Source: a virus. From it: 64,000 nt of DNA. A program made the translations under genes and the position numbers. Below are positions 1-64,000 of the stretch, in pieces; positions within the stretch are counted from its first letter, which is position 1; each line of letters starts with the position of its first letter. The DNA is taken from positions 1 to 64,000 of IMG/VR virus record IMGVR_UViG_3300020045_011333; one strand, written 5' to 3'. The notes under the pieces were generated by a model. The model saw only the letters and a list, made by a program, of their open reading frames with translations, made no database searches and had not been told where the DNA came from.

Positions 1-2
1 TC

Positions 3-119
3 AGATACTATAAAATCAAGACTAAAACAAAAAATAAGTTTCTACCTACGAGTTGGGACGACGTTCATAAATGTAGGACTAGGAATTGGAAAAGTTATAG
101 AAATACGCAGTGGAAGTAA
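3..119 (+). CDS. 3' end of a hypothetical phage protein (partial, runs off window start)
   Basis: Open frame RYYKIKTKTKNKFLPTSWDDVHKCRTRNWKSYRNTQWK* ending at TAA 117-119. Confidence 0.5.
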   Translation, partial: RYYKIKTKTKNKFLPTSWDDVHKCRTRNWKSYRNTQWK

Positions 120-131
120 TTTCACTGTTTA

Positions 132-356
132 CCGATGGTAGCTCAGTTGGTAGAGCACTGGATGCCCTGATTGTACGAAGAAAGGACTGATCCTCTTAGT
201 ATTCTGCATTGAACTTGAGATGATTTTAGATGGAAAGGAATAAAGTAGTGAGTGTAGCTAGCGAACCAAATATTCCGAGTAAGATTAAAAATGATTCGAT
301 AGGGATGAAGGGAGAAGCAACAGGTGTCGGGGGTTCGAACCCTTCCCATCGGACCA
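132..356 (+). ncRNA. tRNA-like RNA with the anticodon arm replaced by a ~166-nt domain
   Basis: Acceptor CCGATGG(132-138)/CCATCGG(346-352)+A+CCA; D-arm GCTC-AGTTGGTA-GAGC; variable loop GTGTC; T-arm GGGGG-TTCGAAC-CCTTC. Positions 158-323 occupy the anticodon arm position. Confidence 0.8.
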
Positions 357-370
357 ATTTACCTGCAACC

Positions 371-832
371 ATGACTCCGGCGTGGCTTGCCAAAGATATG
401 ATTTCATTGGCTGACATAGGGTTCAGTCATTCAATCTTAGAACCTAGTGCCGGAACCGGATCAATACTAGATCAATTATTTTTTTATCCAAAAATTACAG
501 CTATTGAATTAAATAAATCTTTGTATTTCTCTCTAAAAGAGAAATATGTTAACATTAATGTCCTTAATGGAGATTTTATTACATACCATTATCTCCCTTA
601 TTTTGGTAGGATACTGATGAATCCGCCTCATCGTAACTGTGTCGATCATGTCAAAAAGGCTTACGAATTACTAGACATTAATGGCAGAATTGTAGCTCTC
701 ATTCATGCTACATATCTTCCTGAAATTGAAAAAATTATTCCTTCACATGTAAGAAAATACGGCTTGCCAAGGGAGACGTTTTGCTATAATGATAGCTATA
801 TCGAAGCAGCAATCATTGTGATTGATAAATAA
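371..832 (+). CDS. small SAM-dependent (amino-type) methyltransferase
   Basis: Motif I ILEPSAGTG and motif IV-like ILMNPPH. Start placed at ATG 371 because the longer ORF start (230) lies inside the tRNA-like RNA. Confidence 0.75.
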   Translation: MTPAWLAKDMISLADIGFSHSILEPSAGTGSILDQLFFYPKITAIELNKSLYFSLKEKYVNINVLNGDFITYHYLPYFGRILMNPPHRNCVDHVKKAYELLDINGRIVALIHATYLPEIEKIIPSHVRKYGLPRETFCYNDSYIEAAIIVIDK

Positions 833-844
833 GGAGATTTAATA

Positions 845-1558
845 ATGTCCGTTAAAGATAAGTCTGAAAAGATAAAGAAGAAGATTGCTGCACTTCTTGC
901 CATGACTAAAGAAAATGGAGCTTCGGAACAAGAAGCTTTTACAGCTATGTCAATGGCAGCAAAACTTATGATGGAACACGGCATTAGCGAGGAAGATATT
1001 CGGTCCTCTACTCCTAATGATTTTGTCAAAGAATCAATTGACAAGCATCGTAAGAAGCTTCATGAAGTTGATTATTATCTTGTGGTTGGAATTGCTGATT
1101 ACTGTGGTACAAAGGTTTATGTGGATCGCCAAGAAGGTGGTATCGTATTTTTTGGTTACGGCGTAGACGTAGAACTTGCTAAGTACATTAGGCAAATTTG
1201 TCGATTTGCTTTGGAATATGAATGGAGCATGTATTTTGCTCTTTATAATGGTTCAACCCATGGAAGAACACTTCGTAAAAGTTTTATGGTTGGTATGACA
1301 AGACGCCTTAACGCAAGACTTAAGGCCTTGAAGGCAGATAACACTGTTTATTCCGGTTCTACCGCACTTATTTCGTTGAAGAATCAAGTTGTGGATCAAG
1401 CCTTCAGAGATCAACTTAAGCTAAAACTTAAGAAGACTTCTCATGCTAATACTGTAAAGTACAATGAAGCATTTACTGCGGGTATTGCGGCTGGAGATAA
1501 AGTTAACTTTAGCAAGCCGGTGCAGCAAGGTGAATCTATGATGAAGTTGTTGGCATGA
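845..1558 (+). CDS. DUF2786 domain protein
   Basis: N-terminal KIKKKIAALLAMTKENGASEQEAFTAMSMAAKLMMEHGI pattern; RBS AGGAG. Confidence 0.75.
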   Translation: MSVKDKSEKIKKKIAALLAMTKENGASEQEAFTAMSMAAKLMMEHGISEEDIRSSTPNDFVKESIDKHRKKLHEVDYYLVVGIADYCGTKVYVDRQEGGIVFFGYGVDVELAKYIRQICRFALEYEWSMYFALYNGSTHGRTLRKSFMVGMTRRLNARLKALKADNTVYSGSTALISLKNQVVDQAFRDQLKLKLKKTSHANTVKYNEAFTAGIAAGDKVNFSKPVQQGESMMKLLA

Positions 1559-2022
1559 AAATCATTTGGAATCAGAGTGGAGGACTTCCTGAATGTCCTT
1601 ACTTCAAACGTTGGGCCATTATCTTTAACAAGTGGAGCGTAAGACTTCATCGTTGGTATGGCGACGATGACAGCCGCGCACCTCATAATCATCCGTATTG
1701 GTTCATAACGTTCGTAATTCGTGGAGGATACGATGATGTAAGTTATGAAGTAGATGAGAATAAAATCTGCACCGTCAAAGATATGGATAAACTCAGAGCT
1801 TTTAGCTGGCGATACCGCCCTGCTGATCATTTACATCAAGTTCTTAATGTTCGACCTAATACGTGGACCATACTCATTACTGGCCCTGCCGTGGCTCGTT
1901 GGGGCTTCTGGCTCAAAGGAAAATTAATCAAGCGTGATAAATATTTCGCGGTTCACGGTCATCACCCTTGCGATGGAAGCGAAATAGGTGTAAGACTTAA
2001 GCCAGATGGGAGTCGAATATAA
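1555..2022 (+). CDS. cupin-fold protein
   Basis: PHNHPYWFITFVIRGGYDD and HLHQV...TWTILITGP cupin-type motifs. Confidence 0.6.
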   Translation: MKIIWNQSGGLPECPYFKRWAIIFNKWSVRLHRWYGDDDSRAPHNHPYWFITFVIRGGYDDVSYEVDENKICTVKDMDKLRAFSWRYRPADHLHQVLNVRPNTWTILITGPAVARWGFWLKGKLIKRDKYFAVHGHHPCDGSEIGVRLKPDGSRI

Positions 2023-2197
2023 TGACAAATAAACGTGGCACAATTGAGACTCATGCCAGACTTATTGAAGCTATCGCTGCTACAATGACAGATAATGATT
2101 GGGCCGACAATATTATTTATGAATGTAACATAATTAAAAATGCTGCTGATAAAATTATTGAAACAGTATCACAACGATTAGCAGGAGAACGCTAAAT

Positions 2198-5100
2198 ATG
2201 GCTATGCCCATGAATGTTAAAGACTTAGCTGAAGATGGTAAAGCCTTATCTGGTGAGCGTTACTTAGGCATGGAGGTCTATGCCTATGATGAGCCTAATG
2301 AATATAATGGAAATTTTTCTAAGCATTGGTCCACTCCTTCTAAACATAATAAGGTAGTCAGGCTTTTTGATGAAAATCAAATCATAGCCTTATTTGAAAA
2401 ATTAAAAAACATCCCTAGATATGATATGGACCATCATGGACTTCATGGTGAAGATGCTTATATGGCTAAAGATCATATGGGTGATTTTATGCATTATGAA
2501 GATTTGATTAAAGTTTTAGAAGGTAAGTAATATGTTTAGTTACAACGATAAATTTCATACCAACTTCCGTTCTAGTAGTGATGCTGCTTTTATGGGTGTT
2601 AGAATCTATGGTAGAAATAATAAAACTTGGTACGTCAAATATATTATTAAACCTCTGTGGCGAGTCGGTAACATCTTTAGTAAAATTAAGTGGTACATCA
2701 ACTATCGTTTTGTTAAAGAACATCGTTATCATCTTATCGATACCGGGCTAGAGCCGGGATATTGTGATATTGATCATATCATGCTTCATGGGATGTTTTC
2801 ACTTCTAGATCGATATGTAGATCAGGAGCATAATGGCGCGGAAGAGTTAGAGATTTGGGGCAAAGACCTAACTTCAAGAAGTGATGGGATGTCGGCGCAT
2901 TGGGATCATGTTCAAGGTGAACGAGAGCTTGAAGCTGTGTTTCTTTATCGTTGGTGGCACGTGACACGGCCTGCCGATCTTAAAAAAGAAGAAGAACTTT
3001 TACATAATGTTTATGGTAATAGGCCTTTTACATTTGAACCAGTTGGTGATGGTTCGGGTAATTCTATAATGGTGTCCAGACCCTTTACTCCTGAAGAAGA
3101 AGCTGCTAAGATAGAACATGCACTGCTAGAAAAAAAGATTGAAGATGAAACTGAAGAAATGCTTCATCGATTAATTAACATTAGAAAGGGTTTGTGGACC
3201 TAATGCCAATAGAATACAATCTAGATTACCATTTTTTAGTGTGGGCCATACTTGTTATCGTAGGAGTTACGGTAACTTCCCATTCTTTTATTTACATCTT
3301 AACAGCTATTAAAGATTATATTCAGTGTGGCTTTATATTAGATGCAAAATGTTTAACAATAATGATTTTTGCTTTTATATGGTCTATTTTTAATATATTG
3401 TTTATGTTAGGGATTTGGTAAATGATTGATATAGGTTCTCATGTAGTATGCATCAGAGATGAGTGGCCCGCTGTCACAAACGCTGAAAATTATTGGAAGA
3501 AACATTTTCACAGGCCTATTAAGGGTACGGTTTACACCGTAAGAACTATCAATAAAACGAATGGCAAGGTTTGGATTAGACTTGAAGAACTTGTTAATCC
3601 AGTCGTAGCTAAAAATAAAAAAGAACCATATTACAACATAACTAGTTTTAAGCCTTTAAAGAAAATTAAAGTGGAAGATTTCATTATGATAGAGGAGTGG
3701 GCTAAGTGATTACATATATTTTATCTTTCACATTTTTTATTGGTTTACCAATTTGTTTAATATTATATAAGTGCTATTACTCTTATTTTGTTAAATCAGA
3801 AAAATCTATTGAAGAAGCCCCTAAAACAATTCTTCCACTTGCTTTTCATCCTGAATTTGAAAAAATTAAGCCTAGGTATGAAATCAGACCTAAGGGTGAA
3901 AAAGATTTTACTGTCTATATAAAAAGACAAGAAAAAGATTGGGAACGTTTGACTTATTTAAACTATGGGTCAGGCGACAAAGAAACATGTAGAGAAGTGA
4001 TTAGATATAATTTATTAATACAATTTAATAATTGGAATGAAAAATTTATGACTGAGCAACGAATTGCAAAAGGCGAAACAGAGGAGTATCCATAATGACT
4101 ACAGCTATTTTATTTTTAGGTTCATTATTGGCACTAGGTGGTGCTGTTTATAATGGTAATGAAGCTTATATTCATACCGCAATTTTAACCTCATTTATTA
4201 GTTTATCTGCTCATGCCATAATAGTCAAGTTGGACAGTCTCATGATTACATATATCAAAGCAAAAACTTCAGGAGTTTTATAAAATGGTTAAAACATATG
4301 TAGCAGTTCTAGGACTTATTCTAGGAATTATAATTGGTTCTGGCATCACTGTGATAGCAGCTAATTATTATCTCCCCGTTTACTGTATCAATTATGGAGT
4401 TCAAAAACTTGACACGGCTAAGGATATGTGGGACAAGTTTAAGAAGTAATCAAGATTTAGGGAAAATATAGTGAAAAATTATGATATTATGAAACATAAT
4501 GCTCTACGTCGCGGTAAAAAATTTTCATTAAAATATAAAAATATTCTTCTCTTAAAAGCTGCTACACACTGTGCTTATACTGGAAAAAAGTTTACTCCTC
4601 ACGGTGAATATATTAGCACAATGGAAAGAATTAATAACACAATTGGATATGTTCCCGGTAATGTAATTCCTGTCACCCTTTATGCGAATAACATAAAGGG
4701 TGATATGACTCTTATCCAAATGATCGAAATGAAAGATGTGTTGCTTAGGAAAATTAATACTATTAAGAGTGATTTGAGGCAGACTACAGGTAAATCATTT
4801 AATTCCTTGGCACAGAATAAATTTAGACGTGCCGCAATCATTAGGCACGAAAAAAGAATTGAAACTTTGACTCTCATAATTGAAAAGTTCGCCAATAATC
4901 AATTGACGACTGAGGCAGAACGTTATATGACTAATTGGCAGAAGTTTTGGAAAAAGTTTAAAAGGAGTTTTCATTTTGCGTAGACAAGCATTTGACGAAC
5001 GCGGACGTAAAATTGATTATGCCATCTATCCTACAGATTATGTCGTAGAATACCCTGATGAAGCTGATGTTCCAGAAATAGCATTTTGGAACTATGATCA

Positions 5101-5359
5101 GTATCCTTATACTCTGTATGGAACAGTGGTAAAGAAATTTGAAGATGACATTATTCAAGTCAAAGAATTTGGTGGATGTTCTTTTAAAACTAAATTTGTT
5201 TGCCACGAACCTGAGGCTAAAGTAATTATATCCGAGTTGAATCATTTAGAAAAAGAATACAAGAAAGCTTTGGGTCATATTCATAAAGAATACAGAATTA
5301 AATTAGCTGAATTGTCTGAACGACATGCATTACCTATGCCTAATCACATTTTTAAGTGA
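2198..5359 (+). other. run of tightly packed small hypothetical phage ORFs (e.g. 2198-2530, 2532-3203, 3422-3709, 3706-4095, 4976-5359)
   Basis: Abutting or overlapping starts and stops with SD sequences; no family recognised. Confidence 0.7.
4471..4983 (+). CDS. His-Me-finger/HNH-like protein
   Basis: CAYTGKKF...STMERINNTIGYVPGNVIPVTLYANNIKG resembles the S-x-(D/E)-RI-x-N-x-x-GY-x-x-GNV...N-x-x-K family. Confidence 0.45.
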   Translation: MKNYDIMKHNALRRGKKFSLKYKNILLLKAATHCAYTGKKFTPHGEYISTMERINNTIGYVPGNVIPVTLYANNIKGDMTLIQMIEMKDVLLRKINTIKSDLRQTTGKSFNSLAQNKFRRAAIIRHEKRIETLTLIIEKFANNQLTTEAERYMTNWQKFWKKFKRSFHFA

Positions 5360-5919
5360 TAATTATCATGAAAATTATTTTAACACTAATTTCGAGTATT
5401 TATCTAACACTAATTTCATGTCCCTCTGTAGCCGCTAATAGAAACATGATTGAAGGAGGAGTGACAACTCCTCAATTTGCTGGCTTGCTGTTTTGTAAGA
5501 AAAATCCGGTACAGTGCGACGTATCTAGCTCTATTGATGATACCGTTGTCATGAATGATAAAATTATGAACAGAATTATTTCTGTTAACTCTCGCATCAA
5601 TAGCAGTATAACTCCTGTCTCTGATTTTGGGGATAAAGACTTATGGAGCGTTAATGTCTCTCAAGGAGATTGTGAAGATTTCGCCTTAACCAAACGCTCA
5701 AATCTTATTCAAATGGGCTTTCCTGCCCGAGCTATTCGAGTCGCAGTAACAAAAACAATTGTCGGTGAAGGCCATGCCGTTCTTGTTATATCAACAACCA
5801 TCGGAGATATAGTTCTAGATAATAGAGACAATATAATTAGATTTTGGTTCGAAACTGATTTGACATGGATTAAAATTTGGTCTAAGAATGATCCTAAGAA
5901 ATGGGTAACTTTAAATTAA
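5356..5919 (+). CDS. transglutaminase-like cysteine peptidase (BTLCP/LapG family), secreted
   Basis: Signal-peptide-like N-terminus; catalytic motifs GDCEDFA, GHAVL, VLDN. Confidence 0.85.
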   Translation: MIIIMKIILTLISSIYLTLISCPSVAANRNMIEGGVTTPQFAGLLFCKKNPVQCDVSSSIDDTVVMNDKIMNRIISVNSRINSSITPVSDFGDKDLWSVNVSQGDCEDFALTKRSNLIQMGFPARAIRVAVTKTIVGEGHAVLVISTTIGDIVLDNRDNIIRFWFETDLTWIKIWSKNDPKKWVTLN

Positions 5920-6068
5920 AGGAATATTTATGTTTAATAAAGAAAATCTCTCACAAGAGCCTCTAGTGACTGAAGAAGTTGAAGTTCAGGAAGAACTAAG
6001 TGATCGTCACGCCATGGCCCGCCGCATGTCAAACCTATATCGGGACATACCTGATTGGGAGGATGAAG

Positions 6069-6389
6069 ATGTTTAAAACAATTCTATTAACCATTTTACT
6101 TACAGCAACAACCGCTCTGGCTCACAAAGCTCCTTCTGGTTGGGAGTATGATTGGTACTGTTGTTCCGGTTCGGATTGTCAAGAGATTTCAGAAAAGCAT
6201 GTCAAAGCGGTTAAGGGCGGATATAAAGTAACAATGGATGTTGGTGATCACGTCATGGTCACTAAACATCATGAATATTTTATTGAGCAATCCAAGGTTC
6301 GTCTGAGTAAGGATGATAAGTTTCATCTCTGCCTTTGGCCCGATGAAGACACTTTGAGATGCTTATACGCTCCTCCGATGGGATTTTAA
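6069..6389 (+). CDS. secreted Cys-rich hypothetical protein
   Basis: Signal peptide MFKTILLTILLTATTALA followed by HKAPSGWEYDWYCCSGSDC and C-terminal CLW...CLY. Confidence 0.6.
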   Translation: MFKTILLTILLTATTALAHKAPSGWEYDWYCCSGSDCQEISEKHVKAVKGGYKVTMDVGDHVMVTKHHEYFIEQSKVRLSKDDKFHLCLWPDEDTLRCLYAPPMGF

Positions 6390-7117
6390 ATGCTGGATGA
6401 TTTAATTAGAAGATTAGAGTATTCTGATCACATGACTAATTATGATGCTCTGGATAAAGAAATTTATGGGCATTTTGATTCTCAAAGAATGTTGGCTAGT
6501 TACACTACAAGTACAGATGCCGCTCTTGATTTTATGAATAACGAAGTTTCTCGTATCAGGATTCTAAATCTTGTAGATGACGGTCAGGCTTGCGGCGCAG
6601 AACTTTGGGTTTACCCAAATGGGCTAAGTAATGGAAATGAATTTCTTGTCAAAGGGATTCAACAGTGTTTTGCTGTTGCTATTTGTATTGTCACGCTTAA
6701 AGCGGTTAGAATTCTGAGGGAAAGAAATAATGAGAAATAAGCCTCTTCATTCTAATAACGTAATTATCAATAATCCTTTGTCTAGTTATCACGGACAAAC
6801 AGGAATAATTGTTGGGGAGAGTCAAAGTATTTATTCCTATGATTATAAAGTAAAATTAGAATCATGGCACCTCCCTCTTAAATTTCACGAAAAAGAATTA
6901 TTGTTTCATGTAAGAGACGTAATGGATATAATATCATGATTTATCTCGTAACATGGCTTCAAGGCGGTAAAACAGATATCACAGAAGAGCTTGAATCGGA
7001 AGAGAAGGCTCTATTCGTCGTGAATGAGCTTATGAGTTCTAAGCTAGTTGACATAGCTTCGATTGAGATATATCGTGCCGAGAAGTTGAAATTGAAGATT
7101 AGTTTGGAACCTTAATA

Positions 7118-7519
7118 ATGACAAAATTTAAAATTGGTGATAGAGTTAAAGATATTTCAAATAGCTCACTTTCTACCGGCAGCATCAATGCTATGAGAGA
7201 AAATGAGGTTCAAATATTTTGGGATGATGAAAAAGATTTAAAGCTTGATCCTAATGAAAATAGTTTCTGGTCCGAAGATGATTTTGAATTAATTGAAGAA
7301 GCAATAGTTGATGTTGCTAGACCAAATAGTTTATTTGAAACTGTGACTGTCCCCGTTAGGGGTTGGCATGGTCAGCTTTTCGTTGATGGCCTAACTTATA
7401 GTGGTTCGGCGGTAAAAATCTCATTCAAAGAAGAGTGTCACGCCAGCAGTATGACTTCTAAACAATTAAGAGCTATGGCTAATACTTTGAATGAACTAGC
7501 TGATTATATGGATAGTTGA
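7118..7519 (+). CDS. modular hypothetical protein, paralog family A (shared C-terminal module)
   Basis: C-terminus ...RGWHGQL...TSKQLRAMANTLNELADYMDS aligns by eye with 18564-18902 and 30552-30947. Confidence 0.6.
   Translation: MTKFKIGDRVKDISNSSLSTGSINAMRENEVQIFWDDEKDLKLDPNENSFWSEDDFELIEEAIVDVARPNSLFETVTVPVRGWHGQLFVDGLTYSGSAVKISFKEECHASSMTSKQLRAMANTLNELADYMDS
7349..7364 (+). repeat. dispersed hairpin motif GTCCCCGTTAGGGGTT, copy 1
   Basis: Identical 16-mer at 7349, 19554 and 32340. Confidence 0.9.
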
Positions 7520-10159
7520 TGACTCAATATGAAGAAGATGAGAAATTGTGTTACGATGGTGCTATGGCGGTTTGGTATCAGAGTTTGAAGCGAAGTGACT
7601 TAACTGAAGAAGATCGCGTCAAAGGAGCGCTGCTGGCGTATCAAAGGCATTGGTTCGCGATAGTAGAACTACGAAAAAAGAAAATAACGGAATGTCACAA
7701 GCTATGACTGAAATAATTTCCTTAAAAGAATATAGAAATAAAATTAGTAGTGATTATACTAAATTTATCAAAACAGATCAGGACGGTATTACTATGTATA
7801 AATATGTCTTGAGCTATAATCTAGAAGGATCGTGGTGGAGCGGTGTCACGGTTTGGGCCTATTCTTTTGAAGATGCAGAACTAAGAGTTGCCGCTATGAA
7901 AGAGAGCTTGAATCTTGACGGCCAATTGATAGAGGAAATTTAGATATGAGAGATATCTATGAAGTTACTAATCAATTAGGTGGATATGTTGATCCTAGTA
8001 CCCCTGAACACTTAGCTAATTTTCTCTTGAGAGAAGCCTTTGAAGCTGAAAAATTGGCTCATGAAATTATTAGATTAAAGAATTTACTTGAAGCTATTGA
8101 CATTAAAGCTGAAGCAGGTCTTTGTTATTTTACTCTTGACAGTGCTAGAGCCTATCTACAAGACATTAGAGCATTAATTAAAGGAGACGTTTAATATGGG
8201 TTACTATGAAGTTGATACAACTGATAACAAAGAAGCTGAATTAGGTCGGAAGATTTACATGGAAGCTCTTAGTGGTCGTCGCGGATTTCGCGATGATCAA
8301 TTAGGTATTGAAGATGAAGATATTTGGCTGGAAATTTTTGAGGCTATTGGTCAAACGGCTCGTGAAGCTTTGATGAGCGAAGATAGTATTAATTTAGTTG
8401 ATCAAGATGAGCCTTTATCTTCTTACCCATCGCCCGAAACTAATTTGGAGGGTGATTGCCTGCCGAAGGGTCACGTCATCCTTGAACAGGCAGACATGCC
8501 GGACGGGCGCGTTTCTCAAATCGTTCGTGTCGCTGATGGCGCTGAATATGAGCGCATCGTTCACGCTGATGAAGCCTACGGAGTAGAAGAATGACAGCCT
8601 ACGCCATGTATCAGGGATGGGTGCTGAAAGAGATCGATGGCGTTGAAATTGATGGCAAGTCATACACCATCAAGCAGATCAAAGCCGCTTTGGAAGCCGT
8701 AGCCAAGTCACCCGCGCCCCAGACGAAGGCGATGGGTATTAAAAAAGAAAAATCCTCCCCTATTGACTTAGTGTCACGACTATTGATACCTTCTGATAAT
8801 GAGGAAGTTATGTCCGCTTGGGGCACATTAAGGGCTTATCTTCTTAAGGGTGGAAAAGGTTCTTACGCTAGAGATATTTTTGAAAATATTTTAAGTAATA
8901 TTGATGAAGAGCGAGAAGAAGCCGCTAATTATATTAAAGAATTAGAAAATAAAGAACCAATAGCGTGGTACAGGGAAAATTTTGTATTTAATTTTTCTCT
9001 AGGCCCAACGAAGCCAAAAAATGATACCGGCAATCCTTTGGAATGGAAACCACTTTATGATCATTGAAACATTAGGATATATTTTTATTGCAATTCTATC
9101 GTGGTACATCGGCGGAATGATTATTACTATCGTAATAGAAAGATTTACTAGACACATGGAAATGGCTTCATTAGGCGTAATGGTTTCTTTTCTTTTTGTC
9201 TGGACCGGACTTTGGATCGGTGGTACATTGATATTTATAGGAACAAGAATCGGGTAATTCATAGGAGGCTTAAATGTCATTGTGGGTCGTGGAAGAAAAA
9301 TATTTTATTGAGGATTATTATCCCGTTGATGTATTTCAAGGGGTTTTTACGACTATTGAACTCGCTCATCAATACATTGAAAAGCGCCGAGAAGGGCAAT
9401 TCAAAGAACATTGGGTAGATTATTTGCGAGAAAAATTTACAGATGAAGCTATGGAGCTTCATGCAGAAAAACTTGCTGAATTGTCTAAGCATCTTCGTAT
9501 TGAGCGAGAATCTAAGCCTAGATATAAAGGTTTAAATAATGATAAACTTGCCTTAGAATTTCATGCCAAGCTAAAAGAAGAATGGAGCCAGAGATGTGAA
9601 ATAGTTTCTGAAGCTTATCACGATTACATGGATAAATATATTTATGAACCTTCAAATCTTGCTGCGGAAAAATTAAAAGATTCTAATATTCCAATAGAGA
9701 TTAGAGAAAATTTTATTGAGAAAGAGCAAATCTCAGAATTTAAAATTACGGAGACTGAAACAGATATTGGTGTAATTAATGGTTGACACTAATCTTGGTT
9801 TGAAATAGATGTAAGGAAACTAATTGGAAAGGGATTTTGATATGACTAAATTTCTCGCAGAGGGTGATGTTATTCTTCTCACTAAAGATCATGTCGTGAC
9901 AGCTAGTGTTCCTTATCACTTTGCTTATCAAGGTCATAAAGGTAACTTTAAAAACTTCGCTAGGGTGCAAGTTAGACTATCTGATGATAATTTTGATTAC
10001 CTCAGAGGGATTTACATCGTAACGAAAACTGCCACAGATGGTGGCGGAACGGGGCATGGTCCCGGTGATGTTTATCCCGATGGTCATCACGTTCATTGCA
10101 TCAGCGAAGACGGTAAAAAGACTGTTGATTTTTATCAAAGTGGATCATTTATAGATATC

Positions 10160-10254
10160 ATCAAAGATATTGAACCTATTAGGAGGGCAGAATTGACATG
10201 GAAAATCAAAGATATTGAACCTATTGGGAGGGCAGAATTGACATGGAAAATCAA
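10160..10254 (+). repeat. 45-bp tandem duplication spanning an RBS and start codon
   Basis: ATCAAAGATATTGAACCTATT(A/G)GGAGGGCAGAATTGACATGGAAA twice; gives the 15-aa repeat IKDIEPI(R/G)RAELTWK. Confidence 0.95.
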
Positions 10255-12426
10255 GTAAATTTTGAAGATATGCGCAATACATTGGCTCTGAAGTGTGTCG
10301 TTACATCTGATCAAATTGATATGGAACGTCGTTCAGATCGCGCCGCTAATCCTCATAACGATGACTACAAACGACCTATTAGAAGTGAAGCTGAAGTAGT
10401 TTCAGATCGTAGTTATGCCTTCGCTGATGATTTTTTGAAGCGTCAATATGGCGAGAAGTATCAGGTTTGGCTTCAGCTTAATACTTTCAAAGACCATTAC
10501 AGACCTGAACTACGTCGAATGTCGGTAAGATGAGTAGCAAATATTTCAGTTGTGCCGATTTTCTTCAGATAGAAGCAGGAGTATATCAAGAAGATGAAAG
10601 TGGCACTGGTGCAAAACTAGTTAAAACTTTCTCAGGTGAGGGTTGCCTTAATAGGGCTGAGGAATACGTCAAAGAATTAATTAAAGGAGATTATCATGAA
10701 CATGAAATCTATATTAAAGAAGCTAGAACGTGAACGGGACAAGATTTCTACTAATCGAGATTCACTCCGCGATCTTCAGGATGAAGTTAACGCCCTGTTT
10801 GAGAGTTGCGAAGAGGGTTTGACAAGTCTTGATAATGCTATTGATCAACTTTCACAGTTGGCTTAAAGGAGAACGTTATGAAGACTTTATCCAAAACTGT
10901 AACAACTACAATAGAAGTGGAATCAACTCCTATTGTAGGATCAGATAAATTCGTAATTGTCCATATTAAAACTCCATATTTTAATACTAATGAAATGCCG
11001 ATTCGTGTGATGCTGGCCCAAGATTTTCATAATGCTAAAAGTCCTGATGATATTAAAAATTATAAATTTCAGATGCCTCATCAAATTGATACTGACTATA
11101 GTTCTTATTTTGTTCCTGTCTCTTTTGAAACTTTAAATGCGATTAAAGCAGGTAATTATGGATGGTATGATGTCCATGACGATTATCTCCCTGATTTTGA
11201 TACTGGCAATTTTGAAGTTATTGGAGTAAGCCCGTCAGATACTACATTTTGTGACATAGATGGTAAATATATTAATCGCCCAATAATTGATAGTTTTCTG
11301 AATAAATATTATGATATTTATGCTATAGAGAAAAATGAAAAAGATATCCTGATCCCTGAAAACAAGTGGACCGAGAATTTTATTTATTATGTTCCCGGAA
11401 ATGGTCATACTATTAATCTTGGTATTAGGTTGAAAGATGAACAGTACGCAGAGTATCTTAAATTGGATTGGTATGAGAAATCCAAATATTTGATAGAAAA
11501 TACTGTATTAGGTAAATACAAGCGAGAAAATCGGGTTGATGAAGACAACGAAGATTAAGAAATATCATAACGTGGTTCGTGGTCTTCGTGGCGCAATCAC
11601 TTTGGCTCGTAAAAATCAAATGGCTATTGAGCATGATATTGCTTTAGGTCATCCGTTTCAACATCGCCTAAAAATTGGCCAAGAAAGATTGCATCACTTG
11701 GAACAAAAATTTATTCACTTGACTGGTGATACGTATGATGGCTATATAAATAATTAGGAAATTGATATGTTACTATTCTTCTTAAGCTTAGCACTTATTT
11801 CAATAATTATGGTTTTCATAATAATGTTTACAGATTTAATAAAATCTAAACATAATACAATAATTGTATTATTTTTATTATCTTTGTTTTACACTTTTGG
11901 AATGGCTAGTGCTACAATTTGGATAAAAGGATTATCGTGAGCAGAGAATATAAAATATTGGCAGCTACATATTATCTGGTATGTTTCTCTAAACAAGTTA
12001 ATGGTGTTAATCTTATGGTCTGGGTCAATCCAGAACAAACATTGGGGATGTGAGATATGAATAAGTGGTACAGTGGTGCAGGTAATTTTTATAATGGTTA
12101 TGAGCAGAGTAAGGTTGATTACGTTCTACTAAAACTTTTCACTCATATGAAATTTGATAGCACTAAAGAAGAATATTTTTATTGGGTCAAAGAATGGAAG
12201 AACGTTAATAAATCTATTTCTAAACAGATCAAGAATCTTCGCTATGAAATTAAGACTTATTACAATTGGAACAATGTTCATCCAGATAAAATTGCGATGG
12301 CTCAAGTCACACAGCGTCAACGTGAAAAGGCAAGACTTATTCGTGCCATGAATACATTGTACGACATGAGGCGTATGTCTAAGATTATGGCTAAGATTTC
12401 TGCTGAAAATACTTACGCTAGACTAA

Positions 12427-12807
12427 ATGACCAGAATTAACTGCGTCCCTCCTACTATTTTAACCGTTAAACATCTCGTGGCAGAATATAGAGAACTGCC
12501 GCGAGTTTTTGGTTTAGTAAGGCAGGCTCAAGAAAAAGGCCTTGTCGTTTCTGATATTGACATTCCTTCTAATTATGTATTAGGTAAGGGTCATGTTAAA
12601 TTTTTCTACAACAAACTTTTATATCTACTTGATAGACAAATTTCTTTAATAAATGAAATGAAATCAAGGGGTTACAATCCTTTTCATGACAAGCCAGATG
12701 GTTTGATAGAAGGTTTGGATCGAATGTGGCTCAATAATTGGTTGCCGAATGAATCAGATCATGCTATAAACATGGCAAGACTAATTGAAAGAGGTCATAA
12801 TGGCTGA
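12427..12807 (+). CDS. denV: pyrimidine dimer DNA glycosylase / endonuclease V
   Basis: MTRINCVPP...HLVAEYRELPRVF...YVLGKGHVKFFYNKL matches T4 DenV hallmark motifs. Confidence 0.92.
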   Translation: MTRINCVPPTILTVKHLVAEYRELPRVFGLVRQAQEKGLVVSDIDIPSNYVLGKGHVKFFYNKLLYLLDRQISLINEMKSRGYNPFHDKPDGLIEGLDRMWLNNWLPNESDHAINMARLIERGHNG

Positions 12808-12864
12808 TTTTGTGGTCATTAAAGCAAAAAGAGGGTGTAATGACTGATTTTGTGATCATTAAAG
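12791..12864 (+). repeat. imperfect 40-bp-period duplication of a gene start
   Basis: ATGGCTGATTTTGTGGTCATTAAAG (12800) vs ATGACTGATTTTGTGATCATTAAAG (12840), each preceded by GAGG. Confidence 0.85.
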
Positions 12865-14174
12865 TAGGAAATACTCATCACGGCGATTTGGTTCCGGGTA
12901 TGCTATTGACTATTAAAGCTGAAGATTGTAGCATTGATCGTAGCACAGGACAATGTTATTTCCCAAATCCTTTGACGGATAGAGGAATAAGTGGGGGTAA
13001 AGTTGTTAAGTATATTACATTGGAAGAGGGGGATTTTGAAGAATGATTAAACCTGTCCATGTCGGTCGCCGTAAGCCGTTCCACCCCACTCCTTGGTATT
13101 TAAGAATTTTTAATTATCTGCCTTATCGACGCAAAGAAAGAGTTCGTTCTCTCATTATATTTGATAAAGAAATTTGGGTTTATTACGATGAAGCAGAAAA
13201 AATTTCATTAGAAATTGAAGAGGATGAAAGAGCTAAGCGTTATGGTTGGAAGTAATCATTTAAGAGGAATACTATAAATATATCTTGACATTGGTCTTTC
13301 CATGTAATAATTTGCAAGGACAATAATTAAAGGAGAAATTAATGTCTAATTTTATAGTTTATTATTTACTTGTTTGGGTTATACCTTCTTTAATTTTTAA
13401 TTATAATTTAATGAAAATAGATAAATTATCTATTCATAATGAATGGAAAAGTTTAACTAACCAACCAAAAGTTAATTCTTTTGACTCTTTCGATTGGTTT
13501 ACTCTATTTTTCTTTTCTTTTGTTTTTGGACTTCTTGGCTGTATAATAGGATGCATCATGAGCGCACTTTGGTTTAAGGATTGGGATAGATTTGGTCTAT
13601 TTAAATAGAAAGGATAATAAAATGTACACCTATCGTGGTATTGAATTTTTCGTTCCTACTAAAGTAGTTGATGGCTATGAATCAGTTCTCTATTCTCCTA
13701 CAGAAGCCCGAATCAAAAATCTGATTGACATGGCAGCTTCACTTAGGAAAGCACCACCACCTAAATTTGATATGACTAATTATTGCGATTTTGATTATTC
13801 TACTAATGTAGAAGAAAAAATTAGAGTTTTGGGTTTTAAAGATGAAAACCTTAATCCTGCTCAATTTTTTAATTCAAAAACAGCTCTTGAAAATAGTTGT
13901 GGCACAAGTGCTTGCGCCATTGGTACAGCGGCATGGAACGGAATTGGAAAACCACATCTTTACGATGATTGGGAAGTATACGCCTATAAAGCTTTTGGCC
14001 TAGGTGAAGGAGAAATTTGGTCATTTATTTTTGATATGGTGTGGTATTATTATGACAATACTTCTGAAGGCGCTGCGGCTCGAATTCTTAAATTAGTAAT
14101 TGATGGTCCACGCAAAATTGACTATTATACTAGGTCCGATAATCAATATAAAGAATTTAAGGAAGTTAAGATAA

Positions 14175-14546
14175 GTGATCTTTGAAACTCTAATAATCTG
14201 TGCCAGCCTATTCGTTGTAGATGGTGATACAGTTAAATGTTCAACAACGAAACAAAATCTTCGTTTACTAGGCGGTGGAATAGTTGGTGTATCAGGCATA
14301 GACGCTCCTGAGAAAGGATCTAGGGCTAAGTGCCACAGAGAGAGCCAATTATCAGAAAACGCTTCTAGCAGGCTGTCTCAACTACTCGCGCAAGGTATTA
14401 CTAGGATTGAGGCTAAAGGTATTGATAATTTTGGCCGTCCACTTGTCAATATTTATATGACAAGTGGATCAGAGGTGGGTCAAATCCTGTTAAAAGAAGG
14501 ACTGGTTAAGCCTTGGGTTAGAGGTAAACGGAATAATTGGTGTTGA
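14175..14546 (+). CDS. thermonuclease (SNase-like) family protein
   Basis: VVDGDTV, RLLG...GIDAPE, DNFGRPLV, GQILLKEGLV motifs. Confidence 0.85.
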   Translation: MIFETLIICASLFVVDGDTVKCSTTKQNLRLLGGGIVGVSGIDAPEKGSRAKCHRESQLSENASSRLSQLLAQGITRIEAKGIDNFGRPLVNIYMTSGSEVGQILLKEGLVKPWVRGKRNNWC

Positions 14547-17500
14547 CATGGTAGTTCAGATGTAATAAAACGTAATTCATCATTTCAAACAAGGAGAAAA
14601 TAATGTCTAAGGTAATTGGCAAGGGAATTTTTGCATGGGATGGTTCGGAGCGTCGTTCTGATCGTTATGGTTCTTTTACCTTGGATAAGGTGGGTTACGA
14701 CGATAACGGTTATTGTCCTGATGCGTCTTGGACCTTAGGTCAAAGCCTCTCATCTCTTACCGGTAAATATGTAAAGATTAAAGTAGAAATTATAGAGTCT
14801 CGCGATAGTGGTCATATAGGTGATTTGAGTCGTGGAATTTATCCAACTCGTCCAGAAGTTGGTGAAAAAATTATACTAGGAATTGGTGAATTTTTTGCTT
14901 CAGAAGAAAATTGGAGCGCTTCTGGTTTTTCTGTTGGTGTTAAACCGAGTGATGGAAGAATGTCGGATTGGTTCGAACCTGAAAAACTCTATAGACTTCA
15001 TGACCAAACCGTGCTAGTAACTATTTCAGAAACTAAGGAAGCAGAACTTCCAACTAAAGTAAAACTAGAGGAAAAGACTGAAGATTTTAGTGCTTCAATC
15101 ATTTTTAGTAATGATGATAAAGGTGGTTTTTATCAATTTAAGCGTGGATAATTAAAGGAGAAAATTTGATATGGACTTTTATTCTCTTAATGTAGCTAAG
15201 AACGATCTTCCTAAAACAGGTTATGCCAAACTTTATTTTAAACATGTTGGTGATAAAGGTACAGAATATTATGATCTGAGTGGGGATAATATTTCTGTTT
15301 CTAAGTTTGAAAATTGGTGTTATAATGAGTTCGGTTATCTTCATTACGTAATTAGTTATCATTAAGGAGAAATAACATGAACGCCGTGGATCAAATTCGT
15401 TATAACATGCTTCGTTATACCAGTATTTTTAATCATCCTATCGATACTATTTATCACATGATGTTATGTAACGGTAATGTTATGAATGGAGTGAATCGGG
15501 TGAGCTAGTTACTTGGTACAGTCCAGATAAAGAATACAAATTCTCCAAAGACTTTCCGCTGCAAGCGGCGCAAGAAAACTTTGTTCACGCCAATATTGAT
15601 CTTCTTATGAATGATTTGAGTGGAATTCATGGTGGTGGATCGATTATTAGCCAATTGACTCATGTATATCATGGTAATTCTATATTTGAAACCGTGCCAG
15701 AAAATGTTAGTAATGGTTGGAATGTTGTTGTGGATCAAGTTTATGACGAAATAAAAAGATTCCTTTCTCCTAGAGCCGGGAATCAAGTTTATTATCCTTA
15801 TCAATATAATTCGGCTCTTAAAATTATTAGTAACTTTGAAGATACAAATTATTATAAGAACGTGCTTAGGCCGAAACAGGAAAGAATGGCTGTGGCATAC
15901 CGTGCCGTGATAGAAAAGTTGAGGGAGAAGTAATATGCGTCCTAATAAGTTTCGTTCCGAGGTATACAAAGCTATTCATCATCGCGTCGTAACAGGTAGT
16001 AATTCCCGTTTTACACCATATTTAATTCGTGCCATGGAAAATGAGTATAAAAAGCTTGTCGTGATAGAAGACGATTATCGTGTCGGAACAGAAACTTATA
16101 GTTATTTAAATAAAGAAACTATCGAAGCTGATTTGTTTTACATTAATGATCGTTGGAATTGTGCCTTCCGTCTTCGTTGGCTATTGGATGGTCTTAGAGA
16201 AGGAAAAATTTAAATGACAACCAGACTTGAAGACTGTTTCACTCCTGAAGGTAATTTGAAATTTGATCCTTATCGTTGTGATAGAGAAGATCATAGATAT
16301 CAAATTCTGTTCAATGAAAACGATAATTTGAATGATCTACAAGCTTTGAAGAAACTTATTGAGAAGAAGAAATGGACTTGGGATAGTGTTGCTGTTGGTC
16401 TTTATCATGCTGATATCTTTGCTATGGGTACTAAAAATAATTATTCCACTATCTATTATTTTCGTTGACAATCTCTTTGAGTTGTAATAATTTGGGATAA
16501 GAATTATTAGTAAAGGAGATTTTGATGTATATCATTACGTGGTGGCAAAAAGATGGTAATATTGAATCTAGGCATATCGCGGAATGCAGTGATAGAGAAT
16601 CGATGCTAGATATTTTTAATAATCTTCTTGAAGACATTCATCCTTCTAAGATTAAGATATTTGAGGCGGTAGAAAAGACTATTACTGTTGCGGTGGAGGA
16701 ATAATAGTGAAACTCATTAAATACTCCGTTCCGGGATGGATCAAGGAAGTTAGCTCTGAGATAGAAGCCGCTACAGAACTTTGGCCACATATTTGTGGCA
16801 TGTGCCGAAAAATATCTGAATCTCAAGGGGATGAAGAAGAATGGGATAGCCAAATTCCTGCGACAGAAGGTGATTTGAACTCAATGCTTGGTTCTGCTTG
16901 TGGTTGTGAATATGGCGTTGAATACGATAGGGATGAAGCTATGAATCGTCTCAGAACGGCTATTGAGACTTTAATAGATAATGATGATATAAACTATCGT
17001 GAATTAAAATATGCTTATCATGATGCACTTAACGCAAATTGTTTCCCTGATTTTGGAGAAGAAATAGATGATTCGTGATCCTTCTCAAATCAATCAAGCC
17101 TTTCTTGATAAAGTAAAATTTATTGAAGATACTACCTCTGCAAAAGATTTTTTCACTTATTTTGAGATGCAAGTCGGACCTAAGGATGCTGAAACAATCA
17201 TTAAACAAATGGAGGCATTTTTTACCTCTGGATATTATCAAGCTGTGAGAGATATTACAAGTATTGATCTACTACTTAAGTAGTACTTTACCTATCTTTC
17301 AATTGTGTTATCATTATGACGTATAGTGATCCTAATTAAAGGAGTATCTAATATGTCTGATATTTATGGTACAGTGGAATATTTGCTTTGGAAAGTTGAA
17401 ACAGAATTGGGTCCAGACTTTAGTGTTGCTCTTTTTACTAATGGTTATGGGAGTAGAGGCGGGGACAAAATTCGATCAAGTTATGCTATGATAATGAGAA

Positions 17501-18563
17501 GACCATTTGAAAAATATCCAGTTATGTGGAGCAAAGGTAGAGGTGAGACAGTTCATCAAGCTTTGAATGAGGCGGTGGAGCAAGGTATTATCAGACTGAA
17601 ACAGGAAAGGGAGAAAGAGTATCATGAATAAACGTGTGGAGATAACTGAGAAAACCTTATTTCCTTTTACAGTTCGTGGGCGAGATTCAGGAGGGATATT
17701 TAGCCTAGTCAAAGAATTCTTGAAAGTCAAACCTCATGATCTTAACTGGTATAGTTTTGATGTGGTGATCAGGTCTTCCACTGAAATAACTTTTATTGTC
17801 TACGACATGGCTCGTGGCAGTTATGGTGAAAAACTTTATTCAAAAGAACTTGAAGATGGAAAAAGAGGTAGGGAAATAAGCCGTTACGATGCTGAAGTGC
17901 CTAATTCCGTTACAGCTATATACACAGCAGAAAAATTAGTAGCCATGGCTGTGGATCGACGTATGATGGAACTTGCTTACGCTGAAGAACTTATCGTATT
18001 GCAATACGTAGAAGAATTGAAGGAGAAGTTCCTATAATGCCATTGGGAAGAGGATACGTACAGTCTTAGCATCTTACATCATCCCGAGAATGGTAGGGAT
18101 GGTGTAAAAGGTTTCAAGTGTGCTGGCTGTGGCTCAAATATAGTAGTAGAGAGGTGGTAATGTATGAATAGACAAGAAATGTTCGACAAAGCATGGGCCG
18201 GGGCAGAGTCTAAGAATTGGGTCAAGTCTTCTAAGAAGACTGTTATAGAATTGGATTTTTGCTACTATCGTCATCCAGATGATGCCATGATCCGTTGTAA
18301 CGCAGGATGGCTCATTCCTGATGAATTGTATGACGCTAACTTTGAGGGTAAACGTTTTACTAGTGAATTTTTTGATAATGTCATGAGACATCTAGAGATA
18401 GATTCTATTTTTGATTCTGTATTTGTACAATCCTTACAATCCGCACATGATAATTCAAGTGGCGGTGAGGATCATCGTAACAAAATGCTTGATTTAGCGC
18501 ATGAATATGCACTTATTGTCCCATCTTCAAATTACGATCAGTTAGAAACAAAAGATACTGAAA

Positions 18564-18902
18564 ATGAGTGAACGTTTTCAAGAAATCTACGATAAAGTAG
18601 GGCGCGGCCTAGAATCTCAAAACTTTGAGAAATCAGCCGATGGTCTGATGTTTCGTAACGAGGATTTAAAGTTTTTAGAACATCCGGTTAAAAGTCCTGT
18701 TGTGGTAGAAACAGTTGTTAAAGTTGTGCCGGGTATTTATGGTAAAATTGAAGTTTATCAGTCTGATAATGAAATTAGTTTAGCTATTGTAACTAGTTAT
18801 CCAAATGCTACTACTAATTTTGAAAAATTTACAGCCGATGAACTAAGGGCTGCGGCAAAAACTTTTAACGATCTTGCGTCTTATTTATCTTCAAGATATT
18901 GA
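18564..18902 (+). CDS. modular hypothetical protein, paralog family A
   Basis: SPVVVETVVKVVPGIYGKIEV...TADELRAAAKTFNDLASYLSS module. Confidence 0.6.
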   Translation: MSERFQEIYDKVGRGLESQNFEKSADGLMFRNEDLKFLEHPVKSPVVVETVVKVVPGIYGKIEVYQSDNEISLAIVTSYPNATTNFEKFTADELRAAAKTFNDLASYLSSRY

Positions 18903-18956
18903 CATTTCTACTAAGATTTAGTAATCTATTGATATAAATTTTTGTAGGAGATTATT

Positions 18957-19232
18957 ATGACAAACTTTATTCACACCAATACGACTCAGCGTGACAAAGA
19001 AATGCTGTTTGCCGATTGGGATAATAATCTAGCTGATGAAGTTTTTGTTGACATTACTAGTGAGACTAAGCTAGAAGATATAGTTGTGGATCATCTGAAG
19101 AAATTTCCTAGCAAGTCTCAGGCAAGAAAAAATAATTGGGGCGGGGAAATCCCGATGGGATTTAGGCAGTGGAAGATAGGTAAAATTTTCTTTTGGACTT
19201 TCAAACCTTTGAGTGATTTGGAACATAATTAA
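18957..19232 (+). CDS. small protein with S4-like RNA-binding motif
   Basis: LEDIVVDHLKKFPSKSQARKN resembles the S4/TyrRS C-terminal motif. Confidence 0.4.
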   Translation: MTNFIHTNTTQRDKEMLFADWDNNLADEVFVDITSETKLEDIVVDHLKKFPSKSQARKNNWGGEIPMGFRQWKIGKIFFWTFKPLSDLEHN

Positions 19233-19553
19233 TGGCTAGATATTTTAAATGTATCAAGGCATGGCAATCTGAAAGATTTCCTGAACTTAGGTCTGGTGAA
19301 TTAGGTATGATCTATGAACTACAAGAGCCGGATGGGATTTATCGTTCGCCGTTATGGTCCGAAGATTCACCTTATTACATAAAGCTTATTGGCTTAGAAG
19401 AAGATGAAATTTTTATTAAATCAGGACTTCGTGGTTATTTAAATAGTGAAAGATTTGTAGAAGTATTTCCTAGTGAGGGTGCAGATATTTTTTATGAAAT
19501 CATTGACTAAAAGTCTTTAATATTATATTCTCTGTGTTAATAATTAATACATG

Positions 19554-19569
19554 GTCCCCGTTAGGGGTT
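19554..19569 (+). repeat. dispersed hairpin motif GTCCCCGTTAGGGGTT, copy 2 (in a 5' UTR)
   Basis: Lies between promoter TTGACT 19503 and RBS AGGAGG of the ATG at 19584. Confidence 0.9.
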
Positions 19570-20178
19570 TTAGGAGGCTAGTAATGAAACTATTCCATTG
19601 GTACAGTGACACGCTTAAACAATATATGTCGGGTCATATCATTGTTATGGCTAAGACAATTGAGGAAGCTAGGGATGTTGCATGTATTGAATTTGAGCTA
19701 TGGGCCAGACGTGAAGATTCTCATTTCACATGGATTTTTTGGAACGGTGAATTTTTTGACGAAGGTAGTCAAGATGAATGGTTCGAGATTATTACAAAAT
19801 TTAAGAATGATATCGAAAAAGAACCAATTGACAATGATGGCGCTATCTTTATAATGGGATCAGAATAGAGTTTAATACTTTTCCTCTCTGGAAGAGAAGA
19901 ATAGTAAAGGAGAATGATTTAATGGACGACCGTAGCTCTGCCTTTTCTGATTTTGCTAATGGCTTCCATCATGGTTATATAAAGCCTTGGAAAGCTGCTT
20001 CAATGCTTATGACACTGGATCAAATTCCAGCGATTAAAGAAGATCGCGATAGAATGATTAAGTATGTCAGTAATTGTCTTGAGATGGAAGGTTTTGAACC
20101 TGAAACTTGTGTCATTATTGCAGATTATTTGATTGACGGTCAGGTTTAAATGTGTTAAGTTATAGATATAAAATAAAA

Positions 20179-20473
20179 GAACCCTTGGCGAAATTGGTAA
20201 ACGCGAGAGACTTATAGAAAAATTGAGTGCACGAAATGAAAGTTTTGATGTAGAACTGCTCAAATTCGGTGAAGGCTTTAACCTGCTAATACCGAGCCAA
20301 GCTTAGGGCAAAAGTTCTTTGAAGGTGTAGAGACTAGACGGGCAGGACCTAAAGCTTTAAGCAAAGGTCAAGGTATAGTCCAGACCACAAAACGTTAAAT
20401 CGGTGGCTAAAGCTATAGTGGTACGAAAATCTCTTTCTTCGGATTGTCGGTTCGATTCCGACAGGGTTCACCA
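20179..20473 (+). tRNA. trnL: tRNA-Leu(UAA) interrupted by a group I intron
   Basis: Acceptor GAACCCT/AGGGTTC+A+CCA; joining exons gives anticodon arm AGAGA-CTTAAAA-TCTCT; long variable arm; T-loop TTCGATT. Confidence 0.92.
20214..20425 (+). mobile_element. group I intron (212 nt, no ORF) in the tRNA-Leu anticodon
   Basis: Inserted after the U of UAA and ends in G; core elements CTCAAATTCGGTGAA, AATACCGAGCCAA, GTAGAGACTAGACGG, GGTATAGTCCA resemble cyanobacterial/plastid trnL introns. Confidence 0.9.
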
Positions 20474-20475
20474 TT

Positions 20476-21459
20476 TTATTTTTTCTTTTTATTTCTAAAA
20501 TTATCAGTTAAGGAGTGACAATTAGCACACAAAAGTTGTAAATTTTCAACTTGGTTATTAAGTCTGTTACCATCAATATGATGTAATTCTATTGGAATCG
20601 GAAATCCATACCATTCAGAAAGATTACATGGGCCTTCGCACTTATGTCCTCTATCTGTAGTGAGATGTTTTCTTACATGATGATTATTACTATATTTGGA
20701 CCAATCTTTTAATTGTGCTCCTTTTGTCCAAGCAGAGCCAGTCCAATGAGAAGTATCCACTTTTAGTCTGTGAAGATTTCTTTTCATGTTATCAAAATTA
20801 CCACCAGCTTCTCTAAGACCTAAACTTCTTAATAAGCCTGAAATAGAAAATACGTGTTTGGAATTTTCAATAATATCTTCATCTGTGTAATTTTTATAAT
20901 TAAAAATTTTTGCTCTATTAGATTTATCTACTTTTTTACAATCTAAAGATTTACAAATATTGTTTTGATCCAATAAGCCTTTTCTAATTTTAATATCGGC
21001 GTTACAAATGTAGCAATTTGAATTAGTAATTAATAATCTATCTGACTTAGGTTTAATTGGACGTTTTGTTTCAGGTTTTTTATATCCTTCCCATCTTTTG
21101 GCAGCTAAATATTTAGCGCTATCCTGTTTAATGGCTGCTTGCCTTAATTTTTCTTTTGTCCCTTCTGATTTTGGTCTACCATTAGCACAAGTTCTAGAAC
21201 AGAATACACCTTGTTTAAAATGTTTTTCATTGCATTTCGGACAAAATTTTTCTATAATTTCTTTAACAAAAGAAAAATCTATATTTAAATCCTCTAATAT
21301 TCCATTAATTTTAGGTCTTACTCTTCCAACATATTTAGTACCAAGAATTTCTGCAAACTCCCTTTTCGATTTACAATTTTTGGCAATATTAATTAATTCT
21401 TCTACTGTATAATTTTTCTTATGAAATTTATAAATTTTTATTTCTTGGCATTCAAACAT
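20476..21459 (-). CDS. free-standing HNH endonuclease with Zn-finger and NUMOD3-like segments
   Basis: C-terminal IELHHIDGNRLNNQVENLQLLCANCH; CPKC...FCSRTC; RPKSEGTKEKLRQAA. Confidence 0.9.
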   Translation of the reverse strand: MFECQEIKIYKFHKKNYTVEELINIAKNCKSKREFAEILGTKYVGRVRPKINGILEDLNIDFSFVKEIIEKFCPKCNEKHFKQGVFCSRTCANGRPKSEGTKEKLRQAAIKQDSAKYLAAKRWEGYKKPETKRPIKPKSDRLLITNSNCYICNADIKIRKGLLDQNNICKSLDCKKVDKSNRAKIFNYKNYTDEDIIENSKHVFSISGLLRSLGLREAGGNFDNMKRNLHRLKVDTSHWTGSAWTKGAQLKDWSKYSNNHHVRKHLTTDRGHKCEGPCNLSEWYGFPIPIELHHIDGNRLNNQVENLQLLCANCHSLTDNFRNKKKK

Positions 21460-21603
21460 AAATAGGTTCTCTTATTATTAATTGAACCTATATTATCACA
21501 AAATATTGAAAAAGTCAAGATATTAAGCCTTTATCCAAAATAGTTGGATTTACTTGTTGACAAATGAAGTTGTATGCGTTACAAGTAAATAATAGAAAAC
21601 AAA

Positions 21604-21694
21604 TTTTCTGTCCTAGTATGTGGGTGTGAAACACCTGAGCGCAATGCAACAGAGAATAAGAGTTGATAAGATAGTGCTAGGAATTCTTATCAAC
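21604..21694 (+). promoter_or_regulatory. candidate structured leader RNA with pseudoknot
   Basis: TTCTGT/ACAGAG, GGTGT-GAA-ACACC, 10-bp GTTGATAAGA/TCTTATCAAC, loop-loop CCTAGTA(21612)/TGCTAGG(21675). Confidence 0.55.
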
Positions 21695-21718
21695 GAAATT
21701 ATTAAAGGAGAAGGTGTA

Positions 21719-22017
21719 ATGGATATTTCTGAAATGTCTTATATGAAAGAATCTTATGACGCAGCGGATGATACATTGAACGTCTAAAGATTGTTGGCTA
21801 TGATTATACACCATATCGTGAAGAAATTGCTAGGGCTTATGACGATGGAATTTTTGAGGGTAATTGGGATTGGACCACAGATATTGATGTTGAAGGTGTG
21901 AGAGAGCTTCGCTTGATTCAAGAAGATGAGTATGATCAACACATGGACGATGATGATAGTAAGCCTGAATGGGAAGATATGCTGGTTCAAGCCGAAGCAT
22001 ATGTTTGGTTTGCATAA
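21719..22017 (+). pseudogene. frameshifted very acidic 99-aa ORF
   Basis: RBS AAGGAG and ATG 21719; frame stops after 22 codons, but a -1 shift at GATGATAC (21767-21774) opens 81 more codons to TAA 22015. Confidence 0.55.
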
Positions 22018-22029
22018 TTAAAGTTTGTT

Positions 22030-22288
22030 AGAGCCTTTTGGTAGGTTTATCGAGACGTGATATCTTGGATTTAGTGTCGTCGGAAAACCTCTGGCTCCAT
22101 TACATGCCGCCTAATCAACGGCTAGTAGAAGGTGGTGCTTCTATGATGAAGTCTCTGTGATGGAGACATATAAACACTCTCTTATCCGGGTAGGATCGCC
22201 AAGTGCTGGCGTAAGTCTAAGAGCGTGGAGTTCTCTTCTTACATTTATGGAGGAAGAGTAAGTAACGTTGAAGCGTAGTTAGGCAGCA
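22030..22288 (+). ncRNA. candidate structured ncRNA (long hairpin plus ~185-nt multibranch domain)
   Basis: ORF-free; nested helices TGCCGCCTAA/TTAGGCAGCA, TCAACG/CGTTGA, TAGAAG/CTTCTA, GTCTC/GAGAC, CACTCTCTTA/TAAGAGCGTG, CGCCA/TGGCG, CTCTTCTT/AGGAAGAG. Confidence 0.7.
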
Positions 22289-22528
22289 CCCGCTATTTTA
22301 AAAAGGAAAAAAGATGTATAAATGTATTTGCATAGTGTGTGACACAGAGTTAGAAAATTTCTCTAATAAAACCCTACATCCTAATGATGGACTAGCCTTT
22401 TATACCAACGGTCATTACGGCTCTACCGTTTTCGATCCTATGGATGGTAGTTATATGTCTATCGTTGTTTGCGATACATGCATCAAAAACTATGATTATA
22501 AGATGATTGAAGAAGGAAAATAATATTT

Positions 22529-23170
22529 ATGGAATCATTTCAGTACATCTTTGAACTTTATGCGCTAAGTGATAGGCATTATCACGACATTAACCATATC
22601 ATTAAGATGCTCAAAGGGGCATATCTTTATGGTGATCGGTCAAAAATTTTTGATACTGCTAAGACTGAAAGTGATTTCACATACTATGGTTTAACTCGTC
22701 CTCTATATGACGCCATCTTGTTTCATGATGTGATTTATAATATTCCTGCCATGAATGGTGAAAGTAATGAACAATTAAGTGCTGAAGAATACCAAACATT
22801 CGCTATGGATTTTGGTAGGCGAGATAAAGAAATTGAACAGGTTTCTAATATGATTAGGGCGACGGAACATCATTTCGATGGAACGTTGTATGATGATTAC
22901 CTAACTAACTTGCTACTTGATCTGGACATTCTAGGTTTTGCTGATGATTGGGTCTGCTTCGCAGCGACTCAGAAATTAGTTGATGCTGAGTTTCTGGCTC
23001 ATTATCCCAAGGAAGTTGTGCTTCAGGGCCGAAAAGATTTTTTAAAGAATATAGTTGATAATGAATTACTTCAATATAGAGTAATTGATAAAAATCATAT
23101 ATTTAGAAACAAAGCGTATGAAAATATTGAGACTTTGTTATTTCAATGGGAAAATATTTATGCTGACTGA
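22529..23170 (+). CDS. HD-superfamily phosphohydrolase
   Basis: RHYHDINHI, LFHDVIY, ATEHH, LDLDIL motifs. Confidence 0.8.
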   Translation: MESFQYIFELYALSDRHYHDINHIIKMLKGAYLYGDRSKIFDTAKTESDFTYYGLTRPLYDAILFHDVIYNIPAMNGESNEQLSAEEYQTFAMDFGRRDKEIEQVSNMIRATEHHFDGTLYDDYLTNLLLDLDILGFADDWVCFAATQKLVDAEFLAHYPKEVVLQGRKDFLKNIVDNELLQYRVIDKNHIFRNKAYENIETLLFQWENIYAD

Positions 23171-23942
23171 TCGTCAAAAAATTGACAAGCTAAGAAATTA
23201 TTTTGAGAGCTTTGCTATTCTAGAAGAAGATTATTGTGAAGATGTTTATAGTGATAGTGGTGGAAACTTTGATGACGCTTATGTATTAGGCACGGATTAC
23301 GCTTCTAGTAACATTGCTAAGTGTGTTCTTAAAATTTTAGGAGAATTTAACGATGTTTAGCATTATCAAAACTTCTGAAATAATCAGACTCAGAAATGAG
23401 TATGAAGAATTTAAATATAATATGGATTTTTATAAATACTATAACAGAACTATGGATGAAAAGTCTAAAGCAAATAAGGTCAAAAAGGAAGAAAAGATAA
23501 TGGCAGATAAATTTGAATTTACTCCTTTTTCTTATGGAAGTATTGCGAACCAAAATTGGTTTGAAATTGTTAGGGTTTCGGATGGTAAATTGTTAAAAGG
23601 TATAGGTTTTAAAACACTAGAAGATGCCTTGACAAGGGCTAGTGAAATTGTTATCCATTATCCATCGGAAACATTTTATATCATTGCTCCGGTTAAAGTG
23701 ATTAGAGCAGATATCCCTGTTATTACAGAGGATTATATCAATGGGCCACTATGATAGCTGTTACGATAGCGAATACGAAGAAAAGCAGAAAATTATTGAT
23801 GAACTTCGTGCAGATTCTTTAAAATTGCTTCAAGAATTAGAAATTAAAATGTACTCCCTAAACCTTAGAGGTTTGGAGCATAGCGAATATATCTTGACGC
23901 AGCTAAAGATTATTGGTAAGTTATTGAAATAATTTAAAGTTT

Positions 23943-24025
23943 GGCGCTGTAACCGTTCTTCTCTTCTAAAGAAGTAGACGTAATTGGAGTTGAAAATGCG
24001 GGTTCGATCCCTGCCAGCGTCTCCA
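23943..24025 (+). tRNA. non-canonical D-armless tRNA-like RNA with UCU (Arg) anticodon loop
   Basis: Acceptor GGCGCTG/CAGCGTC+T+CCA; only 8 nt before CTTCT-CTTCTAA-AGAAG; 23-nt variable region; T-arm GCGGG-TTCGATC-CCTGC. Confidence 0.7.
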
Positions 24026-25216
24026 TCACTCTAAAAATTGATTATAAATCATTTCTAAAATTGCAGGCTTATTTACTTCATAATAATTAACTCTAAGAAC
24101 TTTCCATCCTCGCTCAACCATTGCATAATCTCTTAAAATATCATGCTTCCTCTGTGCTGGTTTTTCGTGATGTTTTCCATCTACTTCTATTATAAGTTTC
24201 TTGTTTTTGATAACAAAATCTAAACGATAATATCCATATAAATTATAAGGGCTTTTAGCATACACTTCATTTCTAAATCTAACATTTTTACTTACAAGAA
24301 AATCTTCAAATTTTTGTTCTAACTTAGATTTCCTTCGAAATAAAAAATTTTCCCCCGTTGCTATTCTTTTTCTAACTAATCTAGTGCCTTGTAACTTGGA
24401 ATTAATTTTTAAACATTCATCGGAACAAGTAACCCGTTTACCTGAAGGTTTTGAACATATTTTACAATTCAGTTTTTTAGGTTTATTATAAATTCTATTA
24501 TAATTAATGATATTAGGCTCTATGCCATCATTTTTATCTTTTAAATGTCTATTAATTGCAGCACATGTTTTTGAACAACAGAGACCATTTTTAACATGTT
24601 CATTATAACAAATGATACAATATTTTGTTTCTGGAGTTTTAAATTTTACTATTTTAGGTTTAAACTTTATTCCTTCTTTATTTAAAAATACCCCTAGTAT
24701 TCTTCTGTTAGTTTGATTAGTTTTTAAGTTTAAAGATCGTAAAAGTTCAGCCATATTTCGGCAAATTTTAGCATTCTCTAAAATGGTTGTTTTGTCTAAA
24801 TTCAATCTAATAAAGTTTATCTCATCATCTGTTGTTTTAAATTTATTTTTAAATTCGGGTTCAGGCATATTTTTAATTGTAGAAATTATAGATTTTCGTT
24901 GTTTCTCTCTTGACTCTTTACTTCTAATGGAATTATTATAAATTGCAGCACATGAAGAGGAGCAAAATTTTTCTTGATACTTAATTAAAACTTCTTCACA
25001 TGTGAAGCATTTTCTGATAGGCTTTTGTTTACTTAATTTTTTATTTAATAAGAATTTAGTAAGATCAATATCATATTTTCTTATTTTTCTATTAAGAGTT
25101 CTTAAATGGCTACTAGTAACGGGTATATTTAAAACTTTTAAAACAGAGTTAAATTCATAGCAATTATTCATTGTTTCTTGTAAAAGCTCTTTAGTATAAT
25201 TATGTATTTTACTCAT
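24026..25216 (-). CDS. free-standing endonuclease, DUF559/Vsr-like PD-(D/E)xK domain with N-terminal Zn-finger repeats
   Basis: YRLDFVIKNKKLIIEVDGKHH...DILRDYAMVERGWKVLRV; three CxxC...CSxxC motifs. Confidence 0.82.
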   Translation of the reverse strand: MSKIHNYTKELLQETMNNCYEFNSVLKVLNIPVTSSHLRTLNRKIRKYDIDLTKFLLNKKLSKQKPIRKCFTCEEVLIKYQEKFCSSSCAAIYNNSIRSKESREKQRKSIISTIKNMPEPEFKNKFKTTDDEINFIRLNLDKTTILENAKICRNMAELLRSLNLKTNQTNRRILGVFLNKEGIKFKPKIVKFKTPETKYCIICYNEHVKNGLCCSKTCAAINRHLKDKNDGIEPNIINYNRIYNKPKKLNCKICSKPSGKRVTCSDECLKINSKLQGTRLVRKRIATGENFLFRRKSKLEQKFEDFLVSKNVRFRNEVYAKSPYNLYGYYRLDFVIKNKKLIIEVDGKHHEKPAQRKHDILRDYAMVERGWKVLRVNYYEVNKPAILEMIYNQFLE

Positions 25217-25357
25217 TTATTAACCTTTATTATTTTGATAATACACTATCATAAAAATTAATAAAAGTCAAGAAAATGGACGTTGATACATTTTTCGAAC
25301 TTATATAACATTATCTATTGACATTACTAATTAGTAATGATAATAACAAGTAAATTC

Positions 25358-25434
25358 GGAAGGTTAGCCAAGTCTGGTAAGGCTCTTTGCTCATAACAAA
25401 GCGATCACAGGTTCAAATCCTGTACCTTCTACCA
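25358..25434 (+). tRNA. tRNA with CAU anticodon (elongator Met or Ile2)
   Basis: GGAAGGT/ACCTTCT+A+CCA; CTTTG-CTCATAA-CAAAG; T-arm ACAGG-TTCAAAT-CCTGT; promoter TTGACA at 25318. Confidence 0.92.
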
Positions 25435-26269
25435 CTTAAAGTTGTAAGGATATAAAATGGATACGTATGAAGAAGACTACTTACTGAATGTAATTCTAGG
25501 TTATTCACCTAAGCAAATTTATGTTTTTAAAGATGATGAAATTATAGTCGCTAATGGGGCTTGGCGTCGTGTGGATCAAACCACTAGATGGAAATTCTAC
25601 CCGGATACAGAATAATATGGAAAACATTAATTTTTATGTTCATGATCTTGGCTATGATAATATGATTAGAGTTATCTATTTCAATGTTGATGGAGATAAT
25701 TATTGGTACGACATTAAAAATCCATTTTATCGCGAACATTATTTTTGGTTCCCTGAATCTTTGGGTTATGCTAAACTATATTTCATAGGTGAAGGATATT
25801 ATGTTCCTTCATGGGTCAAACAAGGATGTGGGTGGTAGTGAAATGGAAATAGTTTCTCAAGATTATCTTTTTTATGATATTTTAGGTTTAGATGATAGCT
25901 ATGAAAGCTTTGCTGGTCTAGATGAAATTCAAGTTTGTGCCGGGACGTGGCGTAGATTAGGTTTTTCAGATAATTGGTATTTCGAACGCGATCCTGAATG
26001 GGATAAATAATGAGATACGGTACTCAGGAATGGCACCCATTTTGTTACGATCAAATTCATGTCGGTTGCGCCGTGGTTAAAAAAGTTCCTACTGGTTTTG
26101 AATCTGTAATTGTTCCTTATCGCGAAGTTAAGTGTCATGGTTATTTGTGGTACAGATGGGATGAAAATAATAAATCAGTTATTGACACGGCTTGTGATAA
26201 GTGTTTAGCTAGTTTTCATTGTGATCAATTGGAGATGTTTTGATCACTGTATAAAAGCTTCGTTTCAGT

Positions 26270-26326
26270 CGGCTACGCATCCTTCAACAGAAGGATATTT
26301 TGTAGCTGGCGCTACAAAATAAGGAG
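26270..26326 (+). promoter_or_regulatory. leader with mutually exclusive hairpins next to an RBS
   Basis: TATTTTGTAGC-TGGC-GCTACAAAATA abuts AGGAG; the alternative CGGCTAC/GTAGCTG encloses ATCCTTC/GAAGGAT. Confidence 0.5.
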
Positions 26327-26332
26327 AAACAT

Positions 26333-28456
26333 ATGACTGATTTTCGTAAATTTTCTGCACTGATTCGTAGTCATTTTGATGAAATGTCCAAGGGCGAACT
26401 ATATGTGGTTGATATTTCTGGTGATGAGCTATGGGATGCTTATCTAGCCGCTTTCCCTGCCGGTACTAATGAAATTTATCGTACCCGCCGTGAATTTGAT
26501 TGCAGCGCGGATCGTAATTTTGTCAAGAATGTGGGTAATGTTGTTCAGATTGATAAGGGCAGTCTAATTTCTGTGTGGGACGCTGCATATGGTCGTACAC
26601 ATGGAGATAAGGAAATTGAATATCCTTTCAATATTGTTTCTGAAAAATTGGCAGAACTGGTTCGTTCAAAACTAATTAAAACTGTGTTTCGGACCAAAGA
26701 ATCTACTTATGGTGTTGAAGTAGCTCGTGAATTGCTTGCTGATGGCAAGGTTCATAATTGGTATAATTTCTATGTCAAGATCGCGGCAAAGCATAAGACG
26801 GATAAGCCAGAAGAAATTCGTGGAAAGCTTAATACAGAAGCTCAAGTCTTCCGGCGAGGTCTAGAAGAACTTACTCCTTATGCAGTCAAAACTGTTAAGG
26901 ATTTGGTGCATGATGAAATGTTCTACCGTAGCGAAGAACATAAGACTAAGGTTTATGAATTTGCTACTCTTCATGCAAAATATTCTAAGCTTAATTCTGA
27001 CGAAGCTCGTAACATTTTCATTTGGGAAAACATAAAGGAAAATATAAATTCTTATCTCACTGGTTTCAAGAATGAAGTTATTGGTTCACTTGTTGTTGAT
27101 CTAAGCAATGGTATTGATATAGAGACAGCAGTTAAGAAGTTTGAATCAAAGGTAGCTCCGGCGAACTATAAACGTTCAAAATCTCTCATCACTCCTGCCA
27201 TGATCCGAGATGCGATGAAGACTATTAATGAATTGGGCCTAGGATCAGCGCTAGAACGTCGCCACGCTCGTATCAGTGATGTAGGCATCAACGATGTTCT
27301 TTTCGTTGACAACAGCGTCAGAGGGGCTATGAAGGGTGGGATTGAAGGTCTACTAATGTCTAGTGCTGTAACGAAGACACCTGATCTTAAGAATCCCGTA
27401 GAAATTAATATTAAGGATTTCCTAGAAACAGTTGTTCCTAATGCAAAATCTATCGAAGTTGCGGTTAAGAATTCTCATTCCAGTAATTTCGTTAGTCTAA
27501 CAGCGCCAATTCATGATGAAGTTGAACGCTTGTTCAAGTGGGACAATAACTTTGCTTGGAGTTATGACGGCAATGTTACAGATTCTGATCTTCGTCAGAA
27601 AGTAAGTGCGGCTGGTGGTCGAGTAGACGGTGTGCTTCGTTTCAGTCATACTTGGAACTATGATGGGAATAATCAAAGCCTGATGGACCTTCATGTATTT
27701 ATGCCGGGGTGTGAACATACTTACCCAACTAGAATCACCAATGGTGAAGAAATTCATGATAATTATGGTGGTGGAAGACGCCGAGTAGGTTGGAATAATC
27801 GTCAAGATGTTACATCTGGTGGTATTCAAGACGTTGACTTCGTTAAGCCTCCGGGTAAAGCAGTTCCGGTTGAAAATATTACTTTTCCAGACATTAATCG
27901 TATGCCAGAAGGAAAGTATGTATTTAAAATTCATAATTGGCAATTCCGAAACGTTACTACTTCTGGTTTTAAGGCTGAAATTGAATTTGGTGGTCAGATT
28001 TTCACTTATGAATATCCAAAGGCTTTGAAGAATAAGCAATGGATTACACTTGCTGAAGTTATGCTTAAAAATGGTGTATTTACCATTGAACATAAGCTTG
28101 ATAGTAAAGCTGTTTCTCAAGAAAAGTGGGGCGTGAAAACTGAAACACTTGTTCCGGTTGATAGTATTGTGTTAAGTCCGAATCATTGGGAAGGCAAAGA
28201 AATCGGGAATAAACACTGGTTCTTTATTCTAAAAGATTGCTTGAATCCTGAGCCGGTACGCGGCATCTATAATGAATTTTTGTCACAAAAGCTTGATAAG
28301 CATCGCAAGGTGTTTGAAATTCTAGGTGATAAGACTAAGGCAGAACCTGTTAACGATCAACTTAGCGGAATTGGGTTTAGTTCAACTAAAAGAGATAGTT
28401 TGACAGCGGTTGTTCGTGGTGATAAGACTTCTAAGGTATACCAAATTAATTTTTAA
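26333..28456 (+). CDS. large conserved phage protein of unknown function (707 aa) with a TerD/YfaP-like internal segment
   Basis: Long ORF with strong RBS; GVLRFSHTWN...DLHVF...DVDF...VENI segment. Confidence 0.6.
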   Translation: MTDFRKFSALIRSHFDEMSKGELYVVDISGDELWDAYLAAFPAGTNEIYRTRREFDCSADRNFVKNVGNVVQIDKGSLISVWDAAYGRTHGDKEIEYPFNIVSEKLAELVRSKLIKTVFRTKESTYGVEVARELLADGKVHNWYNFYVKIAAKHKTDKPEEIRGKLNTEAQVFRRGLEELTPYAVKTVKDLVHDEMFYRSEEHKTKVYEFATLHAKYSKLNSDEARNIFIWENIKENINSYLTGFKNEVIGSLVVDLSNGIDIETAVKKFESKVAPANYKRSKSLITPAMIRDAMKTINELGLGSALERRHARISDVGINDVLFVDNSVRGAMKGGIEGLLMSSAVTKTPDLKNPVEINIKDFLETVVPNAKSIEVAVKNSHSSNFVSLTAPIHDEVERLFKWDNNFAWSYDGNVTDSDLRQKVSAAGGRVDGVLRFSHTWNYDGNNQSLMDLHVFMPGCEHTYPTRITNGEEIHDNYGGGRRRVGWNNRQDVTSGGIQDVDFVKPPGKAVPVENITFPDINRMPEGKYVFKIHNWQFRNVTTSGFKAEIEFGGQIFTYEYPKALKNKQWITLAEVMLKNGVFTIEHKLDSKAVSQEKWGVKTETLVPVDSIVLSPNHWEGKEIGNKHWFFILKDCLNPEPVRGIYNEFLSQKLDKHRKVFEILGDKTKAEPVNDQLSGIGFSSTKRDSLTAVVRGDKTSKVYQINF

Positions 28457-28775
28457 TAATCTTCTTCAAATTAATTTGAAGAAGATTTAGGAGATGTAAA
28501 TGAAATCTTATGCTGATAAAGTAGATAAAGAAAAAATTCCTAAATATCCTTATTTAGGTGTTTATTCTATTGATAAGGACTTTATTGTCTTATTTAATGA
28601 AGAGGACTGTGGTGTCGTAATTTTTTCAAACAATCTTTACCATGATTTAGGTATTTATCGTAAAGATTGGGATGAAGAAGATTTTGAAAAATACGAGGGT
28701 GAAATAACTCTTTCTAACTAAATTTTAACTCTCTTCCCGAAATGGTTCAGGAAGAACTTATATGGAGAAAATAAA

Positions 28776-29180
28776 ATGATAGATACAACTAATATTTTTG
28801 AAACAGCGGCCCGCAAGAAGCTTCGCTTCACTTCTAATCAGGGTGAGCTAACTACGGAACAGATTTGGGAACTGGCTGTAACTTCGGTTGATAGTCTGGC
28901 TCAAGGCGTTGCGGCAGAACTTGAAGCCGTGTCTAAGAAGAGCTTTATTCCTAAGCCAATGACTGCGGCTCAGATCACTAAGAAGGAAGCTCTTGAACTT
29001 CGCCTTGAAATTCTGAAGCATGTCATTACAACCAAGCTAGCAGAAGAAGAAGCCCGCAAGGCGGAAACGACTCGTAATTCTCGTCGTCAAAAGATTCTTG
29101 AAGCCCTTAGCGATAAGGAAGATGACGAATATAAGACAAAGAGCAAGGAAGAACTCCTTAAGGAGCTTGAAACTCTTTAA
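28776..29180 (+). CDS. conserved helical phage protein
   Basis: NIFETAARKKLRF...GELTTEQIWEL followed by a coiled coil; RBS GGAG. Confidence 0.6.
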   Translation: MIDTTNIFETAARKKLRFTSNQGELTTEQIWELAVTSVDSLAQGVAAELEAVSKKSFIPKPMTAAQITKKEALELRLEILKHVITTKLAEEEARKAETTRNSRRQKILEALSDKEDDEYKTKSKEELLKELETL

Positions 29181-29200
29181 TTTTAACCACAATTTATTTA

Positions 29201-29234
29201 ATAATCCGTATCTAAACAAGATACGGATTATTTT
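29201..29234 (+). terminator. intrinsic terminator-like hairpin
   Basis: 13-bp stem ATAATCCGTATCT/AGATACGGATTAT followed by T residues. Confidence 0.65.
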
Positions 29235-29266
29235 ATGTTTTTACTTATTTGGAATTTATAATAAAT

Positions 29267-30117
29267 ATGAATGTATTATCTTTATTTGACGGAATTAGCT
29301 GTGGTAGAATTGCATTAGAAAGAGCAGGGATTAAAGTAGATAAATATTATGCTTCGGAAATTGATCCTTATGCAATTAAAATTGCTCAAAAGAATTATCC
29401 CGATACAATTCAAATTGGGAATGTTACTGATCTAAATTATACGAATATGAGGGGGGGCAACTTAGTAACATTGATCTAGTCATGGGTGGATCACCTTGTC
29501 AAGGATTTTCGTTTGCCGGTAAACAATTAAACTTTGAAGACCCACGTTCTAGACTGTTTTTTGAGTTTGTAAGAGTTTTAAAAGAAATTAAACCAAAATA
29601 CTTTCTCTTAGAAAATGTCTCCATGAAACAAGAATATCAGGATATTATAACTGATCATTTAGGTGTTAAACCTATAGTAATCAATAGTAATATGTTCTCG
29701 GCTCAAACTAGAACCCGTCTTTATTGGACCAATATTCCTATAGAACCTTATACTGACAAAAAAATTAAGTGGGTGGATGTTGAGGAAATCGATGGTCCTC
29801 ACTTAGATAAATATCAAGTAAACCAAACTCCATCGAGAAAAATAATGTGGGGCGGTGGTTTGACTGGTAAGTGTCCTAATCTCTCTATAAGAGATAAATC
29901 TTGGTGTTTAACCACAAAAAAAGATCGTTGGAATAACGCTGGTTTGGTGGCTAGAAATGATTTTTGTAGGTTCATTACACCATTAGAGGCAGAGCGATTA
30001 CAAACCCTTCCTGATGGATATACCGAAGGTATTAGTGATACTAGGAGGTATCACGCCATTGGTAACGGTTGGACCGTAGATGTTTTGGCTCACATATTTA
30101 AAGGAATTGAAACATAA
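29267..30117 (+). pseudogene. C5 cytosine DNA methyltransferase split by a frameshift at a G7 tract
   Basis: Motif I LSLFDGISCG in frame 1; motifs GGSPCQGFS, LLENV, QTRTRLYW, RLQTLP, GNGW in frame 2; frames join at GGGGGGG 29451-29457 (G8 or G5 would restore the frame). Confidence 0.85.
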
Positions 30118-30551
30118 AGGGCTTTACGCCCTTTTCTTTTTATGATATGGTAAGTTATTCAATAGGAGAACAGTAATGGTTATTTTCTTTGACGGCGAAT
30201 GGTTTGCTTATAAATCAAATGGTGTAGATTGTATTGGAATTTATCCAAGTGAAGCTTTAGCTAAAGCGAAAGTTCTTAGCTATTATTAAGTAACTTAATA
30301 TCAAAGCCTCTCTAGGTAATCAAATATTTAAGAATATTTGATAAAAAGGAAAGTTAAATGACTGAGAAAACTTATAACAGTATTTGGGGCGCGATTTACG
30401 AAAATGAGCCGGAAAAGGCTGCGGATTTTAAAACTCTGTCTCGTCTTGCGTTAAAGTATCGGGACGAGGTTCAACTATTTTTTGGCTCAGAACAACAGTT
30501 CTCCGAGATGGAAATGATCTATTCAGAATTTAACAAGACAGGAGATTATTA

Positions 30552-30947
30552 ATGAAAATAGTAGCAGGTAAATATTATAAAACTCGTGACGGTCGCCGTG
30601 TCGGGCCTATGATTATTTCATACGATTTTAGGGGAGATATTGCTAAAAATCCTGAAAATAGTATTAGCGTGTGGGCCGAAAGCGGTACAAGAATTAAAGA
30701 AATTATGGGAAAAGAAGATCCTACTGATTTGATTGAGGAATGGAGTGATAAAGTAATGGAACAATCTCCTGTTAGAGAAGTTGTTACTCGTGAATTGGTA
30801 GGTGGAGATTATGGTAATCTAACTATTTATCGAGGTAGTGATAATGATTGGCGAATTGAAATGAACACATCTCGTCATACCGTGGCAGAGATTAGAGATA
30901 TGATTAAGGTGCTAACTGAAGTTGCTGATTACCTTTCTGCGAATTAA
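30552..30947 (+). CDS. modular hypothetical protein, paralog family A
   Basis: N-terminal KYYKTRDGRRVGPM domain plus SPVREVVTRELVGGDYGNLTI...TVAEIRDMIKVLTEVADYLS module. Confidence 0.6.
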   Translation: MKIVAGKYYKTRDGRRVGPMIISYDFRGDIAKNPENSISVWAESGTRIKEIMGKEDPTDLIEEWSDKVMEQSPVREVVTRELVGGDYGNLTIYRGSDNDWRIEMNTSRHTVAEIRDMIKVLTEVADYLSAN

Positions 30948-32339
30948 TTCGCAGAAAGGTATCTCTCTGAAGGTATCTAAAAGAAAAGGAGTAATATCAT
31001 GGCAGACATTCCTGTAGTAGGTAGAACATACAAAGACGTAATGCTCGATAGTGATACTTATGGTGAACTTTTTCTGTGTGTTGACTTAATTGATCTAGGC
31101 GTTTTAAAAGGGATTGATTATCAAATGAAGCATCTTAAAACTAATCAGATAAGTCGTTATGAAGAATTTGATTGGGAGTTGGTAGTAGAGTGATAGATTT
31201 TGTTAAAAACTTTGGAATACCTAATTCACTTTGCCTTTTCTTTCTGGCCGGAGTGTTGGCTGGGATGTTATTCATGGGAGTTATGATGTCACTATGATGA
31301 TTAAACCATGGGACGAAATTAAACCGTTAGAAAAATTTATGTTGGTGTGGAGTGTTATTCTTTTAGCACTTATTCCATTTGGAACAATTGATATTAATGA
31401 TTGGATTTTCTTGATCTTTGCCATTGATATCCATTTTCGTATTATTTTTCAAACTAGGTTTCACAATAATTTGTACTACAACATTTTTGGTTTTGTGATA
31501 GCACTTTTTACTTGCATCAGCGGAACGTGGTTCATATTTAATTAAACTTTAAGGAGGATTATGTGACAAAAAAGAAATCACTAGATGAGCTTCGCGAAGA
31601 ACTAGCTCCCTATATTAAAAAATATGAGTTTAAGACAATAATGCATATTGAAACTTGTACAAGGTATTGGGTGTATTCTATTCATTTCAAAGAAGATGAT
31701 ATGAGTATTTGGTTCGCGTATCACGTCGAGGGTGATTTGGGTGTGAGCTTTTCTAGGCCGATAGCTGAGTTGCTGGATGGAAGGTTTGAGCTATGATAAA
31801 AGTTAAAGAATTGGTTTGGACCTGTAGTCCTATCCATAAATACAAAGGAATTAATTTCATTACTCATAGTACCTCTTGACCAGTGTTTTGAATGTGGTAT
31901 GTTTGGTTATTGGAAGCAACCATGGAGTTACGGAAATGATTAAAAGCTCCATTCAAGTTGATTTGGCTTAATGCCAATGGTGAAGAAGAACGTCGCACAC
32001 ATCATAAGCGTCTTGATCTGGCTTATGCTCGGGCAGATGTATGGGATAAAAATTTGATTGTAGTGGATGAAACGAAATAATTCACAGAGAAGGAACTAGT
32101 CATGCATACTGAAGCAACAATCCTCGCTTATATTGAAACTAATAAAAATGGTGTAAGCTTTTCTTACAAAGATTACGACAAGAAAATTTTGAATGCTCTT
32201 GTGAAGTCTGGTAAAGTTATAAAGAGAAAATATTCAGTAAGAAATTACGATTATACGTCTTACAGACTGACATAAAAATTAAGGAGGCGAAAGTCTTTTT
32301 TTTATTGTTCTAATTGAAAAGAGAATTAGTGGTCTGCCT

Positions 32340-32355
32340 GTCCCCGTTAGGGGTT
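32340..32355 (+). repeat. dispersed hairpin motif GTCCCCGTTAGGGGTT, copy 3 (at the convergent junction)
   Basis: Identical 16-mer overlapping the stop codon of 32347-32703. Confidence 0.9.
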
Positions 32356-32703
32356 TTGTTCCGCAACTACAACGTTTACCGCCTCAACTTTTTTCTTATC
32401 TTCTAATAGCTTCTCTGTGTCTTCATGTTCCGCGCCAATCACTTCATTCGTCATATCAGCGGCTTCTATAATCTTATCAAGCTTGAGGTGTAGCGCGATT
32501 TCTCCACGTTTAGTAGATACTAGCACGGCAAGGCCAACAATCATTGTGAAGACAGATATGGAAACGTTAAGGATGGTTGAATCTAGCTGGAAGATTAGGG
32601 CTAGAGCGGTTATGATGACTACAGCGATGAAAGAGATAGGCTTAGACATTAGGTCGGAAAAGGCGTTAACTGCTTTTTCTAAGTAGGAAGAGATGGTTTT
32701 CAT
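32347..32703 (-). CDS. low-affinity iron permease family small membrane protein
   Basis: Two hydrophobic helices followed by STKRGEIALHLKLDKIIEA, like the family motif ALHxKLDELI. Confidence 0.7.
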   Translation of the reverse strand: MKTISSYLEKAVNAFSDLMSKPISFIAVVIITALALIFQLDSTILNVSISVFTMIVGLAVLVSTKRGEIALHLKLDKIIEAADMTNEVIGAEHEDTEKLLEDKKKVEAVNVVVAEQNP

Positions 32704-33021
32704 TTTTCGTCCTCAGGGCATTCCCAATACTCAGAATGATATTCAAAGAACCACCAATCTGTTTCACAACATCTCATCCAAGAACCTTCTGCCCCTTTAT
32801 AGGGAGCTTCAATAAATGCAGCGGCTCTTATTTCTTTTGGATCTTCTAAGAGTTCTAGAGCAAGTTTATCAGATGGTAGAAAAGGTACTCTAATCATTTC
32901 TACTAATTCAGTTAAAGTTACATCTTGATTAATATTTAGGTCATTATGGAAGCCAATATTGGCTTTTTTGTTTTCTAAATCAATACTATGTATTGCAATG
33001 GCATCGTTTCCATAAGGTACT

Positions 33022-34125
33022 TTAAACATTTTTGTTTTCTCCTGAAATATTTCTAACCGTTTTTCCAATCGTCTGTTCGGATAATTTAAATTTTGAAGCT
33101 AAAACTGTGTAAGTAACATCACCTTTAGCATATGCCTTTCTAATTTCATCATAAGTTTCATCATTTTCTACTTTCGCAAAAACATTATTTGATCCTGCAT
33201 TTCTTTTTACAGTATTTAACATATTTTGCTCACACTGTCGAAATTTATCTTGTTTTTTAGCATGATCCATGTTATATGTATGATCACAAGGTTCCAAATT
33301 AGATAATTCGTTATTTTTAGCGTTACCATCTATATGATTAATTAGCGGTGTCTCTGGCGATGGATATCCTTTAAAATACACATAAACTAATCTATGAGTG
33401 GACATGTGGTGAACTTTACCATTTAGAGATTTAGATACTCTAAAATACCTCTCTTTTTTACTTAAAGATGTACCTATAAAATTACCTGTAATGGTATTTA
33501 ATACTCTACCATCTTCAAATACTTTAAATTCTCCAGATTTAGCACAATTTAATATTACAGATTCACTTTCGTAATTAATTTTTGTATGTTTAGGAATAAT
33601 TACTTCTGGCATAGCTACATGTTTATAAGATTTACCTAAAACTGCTTGCATAATAGTTGATTTATTAGAATTAAATTTCTCGCAGAGTTTTTTATAAGAA
33701 TAATCTCCAGAGGCATAAATACAACGCATTTCCCATACCTGCTCATTAGTAAAATTACGGTTAGTATTTTTAGTTCCGCGAGCTACAGCGTGAGCATTAT
33801 TTTCTTGACTTGTAACTACTTCTAGATTATCAATATGATTATTAGTTCTATCACCATCTATGTGGTTAATCCATTGACGGTCTTCTGGTATAGGTCCATT
33901 ATACATTAAATAAACTAATCTATGAATAGGAAAGTTTCTGGGTTTTCCAAATTCTTTAAAATTATAAGTTACGTAATGATAACCATCTGGTTTAGGATTT
34001 TCACTTAAATACCTATTTAAAAGTTTACTAAAAACTTTACCTTCGCGAGTAACTTCATAAAGATTGGTATTACTAAATAATTCTAAAAATAATTTTTCTT
34101 TTTCTCTATTAACTGGCATTGACAT
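33022..34125 (-). CDS. HNH homing-type endonuclease with two tandem HNH+HTH units
   Basis: HRLVY...INHIDGDRTNNHIDNLE and HRLVY...INHIDGNAKNNELSNLE, each followed by an HTH-like segment. Confidence 0.88.
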   Translation of the reverse strand: MSMPVNREKEKLFLELFSNTNLYEVTREGKVFSKLLNRYLSENPKPDGYHYVTYNFKEFGKPRNFPIHRLVYLMYNGPIPEDRQWINHIDGDRTNNHIDNLEVVTSQENNAHAVARGTKNTNRNFTNEQVWEMRCIYASGDYSYKKLCEKFNSNKSTIMQAVLGKSYKHVAMPEVIIPKHTKINYESESVILNCAKSGEFKVFEDGRVLNTITGNFIGTSLSKKERYFRVSKSLNGKVHHMSTHRLVYVYFKGYPSPETPLINHIDGNAKNNELSNLEPCDHTYNMDHAKKQDKFRQCEQNMLNTVKRNAGSNNVFAKVENDETYDEIRKAYAKGDVTYTVLASKFKLSEQTIGKTVRNISGENKNV

Positions 34126-34350
34126 TTTTATTATTCTTCTTCATCATAATGTTTGTATTGTTGTATCGATACCGAGTGGTAACAACATACGTATAACAGA
34201 AATTTTATAAAAAGTCAAGCTTTATTTTAATAATACATAAAATAAAAGCCCTCAGATTTCTCTAAGGGCTTGTAATTTCTTTTATACATCTTTTTAGACT
34301 TGATAACTCGTCTGCGATAAAGTTCGCTGGCTAGGTCTTTAGCCATTGGA

Positions 34351-36024
34351 TTACGCCGTAACGGTTCCTGTTTGATTTTTTTGCTCATGTTTCAATCTCT
34401 CTTCCTTTTCTTTATTTTTTCTCATCATTTCTTCTTCAATAGCTTTTTCTACAGCATTTCTACGCCATTCACTAGAAGGCGCGGACCCCGCGCCGTGGAG
34501 TTTTTGAGTGCCGCCTTTTCTAACCCTACCTCTAGCCCATTCTAAATATTGGCTTGTGGAATCCACAGCATCATCAAACTGGCCATTAGGAAAAGAAAGT
34601 ATTTCTTTTTCATAGTCTGCTACCCAATTAGCACGTTCTGGAATATGAATCAAGCCTGCTTCAAACATTGGTGCCACAGCGTCCATTCTAAATTCTTTAG
34701 AATTATTATTAGTAGAAATAGCTATAACAGGCGTAGTTGATCTACTTTGCTTTAATTGTATGTAACTTGTACCTGAACCTTTGTCTTCAACTAAAATTGC
34801 TGAAGCTCCCCAACGTTCGGCAGTTAAATCAACTTCTTTAATTAATTCTGGCAACTCTAATTTTTTTCTGACCATATCTAATAGGTAGTGATGCCCTGTA
34901 GCCGTTTCGGCCCAAGTAGTTAAAACACTAAAATCGTTGCGCTCTCCTTTTTTCTGCGCTGAGTCAACAGATAAAGTAATTCTTCTAATTTGAATAGTTT
35001 CATCTTTTCTTGGATCATTACTATATTTTTGAAACCATATTCCTCTAATTAAACCGCCTTCACCATCTAACGGCTCACCTTGATAGATAGCGCTGAATTG
35101 GTGAGTAGTCATAGAATTTCTAAGATTAATATAATGCTCTGCCGGGTAATAATCCCATACAGTTTCGTCAACTCCTTTTCTTCCAATAGGGTCGTTTTCA
35201 GGAATTCCGTCAGATAAAGCTTTTAGATTAAAATATTCATAAGGAATCATTTTTCCTTTTTTAGATTCTTCTAATAAGAATCCGATGAGATCATTTTCCG
35301 AAAATCTCGTATTTACGATCACAATAGGTGCTCTAGGAAGTAAGCGTGAGCTAAAATCTGCAAGGAACCAAGTTTTCGCGGTTTCTCTAACTTTTGGGTC
35401 TTGTGCATCATCCCAAGATGAATACAAATCGTCAATAGCACCTATTGATGCGCGAATTCCAGATATTCCGCTCCCGACGCCACGTGCCAAATACTCAGAT
35501 TTGTTAGTCATGGCCCACCGTGCACCGGCTCTAGCGTCAGCTAATAGAGCGCAATCTGGAAATATATCTTTGTATTCATCAGATGTAACATAAGCTTTAG
35601 TTTTTTTACCTAACTCACCTTCAGCAAATGTGGCATTATAACTAGCTTGAAGCCATTTTACCTTACGCCTTCCCATGGCCCAAACAGCGAATCTTCTTGA
35701 AGAGTATTCGGTTTTACCGGCTCCGGCACAAACGCTTAACGCGAGTCTTGGTATAATTCCTTCTTCTACAAGTTGCAATCTCTCACATATAATATGATGA
35801 TGGTAAGCAGGAGGTTCTTCCATATTTAAATATTCGGCAAAACAAGAATAATTATTAAAAGAGTTTTCTCTTAATTTATTTTTATATTCTGCTTCATAAT
35901 GCTCAATAAAACTTTGAATTCCAGCTAATTGTCCGTATGGATCGCTAGTCTTCGTCAACTCCGTTATAGCTGATATGTACTGGTTCGGAACTGGTTTCGG
36001 GAAGATTGATCGGAACGAGTCCAT
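34351..36024 (-). CDS. terL: terminase large subunit
   Basis: ATPase motifs GAGKT and IDD; nuclease motifs SVDSAQ...DFS and DDAVDSTSQ. Start placed at ATG 36024 (GGAGG 8 nt upstream). Confidence 0.92.
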   Translation of the reverse strand: MDSFRSIFPKPVPNQYISAITELTKTSDPYGQLAGIQSFIEHYEAEYKNKLRENSFNNYSCFAEYLNMEEPPAYHHHIICERLQLVEEGIIPRLALSVCAGAGKTEYSSRRFAVWAMGRRKVKWLQASYNATFAEGELGKKTKAYVTSDEYKDIFPDCALLADARAGARWAMTNKSEYLARGVGSGISGIRASIGAIDDLYSSWDDAQDPKVRETAKTWFLADFSSRLLPRAPIVIVNTRFSENDLIGFLLEESKKGKMIPYEYFNLKALSDGIPENDPIGRKGVDETVWDYYPAEHYINLRNSMTTHQFSAIYQGEPLDGEGGLIRGIWFQKYSNDPRKDETIQIRRITLSVDSAQKKGERNDFSVLTTWAETATGHHYLLDMVRKKLELPELIKEVDLTAERWGASAILVEDKGSGTSYIQLKQSRSTTPVIAISTNNNSKEFRMDAVAPMFEAGLIHIPERANWVADYEKEILSFPNGQFDDAVDSTSQYLEWARGRVRKGGTQKLHGAGSAPSSEWRRNAVEKAIEEEMMRKNKEKEERLKHEQKNQTGTVTA

Positions 36025-36514
36025 CAATACTTCCTCCATTATTTTCAGATTTTTGATTGATGATCGAAATGAAAGTCTGGCTTCCCAAGTTAGATTTGTC
36101 ATTAGTAGGTAGCATCCTATTAGTAGTTTTTTCTTCCGGTTCGGGACGGACTTTGTTTATATCTGCCATATCTTTCAAAAGAATGGCTGCGTTTTTTAAA
36201 TCTTTTTCTTCTCTTGCAATGTTTAGAAAAGCAATGTATTCATTATTAATCCATTCCAAAGAAACAGCCGCGTCTTCAACTTTTTTCAAAGGTAAAGGCG
36301 GCGCAGTATCCATAGCACCTTTTTCAGCAGCTTTGATCTTCAACTCTTCAACTCGTGCCGCAACTGTAGGCTCACTCATTAGTTTAGAAGCATTAGCAGC
36401 GGCTGTACTATTCTTACAAGCATAGCCCGCCTCTTTATAAGCAGACATTTGAGTATAACCGGCTGCTATATATGTAGCAAATTTTTCTTGTTTTTCTATA
36501 CTAAGTCTAGCCAT
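35945..36514 (-). CDS. terS: terminase small subunit
   Basis: KQEKFATYIAAGYTQMSAYKEAGY...AAANASKLMSEPTVAARVEEL HTH typical of TerS; directly upstream of terL. Confidence 0.85.
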   Translation of the reverse strand: MARLSIEKQEKFATYIAAGYTQMSAYKEAGYACKNSTAAANASKLMSEPTVAARVEELKIKAAEKGAMDTAPPLPLKKVEDAAVSLEWINNEYIAFLNIAREEKDLKNAAILLKDMADINKVRPEPEEKTTNRMLPTNDKSNLGSQTFISIINQKSENNGGSIDGLVPINLPETSSEPVHISYNGVDED

Positions 36515-36778
36515 CGCAGTACTTCACCAAGTCATTGTTTTCCAAGTAACTGCAATACTCATTAGTATAATCCAGTTGTATTCTATATGTTTCTATTACT
36601 AGGAAGGTTGCATCATCTATTGCTTTGGATCTTCCAACAATTTCCGAGCTATGAGCATAAATCATTCTGGTATGTGCATTCCTGTGATTTTCATGCGCCA
36701 AGCTTAAATCCATAAGAATAGCTTTTATATCGGCTCGATATTTCTCAGGAAACCTATTAATATCTGTAATGATTAAAG

Positions 36779-37306
36779 TCATGCTAAGTCGCCAATCAAT
36801 GTAAACTGTTTTTCTAACTTATAGCCTAGGTTGCAGAAGCCATAAAATGCAATCAAAACTGCTTCAGCGCGACCATCATCCATTTTCCTAGCCCAAGCCT
36901 TAGAACATTGTGGAAAATACTGAGACGCCCTGTAACGAGCCGCGTCTTTTTCTGCTGGGATTTTAAGTTCTGATTTCCATTTCTGAGGGCGAACTTGGGT
37001 AACAGGAACTCTTAATCCGGCACAACAGCCTAGAATAGCTCCGAATCTACTTCCGAATGAGAATGAGGATACTACACCTTCTCCGGGTCTTGCATTGACT
37101 TCTTCAACGTATAGGTGAAAAATTTTTTCATCATCTAATATATTAGCCATACCGGAATGATCTAAAACAGTTTTCTTTTTTACGCCTGTTTTAATTTCAA
37201 ATGTTGGCATATCAAAAATTTCTATGGTATAATTAACAGGATCAAGCTTAGCGAACGCTCCTTTAGCTCCGGGGTCTGCTCCGCAGATAATTGTACTTTC
37301 ACCCAT
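36779..37306 (-). CDS. RuvC-like Holliday junction resolvase
   Basis: GADPG, YVEEV, SFSFGSRFG, WKSEL, DGRAEAVLIA RNase H-fold motifs. Confidence 0.85.
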   Translation of the reverse strand: MGESTIICGADPGAKGAFAKLDPVNYTIEIFDMPTFEIKTGVKKKTVLDHSGMANILDDEKIFHLYVEEVNARPGEGVVSSFSFGSRFGAILGCCAGLRVPVTQVRPQKWKSELKIPAEKDAARYRASQYFPQCSKAWARKMDDGRAEAVLIAFYGFCNLGYKLEKQFTLIGDLA

Positions 37307-38012
37307 TTTTAAAACTTTCTAATAACGCAGGGTTGCCCCAAATCTCATCGATTTCAGCTTGACCTCTGATTTGAGATTCTACAGCGTCTTCTATATTTTT
37401 CTCATATGAGTAATGTTCATATTTACCATTGACATAAACTCTAACAACGTATAAGTTTTTAAGTTTAAACTCATACACGCCTTTGTGATTTGTTTCGCGC
37501 TCTTCGCTATTATTTTGGGCGCTGGCTTTAGTGATATAGGCGTGGAGGTTGTAATGGTTCAGTTGAGTTTCGGCCCAATTCACAGCATCTTTTTTATGTT
37601 TTTTACGAGTACCTTTATAAAGATGAGGGTAGTGCCAAATCTTTACGCCCCAATACTTTCCTTCTTTCCTAACTAGATAGTTTCCTAATCGCTTTGTATT
37701 GAGTGAGGAAGCGTATACCAGATTATCTCGGCTCAGGTTCTTCAGATTGCCGTCTATCGCTTCAATAGGCTCTTTGGGCCAATGACCATACATAAGGAGC
37801 CAAGCCAAGTGGTGTCCCTGAATATTAGTCCTATTAAAACAAGTTACCAGAGTATCTTTATCGGGGAAATCGGAGCGCTTCACAACTTTCCAACCACCAG
37901 CGCCATGATAGCGATAAATTTTACCCGTCTCTTCCTCGTAACGAAACTTGGTCTTTAGTATCCTAATATCGACATCGGGATACATGTTAGAAAAATTATA
38001 AACCCGGCCCAT
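37299..38012 (-). CDS. degenerate HNH + AP2-like DNA-binding protein
   Basis: HHLAWLLMYGHWP then IEAIDGNLKNLSRDNL (expected IDHIDG..NN..NL); C-terminal HKGVY...VRVYVNGK AP2-like segment. Confidence 0.7.
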   Translation of the reverse strand: MGRVYNFSNMYPDVDIRILKTKFRYEEETGKIYRYHGAGGWKVVKRSDFPDKDTLVTCFNRTNIQGHHLAWLLMYGHWPKEPIEAIDGNLKNLSRDNLVYASSLNTKRLGNYLVRKEGKYWGVKIWHYPHLYKGTRKKHKKDAVNWAETQLNHYNLHAYITKASAQNNSEERETNHKGVYEFKLKNLYVVRVYVNGKYEHYSYEKNIEDAVESQIRGQAEIDEIWGNPALLESFKNG

Positions 38013-38558
38013 TATTTTCAGTCTTTTTTACGATATTAGAAAATTCTAATACATTGATTTTATCTTTTAAAAATTGAACTTCGACATAAAGGTCTTCGAC
38101 AATCTTTTTTAAAGTTTCAAGATTTCGATTAGACCTATTGATTTTGTTTTCCAAATCTTCTAGATCAGAAGAAACAGACTTATTATCTTCATAGCCGGAA
38201 GGAAAGGGAAGCATTAGTTATAATTCCTATATGTCCCGGTGCTATAAGGATGAAGAATATCTGCCAATTTATCAACAAGTTCATCGGTCCACAAATCATC
38301 TATGAACTTGATGTCACAGCCCATGACCTCTAACTGTGAGTCAACAAGATTCATAAAATCAACAACAATTTGATTGACTTCTTCATAGTCCATAACTTTA
38401 GTCATCAGAATTATTTCTATTGTAGTTTTCAATAACAGTATCTTGTTCAATTAGTTCTTCGTTAAGCACGTCTACCACGCCCTCAAGACGTGTAATCTCA
38501 GTAATGAGAAGACGAATAATATCAGCTTCTGCTACTGCATTTTCTGGTAAAATAAATT

Positions 38559-39089
38559 TCATTTCTCTAATCCTTCGATTCGGGATTTGATTTCAGCAAG
38601 CTCTTCTTCTAATTCTCTATTTATGACTTCTAAATTACTAAGTTCTAGTTGGGTGAAGAAATGTTCATCGCTGATACTTCTAATGTGCTGGTTAGAATTA
38701 TTAATTTGAGCTTCTAATTGCTTAATTTTTAGTTTGAGTTCACTATTTTCTTCTTGTAGTTTACTAATTTCTAAATAATCTTTTTCATCTGATTGTGTAC
38801 CGTCATCTATTTTGGCTGTATCAAAAGTTCCTAGTTCAGCTTCTCTAAGTCCTAATTCGTAAGTCCCTAATGAGGTAGTTACTGATTCATCCGTTTCTTC
38901 TGTCATAGTTTTCTCGTTTCTACTGACTATTTTATAGCTCTGACTGACTGAATTACTAATTTCTACTATTTTATCTAAATAATTTTTATTTAAAGTTCTT
39001 AAGTACTGATTCTCTTTTTCTAATTGCTTTACTTCATAATTTAAACTATCTATTGTTCTATGGAGGTGTTCTTCATATATTTCGCCCAT
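38559..39089 (-). CDS. coiled-coil protein
   Basis: Heptad-rich, E/K/L-rich sequence. Confidence 0.55.
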   Translation of the reverse strand: MGEIYEEHLHRTIDSLNYEVKQLEKENQYLRTLNKNYLDKIVEISNSVSQSYKIVSRNEKTMTEETDESVTTSLGTYELGLREAELGTFDTAKIDDGTQSDEKDYLEISKLQEENSELKLKIKQLEAQINNSNQHIRSISDEHFFTQLELSNLEVINRELEEELAEIKSRIEGLEK

Positions 39090-39523
39090 TTATAATTACT
39101 ACTTTCACTTTACTAGTTCTAAATTTTTCGGCGGGACCGTGCGTTAGCACGGTGTTACCTGTTCAACTACTTTTATCCAATAATTTCTAATTTACTATGT
39201 TCAAGTTTCTAATCCGTAATTACCCATCCTAGCATATGTTTTCTCGTTTGTCAAGTTTTATTTAATTTGGTTATGGATTAGCAGCGTTAAACTCATATTC
39301 TCTTTGAGAGATGATAGCTAAATTCTCGGTTAATATCTTATATTTAACCTGTTTAGGAATCGTGGTTCCATTTTTCATGAAATGCACTTCAATTTTCTTA
39401 TCATGAGCCGGGGAGTAAGCGAGGATATTGTAAATACCTACTGTGCCTGCGGGTAGGCTTTCATGGTCGTTTAGGAGTTGAACAAACACTTTCTTTTTCC
39501 TTATTTATGAGAAAGAAATTTAA

Positions 39524-40366
39524 TTATCTCTTTCTGTTAGATTTAATTTCAATTGGGGATTTAAATTTAACTTTATTGTTTTCTGGCGTGATAACTATTT
39601 TTCTGATACGATTATTTACAAAATTATTATCTCCATAGAATTCACAATCTTGGAAATATGTGTTAAGTAAATAAGCACCTTCAAAATCACAGTCAGAAAA
39701 AGTGCAATAAAGAAATCTACACTTAGTGAAATTAGTAGATTCAAAGCTAGTATTCTTAAAATCACAATGGAGGAAAACAGACATACTTAGATTATCTTTA
39801 TCATAAGATTCACTCGTGTATTCTCGCTCTACTGACGCATCTTCTAATTTATATCCAGCGTTATAGAATATAGTTTTGAATTGTTTTCTTTTGAATTTTT
39901 CTTTCTCATTAGTTGTTTCGAAAAACTCCCCGGTCCAATAACAAACTGTTCTAAATTTATCTAATCTCTCGACAGGTTTTTTATGGCTTAATATTCTATG
40001 TTCGGCGCAGCAAAATTTTTGGTCATGGCGTGACTTTGTGAATTCTTCTAGGCATTCTTTATATTCACAAATACTAATTTTGTATTTTGACTTACGGCTT
40101 ACACGATTCGTGGCAGTCCTATGTCTTCTGCTATAAGCCATGGCGTGAGCGGGGCAGCAAAAATTAGCGGGCTTATAAATTTTCTCTCCCTGATTAATAG
40201 GTTTATCACATTCAGGCAGTTGACAAACTTCTGGTACGAATTTAAACTTACTCATCCTGTTATAATGAGCCGTCCTATGCTCGATGCAGCAAAACTTAGC
40301 ATTGCTTCGATCCGCGATGAAGTTTTTGGAGCATGGTGCGTATTGGCATTTTCTTGTAATCTGCAT
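39524..40366 (-). CDS. Cys-repeat (Zn-finger-like) + pentapeptide repeat protein
   Basis: Three C-x4-C...FCC-x2-H units, then FLHCDFKNTSFESTNFTKCRF... repeats. Promoter TTGACA-N17-TACAAT at 40427-40399 places the start at ATG 40366. Confidence 0.75.
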   Translation of the reverse strand: MQITRKCQYAPCSKNFIADRSNAKFCCIEHRTAHYNRMSKFKFVPEVCQLPECDKPINQGEKIYKPANFCCPAHAMAYSRRHRTATNRVSRKSKYKISICEYKECLEEFTKSRHDQKFCCAEHRILSHKKPVERLDKFRTVCYWTGEFFETTNEKEKFKRKQFKTIFYNAGYKLEDASVEREYTSESYDKDNLSMSVFLHCDFKNTSFESTNFTKCRFLYCTFSDCDFEGAYLLNTYFQDCEFYGDNNFVNNRIRKIVITPENNKVKFKSPIEIKSNRKR

Positions 40367-40989
40367 ATCAATTCCTATAAATTCTGTATCAGGAACGAAT
40401 TGTAACACTAGTTTCCAAATTTGTCAAGTATTTTTCTTATCATTTTGTATTTATCTTATAACTACTTGAAAACGCTCACTATTTTGATTGTACTCATCAA
40501 ACTAAACGTTAATTATTGTAACTCATAGATTTTTGTAAAAGTATCAGAAAAACCACCCCCTAATTTTTGAAGCGTCAAAATAGATAGGCATCAAAATATT
40601 GCTACAAAATGAACCAATTTTCTTTTTAAAACTTGTTGTTTATATCTAAGTTACTGAACAACATAGATAATTTCTTTAAAGATTGTCATATTAAATGTTA
40701 TATGTTTAGGTGCATTGAATCAGTTTTAAAAGTGTGTCGTTTTTCTTTTATCATTACAACTGAGTGTCTGCAATGAACTTTTAATTTTATTTATTCTTCT
40801 TTATTTATATAATAAAAACAATATCTTACTAATAATAAACTCTTTTTAAAAAGAAAATGGGTTCATTTGCTGGCAAACCAAAGTAGTACTTTTTACGGTA
40901 TTTTTGAAAATGCTTCAAGAAAAAGGTTGTAACAATTTTTATGACAACCTTTAAGAAAAACAACAGCACAGAAAAAACATTGAGTGTGA

Positions 40990-41256
40990 GTGAAAACGAG
41001 AACGAGAGTACCCCCCCCTCCCTAATAAATTAAAGAACGAGAGTACCTCCTAGTAGATGAAAACGAATGTCTTTTCTCTCTTCCGTTAAATGTAGGAGTT
41101 AAGGAATGTACACCCCTCCCTTAATAAACTAAAAACTAATGTCTGTCCCCAAATAAATTAAGAGATGAATGTCTGTCCCTTAATAAACTAAAAACTAATG
41201 TCTGTCCCCAAATAAATTAAGAGATGAATGTCTGTCCCCGTCAGGGGGGAGGGTAC
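40990..41256. repeat. iteron-like direct repeat array in the divergent intergenic region
   Basis: AATGTCTGTCCC at 41138, 41168, 41197, 41227; perfect 59-bp duplication 41121-41238; AACGAGAGTACC twice; C8 tract; imperfect inverted flanks. Confidence 0.9.
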
Positions 41257-41348
41257 AAAAATTTATTATCTTGAATCCTCATTTTTATATTGACGGGAAT
41301 TTCGAGACGCTGTAGTTTGAGTTTATTAAAGATGCAAAGGAGAACTTC

Positions 41349-41669
41349 ATGGAAAATTTTGATACAGCACTTGAAGCATTTATTGCTGGCGTGACACAGA
41401 TTCGTACTCTTCATATGACCTCCAATGGTTATGAGTCTTTCTTCAATCCTGTTGTAGCTTATACCACTGGCCCTAAATACATCAGGGTCTATGATGTGAA
41501 TATGGATGGTGAGGCTCGATCCGTGTATTGCTTCATTGATCGTACCAATGGTGATGTACTAAAAGCAGCGAGTTGGAAAATTCCTGCTAAACATGCTAGA
41601 GGTAATATTTTTGATGAGCATAACGGTTTGGCTCGTTGTAATGTAAATGGTCCTGAGTATCTGAGGTAG
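41349..41669 (+). CDS. hypothetical early protein (paralog of 47595-47924)
   Basis: KYIRVY...VYCFIDRTNGDVLKAASWKIPAKHARGNIFDEHNGL vs KWVKIY...VFAFVEIDTGNIF...KAPRKNKIKGNIFSEENGL. Confidence 0.7.
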   Translation: MENFDTALEAFIAGVTQIRTLHMTSNGYESFFNPVVAYTTGPKYIRVYDVNMDGEARSVYCFIDRTNGDVLKAASWKIPAKHARGNIFDEHNGLARCNVNGPEYLR

Positions 41670-43718
41670 AAAAATAAAATTTAATTTTCCTTGAAAGAAT
41701 TTCAAGGAAGATTTGACAAGGGCCTAGGTTACTGGTAATCTTTTTATAGTTTCAAAACGAACTCATGCAAAAATTACATTAGTTCAAAAATAGGAGAACA
41801 TCATGCCTCATTATCGTCCCACTCGCCCCGTAAAGCGCCTCACAACGAAGGAAGAGGTTCAAGTCGTCTTGGATCGCTATCATGCCGGAACTGAGCCAGT
41901 GACGCTTTATGGTGTGACACAGATGGGTTATGTAGAACCTTATGAACTAATCCCTAGCTCTAAGATTATTTATGAGCCATATGCTACTGGTGATGGAGGC
42001 ATTCATAAGGTTGATTGTCTTAAAACTTCTACCCTAGAAGGTGATAAGAAGTATCAGTGGGATTTCTTTCTGGAATCATTTGGTATCGTTGAAGATGCTT
42101 ATGCAACTGAGTTTGCTTTGTTTGAACATGAGGCAGACGCTTTGGCTTATTCAGAACTGTTGAAGGCTGATGAGCGCTACATAACTAGTGTTAAGGAGCA
42201 TTGGGCTATGTGTGACGAATTGTTTGAAGGGTTGGATTACGCATATGAATATGAATATGAGGAAAAGTTGTGATGAAAACTACAATCATGTATTGGGTTA
42301 AATTTGATCTTCCTCTCTATGTCAGATATCATCCTAAAGTAAATAATATTTCTATTGAGAACGAAGAGGGTTATGATCCTCACGGCCACAGCCCTTCATT
42401 TTGTTGCTGGATCGTTCCGGGAACTGTTGATCCTAATGAGGATTGAAAATTATTTATCTTGATCTCTGACTTTTTCTGTGATAAGAATCTGCTATAAAGA
42501 AACAATTAAGGAGAATATTATGATTGCTAATAGATTGGTACTAACTGTTTTGTTTAAGAATGGAATTGAAAAGACTTATTCAGGCTCAGTTATTGAAGAT
42601 GATAAGCTTGATATAGTTCATAAGGAGCTACCCAATATTAAAAAATTTGTTGGTGATGTTTATAAAGAAGGCTCAACAGCAAACTTAGAGATTGGTGATA
42701 CCATTATTAATATTTCTGAAACTGTATCTATTAATTTTCGTATCGGATATAGTTACTAAAACTTTTATCTTGACTCCTCACTTTTTGTGGTGCATATTAG
42801 GTCAGATGTAAGAAATAAAAGGAGAAATAATTGTCTTTCACTAACAAATCTGAGATGCATTTTAACACCTCAAATTATTTTCCTAACCTTGACCGGCACA
42901 AAAATTTCTGGTGCACCGCTAAGATTAATGAAGATGGTGAAACCTATCGTATTCACATGTGGGCCGATCATGTTCCTAGTGTTGATATTTCGAAGTGCAC
43001 CAGCCCGGCTTATGAAATTGTAATTCTATGGGATAATTGGAAATCTGAAGTTTCTAAGATTGTTGTTGACAAGGCTTAGTCAACTCTATAAGTTGAATGT
43101 ATTAAAGGTTTAAAAGGAGAACACCAAATGCCAGTAGATCGCACGACTTACACAAATGGCTCAGGTCGTCACGCCTATGAAGTTGAAGTCTACCTTAATA
43201 AGGACGCGAGAAATGTTTCTGACTTCCGTCGCCTCACATTTGAGGTCCATGCCGTTAATCGCACCGTAGCGGCTGTCAGGCTAGAACGTGATGGGTATGA
43301 GGTATGTAGTGTGAATATGGTAGGGTGAAAACCCTAACGGGACAGACCACACCTATCATACCTATCATACCTCAATATAGAACAATACAACAATACAGAC
43401 CATCCAAACCCTCACCACCGCACCGTAGGAGATATCATGAAAGTTGTTTATATAGTCGAGCAAGATTCTGGTTCATATGGGCGTTATGTTGCAGCAGTTT
43501 TCAGTGAAGAAGCTAAAGCAGTAGAATATTGTAAAAAGAAAAATGGTGGTTACGCTAGTTATTCATATGATGCAATGGTTGTTGATCAGGAGGGATAAAA
43601 TGTTTATATAAGCCCTTGACTCCAACCTAAATCTTTATTACATTTAAATCGTAGAGAAATCTTGAAGAAGATTATTTAACAAGGGCCTAGGTTGCCCAAA
43701 CAGAAAAGGAGAATTGTA

Positions 43719-43970
43719 ATGGCTCGTAAGGAATTGGCAAACAAGCATGGCATTGTGGATCAGATTAAGACTCTTATCACTAATCAGGATAAGGTCAAGT
43801 ATGCTGTCAAAATGGAATTGGTCCAACTAGGCTATGTCGCAGAGGCTGAACGTGTAAAGACTGTGGCCGTGGTTGAAGCTGGTCGTGGACGTAAGAAGAT
43901 TATTTATGCCCCAACTAATAAAGGCAAAACACTTATTGCTTTTTCCAAAAATTGGAAGACATCATCTTAA
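43719..43970 (+). CDS. winged-helix-like small protein (paralog of 46733-46963)
   Basis: GRGRKKIIYAPTNKGKTLIAFSKNWK vs RRGPRTIVYALSGKGKGLLNLSKNWK. Confidence 0.6.
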   Translation: MARKELANKHGIVDQIKTLITNQDKVKYAVKMELVQLGYVAEAERVKTVAVVEAGRGRKKIIYAPTNKGKTLIAFSKNWKTSS

Positions 43971-44663
43971 AGTTCATGATTCGTTCCAATAAAAATGATA
44001 AAAGAGTGAATATTTAAGTATATTCACTCTTTTCTTTATGGAAAAATATGATATAGTATCAGTGTAAATTAGTTTTTTGTAAAGGAGTATGTATCATGTA
44101 TGAAATTGTAGATAAGGATAATGTAGTATATTCAGTTAATAGTTACTACACCGCAGAGATAGTTAGAGATAGCCTTGTTATGGTAGGTCGCGGACCAGTC
44201 AAGATCATAAAAGTAGGTGATAACTCTCACTGCAACAGAGAAAATTCAAAGTCGTTCTTCCTAGAAGAGAAGCTTAATTGTTGAAATAGTAGACCGGGGA
44301 CCCATTAAAAATTTAAGTGACGCCGGGAGGCTCCACAAAAAATTTAACAAGGGCCTAGTTCCACCACAACTTTTTCACGATTCCAAATTCAGCTTTTAAC
44401 AGGAGAAAAATGATGATGAGGTACAATAAATATGTGGCTACTGCTTTTGTAACTAATCGTGTTGTTACGGCAGAGCCTTCCAGACAATTGGTAAATGCCG
44501 CTGTAAGCATGTTCAAGGATTATCCCCACATAGAGCATTGCTACGTCAGACGATGCCTTGTGGACCAAACCGGAGGCATTCTAAGCGACCCCCATTTCAA
44601 AGCATTGACCATACCAAAGAAATCAGTGCTTGACAAAATGAAAAGAGCATGATATAAGCTTTT

Positions 44664-45025
44664 CATTGATTGAGACGTAGCTCATGCCCCTGTTTGACAC
44701 AGCGACGGCATGAGCCACTGTTCGCGGTGATAGAGGTTCACGGACCGGAAGCTGATGAGGTCAACAGTCAGCATCATTCTAAGGGCATGTGGCTGGAACT
44801 TTCGTTTAAATTGGTACTCTGGCATACGGGTTCGAGTCCCGTTAGAGCAATTCAAAGGTTGTTAACCTTTGTAAGCAAGCCTTGTTGTAGCTGTGTCAGA
44901 GTTTAAATTACTAGATCAGTGATATTAGTTGTGTTTCATTTCCTTTTCACGACAAGTTATCACTGTTAAAAAAGTGCGCCACGTCTCTCAGTCCCTAGGC
45001 TGATTGAGGCAGGCGCACTTTTTTT
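44664..45025 (+). ncRNA. candidate ~360-nt structured ncRNA with an internal tRNA T-arm
   Basis: Own promoter TTGACA(44630)-N17-TATAAG; GCTCATGCC/GGCATGAGC; ACGGG-TTCGAGT-CCCGT; 5'/3' pairing GATTGAGACGT/ACGTCTCTCAGTC; 13-bp terminator stem. Confidence 0.7.
44968..45025 (+). terminator. intrinsic terminator
   Basis: AAAAAAGTGCGCC/GGCGCACTTTTTT stem with T-tract. Confidence 0.8.
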
Positions 45026-45178
45026 GTTTTTATCTTGAGTTTGCAATTTTTTTATCACGGGAGTCCATTTTTTATTTATCTTCAGAGTCCATTTTTTCTG
45101 GCACGTTGGCGCGAAAATTCTGGAATTTTATTTTAAATTAATTTTAAAAATTTTTCAAAAAATTTCTGGTGAGCGCTG

Positions 45179-45241
45179 GAACAAACCGTGAACATTAGTC
45201 ATGAGAACAAACCGTGAACGACTTTTGTTCCTGATTCGTTC
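45179..45241. promoter_or_regulatory. three alphaproteobacterial-type LexA (SOS) boxes
   Basis: GAAC-AAACCGT-GAAC at 45179 and 45205; GTTC-CTGATTC-GTTC at 45227. Confidence 0.7.
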
Positions 45242-45322
45242 CGTTTTAAAAATAAGGCAGGTTCGCCGTTCCCATTCTCGGCCCCGACCTTCGGTCTTTT
45301 GCGGCGTCTTTGAATTGTCCTT

Positions 45323-45351
45323 AGATTATCAAAAGTTTGATTCCATGTCAA
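45323..45351 (-). promoter_or_regulatory. leftward sigma70-like promoter
   Basis: TTGACA (45351-45346)-N17-TAATCT (45328-45323) on the minus strand. Confidence 0.55.
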
Positions 45352-46484
45352 CTGGAAAAATAATTTATTTTTATAAAAATTTAGGTTGACTCCGTTTCAT
45401 GACGTTATATATTGAGGATAACGAAAACGCAACGGAGTTAAACCAAATGACTTTCAATTCTTCTATCAAAGAAGCTAAGGAACGCGGCGAATTAAGCCTT
45501 GCCCGTCGCATGGACGCTGAACGTCGAATCGCAAGCGCCATAGTTCGCCACGCGCTCAAAAACAACATGCAAGTTAGTATCAATGATGGCGAGGAATGGA
45601 CAGTTAAAAAGTCTGGAAATTATCGCGAAATTATGTCCGCATTGTATTCCACGGATGAGGATGTTATTCGTTTGAATAACGCAACGGATGGTTTTCCGCT
45701 GGGCAAATTCTTTCTGGTCTATGGTAATGACGGTTATGATGTAGTTTCCGACTATACCGTGACAGAAACAACGGATCATATTTGGGAAACTGTTATTAAG
45801 CCTCTTTCTGATTTGATCGAAATGGGTAAATAATTTAAAAAATGGGTATTGACTAAATCCCCATTTCTTTTATGTTACTGGTAACGAAACGCAAACAAAA
45901 GGTTTTGCATCATGACTGTCACGCTAGAAAAATCCTATCGCCGCTCGGTTAACGTCCTGCGGCCTAACAAGGCCCGTATGGCCGCGATTCATGCCGAATA
46001 TAGCCTTATCCATAGCGAGGCTGTTTTCACTGCTAATGCGATGCTATCGCTTGGCAATAAGACCGCAAGAGAACTGTATGAAGCGGCTTGCGCCATTCGA
46101 TCCGATAATGAAACGGAACTGGCAGAAGTGATTCGCGTTGTACTAATGGGATTGGCTCGAAAGGAAGATTATAAGAATAATAAAAATAAGTCTTGACTTA
46201 ATCATTAAAATGTAAGAAAACAGGACTGCAAACAACAAATTGGAGCTTTAAAAATGACAATGCTAGTTACTGGTTACAAGAGCAAGAAAGACCTTAAGGC
46301 TGCAATCGGCAAGCCGCTCAAGTATCGTGAAACGTCTATGTTTGGCGCGGAATACAAGCCTAATGGCAAGCTAACCGTCGCTCATCGCCCGCATATGACT
46401 CCAATTGGAGGACGGGAATTTTTCGCTCAAGTGACAATGGTTAACGGATTGATTGCAAAGGTGGAATAAAATTATTAAATAATT

Positions 46485-46520
46485 AATAAGCCAGTTCTTT
46501 AATTAGAACTGGCTTATTTT
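46485..46520 (+). terminator. intrinsic (possibly bidirectional) terminator
   Basis: 14-bp stem AATAAGCCAGTTCT/AGAACTGGCTTATT. Confidence 0.75.
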
Positions 46521-46732
46521 CTTTTATCTAATAAATAAAAAATTTCGATCTCTAATTCTCCCCACCTCCGGCTTTCGCTTTCTTTGATGTAGCACCATTC
46601 TATAACATTCTTAAACTCTGGTCAACAACAAAATTCACCAAAATAATTTTATTTTATTACATTTTCCTCTTGTCAAACATTTTTAAATCATTAGATTGCA
46701 GTGAGAAACAAACAAACAAAGGAGTTTTCTAA

Positions 46733-46963
46733 ATGTCTCGCAAGCCAATCTTTTCCACAAACAAAGAAATTGCAACCGTTCTAAAAGCATTTGCCGCTGG
46801 CCAAACAGTGAGCTATGACCATAGACGACGACTCGTTGCAACTGGTCATATAGTTGCAACAAAATCTGAAACCCGAGAAATGCGCCGTGGACCGCGTACC
46901 ATTGTTTATGCATTGTCTGGTAAGGGCAAGGGATTGCTGAATCTTTCTAAAAATTGGAAATAA
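46733..46963 (+). CDS. winged-helix-like small protein (paralog of 43719-43970)
   Basis: Shared C-terminal YxxxxKGKxLxxxSKNWK. Confidence 0.6.
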   Translation: MSRKPIFSTNKEIATVLKAFAAGQTVSYDHRRRLVATGHIVATKSETREMRRGPRTIVYALSGKGKGLLNLSKNWK

Positions 46964-47004
46964 GAGTGGCTTTTTCAAACTCTTCACAAATAAGGATTAA
47001 TCGA

Positions 47005-47592
47005 ATGCCTGCTATCATTGAAACAACGGTTTATCAATTCAACGAATTGAGCGAACGCGCAAAAGACAATGCCCGTCAATGGTTCCGCGATGTTAGTGCA
47101 AATGATGACTGGTACGATTCAACCTTTGAAGATGTTAAGGAATGCGGCAAGCTAATTGGCATTACCATTGATAAAATCTATTTCAGAGGTTTTTGGTCGC
47201 AAGGTGACGGCGCTTGTTTTGAAGGCTCATATTCTTATGCTAAGGCCGCTCCCGCCACCATAGCGGCTTATACAGGCGGAAACGAAACGCTTGTGAGGAT
47301 TGCTAAGGAATTACTAGAAGTACAACGCAAGGCGTTCTATAGACTGACTGCAACTGTTAAGCATTCTGGCCGGTACTATCATGAATATTGCACTGATATT
47401 GACGTTTACAATAATGGTGAAATTGCTGATAACGTAACAGATGAAATTATTTCTACTCTGTTACGTGATTTTATGCGCTGGATTTACAGAGAATTAGAAA
47501 AGGCTTATAATGATTACATGAGCAACGAAACGGTTGACGATAATATTCGTTGTAATGAATATACGTTCGACATTAATGGAAAGAGGTTTTAA
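47005..47592 (+). CDS. conserved phage hypothetical protein
   Basis: YQFNELSERAKDNAR...GFWSQGDGACFEG motif. Confidence 0.6.
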   Translation: MPAIIETTVYQFNELSERAKDNARQWFRDVSANDDWYDSTFEDVKECGKLIGITIDKIYFRGFWSQGDGACFEGSYSYAKAAPATIAAYTGGNETLVRIAKELLEVQRKAFYRLTATVKHSGRYYHEYCTDIDVYNNGEIADNVTDEIISTLLRDFMRWIYRELEKAYNDYMSNETVDDNIRCNEYTFDINGKRF

Positions 47593-47929
47593 TAATGGAT
47601 AACTTTATAGAAAGATTAGAACAATATATTGAATCAATTGAATACTTAAGAAAAAAGTATTTTACTGATAAAAATTATTTACCTGATGAGGCTAATCCCA
47701 ATCTTTCCTATGAAGTTGAAAAGAAATGGGTAAAAATTTATAAAATAGATTCTGAAAATAATATTATAGGTGTTTTTGCCTTTGTCGAAATTGATACAGG
47801 AAATATATTCGAACGGGCAAATAATCCTAAAGCCCCAAGAAAAAACAAAATTAAAGGAAATATTTTCTCGGAAGAAAACGGATTGGAATCTGTTAAGAAA
47901 ACTAATCCTAATTATTTGATTTAAACCTC

Positions 47930-50900
47930 TTGACTTAGATTACTAAAAGATTTAAGTTTGATCTATCGAAACAAAGGAATAGAAAAATGGAAAAGCCTAA
48001 CCGTCTTTATAAAACAACTATTGTAATTTGGACTGATTTTCCTACCTCTTCTATAGGAATAGAAGACTTAGCAAGAGAAACACAAGTAGGTGATGCTTTT
48101 TGTGAATCAAGTGAGTGTGTAGAGATTTCAAATAAAAAGTATTTTCCTGAAACTGCATTTTTTGGGGATGAATAAGTTTTTAAATTTCACCTACTGTTAT
48201 AGTAGGTGATTTTTAAATTCTTACAACGGAGTCAATCAAATGCCTGCTAAAATCACATTCAATAAAGCAACTGTTAAAGGCCCTAAGCCTGCAACTGGTT
48301 ATGTCGCGCTCTTGCCAGTTGGTGACAAGACTGTTAAATTTGTGTTGCAGGATGATGCATTTGAAACGCCTTGTTTGACGCATTATGCTAGTGGGATCAT
48401 TACTATCCATAGCAATACCGTTGCGGCTCGAAAGCTTGCTAAATATGTCGCAAACCCTTATTCAACGCCTATGACTGATAGGCAGATTTGTGCCGAGATT
48501 TTGAACGAAATTGTTAATCAGCACGGCGCGGAAAAGATACTGGCAAAATTCGACGCTGCTAAGATAATTAACACTTGACTTTGTGAGTCATTGGATTAAA
48601 TTAATAGCAATTGAAACAAAAAGGAACTGAGAAAATGGAAAAGATGGAATTTTCTGAAGCGCTTGCAATCGTTCTAAATCTTGCGCAAGGCGCGGCTATG
48701 GATGAGAATGAAGCCGAAATTGACGAAATGCAAGACGAATATGTGCGACAACAAAACGCCTTGGATTCTGTTTATGCCTTTCTTTATCTTAAGAAAGATT
48801 AAAATAACTCTTTACATGGCCTAACATGTAAGATAATGTTAGGCCATAGAAACAAACGCTTTAAGGAGCAAAACTAATGACACTTTCCACCAATGCTGCT
48901 AAAAACAAAGATTTGCGGAACGTTGGTTCTGAAATGCAACATAGACACTTCGCCACGGTCGCAGGCATTATTAGGAACCTTAATGGTTCCATGTCTAAGG
49001 AGGATGTTAAGCTAGTCGCAGAACATTTCTCCGCTGATTTGAAGAACACTAACGCAAAGTTTGATAAGAAAAGGTTTCTTGCGGCTTGCGGTTTTTAAAT
49101 CTTTACACAATGGAGTCTTAGTGATAAGACTCTATTAGTAAATTTTTAATGCTTTAAGGAGTTTAAGCAATGCAACTTTTAAGAGTAGTACACAAAGACT
49201 CTAGACCAATGCTATATTATATAGACGGTAAAAGAGTCGATAAGGATCGTTGGCATTTGGCATGGCAGTTTGCAAAATCCCGTGATTCTATGACAACTAA
49301 AGATAAAAATGGCAAGTTTTATCATTATACAAGCGTCCGTTAATCCTTTGTCAATCTTTACCTGCTATCCTCTTTATATCAGATAAACAATCAACTGAGG
49401 ATAACAGGACATGACGACGAAAATCAATCTTAAGACTGTAAAGCCCCTCACAACTGTTAACGACTTCGCAACTGGCATGCAATTTATTATTCTTTTCATG
49501 TCGATCGCTCTTGCCAGTCTAGCCGGTTTGGTTTATAGATATGACGCTATCTGCAACTCATTAGGGATTTAGAATAATGGCAATCTACATTCAACGAAAA
49601 GATAATCGTTATCTGGAAACGGTTGACGAATTCGAAACTCGTAAAGAGGCATTGACTAATCTAAAGGAATATCGCCTAAGCGATAATTCAGGGAATTATT
49701 ATTTGTCTAGCAGGGCTTGCCGCGATTGGAATAAGAAATAAAATAATTAATTGACAATAGGGCTGCAAGGCCCTATTTTCTTTTTAACGCCTGCCGTGGG
49801 AACGGCAGGCCTGCCTGTTATTTATTTCAGAACAAAACATAAACATAATATTTTAAAAATTCTGGTTGACATATGTTTTGCAGGTCATTAGATTACAGAT
49901 ATCGAAACAAAGGAATCAAGCTAATGGCAAACCGTTATGATGTAGAATACACAGATACATTTGGAGGCGAGGCGAATTATTCGTGGATTAATCGCAAAGT
50001 TGTAACCATGCCTGAATTGACACATTATGGATATGATGGCGGAACCAATTATTCCAAGGCTAATAAAGTATTTGAACGCGAACTAATGAAACGTGCTAAG
50101 GCTTCTATGGGTTTGACTAATGTTTCTGGAAAAACTTACTGGCATGGCGATATGTGCGAATTCCGCCCCTATGGTTCTGCAACTATTATGTTTATCACAT
50201 ATAAGGATGAATAATATGTTTCCGGTTCAAAATCACACTCGCCTTATACAAGGTGACAAACGATTTGACGATCTTGTCAGACTGGCAACTCATAAGGCAA
50301 ATAAATTCCTTACCTGCAATCCGACAAGGCGAGCGTCAACCTTTATCATGCTGCAATGGTGCGGCAATGAATACAGAGCAAAAGCTAAATTTCGTTCTAA
50401 TCAAGGCACGAGTCACATTGCAACCGCTTTTGAAAGTGAATTGAAATAATTTTATAAATCCTGTTGACATAGGTCAAATAATTTTTTATGTTTGATCTAT
50501 CGAAACGGAGAACTGAGACAATGAATATGACTCAAGAAAGCATTGAATATCGTAAAGCTTTCACTATGAAAGTAGAATCTGCTAAAACAACTGCAACAAA
50601 ATATAATGGTATGTCTTATAAGGCCATGGAAAATTTGATTGACGAAATAAAAGCTGACTATAAAGCGGGCAAGATAACTATTCAAGATTTAAATAATTGT
50701 CATGTATTTACAATGACAACTTATTATAAAAGTGCTGGCGATTGGCGAAAATTGCTTTGATAAGATTTAAGTTAATAGCCGCTTTGACACGGCTATATTC
50801 TTAAACTTATGATAAAAGGAACTGAGCAAATGAAAATCCTTAAAGACACCTATGCTGTGTTTTGGACTCGTAAAGGCTGGAAACAAGCTTTCCATGCCGA

Positions 50901-53900
50901 TATTTGCGCAGCAACGCCTAATGAGGCTTATAGTCAATTTGCAGGCATGTTCCCTAGTGATATCGTTAGATCGATCCGCGATAAATCAGGAAAATTTTGT
51001 AAATTTAAATAATTTGGTCTTGACCACGATGTAAGAAAAGAATAACTTGATTATATCGAAACGGGAATTAAGCTATGAAAACCTTTCTTGAAATTAATGC
51101 TTCGGAATATCTGGCTTATCAGACTTCAAAAGAAATTGCAGACAAAGCTCAAACTCTTGAGGCATGGGATAAAGAGGATAAGTCATTTGCTTTCATGCTG
51201 GAAACTATCCGAAATGAAGCTGCAACGGCTTTGCATTATCGGGGCAAGGTATCGCAAGAGCAACATGAATCGGCGGATCAAAACGCCCTTGACACCTGCT
51301 ATGAAGCAGGAATTGATCCTGATAGCGATGCGGGAAAATTGATTTATTATCGTGTATATGTTCAAACTTTGCAGTTGATTTAAACGCTTACAAAGGAGCT
51401 AAGCAAATGCCCGCAAAGAAACTTTCCCGCACCATGCAGCTTGCCGAGGATTTGTTGCAATTCAAAGCAAGCGACATTTTGACTCTGGCAAAAGCTTACA
51501 AAGATATCAAAAAAGCTGACAAGCAAAGATATATGGCAAGCGGAGTCATTATCACTATTCAAAATTTGAGCGGAACTGTCATTGTTGAATCTGTTATGAT
51601 TTCCGATGGTTTGAGCGATGCAACAATTTCAGCGTTACAAGCTGACATTAAGGCAACATATGATTTTCGCCTGTTAATGAATAAAATCTGAAATATTCAT
51701 ATAGGATAACGAACATGCTTAAAATGTTTATGATAATAGCAAGTCTTAACGGTTCGCAGGAACCTATTATTAGTGCTTTATATGAGGATGAATGTTCTAT
51801 TGCATTAGAAGCCATTAATGCAGCACAAGCTATGCAAAAAATAAAAACTGGAATAGAATTTTCCTGTAAAGATTATGAAGTTTTTACAAAATAAGTCTTG
51901 ACCATTATTTCAATCTTTTATAGATTATGGATATCGAAACGGGAAACAAAACAATGACTGACAAGCTTATTTACTCTAATATCCTATCTGTCCTTAACGC
52001 CTTGCGCTGGACTGAAAACCGCGATGGCTTTTCCGCCACAGAGCGTGACAACGCATTGCGAGTCGTTCTTGGAATGCTTAACAAGGTATCCAAGCCTGAA
52101 AACTTCACTGTCTCCCGTTCGCTTGTTTTCAAGCTAATGAATGAAGCAAAAGCAAATCTGGCTTAAGGAGCTAATACAATGTCAAACCGTTGGAATTATT
52201 GTGGCGACGTAAATCTTGAATGTGGCGGATTCTTTTGGCGCGAAACTGACGACATTGAATCCGTTGAATGTATTGACATTATACCTTGCTCTGATGCCGG
52301 AGGCCCTGATAATAAATTTGTTATTGAGTTTGGTTACATTAATACTTTTGAGAATCTTTCTAAGCTTGAAAGTGCCTTAAATGTTATTGGGATGAATATT
52401 GAAAATGCATCTCGCTTTGATATTATTTATGCTTTTAAGGCTTATTCTGGAATTGATAGTCATTCTCATGTATGTGTACAAATTGGCAAGAATGAGGATG
52501 ATAATCCAAATGGCTGGAATCCAGTAGCAGACCACGTATTGCGTTCCAATGCCAAACTGAAAAACTTTGTTAGACGTGAATTTTTGTAAAATAAACTATT
52601 GACTATGTAAGAAAACGGCTTTATATTTCTCATAGTCAAACAAAGGAAAATGGAAATGGCTTACGAAATCGCAGTTTGGAGTAACAACATTCGCAAGGTT
52701 TTGAAAGTTGTTGATACTGTTTCTGAGGCTAAAACTCTCATTAATACAATGTTTACTGATGTGTTTATTGAGGAGGATTCGGAAAATCCAGATCATTTTG
52801 ATGTTTTTGCCTATGAAGGCGATATGTCTGAAGTATTCGTAATTGAACCTGTAAAAGGTTAAAATCAACCTATCAACAAAAGGAAAATCTAAAATGTCTG
52901 ACAATTCTAAGGACTGGAAACGCGACCGTGACATGGATCGCCGTAACAAGCAGGCTAAGCGGAATGTGTTTACATTCGTTGCGGCTGAAAAGCGGGAAGG
53001 CGTAGAAAAGCGTTATTATTAGCACTTAGGTTAAGAGCGACCCTGTTTCGCTCTTTTCCTAAACGCTAAGGAGTCTGAGACGATGAAAATTGATTATATC
53101 TTGTCTGCAACTGGCAATGCTATCATGCCTAGAATCGATCATATTTTCCATTCGAATGATGAATTGTATGTAAAGAGGCAAGCCGAAACTATTTGCCTTG
53201 CGCTATCTAAAGCGGGTTATTTTAGTTTCAATCTATATAATGTTTCTGCCTGCACACATTTTCATGTTGCAACATTCACGGTTGAGCAACCGGAACCGAT
53301 TATTTTTGTAAAATAATTGAAAATATCGCTTGCGTTTCGTGATAGATGAATATATAAATTAATCATCGAAACGGAGCGCAAACAAGGGAATACGAAAATG
53401 TCCACATACAACATTAAGCTTAAGGTTTGGACTAACGCAACAACAGGCGAAACTCGCATTTATGTTGATGGTAAGTATGTGGAATATAGGAATGTTTTGT
53501 CTCATGCCAATCTGTATCTTAAAGCAGATGAAAATGGCGCTATTATTTGGAACAACTCTTTCAAATGTAATTACAACACTATAACGGCTGCTGAGATGAA
53601 TCGCCTTGCATTTGGAGAACTGATAAAGGCTTTGAACGGCTGGAATGATAATTCTAACATTTCTTTTGCTGAGTTGTTGGAACGTGTCACGGCTTGCCAG
53701 ACTAAGGGCGGAAACTTTTCATTCAGGCAATATGAAAAGAAATATTTTAACTAAAATAAAGCCTCCTAACGCGGCTTTTTTCTTGTTCAATAATTCAAAG
53801 TCAACCATTTTGATCAGTTTTAACCAAAATGATTAGTTTTAACCAGTAAAGTCAACCATTTTGATTACTTTCAATCAATATGATTTAATTGCGCCATTTT

Positions 53901-55719
53901 TAATTTTTAAAAAATTAAACTAAAAATAATCAAAAAACGATCAAATTTTTCCAGCATCTTCCCACCTTGGAAAATTGCACCGCTAAATAGTTGATTTTTA
54001 GAAGATTTTACCCCTAACGGGGTCACAACCCATGATATATAGGCAATATATCCTCAATATTTAATTAAATTTAGCTAATAAAACCATTAAAAATATTATC
54101 ATATAAGGATATCTTAATATGATTATTTAAAAGTTTGCTACCATGACAAATCCCCTCCTGACGAGCAGATCAATAAATAAATTTTTAATTATTGCACGTG
54201 CAATAAATGCCTGTGACTCAAATGTAAGAAAACGAAAAACTGTTTACCCGGCTAACAACAATCGATTGATTATTTTCCTAATTAGAAAATGCTAATGTAT
54301 AAGTCATTGATATCATTACGTTTATTTTCTTACTTTTACAATGTAAGATTCTGAAACATTCATGACTTGTTTGCTACCTTGTAATGACAGGAACAAAAAA
54401 CCTCAAAATAGCCTGTATTTGGTTGAATTTTTTAAAGATTCAGGGTTTACATCTGGCTCGAAAGGTTTATATTAAACTTATAGAAACAAGGAAACACGGC
54501 AATGATGACGATTGAAACCGCGATTGAAGTTTGCAAGAAAATGCGCGCTACTCCTTTTAATCTTCAAACTGAAGCTTTGCGCGCCGAATTCAAAATCGCT
54601 TCGGAAGTTCGCCACAATCATTCGATGGAAAATGATGCTTCTTATCGTCGCGGTTTTAGGCAAGCTTATAATGGCTTGGCCGTTGGAACCGGCAGACTCG
54701 ATCTAGTTGGAAAGCATGGTTAATTGTGTTTAGATTAGTGGCGCTGAGCAAAGCGCCACATTTCTAAATGCATAGGGCATTTAATTAAGAGGAGCTAAAA
54801 CAATGCCTAAGTTCGCAGTAACTCAAATTCAGACTCGCCATGTAATTTATACCATTGAGGCAGAATCGGAGGAGCAAGCAATTGAAAGCTTGAACAATTC
54901 TTTTGATGCTATGAATGATTTTGACGGAGTCGTGGAATGGTCCGGCGATGCTGAGACTATTGCCGAAGAAATCGAAGAATAAAATATCTTTCAACTGAGG
55001 AAAAACAGCAATGACTCATATTCACAATGAACTGGCTCAAGAAATCGTTTCGGCAATTGGTGAGACTCGATTTGAACTAAAGACTTATTCTAGCTCAAAA
55101 GCTAATGCGCAAGCCAATCTTAACGGCAGGACGCATTATGTTGATGACGATACATTGAAATACTTTCATTCAAAGATTGCTTATTCTAACGATTATGAGA
55201 ATGGAACTATTTTCGCTTTGGTGGAATCTTGCGCCGCTGACATGGATAACCGCAATCGTGGATTCCGTTTCGTTGTCTTTGATCTATTCGGAACCGTAAT
55301 AGAGAGGCGCAAGAGCAGTGATTTGTTCTCAACTAAGGATAAAGCCAGAAAAGCGCTTAACACCTTCTTTGAAGACTTTGACGCCTTGGAACACTATAAG
55401 CAAGCCATGGCGGAACGCGCCGAACGGCTGGCAAATGATTCAAAACGCCTTGCGGCTCAAGTTGCCAGAATGGGAGGAGAATGAATTTGTGGGCGTTTGT
55501 TGGGTTTCTTGCGTCATGCCTTATGCTATGGCTTATTTTCCCGCTATAGCGGGCCGCTAGGAAGCGTTTCCGGGTTAAACCGTGTCGCACTAGCCGAAAT
55601 GATGAATCGCGTTGTATGGGGCTTAAATCAGGTTTTATGAAATGCGATTTATTTTCTGTTTTCTTACATTTTCTTGTTGACGAATCTTTTTAAAGATTCT
55701 ATAAATTAATCATCGAAAC
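47930..55719 (+). promoter_or_regulatory. family of early promoters with ATCGAAAC at the predicted +1
   Basis: ATCGAAAC begins exactly 35 nt after the first base of the -35 hexamer at 47930, 49866, 50464, 51020, 51898, 53330 and 55677. Confidence 0.85.
53760..54440. promoter_or_regulatory. ORF-free cis-element cluster
   Basis: AAAGTCAACCATTTTGAT twice, CCCCTAACGGGG, 18-bp palindrome TTATTGCACGTGCAATAA, ATGTAAGAAAA. Confidence 0.6.
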
Positions 55720-56849
55720 AAGGAAACGAACAAATGGAATTTAACGGCGCAATCCTCACTCGTAACAATGAATTTAACGTTCGCGTTGAAATGTATAACA
55801 CGTTGATGGAAAAGGAAGTTTATTCTGTATTGTTTGACGATGAAAAAAATGAAATTCTTAATCGCGTTTCAGTCCGTCGCGGTCAAGATAAAAAAGGCGG
55901 TTGGAAATGGGGAACGTTGAATAACAATGCTCATTCCGGCCAAATTCGCCGCGTTGTTTCCTTGGTTAAGCAATCGGGGATTTAATCCCCCCCCCCTAAC
56001 GGGGTCCACTATTAGCCTAGCGTCCTGCTAGGCCCTGCCCTCTCTCACACAAAGGCCCTATGTACCATGGAAAAGCTTATCCTAATCCTTATCCTCAATG
56101 CCCCTAACGGGGATATACAGGCCACACGCTATGCCATAGCAGACCGCCCTACATGCGAAGCTAAGGCGGCATGGTACAATGACCCATCCCATAACCCTAT
56201 CGCGTACCATGACGCCCTAGGCCCTATCTATAGGCACAATGCAATGTGTGTCAGTGCTGCTGCTGCTAATAGACTGGTAGTTGTAAAGGATAATTAGTGC
56301 AACTATGTACGATTGTTATTGATCTATTGTTTAATCTATTATAGATTATAGATAGGTACACACATAAAGGAACTAGTCATGCTACTCACCTTCATTCCTT
56401 CGATCCTCTGCCTTGCTCTTGCGTTGCAAGCCGGTATGCGTGGCGAACGTTATGCCAGAACCAACGAAACACTAGCCGCTGTTACACTATTGGCTGTGCC
56501 TATGTGGTGCGCCATGGCTGTAATGGTGGGACTCTCTGGTCTTCTCATTCATTAAACAATAGATATAGGCTATGCGCTAGACGCATAGGCCACGGCATAG
56601 GACAACGGAACAATGATTAAATCAATCGCTCTTATCCTTATCATTTGGAACCCTGTTAATGATACTGAGTCGGAAATGGTATATGGAACATATACATTAG
56701 AAGAATGTTTAATAAAAGAATATGAAATAAATAAAGAAGACAGCATTATAAATAAAAAATTAAAAAGAAATAAATTAGAATTGAATGCGACATTGTGTGA
56801 GTGAGTCGTTATGTAGTGAAGTCTAATACAATGTTTAGTTGAATTAATT

Positions 56850-57010
56850 GGAGGGACCCGTCCGGGGGGTATACCCGTGGGGGTTGTATTCCGCCTTCCT
56901 ACTGTCGTAATAGTACAATACAAGTTGTAAAAATTTTTTCACCCTAACTACCCCCCCCCCTCTTTACTACCCTTACCCTCAAAAAAATTTTTCACACTAA
57001 CTACGTTGAT
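56850..57010. repeat. G/C-tract and direct-repeat element at the early/structural boundary
   Basis: G3, G6, G5 runs then C3, C10, C3, C3 runs; AAAATTTTT(T)CAC(C/A)CTAACTAC twice. Confidence 0.7.
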
Positions 57011-57133
57011 ATTTGTATCAGCGAAGTTTAACTAAGTTCTTCCATTGGCTTAACAACAAAAAACTTGACTTTTTAATATTTTAAAGTATAATATTCCCTT
57101 ATCTTTGAAAAATTAATATTGTGAAACTTTTAC

Positions 57134-59539
57134 ATGGCCATATCCCCAAAAGACATACGCTTCAACCCGGCGACAGGAAAAATAATTCTTCCGGGACAAC
57201 CGTTGGGAGCAACTAATCAAGTTAATAGCAATCGTGTGGCAAGACATTCATCTCCGTCACATAAAAATGCTGTTTCAACTGCTCCGATCCCAGAACATAA
57301 TTATTCTGTTGGCGATGTAGGTTTACCAAATACACCTTATGATGGCATGACTTTAGCTTATTTCGAGGGTTTTGATCAACCTTTGGCTGATCTTGTTATG
57401 GCCCCACATAAGCCCCGTGGTAAATATTTAACCAGTCAAACTTATCGTCCCGGTTCTCGACAACCTAGTGGACAGTTAACTATTGCCTATGACAGTGACC
57501 CCTATAATACAGGTCCAAACGATAACAATCGTGGTGTGCCTATCGGATCAGATAATATTTCAATTTCTAATTCAGTATTAAAATTAGGCGCTCGCTATGG
57601 AACGGCCCAAGAACGTACTCTGTATAACAGAGAACTTGTTGCATCTTGTTTAATGAGCGATTTTGCGGTTAATGCCTATCCCGGCATAGCAGGATCTCAA
57701 GATATTATTATTGAATGGTATATGCGAAGTGTTCCTAATGGGCCTAATTTAGTAGGCTCACATAGTGATTTTTGGACCTCCCCTATGGAGCCTCCTGCCA
57801 ACTCTTCACCCAAGCAAGATATCAATTTTGAAAATGACACCATGAACCAAGTTCTTGGTGGAATCGGACTTGATCCCGGAAGTCCCGGTGGTTTTTCGCC
57901 TAATAATAAATGGACTGATTTCGGTAGCTGGCATCGTATTAGTTTTCTTTTAAATAAAGATACCCAAGCTGGTGTAAAAGTATATCGAGACGGAGTTCTC
58001 TGGGATACTGGACGTTTTAACGGTGGTCTTGGTGATGCAGCTATTCGTTTACTTATTACGGCTCACGTTGTAACTGAAGAAACTATATTATCAGAATGGA
58101 TTAATGGAGTTACTTACGCTCTTGAAATTGATGATTTCAGAGTTTGGAATAGACCAAGTGCTAAAAGATATAAACCTTTAGTTACTATGCCTGATGTTAA
58201 CATTAACTTTGGTTCTAGCACAACTATAACACTTCCTCCTGCTATTAGTATTTGGGGAGAAGTACCAACTGTTGAATACGTACAACAAATTCAAGTTGAG
58301 GTTAATGAACCGGGGGGTGCTGATAACGTATCCTATGGGACTAAATCTAACCCATTCCCTACCGGTGTATCTTACAATGCTGGTACTAGAACTATTACTG
58401 TAGCACCTACTAGCGCTAAAGCCGGACGTATGGCCTTCGTGGTTCACGCCAGAACCGCTGGAAGTGTGTGTGAGCCTCTTAGATTTAATGTTAACGTGGG
58501 GCCGGTTATCAATTTTAGAGCTATTAGCTTTGTACCCGGAATTGCTGGAACATATGAGGTATATTCTAAAGTTGACTGCGGCGTATTAGTAACTGATGGG
58601 GTAAATAAAACTAAAGTAATTAGTTTTACAGAACTGCCAAGTGGCTTTAGCTATAATGATACAACTGGTTATTTATCTTGGGACACTACTGCCACTGATC
58701 CGGCAAATGCGACTATCAATGCTACGAATTCTATAGGTCAAACTACCTCTGGAACAATTAATATTACATTAGGATCTGTACCTATTAACGGCGAAGATAT
58801 AGTATTGACTAATGCTATTAATTCTATGACTGTCTCACCAACTCAAGCAAGACGTGTTTTACTTAATACGTTTATTTCTGGACTTCGCAGTGATGGGGTA
58901 TTGACTAAACTTGATTGGTTAACCTTATTTGCGGCCCATGATAGTCAAGCAGGTTTGATTAATATGATCCAGCCTACAAAAAATTGGACTACAGTTGGGG
59001 GTATTGTGGCGTTTACTTCAGATCGTGGATATGCCGGTGATGGGGTAGCTTCTTATATGTCAATGAATGAAACTGTTACAGCCGCAAGTAATATGGCGTC
59101 TCAAAATAATTCCACCATCGGTATTTGGTGTAATCAACAAAATGGAGCAACTGGATTACTCCCACATTTCTCTGAATTAATTGCCGGTTCCAGATTTGAT
59201 ATTAGAGCCAGAGGAACTTCTGGTAATGAGACTTTCAAATGTGCTGATGGAACGGGAGATGTACTTAGAGCTAGTACTCTAACTCGTGTAGGACATAGAT
59301 CAGCATCTAGAACTGATGCAGCCGTCAAAAAGGGTTATTTTAACGGTTCATTAACAGCTACTTTAACCACAGCTTCTACAGGTGGAGGTGCAGCAAACGG
59401 ATGTATTGCTAAAGCCAGCACTACTTATTGTGCTGATAGATTCGCAGCATTTTATAGTGGTACAGGACTAACTGATGCTGAACAAACCGCTATGCATAAT
59501 AGATTAAATACGTATTTAACGGCAATCGGTGCAAATTAA
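57134..59539 (+). CDS. virion/tail protein with GH16-like (concanavalin A fold) and C-terminal tail domains
   Basis: DNISISNSVLKL, DFW, WHRISF...VYRDG GH16/LamG pattern; C-terminal DGVLTKLDWLTLFAAH domain; promoter TTGACT-TATAAT at 57065. Confidence 0.6.
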   Translation: MAISPKDIRFNPATGKIILPGQPLGATNQVNSNRVARHSSPSHKNAVSTAPIPEHNYSVGDVGLPNTPYDGMTLAYFEGFDQPLADLVMAPHKPRGKYLTSQTYRPGSRQPSGQLTIAYDSDPYNTGPNDNNRGVPIGSDNISISNSVLKLGARYGTAQERTLYNRELVASCLMSDFAVNAYPGIAGSQDIIIEWYMRSVPNGPNLVGSHSDFWTSPMEPPANSSPKQDINFENDTMNQVLGGIGLDPGSPGGFSPNNKWTDFGSWHRISFLLNKDTQAGVKVYRDGVLWDTGRFNGGLGDAAIRLLITAHVVTEETILSEWINGVTYALEIDDFRVWNRPSAKRYKPLVTMPDVNINFGSSTTITLPPAISIWGEVPTVEYVQQIQVEVNEPGGADNVSYGTKSNPFPTGVSYNAGTRTITVAPTSAKAGRMAFVVHARTAGSVCEPLRFNVNVGPVINFRAISFVPGIAGTYEVYSKVDCGVLVTDGVNKTKVISFTELPSGFSYNDTTGYLSWDTTATDPANATINATNSIGQTTSGTINITLGSVPINGEDIVLTNAINSMTVSPTQARRVLLNTFISGLRSDGVLTKLDWLTLFAAHDSQAGLINMIQPTKNWTTVGGIVAFTSDRGYAGDGVASYMSMNETVTAASNMASQNNSTIGIWCNQQNGATGLLPHFSELIAGSRFDIRARGTSGNETFKCADGTGDVLRASTLTRVGHRSASRTDAAVKKGYFNGSLTATLTTASTGGGAANGCIAKASTTYCADRFAAFYSGTGLTDAEQTAMHNRLNTYLTAIGAN

Positions 59540-59834
59540 AAATTAACTCTCTTGACATTTATTATTTTGTATGATATTATATTTAATATCAAGAGAGATT
59601 TTTAAAATGAATGATATAAACATCATTACCCCGCCCCGAGATGGAACTTGGATTATTTTATTGGGAGGATATGGTATCACAGATACTGGTGGTGATCATG
59701 ATTGTCAAAAACATCCTGTCATAGCTAAATATCAAATAGATGAAGAAAGTGCTTCTTTTGGAAATGGGTTTATGCTTTTTGGGACGGAGATTGGTATAGT
59801 ACTTACAAAAATCCTACACATTGGATTCCATTAA

Positions 59835-60518
59835 ATGCTTAAAATAATTTTAGGAATTTTAATTGGTGCTTTTTCTTTTGGGCTAGTAGCACAAACTACA
59901 CTTAATATTAGTCCAAATTATAATAAAATGATGAGTTCGGTTGTAAAAATTCAAAGTATTAACACCACTGGCTCCGGTTTTATCTCTGATTCAGGATATA
60001 TTATTTCTGCGGCCCATGTCTTTGAAGAAAAAGATAAAAGGTTTATAGGAAGAACAAAAGACGGTAAGAAATTTGATATAGAAATTGTTAAATTGAATAA
60101 AGAAAAAGATATTGCAATTCTTAGAGCTATCAATTTCGAAGTAAATATTACTAACTCTGCTAAACTTTCTTGTAAGCCTGTTAAAATTGGAGAGGATCTT
60201 ATTTCTATAGGAAATCCTTTATTCTTAAATTTTGTAACCACTTTTGGTAAAGTGGCAGGACTAAGAAGAATAGATATTGATAAAAGTGATATTGTAATTA
60301 CTGATCTTAGCTTACTCCCCGGAATGAGTGGTGGCCCTGTATATAATAAACAAGGGGAAGTAGTAGGGATTAATGATTCAGTTTTAAGTTCTCCAGTAGG
60401 TATGGGTATTGATACAGAATCTATAGGACTATTTAAAGAAATTTTATCTTTATCTGGAATTTCTGTTATTGTTTCTGGTGAAGCAATATGTGATGAATTG
60501 AAATTAGTAAAGAAATAA
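59835..60518 (+). CDS. trypsin-like serine protease (no PDZ)
   Basis: GSGF, SAAHV, DIAIL, GNP, PGMSGGPV triad motifs; hydrophobic N-terminus. Confidence 0.88.
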   Translation: MLKIILGILIGAFSFGLVAQTTLNISPNYNKMMSSVVKIQSINTTGSGFISDSGYIISAAHVFEEKDKRFIGRTKDGKKFDIEIVKLNKEKDIAILRAINFEVNITNSAKLSCKPVKIGEDLISIGNPLFLNFVTTFGKVAGLRRIDIDKSDIVITDLSLLPGMSGGPVYNKQGEVVGINDSVLSSPVGMGIDTESIGLFKEILSLSGISVIVSGEAICDELKLVKK

Positions 60519-60602
60519 TGTCCAAAAGTTAAAAAACTTGACTTTTTTAAAAAACTAAAGTATAATCCCGATTAACTCAAACTTAATCGGGATTTTTTAT
60601 TT

Positions 60603-61010
60603 ATGACTCTACAATATTCTGTTGCGGTCCGCAACGCCAGACTTGACGTTGTTGAGACTACTATTGGCGCAAGTGCCGTCCTTAAAATTAGAACTGGCGC
60701 ACAGCCTGCTAACGTAGGAACCGCTGATAGCGGAACAGTGTTAGCAACGGTACAACTACCATCTGATTGGATGGCTGCTGCCTCTGGTGGAACAAAATCT
60801 AAATCAGGCACTTGGGAAGATACAAGCGCGGATGCCACTGGTACAGCGGCCCATTTTCGCATCTATGCAAGTGATGGTACAACGGCTCACGCCCAAGGCT
60901 CAGTAACTTTAACTGGCGGCGGAGGAGATATGACTGTTGATAGCGTCAATTTCACTTCTGGTCAAAGTTTTGTTGTATCTTCATTTACTTTAACCAGTGG
61001 AAATGCATAA
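60603..61010 (+). CDS. putative virion structural protein
   Basis: A/T/G/S-rich beta-type protein (LKIRTGAQP...ATGTAAHFRI) in the structural module with its own promoter at 60538. Confidence 0.6.
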   Translation: MTLQYSVAVRNARLDVVETTIGASAVLKIRTGAQPANVGTADSGTVLATVQLPSDWMAAASGGTKSKSGTWEDTSADATGTAAHFRIYASDGTTAHAQGSVTLTGGGGDMTVDSVNFTSGQSFVVSSFTLTSGNA

Positions 61011-61017
61011 CATTTAA

Positions 61018-62565
61018 ATGACTGTAGTATTTCTCACCAATGGTACTACATCTTGGACCGTCCCGGCAGGCGTAACGTCTATCAAGGCGGAATGCCTTGG
61101 CGCGGGTGGTAATGCCGCAAGTGGTAACAGATCGGGTGGTGCTGGTGGTGCTTACTCTTGTGAGCCAATACTTACTGTTACTCCCGGCGAAATTCTTACA
61201 GTACAAATACCACTACAAACTGCTTCAACTTTTTCTGCAACAGGCGAAGCCTTTATTAAGAGAGGCAGCACTACTCTTGTTTTAGCAAAGTCCGCAACTG
61301 GTCCTACAACCAATGCAACTATTGCTATGGGTGGACAAGCCTCAGAAGGCGTCGGATTAATAAAATATTCCGGTGGTAATTCAGGTGGTGGACCTGATGG
61401 CACCGCTATTGTTTCCGGTGCAAGATCGGGGGGAGGCGCGGCGGCAGGCCCAAATGGAAATGGTGGAAATGGAGGTTCTGCCGCTGGCTCTGGATATGGT
61501 GCAGGCGGCGGCGGCGCTAATGGAGGAGGCCATGCCCCTAACGCCTCTGGCTCAAGCAGTGTAGGTGGAACAGGACCAACAGGAAGTGCTGGCGGTGCTA
61601 TTAGTTCAAATAGTCCCGGCACCAACGGTTCTGGAGGAGGAGGCGGACCTAGCGGTCTAAGTGGTACGAACTCTCACAATGCTGAATGGGATTCTACTCA
61701 CGGATGTGGTTCTGGTTCAGGTTCAAGAAGGTCATCTGGTGATGTCAATGCTTCTGGATGCTATGGCGGCGGATCTGGCGGCTTAGCATCAGGAAGTGGA
61801 TTTGGCGATCCCGGCTTAATTGTTATTACATATAGTGATTCTCCCACCGGAATTACTTCTAATGCTTCTATAACTGAAAATAATGACACTGTTTCTTCTC
61901 AGACTAATTTAAAAATTTCAGCTAATTTCAATTTTTTAGAAGATAATGACACTGTTGGCTCAATTACTGTTATCAGTGTAACTGCTACTTCTAATATTTT
62001 AGAATCTTCTGACACTTCTATAAGTACTAGCAATTTAAAAATTATTTCTATTTTTAATGTGTTAGAAGCTGATGATACCGTTTTAAGCTCTTCTCTAATT
62101 AAGATAAACTCTAATCTCAATTTAACAGAAGCTGATGACACTCTTAATTCTACAGGTAGCTCCACTACTGTAATAGTAACTATAGCTAATCTTAATTTAA
62201 CAGAAGAGAATGATACAACTAATTCTACCGTAAAACTAATAATAAATTCCAATACTTCTATTACAGAAGAAGAAGATACTATTACTAGTTTTAGTAAAAT
62301 TGGTATTAGTGCTTATTTTAATATTAACGAAGATAGTGATACTATCGCCTCTAATATTAGCCTTAAATTAATAGCTAATTTATTTGTTAATGAAGGAAAT
62401 GATACATTAATAGCTATTGGGCTATCTAATTACATTGTACCGGAAACACCATTATCCAGAACAACTTTTACAATATTTGAAAATAGATTAATTCAAGTAA
62501 CTTTTGAAAATAGAATTATCCACGTCACACCAGAACAACGAATTGTGAGAGCCACAAATGCTTAA
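61018..62565 (+). CDS. glycine-rich tail protein with nine ~22-aa acidic repeats
   Basis: WTVPAGVTSIKAECLGAGG glycine-rich domain; repeats E-x-x-D-T (e.g. NLNLTEADDTL). Confidence 0.7.
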   Translation: MTVVFLTNGTTSWTVPAGVTSIKAECLGAGGNAASGNRSGGAGGAYSCEPILTVTPGEILTVQIPLQTASTFSATGEAFIKRGSTTLVLAKSATGPTTNATIAMGGQASEGVGLIKYSGGNSGGGPDGTAIVSGARSGGGAAAGPNGNGGNGGSAAGSGYGAGGGGANGGGHAPNASGSSSVGGTGPTGSAGGAISSNSPGTNGSGGGGGPSGLSGTNSHNAEWDSTHGCGSGSGSRRSSGDVNASGCYGGGSGGLASGSGFGDPGLIVITYSDSPTGITSNASITENNDTVSSQTNLKISANFNFLEDNDTVGSITVISVTATSNILESSDTSISTSNLKIISIFNVLEADDTVLSSSLIKINSNLNLTEADDTLNSTGSSTTVIVTIANLNLTEENDTTNSTVKLIINSNTSITEEEDTITSFSKIGISAYFNINEDSDTIASNISLKLIANLFVNEGNDTLIAIGLSNYIVPETPLSRTTFTIFENRLIQVTFENRIIHVTPEQRIVRATNA

Positions 62566-62830
62566 ATGGCCCAATAAAGACCCCGATGAAGTTTTAGATT
62601 ACAAAATAGATTGGACTCCTCGTTTAGACGGTGACACTATTGTTACATCTATTTTTATTGTTACACCATCTGATATTGTTGTAGATTCTAGTTTTAATAC
62701 TACAACAGAATCTACGATCTGGTTATCCGGCGGTATTTTAAATAAAGAGTACTCAATAACTAATAGAATAGTTACTACCGATGGAAGAACCATGGATCAG
62801 ACTGTAAAACTATCTATTCGTCAGAAGTAA
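62558..62830 (+). CDS. phage fiber-tail adaptor-like small protein
   Basis: KDPDEVLDYKIDW...WLSGG...ITNRIVTTDGRTMDQ motif. Confidence 0.7.
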   Translation: MLKWPNKDPDEVLDYKIDWTPRLDGDTIVTSIFIVTPSDIVVDSSFNTTTESTIWLSGGILNKEYSITNRIVTTDGRTMDQTVKLSIRQK

Positions 62831-62929
62831 TATTTACTTTGTCGTACCAAATACATAAAACTTGACTTTTTAAAAAAGTTATGATAGAATAAGTTTCTTT
62901 ATTTAATCTTAAATTGCGAGATAATTACT

Positions 62930-63193
62930 ATGGCCGCTTCAAAAGCTTATACAATTACTAATACATGGCAGTTAGTGGCTAGTAATGCTACTGAAATATT
63001 CATTTATGCTAATAAATCTTATAATTTGGATTTATACATAGGAACAACAGCCCCGAGCGAATCTACCGCCGATTTTGTTCCTGTAGAGGCAATAAGCAAT
63101 TTTAGCGCGTCTTCTTTAGTATCAGCTTCTGATAAAGTTTATATAAGATGTGCATCCTCCGTTCCAGTCGTTGTAAAAGTTCTTACGGCGTAA
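62930..63193 (+). CDS. small putative virion protein
   Basis: ITNTWQLVA...YIGTTAP pattern; promoter at 62862. Confidence 0.5.
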   Translation: MAASKAYTITNTWQLVASNATEIFIYANKSYNLDLYIGTTAPSESTADFVPVEAISNFSASSLVSASDKVYIRCASSVPVVVKVLTA

Positions 63194-63198
63194 ATAGA

Positions 63199-64000
63199 AT
63201 GCCATTTAATTACTCTCATTTTAATGATAAAAACACACGTTCCTTTTTGAATAATTTTTATTCAAAATTAGGGACTACCACCTTTAATATGTCAAAATAT
63301 ATAACAAACCCACAAGGAGGCATCACGCCTCCACCAGTTGTTACATATTACGTTGATCCATCTGGTTCAGATACAAATGATGGGTTAACTCAAGCTACGG
63401 CTTGGCAAACAATTAGTAAAGTTAATAATAGTACGATCCCTGCGGGCGCTCATGTACTATTTAAAGGCGGAGCATCTTTCACAGGAGAGCTTTCACTTGT
63501 CTCTGGAAAGCATTTTGGAACCGTTTCAGGCCAGCCTACGGTATTTGGTAGTTATGGTGTTGGGAAAGCGACAATTCTTGCTGATTCTAATGCCGCAAAT
63601 GGTATTTCGGCATATAATCCTCAGCATTTAACGATACAAGACATCATCTGCATAGGAACTGGAACCACAGTTAGTAATTCTACAGGAGTTAAGGTAGAAA
63701 GTAATATTGGAGGTGGTATAAAGCATTCAGGCGTTTCATTACTACGATTAGAGGTTTCTCAATTTGGTATTGATGGTATTTCCGCGTATAGCACACATCC
63801 GACTGAAGTTTCAGGATTTAACGGCCTACTGATCGATGGATGTGTGGCGCACGACAACACTGGAAATACAATCACCAATTATGGATGCGGCATTACTATC
63901 CAAGGTAAGTACGGACTTCTTACTTATCCTATTGCTCACACAGCACCAATTGTTAGAAATTGTATCGCTTACAATAATACTGGTAAGCTAGGTCTAGGGA
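63199..64000 (+). CDS. right-handed beta-helix (pectate-lyase-like) tail spike/depolymerase, partial
   Basis: Open frame from ATG 63199 to the window end; TYYVDPSGSDTNDGLTQATAWQTISKVN...VLFKGG then beta-helix-like repeats. Confidence 0.75.
   Translation, partial: MPFNYSHFNDKNTRSFLNNFYSKLGTTTFNMSKYITNPQGGITPPPVVTYYVDPSGSDTNDGLTQATAWQTISKVNNSTIPAGAHVLFKGGASFTGELSLVSGKHFGTVSGQPTVFGSYGVGKATILADSNAANGISAYNPQHLTIQDIICIGTGTTVSNSTGVKVESNIGGGIKHSGVSLLRLEVSQFGIDGISAYSTHPTEVSGFNGLLIDGCVAHDNTGNTITNYGCGITIQGKYGLLTYPIAHTAPIVRNCIAYNNTGKLGLG

Follow-up and report, generated by a model that had tools for sequence, protein, structure and literature searches.

A set of short hairpin sequences carried by a 184,940-bp phage contig is best explained as a family of strand-specific DNA mini-hairpins, each with a C-rich/G-rich stem and a C:G-closed G-N(1-2)-A loop. 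The strand on which a copy lies tracks its position relative to a single locus, hereafter called X, and not the direction of transcription, and the set as a whole looks more like a mark of direction, for DNA replication or for the processing of ends, than like a feature of the genes. The window analyzed here is the first 64 kb of this contig.

The motif is non-random. Six copies of the 12-mer CCCCGTTAGGGG occur in the window, where none is expected, and no copy arose in 100 dinucleotide shuffles, in keeping with the original prediction that far less than one copy would occur by composition. Genome-wide (184,940 bp), nine CCCC-N4-GGGG words were found against about 0.2 expected from the counts of CCCC (185) and GGGG (180). 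In all nine, one of the strands has a loop of the G..A type (GTTA, GTCA or GATA), and the reverse arrangement, GGGG-N4-CCCC, was found nowhere in the genome. The enrichment is confined to the class with C/G stems; GTTA loops overall are not enriched.

The sites named beforehand were all located. Three copies of the 12-mer lie on the plus strand and, as had been claimed, share the longer 16-mer GTCCCCGTTAGGGGTT: one at 7351..7362 within an ORF (7118-7519), read there as V-P-V-R-G and flanked by ctGT...TT; one at 19556..19567 in intergenic DNA, followed by TTTT and lying six nucleotides before AGGAGG, the ribosome-binding site of a gene that begins at 19584; and one at 32342..32353 at a convergent gene junction, followed by TTTT and holding in its loop the TAA stop of a minus-strand ORF (32347-32703). 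The other three lie on the minus strand: at 54011..54022, in intergenic DNA of the early-gene block and antisense to the local plus-strand genes; at 55993..56004, directly 3' of the stop of the gene at 55734-55985; and at 56101..56112, within an ORF (56067-56297) and read as A-P-N-G-D-I. Two variants were also verified, CCCCGTCAGGGG at 41236..41247 (+), which closes the repeat array of X, is followed by a G-run and marks the point at which the motif switches strand, and TCCCGTTAGGGT at 43331..43342 (-), in the context gtctGT...TTTT. A hairpin with a 7-bp stem, ACCGTGC-GTTA-GCACGGT, is present as described at 39136..39153 (+) between two minus-strand genes, and its loop and arm polarity match those of the other left-arm copies. 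Outside the window, CCCC-N4-GGGG copies with a GATA loop (133815) and a GTCA loop (166380) lie on the plus strand. The copies thus occupy coding, intergenic and stop-codon-overlapping DNA, with four inside coding sequence, which bears out the earlier statement that coding, untranslated and intergenic positions are all represented. Read in one common phase, three copies give (T/A)-P-x-G-D-(M/I).

The stem measures 4 bp in nine of the 11 copies, 3 bp at 43331 and 7 bp at 39136. A 5' flank tGT and a 3' flank TT(TT) are common to seven copies, including the minus-strand copy at 43331, and are absent from the three copies at 54-56 kb, a correction to the flank picture. The 55993 copy is followed on the motif strand by a G10 run, as are the X hairpins of relatives. 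Wider flanks are unrelated between sites, and 12-16 nt are conserved. Across the window and its relatives the loops are GTA, GAA, GTTA, GTCA or GATA and the closing pair is always C:G, while the stems vary (CCCC, CCCCC, CCCGC, CTTTCGC, TACCGC, GTAGCCCC) and the CCCC..GGGG spacing is 3, 4 or 6 within one genome. Such variation of stem sequence and loop length within a genome suits a hairpin formed in single-stranded DNA more than it does an RNA element or a rigid operator in duplex DNA. GNA and GNNA loops with C:G closure belong to a class of extraordinarily stable DNA mini-hairpins that resist exonucleases and exclude SSB (PMC13037366). This special stability is taken from the literature; nearest-neighbor energies make the 4-bp stems weak and do not separate the strands (-3.9 kcal/mol for the motif strand, -3.6 kcal/mol for its complement).

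On the circular map, seven copies in succession lie on the plus strand (133815, 166380, 7351, 19556, 32342, 39136 and 41236), followed by four on the minus strand (43331, 54011, 55993 and 56101), so orientation over the full genome is not random. Transcription does not account for this order. The motif is sense in some gene blocks and antisense in others, both in the window and in a relative, G001, whose plus copies are found in minus-gene as well as plus-gene blocks; six window copies are antisense to local genes. In the window the terL module is inverted and sits across X, yet the copies it carries at 32342 and 39136 have the polarity of their new arm. At greater evolutionary distance site positions turn over and polarity stays. 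Since polarity is kept through both site turnover and module inversion, it appears to be under selection.

Relatives were covered as loci drawn from Logan and JGI. Those at 60-65% TerL identity have the same hairpin class, the same X architecture and the same strand switch, with C/G-rich stems and GTA, GAA, GTTA or GTCA loops; the commonest tetraloop on GC-rich stems is GT[CT]A in every relative. All eight GC-rich copies of G001 up to and including X lie on the plus strand, a set of which one member is a terminator (this genome has at least one hairpin with a GTCA loop that is simply an intrinsic terminator), and the two right-arm copies (97138 and 99336) are both on the minus strand. Three other relatives (G004, L011 and L012) show the same pattern. 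In the window and in all relatives, a plus-strand X hairpin is paired with a conserved minus-strand site on the right arm, which reads (T)CCCCT-GTCA-AGGGG(A) in the relatives and has 43331 as its positional counterpart. In a blind prediction on three further primase loci, all eight GC-rich c(GN(N)A)g hairpins were found on the predicted strand and none on the opposite one, a count that includes one intrinsic terminator (siteA, at 16875 of L148) and three hairpins of L147 that are not independent because this locus is near-identical to G002. Between G001 and G002 (~80% DNA identity) three sites are kept amid diverged flanks. No compensatory changes were seen at orthologous sites, where the stems are identical throughout. 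The original inference was that the motif is a signal in the DNA, specific to one strand and with its orientation centered on the 41-kb locus. Neither of the two outcomes named as refuting it, random orientation or lack of conservation, was observed.

Searches further afield returned little. The CCCC/GGGG class is absent from the first 50 kb of RXM (61% GC), and its two stated repeat boundaries share no word. No nucleotide match was found in the phage collection and nothing in IMG/VR by a single-sequence TerL scan, an exact 16-mer search gave three unrelated contigs only, a metagenome scan gave one 1.9-kb fragment, and no public sequencing run was listed as holding 39.5-43.5 kb.

Locus X (40409..41348) is a divergent intergenic region of 940 bp and 30% GC. 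It contains AT-rich DNA, a C-run/TAATAAA repeat and four AATGTCTGTCCC(C) units spaced 29-30 bp; this array occupies 41117-41239 with a 30-bp period and is ended by CCCCGTCAGGGG. The direct repeats can also be written AATGTCTGTCCCC. That the array unit is the left arm of the motif was confirmed, the last of the four units being completed into the X hairpin, and in relatives too the direct repeats end in the 5' arm of the hairpin. The order of pentapeptide gene, AT-rich DNA, three to five direct repeats and hairpin is conserved, with few k-mers shared among the X loci of relatives beyond TTTGTCAAG. In the window the pentapeptide gene occupies 39524-40408, and its product also has a Zn finger. 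No DnaA boxes were found at X in any relative. A TTGCAx-N17-TATAAC promoter begins 1-11 nt past the X hairpin in relatives, and the sole promoter-like site at X in the window, TTGACG-N17-TAGTTT, lies ~55 nt downstream. A comparable locus rich in iterons precedes terS/terL in two cultured distant relatives, Lacusarx and RXM. X is most likely a replication origin and is treated here as a candidate for one; it may just as well be a terminus or be close to the physical ends.

Insofar as these features can be joined, we tentatively favor the reading that the hairpins are loading or priming signals, comparable to ssi sites, for the phage primase-SF3 helicase, with X as origin. It is possible, with somewhat greater reserve, that the ~10 strand-polar mini-hairpins are direction marks for the replisome, that is, dispersed single-stranded loading or priming sites on the leading-strand template. 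Each hairpin would act when the DNA is single-stranded; the X copy would start replication, and the ~10 dispersed copies would allow re-loading or re-priming along the direction of the fork. The putative reader is the phage's own primase-SF3 helicase (149316-152522). This enzyme is of the D5/NrS-1 type and resembles the primase-helicases of NrS-1, poxviruses (E5/D5), ASFV (PrimPol) and SaPI5, all of the SF3 class. SF3 helicases translocate 3'->5'. Left of X the hairpins are on the top strand and right of X on the bottom one. Movement on both arms would therefore lead away from X, whether by a helicase running 3'->5' or by a primase that copies the hairpin-bearing strand. A precedent is provided by RSF1010, in which ssiA and ssiB are hairpins on complementary strands beside iterons and are read by a primase with the AEP fold (PMC8567376). 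Against this reading stand the weakness of 4-bp stems in the folding model, the lack of compensatory changes at orthologous sites and the skew data. Raw GC skew follows transcription, and a two-arm scan of skew at third codon positions, confounded and dominated by the structural module, gave its best switch points at 44-58 kb and ~110 kb and did not single out X. The promoter elements of relatives also count against it: because a -35 box abuts the X hairpin and TTGACA lies within the loop of the right-arm site, a promoter role is possible for these two sites.

Less probable, though the next to be weighed, is the same polarity with the opposite geometry, in which X or its vicinity is where forks, or the ends of a linear genome, meet. 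The lagging-strand template, whose 3' end is also the one at the nearer terminus, would then carry the hairpins, and these could serve as G4-type primase entry sites, as blocks to 3' exonucleases or as a Chi-like signal for end protection or end replication. In favor, mini-hairpins resist exonucleases and exclude SSB (PMC13037366). Read 5'->3', the motif points toward X on both arms, as Chi and KOPS point toward the terminus. In G001 and, to a weak degree, in the window, block-wise third-position skew finds the motif on the G/T-rich strand; on a bacterial-style reading, in which the G-rich strand is the motif strand, the motif strand would be the lagging-strand template and X the point of convergence, but the skew scan is driven mostly by structural genes. 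The nearest cultured relatives have direct terminal repeats of 10.5-11 kb next to terL (PMC8953757; PMC5648845). A conserved non-coding element of the window, GGAGGGACCC..GGGTATACCC..C10..ACCCTTACCCTCAAAAAAATTT at 56851..56990, resembles the first bases of the RXM record, of which the first 10,992 bp are terminal repeat (PMC8953757; PMC5648845). It bounds the block holding all minus-oriented copies and is a candidate for a physical terminus or terminal-repeat boundary. If, however, the 41-57 kb block were the terminal repeat, the motif would be wrongly stranded when the block recurs at the right end. X, with iterons and AT-rich DNA, resembles an origin rather than a terminus, and Chi sites are short non-palindromic words in many copies.

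That the motif marks sites of programmed single-strand nicking, a feature of T5, Pseudomonas phage tf and phiKMV-like phages, is rather improbable. The nicks would be made by the HNH endonuclease of the terminase operon, by the terminase or by both, and a terminal repeat with opposed sites at its boundaries could be duplicated by strand-displacement synthesis. All relatives keep the HNH gene (37299-38012 in the window) in their terS/terL operon, and two inverted hairpins with G-run tails (41236 on the plus strand, 55993 on the minus strand) bracket the early block, a likely terminal repeat. One report likewise describes nick sites in such phages, which have terminal repeats, as few per genome, strand-specific and sharing a consensus (PMC3517423). 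The phage motif differs in that it changes strand at X and has the form of a hairpin, which the known nick consensus sequences do not, and copies distant from any likely end (133815, 166380) would need a separate reason. To our knowledge, nicks in the phage systems described are confined to one strand. Among the roles first proposed, priming is tentatively favored above; because the motif changes strand, neither a one-strand nick pattern of the T5 type nor a uniform packaging-direction signal fits.

More doubtful still is a role as an operator that a phage regulator would bind in duplex DNA, or as an element embedded in promoters, with polarity as a by-product of the layout of early promoters around X. 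The X hairpin of relatives lies 1-11 nt upstream of its promoter, their right-arm site, CCCC-TTGACA-GGGG, precedes a -10 box by 17 nt, and the site at 35734 of G001 falls within the spacer of TTGACA-N17-TACACT. Most window copies, however, have no promoter in a fixed register and four are inside coding sequence; variable spacing in one genome and unrelated stems with the same loop are unsuited to a rigid dimer on duplex DNA; and a near-palindromic operator is not expected to show strict polarity. The promoters seen are sigma70-like. In a comparison with N4-type promoters, in which a virion RNA polymerase reads a template-strand hairpin, none of the 30 large ORFs scanned by Pfam and/or PHROGs resembles a phage RNA polymerase, and of 20 sites 15 would point along local genes and five against. 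A scan for promoter and terminator consensus sequences over 1-20 kb was uninformative.

It is very improbable that the motif acts in RNA, as a terminator, an attenuator or a hairpin for processing or stability, or that it is a remnant without function which gene conversion or a mobile element has spread: T-runs follow four to five copies (including 19556, 32342, 133815 and, on its own strand, 43331), 32342 lies at the end of a plus-strand operon, the terminators of these phages also have GNNA loops and the complement in L011 and L015 reads C(UUCG)G, but the motif is both sense and antisense to transcribed blocks, a 4-bp stem is too weak for termination, Rfam gave no match at the sites (only two tRNA matches in the window at the gathering score), no Y1 (IS200/RAYT) transposase is present, the flanks are not repeated, and the retained polarity argues for selection. 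Intrinsic terminators, defined by a GC-rich stem of at least five pairs and a U-tract, were rejected on the mostly 4-bp stems, the few T-runs and the six antisense copies; true terminators nearby differ in look from the motif. REP/RAYT or IS200-IS605 hairpins were also rejected, with no PF01797 match in the genome and positive results in control genomes. HNH homing genes lie 0.7-0.9 kb from 19556 and 32342, which was judged a coincidence because other copies show no such link.

Polar words such as Chi, KOPS and Ter organize bacterial chromosomes, and hairpin ssi signals start the replication of plasmids and single-stranded DNA phages. We know of no described equivalent of this polar mini-hairpin set, nor of a hairpin counterpart in any virus. 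If the reading as loading or priming signals is correct, a lineage of large siphoviruses would possess, in the form of hairpins, a counterpart to the Chi, Ter or primosome-assembly systems, and a mini-hairpin defined by structure and spread over both arms, with polarity surviving block inversion and turnover, would join the ideas of polar words and ssi sites. The motif would give a marker of the replication/terminus axis in uncultured phages that can be read from sequence, and copies within genes would be annotated as DNA-level constraints on the protein. These proposals are directly testable, with a candidate reader enzyme, a motif of 12-16 nt and cultured distant relatives (Lacusarx and RXM).

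Among known systems, Chi, KOPS and Tus-Ter resemble the motif in flipping orientation at one locus, and Ter also comprises ~10 sites in two opposed groups. They are, however, non-palindromic duplex or single-strand words rather than hairpins, and Chi and KOPS number in the hundreds; polarity alone is Chi-like in a palindromic stem-loop with ~11 copies. The ori and crr of phage P4 are iteron clusters bound by alpha, a fused primase and 3'->5' helicase, with the second cis site kilobases away. The P4 iterons are duplex sites without hairpins or polar copies across the genome. The origins of G4, St-1 and alpha3 place a stable single-stranded mini-hairpin at the priming site of a primase-dependent origin, GCGAAAGC in G4 and GCGTTAGC in St-1 and alpha3, the latter with the same C-GTTA-G loop as the phage motif (PMC13037366). 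These are single sites in small ssDNA phages that use host DnaG, whereas here many polar copies occur in a 185-kb dsDNA phage. The ssi sites of RSF1010 differ in number and extent, being two 40-nt sites in one origin with ~40 nt of conserved sequence, against ~10 short copies with arm-specific polarity across >100 kb; RSF1010 uses a DnaB-like helicase and this phage an SF3 primase-helicase, and there is no sequence similarity beyond the loop. In form they are alike: each ssi is a hairpin with a c(GAA)g-type loop beside iterons and AT-rich DNA, present once per strand in inverted orientation and read as single-stranded DNA by the AEP-fold primase RepB' (PMC8567376, PMC13037366). All phage copies have a c(GNA)g or c(GNNA)g loop, two relatives (L011 and L015) carry CCCCGAAGGGG where the mini-hairpin of ssiA is CCGAAGG (PMC13037366), and X (+) and the right-arm site (-) form an inverted pair on complementary strands, as do the IncQ sites.

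All motif coordinates in the original prediction were correct on recheck. Across the genome, the word CCCC-N4-GGGG was present nine times against about 0.2 expected from the CCCC and GGGG counts, the 12-mer CCCCGTTAGGGG was present in six copies against none in 100 shuffles, and the reverse arrangement, GGGG-N4-CCCC, had zero occurrences. A G..A loop was found on one strand in all nine words (GTTA in six, GTCA in two, GATA in one). Polarity was followed on these nine words plus a 3-bp variant at 43331 and a 7-bp GTTA hairpin at 39136. In circular-map order, the hairpin was read on the plus strand at 133815, 166380, 7351, 19556, 32342, 39136 and 41236, then on the minus strand at 43331, 54011, 55993 and 56101, and the 56-133 kb stretch was free of motif copies. 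Seven copies shared the flanks tGT...TT(TT), with which the array unit AATGTCTGTCCCC also ends; these flanks were missing from the three copies at 54-56 kb. The copies at 133815 and 166380 had the longer word GCATGTCCCCGNNAGGGGT in common. A hairpin at 146387 was excluded as an ordinary terminator.

The phage contig measures 184,940 bp, with ends that overlap by 121 bp, and the window covers its first third. The contig encodes the portal, tape-measure and tail proteins of a large siphovirus, and for replication it carries, among other genes, those for PolA and a 1068-aa primase-helicase. The nearest cultured relatives by TerL were the Lacusarx, DSS3P8 and Microcystis Mwe-JY26 phages, at 35-39% identity. 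Gene strands fall into four blocks: plus from 168.3 kb across the contig origin to 32.3 kb; minus at 32.3-40.4 kb, with the terS/terL operon and HNH genes; plus at 41.3-101.2 kb, with early small genes followed by structural genes; and minus at 101.3-168.2 kb. Four HNH-type endonuclease genes, all on the minus strand, were found in the window. Only the one at 37299-38012 was kept in the terminase operon of relatives, and those at 20476-21459, 24026-25216 and 33022-34125 look like free-standing homing insertions. Rfam returned only tRNAs over the window; the sole ARAGORN report was a tRNA-Met at 25358-25434, and a further tRNA match, weak at 33 bits against a gathering score of 29, lay at 23943-24022 beside an HNH gene.

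The locus where the motif changes strand (X, 40409..41348) had an identical layout in the window and in every relative: an outward-pointing pentapeptide-repeat gene, then AT-rich DNA (0.6-0.9 kb), then three to five direct repeats, the last of which provides the hairpin 5' arm (ATGTCT..TCCC core), and the hairpin itself. One relative's locus, L010, contained GTCTGTCCCCAAA, the window array unit. A G-run often followed the hairpin directly, its length in relatives varying from 1 to about 7 extra G. Beyond the hairpin, relatives had a sigma70-like promoter, TTGCAx-N17-TATAAC, at a distance of 1-7 nt in most and 11 nt in L010; the sole promoter-like site in the window, TTGACG-N17-TAGTTT, lay about 55 nt downstream. 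A second conserved site was seen on the opposite strand about 15 kb right of X in relatives, and 43331 is its positional counterpart in the window. The pentapeptide-repeat protein (39524-40408, minus) always adjoined X in relatives, at only 24-26% identity, and is a candidate reader of X or topoisomerase modulator.

Syntenic contigs were reached through TerL homologues of 60-65% identity, and two 120-kb IMG/VR records, G001 and G002, were examined whole. The same hairpin class was present in all relatives read, for example as CCCCGTCAGGGG, CCCCGTTAGGGG, CCCCCGTAGGGGG, CCCCGAAGGGG and (T)CCCCT-GTCA-AGGGG(A). Further GC-rich stems carried GTCA loops (CCCGC, CTTTCGC, TACCGC and GTAGCCCC), and GT[CT]A was the commonest tetraloop on GC-rich stems in every genome. 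One GTCA-loop hairpin of G001 was excluded as an ordinary terminator. Invariant across copies were the closing pair, C:G, and the loop form, G-N(1-2)-A, together the signature of extraordinarily stable DNA mini-hairpins, which occur at the primase-dependent origins of G4 (GCGAAAGC) and of St-1 and alpha3 (GCGTTAGC), in RSF1010 ssiA (CCGAAGG) and in N4 early promoters (PMC13037366). Nearest-neighbour model output did not show this special stability. Because stem sequence and CCCC-GGGG spacing (3, 4 or 6) vary within one genome, a folded single strand is favoured over a rigid duplex dimer site.

Polarity went with position. With the pentapeptide gene as common frame, copies in every relative were plus on the left side of X, the X hairpin among them, and minus on the right side: eight plus over 75 kb (one of them a terminator) and two minus in G001, three plus and one minus in G004, and one plus and two minus in each of L011 and L012. 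Three G001 sites were retained in G002 (about 80% DNA identity) despite diverged flanks, and the plus copies of G001 occupied both minus-gene and plus-gene blocks. Between the window and G001, site positions had moved and polarity was unchanged. Relatives have the terS/terL operon and the convergent DUF8224 block to the right of X (82.3-96 kb in G001); in the window both are inverted and to its left (25.5-40.4 kb). The move is symmetric and leaves every gene in the same relation to the X axis; the two window copies within the inverted terL module show left-arm polarity. In a blind test on the primase loci of three further relatives, 8/8 GC-rich c(GN(N)A)g hairpins fell on the predicted strand and 0 on the opposite one, although one (L148, 16875) is an intrinsic terminator at the same junction as that of G001, and the three sites of L147, near-identical to G002, are not independent. 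Neither of the refuting outcomes named in the original prediction was seen: orientation is not random over the full genome, and relatives kept the hairpin class, the X layout and the strand switch with its polarity.

The motif is a real, conserved, structure-defined feature, strand-polar about one locus, from which we infer a reader and a process. Extrusion from a duplex is not possible for a 4-bp stem, and the signal is therefore expected to work in single-stranded DNA. Two readings suit the geometry: forks leaving X, or forks or genome ends converging near X. The best explanation, offered tentatively, is that forks leave X. The motif strand would then be the leading-strand template for primase-helicase loading or priming. 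On either arm, a 3'->5' helicase loaded on that strand would travel away from X, as would a primer made there. The primase-helicase (149316-152522, minus; L063:5316-8522) has a DUF5906/SF3 helicase domain. This C-terminal domain matches the helicase domain of the NrS-1 primase-polymerase by sequence and fold. Other fold matches of the enzyme are the poxvirus E5/D5, ASFV PrimPol and SaPI5 primase-helicases, the first two of which the whole model resembles; DxD, THSH and Cys/His motifs are invariant in the N-terminal half. SF3 helicases translocate 3'->5', and an SF3-type replicative enzyme supports departure of forks from X. Convergence near X, which would make the motif strand the lagging-strand template, 3'-ending at the nearer terminus, seems unlikely. 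It would be in keeping with priming of the G4 type, blocks to exonucleases or a Chi-like role, and third-position skews taken block-wise lean towards it, but an unbiased skew scan, dominated by structural genes, placed the switch at 44-58 kb and about 110 kb.

The cultured distant relatives Lacusarx (KY629563.1) and RXM (OL963731.1) have direct terminal repeats of 10.5-11 kb adjoining terL (PMC5648845, PMC8953757). In the window, a conserved 140-nt non-coding element (56851-56990; GGAGGGACCC..GGGTATACCC..C10..ACCCTTACCCTCAAAAAAATTT) separates the early block from the structural genes; it recurs in the syntenic place in G001 (L045, about 109340-109470). In RXM the terminal repeat takes up the first 10,992 bp of the record, which opens with the similar GGAGGGCC..GGGTATACCC, and the Lacusarx record ends near the related GGGTATCCCCTTACCCGAAAAAAT. 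The element is a candidate for a physical terminus or for the boundary of a terminal repeat. All minus-oriented copies sit between X and this element, and C-runs of at least eight occur only three times in 185 kb, at X (41011), at copy 55993 (55987) and in the element (56951); the early block (41-57 kb) is thus a possible terminal repeat flanked by inverted G-run-tailed hairpins. Such bracketing, with the conserved HNH gene of the terminase operon, would fit a nick or repeat-duplication signal, a doubtful reading that leaves the distant plus copies unexplained.

The motif is bound neither to genes nor to RNA, and its copies lie in intergenic DNA, inside ORFs and across a stop codon. Those at 7351 and 19556 are sense to local transcription, and those at 43331, 54011, 55993, 56101, 133815 and 166380 are antisense. 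The in-gene antisense copies at 56101, 133815 and 166380 share one phase, reading (T/A)-P-x-G-D-(M/I), and the copy inside a T4-type RNA ligase gene takes the place of a variable segment, APLHSM in a relative. X and the right-arm site, whose loop contains TTGACA, could plausibly be promoter-linked operators; for coding copies this reading is not plausible. No Y1 transposase was present, and none of 30 large ORFs scanned resembled a phage RNA polymerase.

Iteron-rich divergent regions of about 1 kb also lie upstream of terS/terL in RXM (13.5-14.5 kb) and Lacusarx (115.0-115.8 kb); the RXM repeats are GATTTCTCTCCTGCGGGGAATT, with a weak c(GCA)g hairpin on the terL strand. In RSF1010, iterons are followed by a pair of hairpin ssi sites, one on each complementary strand, which an AEP-fold primase reads (PMC8567376); this is the precedent for the reading in which forks leave X. 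None of the papers searched describes a phage with dispersed, polar mini-hairpins of this kind, and the system is best seen as a variant of known polar or ssi-type DNA signals.

Follow-up and report, generated by a model that had tools for sequence, protein, structure and literature searches.

The window analyzed here covers the opening 64 kb of a phage genome that is complete at 184,940 bp and has direct terminal repeats. It contains an 83-base tRNA gene (23943–24025, plus strand) whose D-arm appears to be threaded around the anticodon arm instead of preceding it. The mature RNA is predicted to be a three-way junction in place of the four-way junction of the cloverleaf. Our main reading, to which we assign a probability of roughly 0.78, is that the gene encodes a functional elongator tRNA-Arg(UCU) that reads AGA for the 185-kb phage, and the same predicted tRNA would probably read AGG as well. 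Hundreds of phage genomes share this non-cloverleaf layout, in most cases with no annotation of the gene. The initial annotation had left the choice between a topologically rewired functional tRNA for AGA codons and a mischarged or decoy tRNA. Comparison of related sequences favors the former reading, and the decoy or mischarged alternative seems less likely for this gene.

From 5′ to 3′, the gene is made up of the segments GGCGCTG, TA, ACCGTT, CTTCT, CTTCTAA, AGAAG, TAGACG, TAATTGGA, GTT, GAAAAT, GCGGG, TTCGATC, CCTGC, CAGCGTC, T and CCA. A large part of this is canonical. The 5′ strand of the acceptor stem (GGCGCTG, 23943–23949) forms seven pairs, one of them G-T, with CAGCGTC (24015–24021), after which the discriminator T73 (24022) and an encoded CCA (24023–24025) complete the gene. 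All seven pairs covary in an alignment of 28 relatives, where 99% of the cells are paired. An encoded CCA occurs in about half of the rewired family. The T-arm (23998–24014) consists of the stem strands GCGGG and CCTGC, five pairs in total, and the canonical loop TTCGATC, which conforms to TTCRANY. The two G-C pairs that flank this loop are invariant and 97% of the cells are paired in relatives. The anticodon arm (23958–23974) has a 5-bp stem of CTTCT (23958–23962) and AGAAG (23970–23974), of which all five pairs covary, and a 7-nt loop, CTTCTAA, with T33, the anticodon TCT (23965–23967) and the purine A37. Only 8 nt (TAACCGTT) separate the acceptor stem from the anticodon stem, and the canonical D hairpin (a 3–4-bp stem with a 7–11-nt loop containing GG, located between nt 9 and 26) is absent. 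The acceptor, the anticodon stem-loop with UCU, U33 and A37, the T-arm and the 8-nt replacement of the D-arm had all been listed by the initial annotation and are found exactly where it placed them.

The remaining segments carry the features of the rewired class, namely a helix at nt 9–11, a second helix of 3 bp and a TA(A/G)N0-2GG bulge with an A after the GG. U8 (23950) is a lone connector nucleotide, invariant as T in alignments A1 and A3. It is followed by AAC (23951–23953), a remnant of the D-stem and the 5′ strand of the top helix, whose partner is GTT (23989–23991). Next comes CGT (23954–23956), which is continuous with the anticodon stem and pairs as the second short helix with ACG (23978–23980). 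On the 3′ side of the anticodon stem, TAG (23975–23977) forms a small internal loop that faces T23957 in alignment A1. Between the 3′ strands of the two short helices lies a D-loop-like bulge of 8 nt (TAATTGGA, 23981–23988), in which GG occupies 23986–23987 and A23988 is the equivalent of position 20. The GG motif is shared family-wide. Finally, the linker GAAAAT (23992–23997) leads to the T-arm and corresponds to the variable region. Its G and its final T are invariant in class B (defined below), and some relatives (L025, L078, L106 and L115) have an extra small hairpin in the equivalent position.

Both short helices are backed by covariation. For class B we used a MAFFT alignment of 28 genes, while class A comprises 23 genes. 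In class B, the proposed structure pairs 92.7% of the cells, compared to 64.2% in column shuffles (none of 500 shuffles attains the observed value) and 38–50% if the partners are slid. The corresponding values for class A are 95.1% and, in shuffles, 68.6%. The top helix joins nt 9–11 to the three bases after GGA. Its middle pair (columns 10:50) is AU in 14, GC in 13 and UA in one of the 28 class-B genes and is never broken, which substantiates the AAC(23951)/GTT(23989) closure suggested by the initial annotation. In class A this helix is invariant, so its covariation support comes from class B. The second helix joins nt 12–14 to the three bases before the D-loop motif UAAUUGGA. In class B, pair 13:39 is GC in 22, AU in five and UA in one gene, and pair 14:38 is formed in 20 of the 28 genes by five pair types. 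In class A, the counterparts of these pairs are UA16/AU4/GC3 and CG18/GC3/UA2. An extension of the anticodon stem through CGTT/GACG had also been suggested. Its CGT/ACG part covaries, but the fourth pair (T23957–G23977), possible in this copy, is unpaired in 22 of the 28 relatives. Many relatives form a sixth anticodon-stem pair between columns 15 and 33. RNAalifold independently predicts the second helix in class B. It does not recover the 3-bp top helix, nor the second helix in class A. For the window copy on its own, the proposed fold has a free energy of −17.6 kcal/mol compared to −21.5 kcal/mol for the minimum free energy structure, with a single-sequence z of −1.2. Thermodynamics alone therefore neither finds nor excludes the proposed fold. 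Given the covariation of the two short helices, the anticodon arm is most plausibly nested in a split D-stem, with the D-loop motif as an 8-nt bulge. The term D-armless, used in the initial annotation, is thus apt insofar as no D hairpin stands 5′ of the anticodon arm, but it overlooks that D-stem and D-loop appear to be kept.

This arrangement would allow the RNA to retain much of the tRNA core. After U8, a single composite arm would be built from the 3-bp top helix (AAC/GTT), the 3-bp CGT/ACG helix and the 5-bp anticodon stem, with the small internal loop ahead of the latter. It would take the place that the stack of D-stem and anticodon stem has in a normal tRNA. The motif UAAUUGGA would bulge from the 3′ strand of this arm, between both short helices, and would exit some 9–10 layers above the anticodon loop, which is roughly the normal exit height of the D-loop. 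At this height the GG of the bulge could still lock onto the T-loop and thereby form the elbow of an L-shape. Since all parsed members have a GG-containing motif, such elbow contacts with the T-loop remain possible throughout the family. The A of the bulge could in turn be read as A20 by the host ArgRS, and in place of the tertiary layers 8:14 and 15:48 there would be the top helix.

Existing tools largely overlook these genes. The Rfam tRNA model (RF00005) gives the window gene 33.3 bits (gathering score, 29), reached only by collapsing the D-arm to a 2-bp "stem" with a 1-nt loop and by opening a 20-nt insertion in the variable region. The ordinary tRNAs of the same genome score 38–72 bits with this model. 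ARAGORN makes no call at 23943–24025. Among 65 family members it calls eight, mostly with a wrong identity. Phage records label rewired genes as "tRNA-OTHER", "tRNA-Leu" or "tRNA-Val". We built a covariance model (R1) from the 28 class-B members, with which the window gene scores 90.9 bits, a circular value since the sequence itself is part of the seed alignment. Members outside the seed score 41–89 bits, while ordinary tRNAs mostly remain below 35 and reach 37.5 at most. The rewired genes hence expose a systematic blind spot of tRNA finders. Two ordinary genes of the same genome, both outside the window, are also seen by one tool only. A tRNA-Tyr(GTA) with a long variable arm (74826–74908) scores 38.1 bits with Rfam and is missed by ARAGORN, and a tRNA-Asn called by ARAGORN (74734–74810) is absent from the Rfam list.

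The initial annotation had proposed looking for the same topology in other phages, which yielded at least 93 distinct genes as well as six confirmed cultured carriers. A pattern scan of IMG/VR for the shared motif GTAATTGGAG, followed 4–24 nt later by GGTTCGA, returned at least 118 loci. A 7-bp acceptor stem closes at the expected distance in 85 of the 120 viral-contig matches listed, corresponding to at least 66 distinct genes. As a control, a nearly identical pattern, with the minimum gap lowered from 4 to 3 nt, was run on 596 Gb of bacterial and archaeal genomes. The layout was found in two of the 120 matches listed, both on short MAG contigs. R1 recovers all members from the pattern scan and adds others with variant D-loop motifs (TAACTGGA, TAATGGA, TAACGGA, TAGCGGT, etc.), bringing the family in viral contigs to the total of at least 93. 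Given the shared layout and the compensatory changes in so many distinct genes, the element in the window is more than a product of chance. A second occurrence of its exact acceptor and T-arm pattern was not found in viral contigs.

A BLAST search with a class-A member against cultured phages gave around 270 (n = 271) records, in nearly all of which the gene is without annotation. We confirmed six carriers directly: Felix O1, the Klebsiella T5-like phage Roth37, Pseudomonas phage PA11, Caulobacter phage CcrColossus, Microbacterium phage Pumpernickel and Streptomyces phage Yaboi. Their hosts belong to Proteobacteria and Actinobacteria. The gene is annotated as "tRNA-OTHER" in Roth37 and as "tRNA-Val(aac)" in Yaboi. 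Thermus phage TMA was not retained as a carrier, as its BLAST match lacks confirmation by the covariance model. When the 601-nt neighborhood of the window gene was used as the query, no match to cultured phages was obtained; only short, tRNA-sized queries gave matches. Rewired genes are located within tRNA clusters, and single phages may carry runs of them (seven in L097 and five in L127).

Several other tRNA-like elements were encountered along the way. The T5 record (NC_005859, 26000–50000, L261) annotates several "tRNA-like stable RNAs with unknown functions" (RNA1, RNA2 and RNA3) in its tRNA region. We considered them as candidate members and rejected them, as none fits the model (best score, 32.9 bits). 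Roth37 encodes a second "tRNA-OTHER" (L139:107–191) with a normal D-arm (AGTT AATTGGTA GACT) and a T-arm, and with around 40 nt of unrelated hairpin in the position of the anticodon arm. Two shorter elements, L048:14178–14224 (47 nt) and L018:8403–8454 (52 nt), lack an anticodon arm and consist of acceptor stem, T-arm and a segment resembling a D-loop or D-arm; R1 gives them 33–38 bits. At eight loci (L032, L040, L048, L067, L104, L109, L113 and L118), GTAATTGGAG is followed by a small hairpin (ACAG…CTGT) and a T-arm-like GGGGTTCGATTCCC. No matching 5′ acceptor strand is present at the expected distance, and we regard these as a different tRNA-like element. Finally, L012:4729–4849 is a tRNA related to the tRNA-Lys(ttt) at L015:4594–4668 with an insertion of around 48 nt in the anticodon loop, which may be an intron or the sign of a disrupted gene. 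Rfam assigns it 59.8 bits over 121 nt, while ARAGORN reports a 96-nt "tRNA-Thr(ggt)". After this tRNA-Lys-related gene follows a conserved stretch of around 90 nt (L012:4855–4945 and L015:4672–4760, with …TTAGCG[TC]AACGTGAGAGTT[AG]CACTT…) that may be a structured RNA.

The anticodons of the 93 genes found fall into three groups: Arg (n = 80; TCT 55, TCG 11, ACG 9 and CCT 5), Ile (n = 10; GAT 5 and TAT 5) and CAT (n = 3). Note that the search started from an Arg-specific motif and used a model trained on Arg members, so the proportions of Arg, Ile and CAU members and the apparent absence of other identities are provisional. The motif TA[AG]N0-2GG is present in 92 of the 92 parsed members. Among the anticodon loops listed, T at position 33 and A at position 37 each have a single exception, which in the case of position 37 is G. 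Nucleotides elsewhere in the molecule track the anticodon. Behind the GG of the bulge, every one of the 80 Arg genes has an A, and the 13 Ile/CAU genes have T or C without exception. The discriminator is A in all 13 Ile/CAU genes and G (n = 33), A (n = 27) or T (n = 20) among the 80 Arg genes. A20 and C35 form the main arginine identity set of E. coli ArgRS, while A73 is common to the Ile and Met identities, recognized by IleRS and MetRS (PMC9976931). Both Arg determinants, the A20 equivalent and C35, are present in the window gene. Its U73 differs from the A73 or G73 that is usual in bacterial tRNA-Arg. In a decoy or pseudogene, nothing would have called for keeping such links between anticodon and identity elements.

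The genomic context is consistent with a role in decoding. The phage has 15–16 ordinary tRNAs, none of which is for Arg, and exactly one rewired gene. AGA is its most common Arg codon, accounting for 579 of 1506 Arg codons in ORFs of at least 150 amino acids. In the 7-kb tRNA cluster of Felix O1 that was examined, the rewired gene is likewise the sole UCU tRNA and lies beside a canonical Arg(ACG). At around nine of 65 loci, ARAGORN calls a tRNA-Arg(tct) beside the rewired gene, so the rewired copy is not always the sole AGA decoder. To act as such, the rewired RNA would be transcribed, processed by RNase P, charged and used by the ribosome. Promoter and terminator scans gave background level only.

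In the window, the rewired gene starts 10 nt after a 63-aa ORF, and its CCA abuts, with zero spacing, the stop codon of a convergent 396-aa ORF (24026–25216, minus strand) with a C-terminal DUF559/Vsr-like endonuclease domain. This ORF separates it from a normal tRNA-Met(CAU) at 25358–25434. In L015, a rewired tRNA and tRNA-Met are just around 16 nt apart, so the 396-aa ORF in the window has the look of an inserted homing endonuclease gene. The rewired tRNA also has HNH endonuclease genes as immediate neighbors in Felix O1, Klebsiella phage Roth37 and Pseudomonas phage PA11. The window contains two more HNH endonuclease genes (20476–21459 and 33022–34125, both on the minus strand), the latter adjoining the large terminase gene (34351–36102). 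The nearest relatives, L012 and L015, were found via a 707-aa phrog_1735 protein (56% identity), while a small upstream ORF of 133 aa has no relatives usable as a synteny anchor. The slot upstream of the phrog_1735 gene holds a canonical tRNA-Arg(tct) in L012 and a rewired one, beside tRNA-Met, in L015 and in the window. The L015 element, directly before tRNA-Met, has the same layout with an entirely different acceptor and stems. Rewired and canonical tRNA-Arg(tct) are thus interchangeable in synteny. The phrog_1735 protein itself (26333–28456, plus strand; 748 bits, no Pfam match) occurs with 35–56% identity in more than 500 very diverse phages, including those of Salmonella, Klebsiella, Caulobacter and Bacillus and a cyanophage. 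Its gene lies just downstream of tRNA genes in the window, L012 and L015, whereas other relatives have their tRNAs elsewhere in the flanks or none.

Could the RNA serve outside translation? A tRNA mimic might act as a sponge for host factors that bind tRNA, such as an anticodon nuclease specific for Arg/Ile, or else it might provide a primer or a processing signal. No tRNA known to function on bacterial ribosomes has a fold like this one, defences that cleave tRNA are known to be countered by tRNAs of phages (background in PMC12409363), and a phage that already has a tRNA-Arg(tct) beside the rewired gene, as at around nine of 65 loci according to ARAGORN, fits such a role. Nonetheless, bait for an anticodon nuclease would need neither a 7-bp acceptor, nor an encoded CCA, nor a discriminator that tracks identity (A73 in 13 of 13 Ile/CAT members). 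The ArgRS determinant A after GG, found in 80 of 80 Arg members and in none of the others, also speaks against it, as does the position of the gene as the only UCU-anticodon tRNA in the genome of the window and in the Felix O1 cluster examined. We therefore consider a decoy improbable. A further suggestion, based on the resemblance of the acceptor (GGCGC...U73) to tRNA-Cys, does not withstand comparison with the family, in which acceptors vary freely. U73 is indeed a major determinant of tRNA-Cys (PMC9976931) and T73 is found in 20 of the 80 Arg-anticodon members, so a functional tRNA charged with an amino acid other than arginine, for example cysteine, might recode AGA. However, the GCA anticodon, the other major Cys determinant (PMC9976931), is absent; the discriminator varies between G, A and T among otherwise similar members while the A after GG and C35 are constant; and many proteins would be altered, since AGA is the most common Arg codon in the long ORFs of the phage. 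Recoding is accordingly a very remote prospect.

More remote still is a decayed or rearranged pseudogene, or an assembly artefact, confined to one contig. The low Rfam score of 33.3 bits, the silence of ARAGORN and the homing-endonuclease-like gene that abuts the 3′ end would all fit a damaged gene. Yet relatives share the layout with compensatory changes in at least 93 distinct genes, and six independently sequenced cultured phages carry it, which also disposes of the assembly error or recent deletion that the initial annotation had put forward as a refutation. A one-off element is equally untenable for a member of a large phage family. A remnant of a destroyed canonical tRNA-Arg was looked for near the endonuclease gene and not found, nor is there a remnant of another tRNA nearby. 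We regard the pseudogene or artefact as already refuted by the family-wide covariation, and a functional tRNA-Arg(UCU) for AGA remains the reading that we prefer.

Two candidate explanations can be offered for why such a tRNA is rewired at all. One is a frozen rearrangement that was spread by the homing endonuclease genes that are often adjacent, and the other is an escape from tRNA-targeting defences. An adaptive origin, as opposed to a frozen accident, would make it an immune-evasive fold. Such a fold would keep the determinants for the host ArgRS, IleRS and MetRS (all class Ia) and for the ribosome and would remove the geometry of D-arm and anticodon stem that is recognized by host nucleases targeting tRNA or by the phage's own host-tRNA-degrading activity, while adjacent homing endonuclease genes would spread the fold between unrelated phages. 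We put this forward as speculative and rather doubtful.

If these genes work as tRNAs, a tRNA core with different wiring is acceptable to bacterial ArgRS, IleRS, MetRS (or TilS), RNase P and EF-Tu as well as to the ribosome, and the view of which tRNA architecture is essential would change. Such genes would also account for the apparent lack of an AGA tRNA in many phages, including Felix O1 (in the cluster examined), and would provide genetic-code engineers with a scaffold from nature that may be orthogonal. Existing phages of E. coli and Salmonella put the question within direct experimental reach. A full-text search of literature mostly outside subscription journals found no description of the rewired layout, and an older report may exist. 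A 2020 review of non-canonical tRNAs makes no mention of phages (PMC7609411). A 2023 survey of viral structured RNAs describes a csRNA, "DNAVirus_2961", that sometimes overlaps ARAGORN tRNA-Arg calls (PMC10690425) and may be the rewired family.

The closest point of reference is a canonical class I tRNA-Arg(UCU) such as L012:5128–5204, which shares with the window gene its genomic slot and its presumed job of AGA decoding, in addition to the same acceptor length, U8, a 5-bp anticodon stem, a CUUCUAA-type loop, GG with A20, a T-arm and CCA. We take E. coli argU and the tRNA-Arg of T4 to be further examples of this type. In the rewired gene, by contrast, the strands of the D-stem flank the anticodon arm, the D-loop is a bulge 3′ of that arm, and a 6-nt linker takes the place of the variable loop. 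Rfam reflects this difference with 33 bits compared to 62 for the canonical L012 copy. The lack of a D hairpin before the anticodon stem is reminiscent of mitochondrial tRNAs of the mt-tRNA-Ser(AGY/UCU) type, of which the anticodon also happens to be UCU. Mitochondrial tRNAs without a D-arm are not known to have a GG/T-loop lock and depend on adapted organellar factors. The rewired RNA, on the other hand, is full length (80 nt plus CCA), has a canonical T-loop as well as a GG motif in its conserved 8-nt bulge, and would have to rely on the ordinary enzymes of bacteria. The GG motif, the full length and the canonical T-loop rule out that it belongs to the mitochondrial D-armless class, whose members, according to review literature, are shortened, with a flexible connector for the D-arm and a short T-arm.

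An altered order of parts is also known from the circularly permuted tRNA genes of Cyanidioschyzon merolae, in which the two halves are encoded in reverse, 3′ before 5′, and a normal cloverleaf is regained by processing. Both deviate from the textbook order of parts, but the rewired gene keeps its acceptor strands in the usual order, and its rewiring would persist in the mature RNA. Allo-tRNAs (with 8/4 or 9/3 acceptor/T stems), tRNA-Sec and tRNA-Pyl are natural departures from the 7/5 cloverleaf, some of them phage-borne (PMC5389517, PMC7609411). In these, helix lengths change while the order of the arms stays the same, whereas in the rewired tRNA the order itself is changed. The field regards all bacterial tRNAs as cloverleaves (PMC11551756). 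Laboratory-evolved E. coli with a tRNA of non-canonical fold likewise uses a non-cloverleaf adaptor in bacterial translation (PMC11551756), but there the adaptor was engineered.

Follow-up and report, generated by a model that had tools for sequence, protein, structure and literature searches.

Introduction

A minihelix of acceptor stem and T-arm is the least that RNase P and the CCA-adding enzyme need as a substrate, and TruB and TrmA act on T-loops. The minihelix device cuts a functional RNA from a longer transcript in the case of mascRNA in MALAT1 and MEN-beta, of the C4 RNA of phages P1 and P7, and of the CI RNA of phage P4. Phage T4 produces two stable RNAs, C and D (species 1 and 2), which derive from its tRNA cluster, are matured by tRNA-processing enzymes and have no known function, and GOLLD and ROOL are large phage-associated ncRNAs found near tRNAs. 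To our knowledge, phage-encoded RNAs that imitate parts of tRNAs are few, and they have lately become relevant to defence and counter-defence around tRNA cleavage. In bacteria and phages, the Y-RNA-like RNAs YrlA (RF02553) are non-coding and mimic the T-arm/D-loop region of tRNA (PMC4201824).

Here we analysed a candidate ncRNA of an uncultivated phage (IMG/VR). The window, i.e., the whole stretch of 64,000 nucleotides under study, is the first part of a 184,940-bp record with a 121-bp terminal repeat and a GC content of 36.5%. The original prediction proposed a stand-alone early RNA with an embedded tRNA-like module and switchable ends. We report that the phage has a second, paralogous copy of the module, which, as judged by sequence, ties the ncRNA to unusual tRNA-like genes; this paralogy, together with a series of negative tests, is what is new in the present analysis.

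Results

The phage and its tRNA genes

With large siphoviruses of Alphaproteobacteria and Microcystis, the phage shares at most 39% identity in its large terminase, and a search for close relatives through the terminase returned none. Of the 15 ordinary tRNA genes of the phage, 14 are clustered at 68-75 kb. A further locus, at window 23943-24022, matches the tRNA model with only 33.3 bits and is not called by ARAGORN; its D-arm is almost absent and 20 nt are inserted before the T-arm. Searches of the 185-kb genome for a CCA-adding enzyme, RtcB or a Ro (TROVE) protein found none of them. A short tyrosine-recombinase domain, which may be that of a Xer-like resolvase, is encoded at genome 137927-138448 (193-aa open frame, 77.9 bits; L066) in a phage that otherwise looks lytic.

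A promoter-to-terminator unit without a credible gene

The ncRNA unit lies 23 kb from the tRNA cluster, among small plus-strand genes that each have their own sigma-70-like promoter. The unit is intergenic, as the 80-aa ORF upstream stops within the promoter: its stop codon falls on the TG of the extended -10, just 5' of the hexamer. The features read or predicted in it are collected in Table 1.

Table 1. Features of the ncRNA unit, in window coordinates
Feature	Position	Strand	Description
Sigma-70-type promoter	44630-44658	+	-35 TTGACA (44630-35), 17-nt spacer, extended -10 TG-a-TATAAG (44650-58; TG 44650-51, TATAAG 44653-58); read from sequence
GC-rich 5' domain	44665-44804	+	predicted hairpins: GCTCATGCC/GGCATGAGC (44680-44715); UUCG-loop hairpin (44717-44730)
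Degenerate cloverleaf, poor 'tRNA-Leu(taa)'	44774-44851	+	called by ARAGORN -ps80 only
tRNA-like module	44805-44852	+	D-loop-like AAUUGGUA (44809-16); acceptor-like 5' strand UACUCUG (44815-21); T-arm (44826-42); 3' strand UAGAGCA (44843-49)
8-bp hairpin CAAAGGUU-GUU-AACCUUUG	44853-44871	+	predicted
UGUCAGAGU	44894-44902	+	might pair at long range with ACUCUGGCA (44812-20), with the T-arm hairpin inside
AT-rich long hairpin CAGUGAUA...UAUCACUG	44917-44965	+	fold z = -4.1 for 44910-44968
Intrinsic terminator	44968-45025	+	long interrupted hairpin (44968-45024), GC core GTGCGCC/GGCGCAC, seven T (45019-25), -32.3 kcal/mol

The promoter is near-consensus and has the layout of the promoters of the neighbouring cassettes, i.e., a -10 hexamer, 6 nt and then A-T-(T/C)-G-A: ATTGA stands six bases after the ncRNA -10, identical in spacing and nearly identical in start to the ATCGAAAC of these cassettes. 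Transcription is predicted to start near A44665. Between window positions 45849 and 55719, seven promoters of small early-type genes have ATCGAAAC exactly 6 nt past the -10 hexamer, and three further promoters have variants of it, AACGAAAA at 45386, AACGAAAC at 45849 and ATTGAAAC at 48575, the last one 7 nt past the -10. ATTGATT at that offset is found at the ncRNA promoter and at a promoter at genome 67786; a 'stable-RNA promoter' argument built on this shared string was dropped, because the 67786 promoter drives a small protein gene and not the tRNA cluster. The promoter geometry fits early transcription by the host polymerase, and it is this fit that suggests the timing.

As the original prediction had it, a dedicated promoter and a terminator are found with no credible gene between them. 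The RNA is thus flanked by the signals of an independent transcription unit, and the locus looks like a real stand-alone non-coding cassette of ~360 nt with its own promoter and terminator, for which we infer a function.

An A-run precedes the terminator hairpin on its 5' side, which makes the terminator potentially bidirectional. A promoter-like site on the minus strand (45158-45130, TTGAAA-17-TAAAAT) might yield an antisense RNA of ~150 nt (window 44968-45160), and given the A-run, leftward transcripts from this site could also stop at the terminator. Further downstream, a separate promoter at 45386 serves the gene at 45.4 kb; it follows a regulatory spacer of 360 nt that also occurs in relatives lacking the ncRNA: relatives of this gene keep the 45.1-45.4 kb spacer with its GAAC/GTTC boxes and have other genes in the place of the ncRNA. 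These boxes are repeated at window 45179-45275, and contigs of distant relatives (L045:3040-3240; L047:2950-3020) contain about 53 nt of this region (45223-45275) several times over, in both orientations and with 76-93% identity. This 53-nt stretch is a mobile or shared regulatory element.

Composition and predicted folding

The GC content of the 5' domain is ~51-53%, compared to the genome mean of 36.5%, which places it in the top 0.5-1% of 150-nt windows (52.7% and the top 0.5% for the 5' half of the RNA); it resembles that of the tRNA cluster, a level that some coding windows also reach. Fold stability was expressed as a z-score and compared with a genome background (mean -0.41, sd 1.29) established from the first 30.5 kb. 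The whole ncRNA scored -4.7 with the terminator and -2.7 without it, and the 5' domain alone -1.7, within the ordinary range of the background. The structure drawn for the 5' domain is therefore a prediction that the fold score does not support. Locally, two segments stand out: the surroundings of the T-arm (44805-44905, z = -3.4) and the AT-rich hairpin (z = -4.1). The proposed six or more helices are predictions, and the score of the whole RNA owes much to its terminator. Likewise, the repeats first noted in the sequence are all in place, with GGCAT at 44707, 44784 and 44821, CATGCCC at 44683 and GGGCATG at 44783, but we attach little meaning to the threefold GGCAT because by our estimate about five such triple 5-mers are expected in 360 nt by chance.

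The tRNA-like module

The T-arm of the module, ACGGG-UUCGAGU-CCCGU, has a perfect 5-bp stem and a 7-nt loop that fits UUCRANY. It adjoins directly an acceptor-like stem, UACUCUG/UAGAGCA, with five Watson-Crick pairs, one G-U and one A-C, followed by A44850 at the discriminator position and by no CCA. The module therefore has the parts of a tRNA-like minihelix, a T-arm stacked on an acceptor-like stem, which agrees with its description as a mimic of these two elements lacking CCA. In the surrounding degenerate cloverleaf, the D-arm and the anticodon stem are barely paired and the variable region is 9 nt long. Two alternative folds are predicted for the module, one with the local acceptor-like stem (44815-21/44843-49) and the other with a 9-bp helix between 44812-20 and 44894-902.

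We then compared the locus with known RNA families. Rfam searches, at the gathering threshold over the window and at E ≤ 10 over 44400-45250, gave chance-level matches only, and no family reaches E = 1 in the ncRNA stretch. The tRNA model (RF00005) has no match at E ≤ 10 in 44400-45250, where ARAGORN with default settings calls no tRNA either. Neither ARAGORN -m nor Rfam detects a tmRNA (RF00023 and permuted forms); the stretch has G at position 70 and lacks both CCA and a tag-like frame. No YrlA or Y-RNA-like match was obtained in the stretch, and no TROVE domain in the 185-kb genome. The group I intron model (RF00028) does not match the ncRNA stretch, a negative that is meaningful because the same search detects a group I intron in tRNA-Leu(UAA). 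This tRNA gene (window 20179-20473) bears a 212-nt intron at the classical U|AA site, scored by Rfam Intron_gpI at 41.7 bits (E = 7e-9; gathering score 50). Among tRNA-like families, the mascRNA-menRNA model (RF01684) aligns best, over 44815-44849, with 15.6 bits and E = 4, far from its gathering score of 42.5. These results indicate that the stretch is not a tRNA, a tmRNA, a Y-RNA-like RNA or a group I intron; they uphold the view that hallmarks of tmRNA, RNase P RNA and Y RNA are lacking, and the Rfam and covariance searches that had been suggested as a check assign the RNA to no known family.

A second copy of the module at 184 kb

The whole genome was scanned for T-arm-like hairpins outside the annotated tRNAs, which returned the ncRNA module and a cluster at the far end of the record. 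There, a 50-nt paralogue of the module (genome 184250-184299) lies directly 3' of the CCA of an insert-bearing tRNA-like gene (184003-184248, hereafter gene B). The local alignment of the two copies scores 40, compared to 24 ± 3 in shuffles, and is the sole significant match to the ncRNA in the genome. A covariance model, R1, scores 60 bits at the module and 51 bits at the paralogue and finds nothing else in 185 kb, ordinary tRNAs included.

Both copies have TTTAAATTG-N-TACTC, a T-arm with an identical TTCGAGT loop and AGAG immediately after the T-stem. The loop UUCGAGU is found in the ncRNA, in its paralogue and in the adjacent gene B, and in none of the 15 ordinary tRNAs. The T-stems, ACGGG/CCCGT and TAAGG/CCTTG, differ by two doubly changed pairs and one pair that has become U-G, with two pairs unchanged, and the CUC/GAG stack is retained in both. 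Across the stems, 91.7% of the cells are paired, compared to at most 67% when the partners are slid; this comparison covers three sequences only (the two copies and one look-alike, described below), with double changes at three pairs, and the pair-count shuffle control (147/500) is not significant. The acceptor-like stem of the paralogue is only 3 bp long, with no acceptor strand, and a perfect 9-bp helix, CTACTCACA/TGTGAGTAG (184259-184306), encloses its T-arm hairpin. The ncRNA can form an analogous helix, the 9-bp alternative mentioned above.

Gene B (L053:204-449) is itself a paralogue of a tRNA-like gene at window 132-356 (gene A), the alignment scoring 123 versus 25 in shuffles. Both genes have 7-bp acceptor stems, D-arms, T-arms and an encoded CCA, with sigma-70 promoters ahead, and in both the anticodon loop is interrupted by an insert of ~150-165 nt for which no group I model gives a match. 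ARAGORN reads gene A as a tRNA-Gly(gcc) with a 152-nt insert, and gene B has an extra hairpin inserted in the D-loop. Both inserts contain GGATTCGA(C/T)AGGGAT, which resembles the motif of the tmRNA 5' tRNA-like domain; the partial alignment to the Rfam tmRNA model scores 9.2 bits (E = 0.39). The 5' 140 nt of the ncRNA are not significantly colinear with gene A or gene B (z = 0.1 and 2.1); over a short length, its 5' part resembles the 5' end of gene A.

Searches for relatives in other genomes

No match was obtained by blastn against 50,697 phage records. The ncRNA is also absent, by blastn and nhmmer, from 43 viral loci and 8 metagenome or run-assembly loci (JGI, ENA, Logan) reached via the downstream gene, and five whole related phage records contain neither a homologue nor an R1 match. 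The 21-nt string of T-arm and acceptor strand occurs in no viral contig searched and in no GTDB genome (185,579 species), and the same holds for the module pattern. A pattern derived from the genes at 132 and 184 kb gave one match in viral contigs, inside a coding region, and was discarded as chance. The ORFs beside the two loci, the 80-aa ORF upstream of the ncRNA and a 161-aa ORF next to the sister copy, have zero relatives in our searches, which marks the phage as isolated.

In metagenomes, the module pattern gave one look-alike, on the bacterial contig SDBS01000196.1 (L065), where the three conserved strings are present. We give it little weight because its T-stem is broken and because the contig is bacterial, with the look-alike beside rpmA. 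The non-coding stretch of ~370 nt to which it belongs (L065:10020-10400, minus strand) has a fold z of -5.85 and no Rfam or tRNA match; a 26-bp helix closes a ~190-nt domain there, preceded by the look-alike.

Discussion

The best reading of these data, to which we give an even chance, is that the locus encodes an ncRNA of tRNA origin that stands alone and, through its minihelix, recruits tRNA-processing enzymes of the host. The host polymerase would read the non-coding unit into an RNA of ~360 nt, the core of which would be a tRNA-derived minihelix, a T-arm on an acceptor-like stem with the D-loop-like AAUUGGUA ahead of it. This minihelix would serve as a handle for host tRNA enzymes: RNase P might cut 5' of U44815, and 3' nucleases and T-loop modifiers might also act on it. 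Such cuts would leave three pieces: ~150 nt of GC-rich RNA from the 5' part, the ~36-nt minihelix itself, and ~175 nt of 3' RNA ending in the terminator. Alternatively, the minihelix may titrate host tRNA enzymes. We favour a role in processing or recruitment because minihelices are minimal substrates of these enzymes and because MALAT1/mascRNA, C4 and CI RNA use the same device, and the most economical reading is that the T-arm with its acceptor-like stem is the conserved, selected part of the RNA. Transcription, early timing, processing and any target of the ncRNA are what we infer from sequence. Several observations count against the recruitment reading: the A-C mismatch and the missing CCA of the acceptor-like stem, the ordinary fold stability of the 5' domain outside the terminator, and a whole-RNA homologue found in no collection searched. 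The phage also lacks a CCA-adding enzyme, RtcB and Ro, so that its gene content indicates no pathway.

The chief rival, which we consider rather improbable though it is the most serious, is that the locus is evolutionary debris: a duplicate, either of the 184-kb locus or of a tRNA gene, that is decaying between a promoter and a terminator, whether transcribed or not, and has no function of its own. Detectable kinship is limited to the 48-nt module, with the 5' part at chance level against genes A and B; the surrounding cloverleaf is degenerate, and nothing is conserved elsewhere in the collections searched. The flanking ORFs have no relatives, which suggests a region that turns over fast. Three observations speak against debris: the T-stem is perfectly paired, through compensatory changes, with three pairs that differ from the paralogue; the promoter, near-consensus, and the terminator, very strong, are both kept intact around 360 nt in a genome dense with genes; and the GC content greatly exceeds that of the genome. 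As only two copies can be compared, these points make decay less probable.

We regard as unlikely a broader proposal, in which the phage evolved its own family of tRNA-elbow or minihelix RNAs, made early as decoys that would capture, redirect or saturate host enzymes or defence nucleases recognising the T-loop and acceptor. To this family would belong the ncRNA, its sister module in the 184-kb region, both tRNA-like genes with inserts and perhaps also the tRNA that lacks a D-arm. If true, this would be a strategy based on tRNA shape and not on the anticodon.

Less probable still is that the stretch forms the structured 3' UTR of the operon of small genes that precedes it, or an attenuator that governs read-through into the genes at 45.4 kb by competition between its 5' end and the terminator. 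A consensus scan shows no plus-strand terminator from 43.5 kb to 45027, a scan that also missed the terminator at 44968-45025, and GAGACGT at the 5' end complements ACGTCTC of the terminator's left arm. The original prediction likewise had the two ends of the RNA compete for CTCAGTC. The motifs are where this proposal placed them (GATTGAGAC at 44668, GATTGAGGC at 45002, CTCAGTC at 44987), and the pairing of the 5' end with the terminator, at -18.4 kcal/mol, is stronger than the -11.6 ± 2.7 of shuffles. However, the terminator pairs more strongly still, up to -23.2 kcal/mol, with at least ten further windows of the RNA body, which fall into two stretches (44682-86 and 44768-72), and forcing the alternative pairing costs ~16 kcal/mol. 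Because of these stronger competitors and this cost, we see no evidence for a switch, and that part of the prediction is given up. A UTR or an attenuator is further disfavoured by the promoter of the unit itself and by that of the downstream gene, which stands behind a spacer shared with relatives lacking the ncRNA.

It is very unlikely that the module is an aberrant but functional adaptor, like a tRNA or tmRNA, trimmed from the transcript and provided with CCA by the host. Its T-arm, its discriminator A and a UUUAAAU loop with U33- and A37-like positions would suit such a role, and the phage has other odd tRNAs (D-armless at 23943; insert-bearing at 132 and 184003). Against this, the models for tRNA and tmRNA do not match, there is hardly any pairing in the D-arm and the anticodon stem, the variable region is 9 nt long, neither a G3-U70 pair nor a tag frame is present, and the T-arm with its acceptor strand is found in no GTDB genome.

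We consider it highly improbable that the stretch encodes a small protein. Open frames do exist, namely a 78-aa frame with a TTG start, a 36-aa ATG frame at 44755 and a 57-aa frame on the minus strand, but they have no Shine-Dalgarno sequence at a usable distance and are rich in Arg, Ser, Cys and His, as chance frames are. The 78-aa frame, the translation of which would have contradicted a non-coding RNA, has no ribosome-binding site and 0 matches among 1.84e9 representative proteins. Finally, a reading as an attP-type site, with the 3' half of a tRNA gene copied from the host to serve integration, is just as improbable and was rejected: the module does run from an anticodon-loop-like stretch to the acceptor 3' strand, the part carried by tRNA-integrating phages, and the phage has a tyrosine recombinase, but this enzyme is encoded 93 kb away, neither the 21-nt string nor the module pattern occurs in the genomes of 185,579 species, and the paralogue is missing the acceptor strand.

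A unit that runs from promoter to terminator around a bare minihelix, is duplicated within one genome and stays paired through compensatory changes would offer a compact test of how phages use host tRNA enzymes, be it for RNA processing or as targets of decoys; its present value is limited, as the ncRNA is known from one uncultivated genome.

Comparison with known systems

Several described RNAs resemble the ncRNA in part. Genes A and B of the same phage have in common with it the UUCGAGU or UUCGA style of T-loop and sigma-70 promoters, whereas the ncRNA has no full 7-bp acceptor stem, no D-arm and no CCA. Compared with YrlA, the ncRNA is about three times longer, does not match the YrlA model, has no Ro-binding stem and comes from a phage with no TROVE/Ro gene. 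The T4 RNAs C and D lie inside a tRNA operon, whereas the ncRNA stands alone, far from the tRNA cluster. With GOLLD, ROOL and tmRNA it has in common that it is a large structured candidate RNA in a tRNA-rich phage, but it shows no Rfam match to them at E ≤ 10 and no tmRNA by ARAGORN. The C4 family has no match in the ncRNA, which lacks CCA and for which no antisense target was identified. The closest likeness to mascRNA, C4 and CI RNA is in the arrangement: as in these, an acceptor-plus-T-arm minihelix sits inside a longer non-coding transcript and could direct cleavage by RNase P, and the weak cmscan alignment of mascRNA falls exactly on the acceptor-like stem and T-arm. The ncRNA belongs to no described family and has an unusual layout; it is a tRNA-like phage ncRNA, and as such of a known kind.
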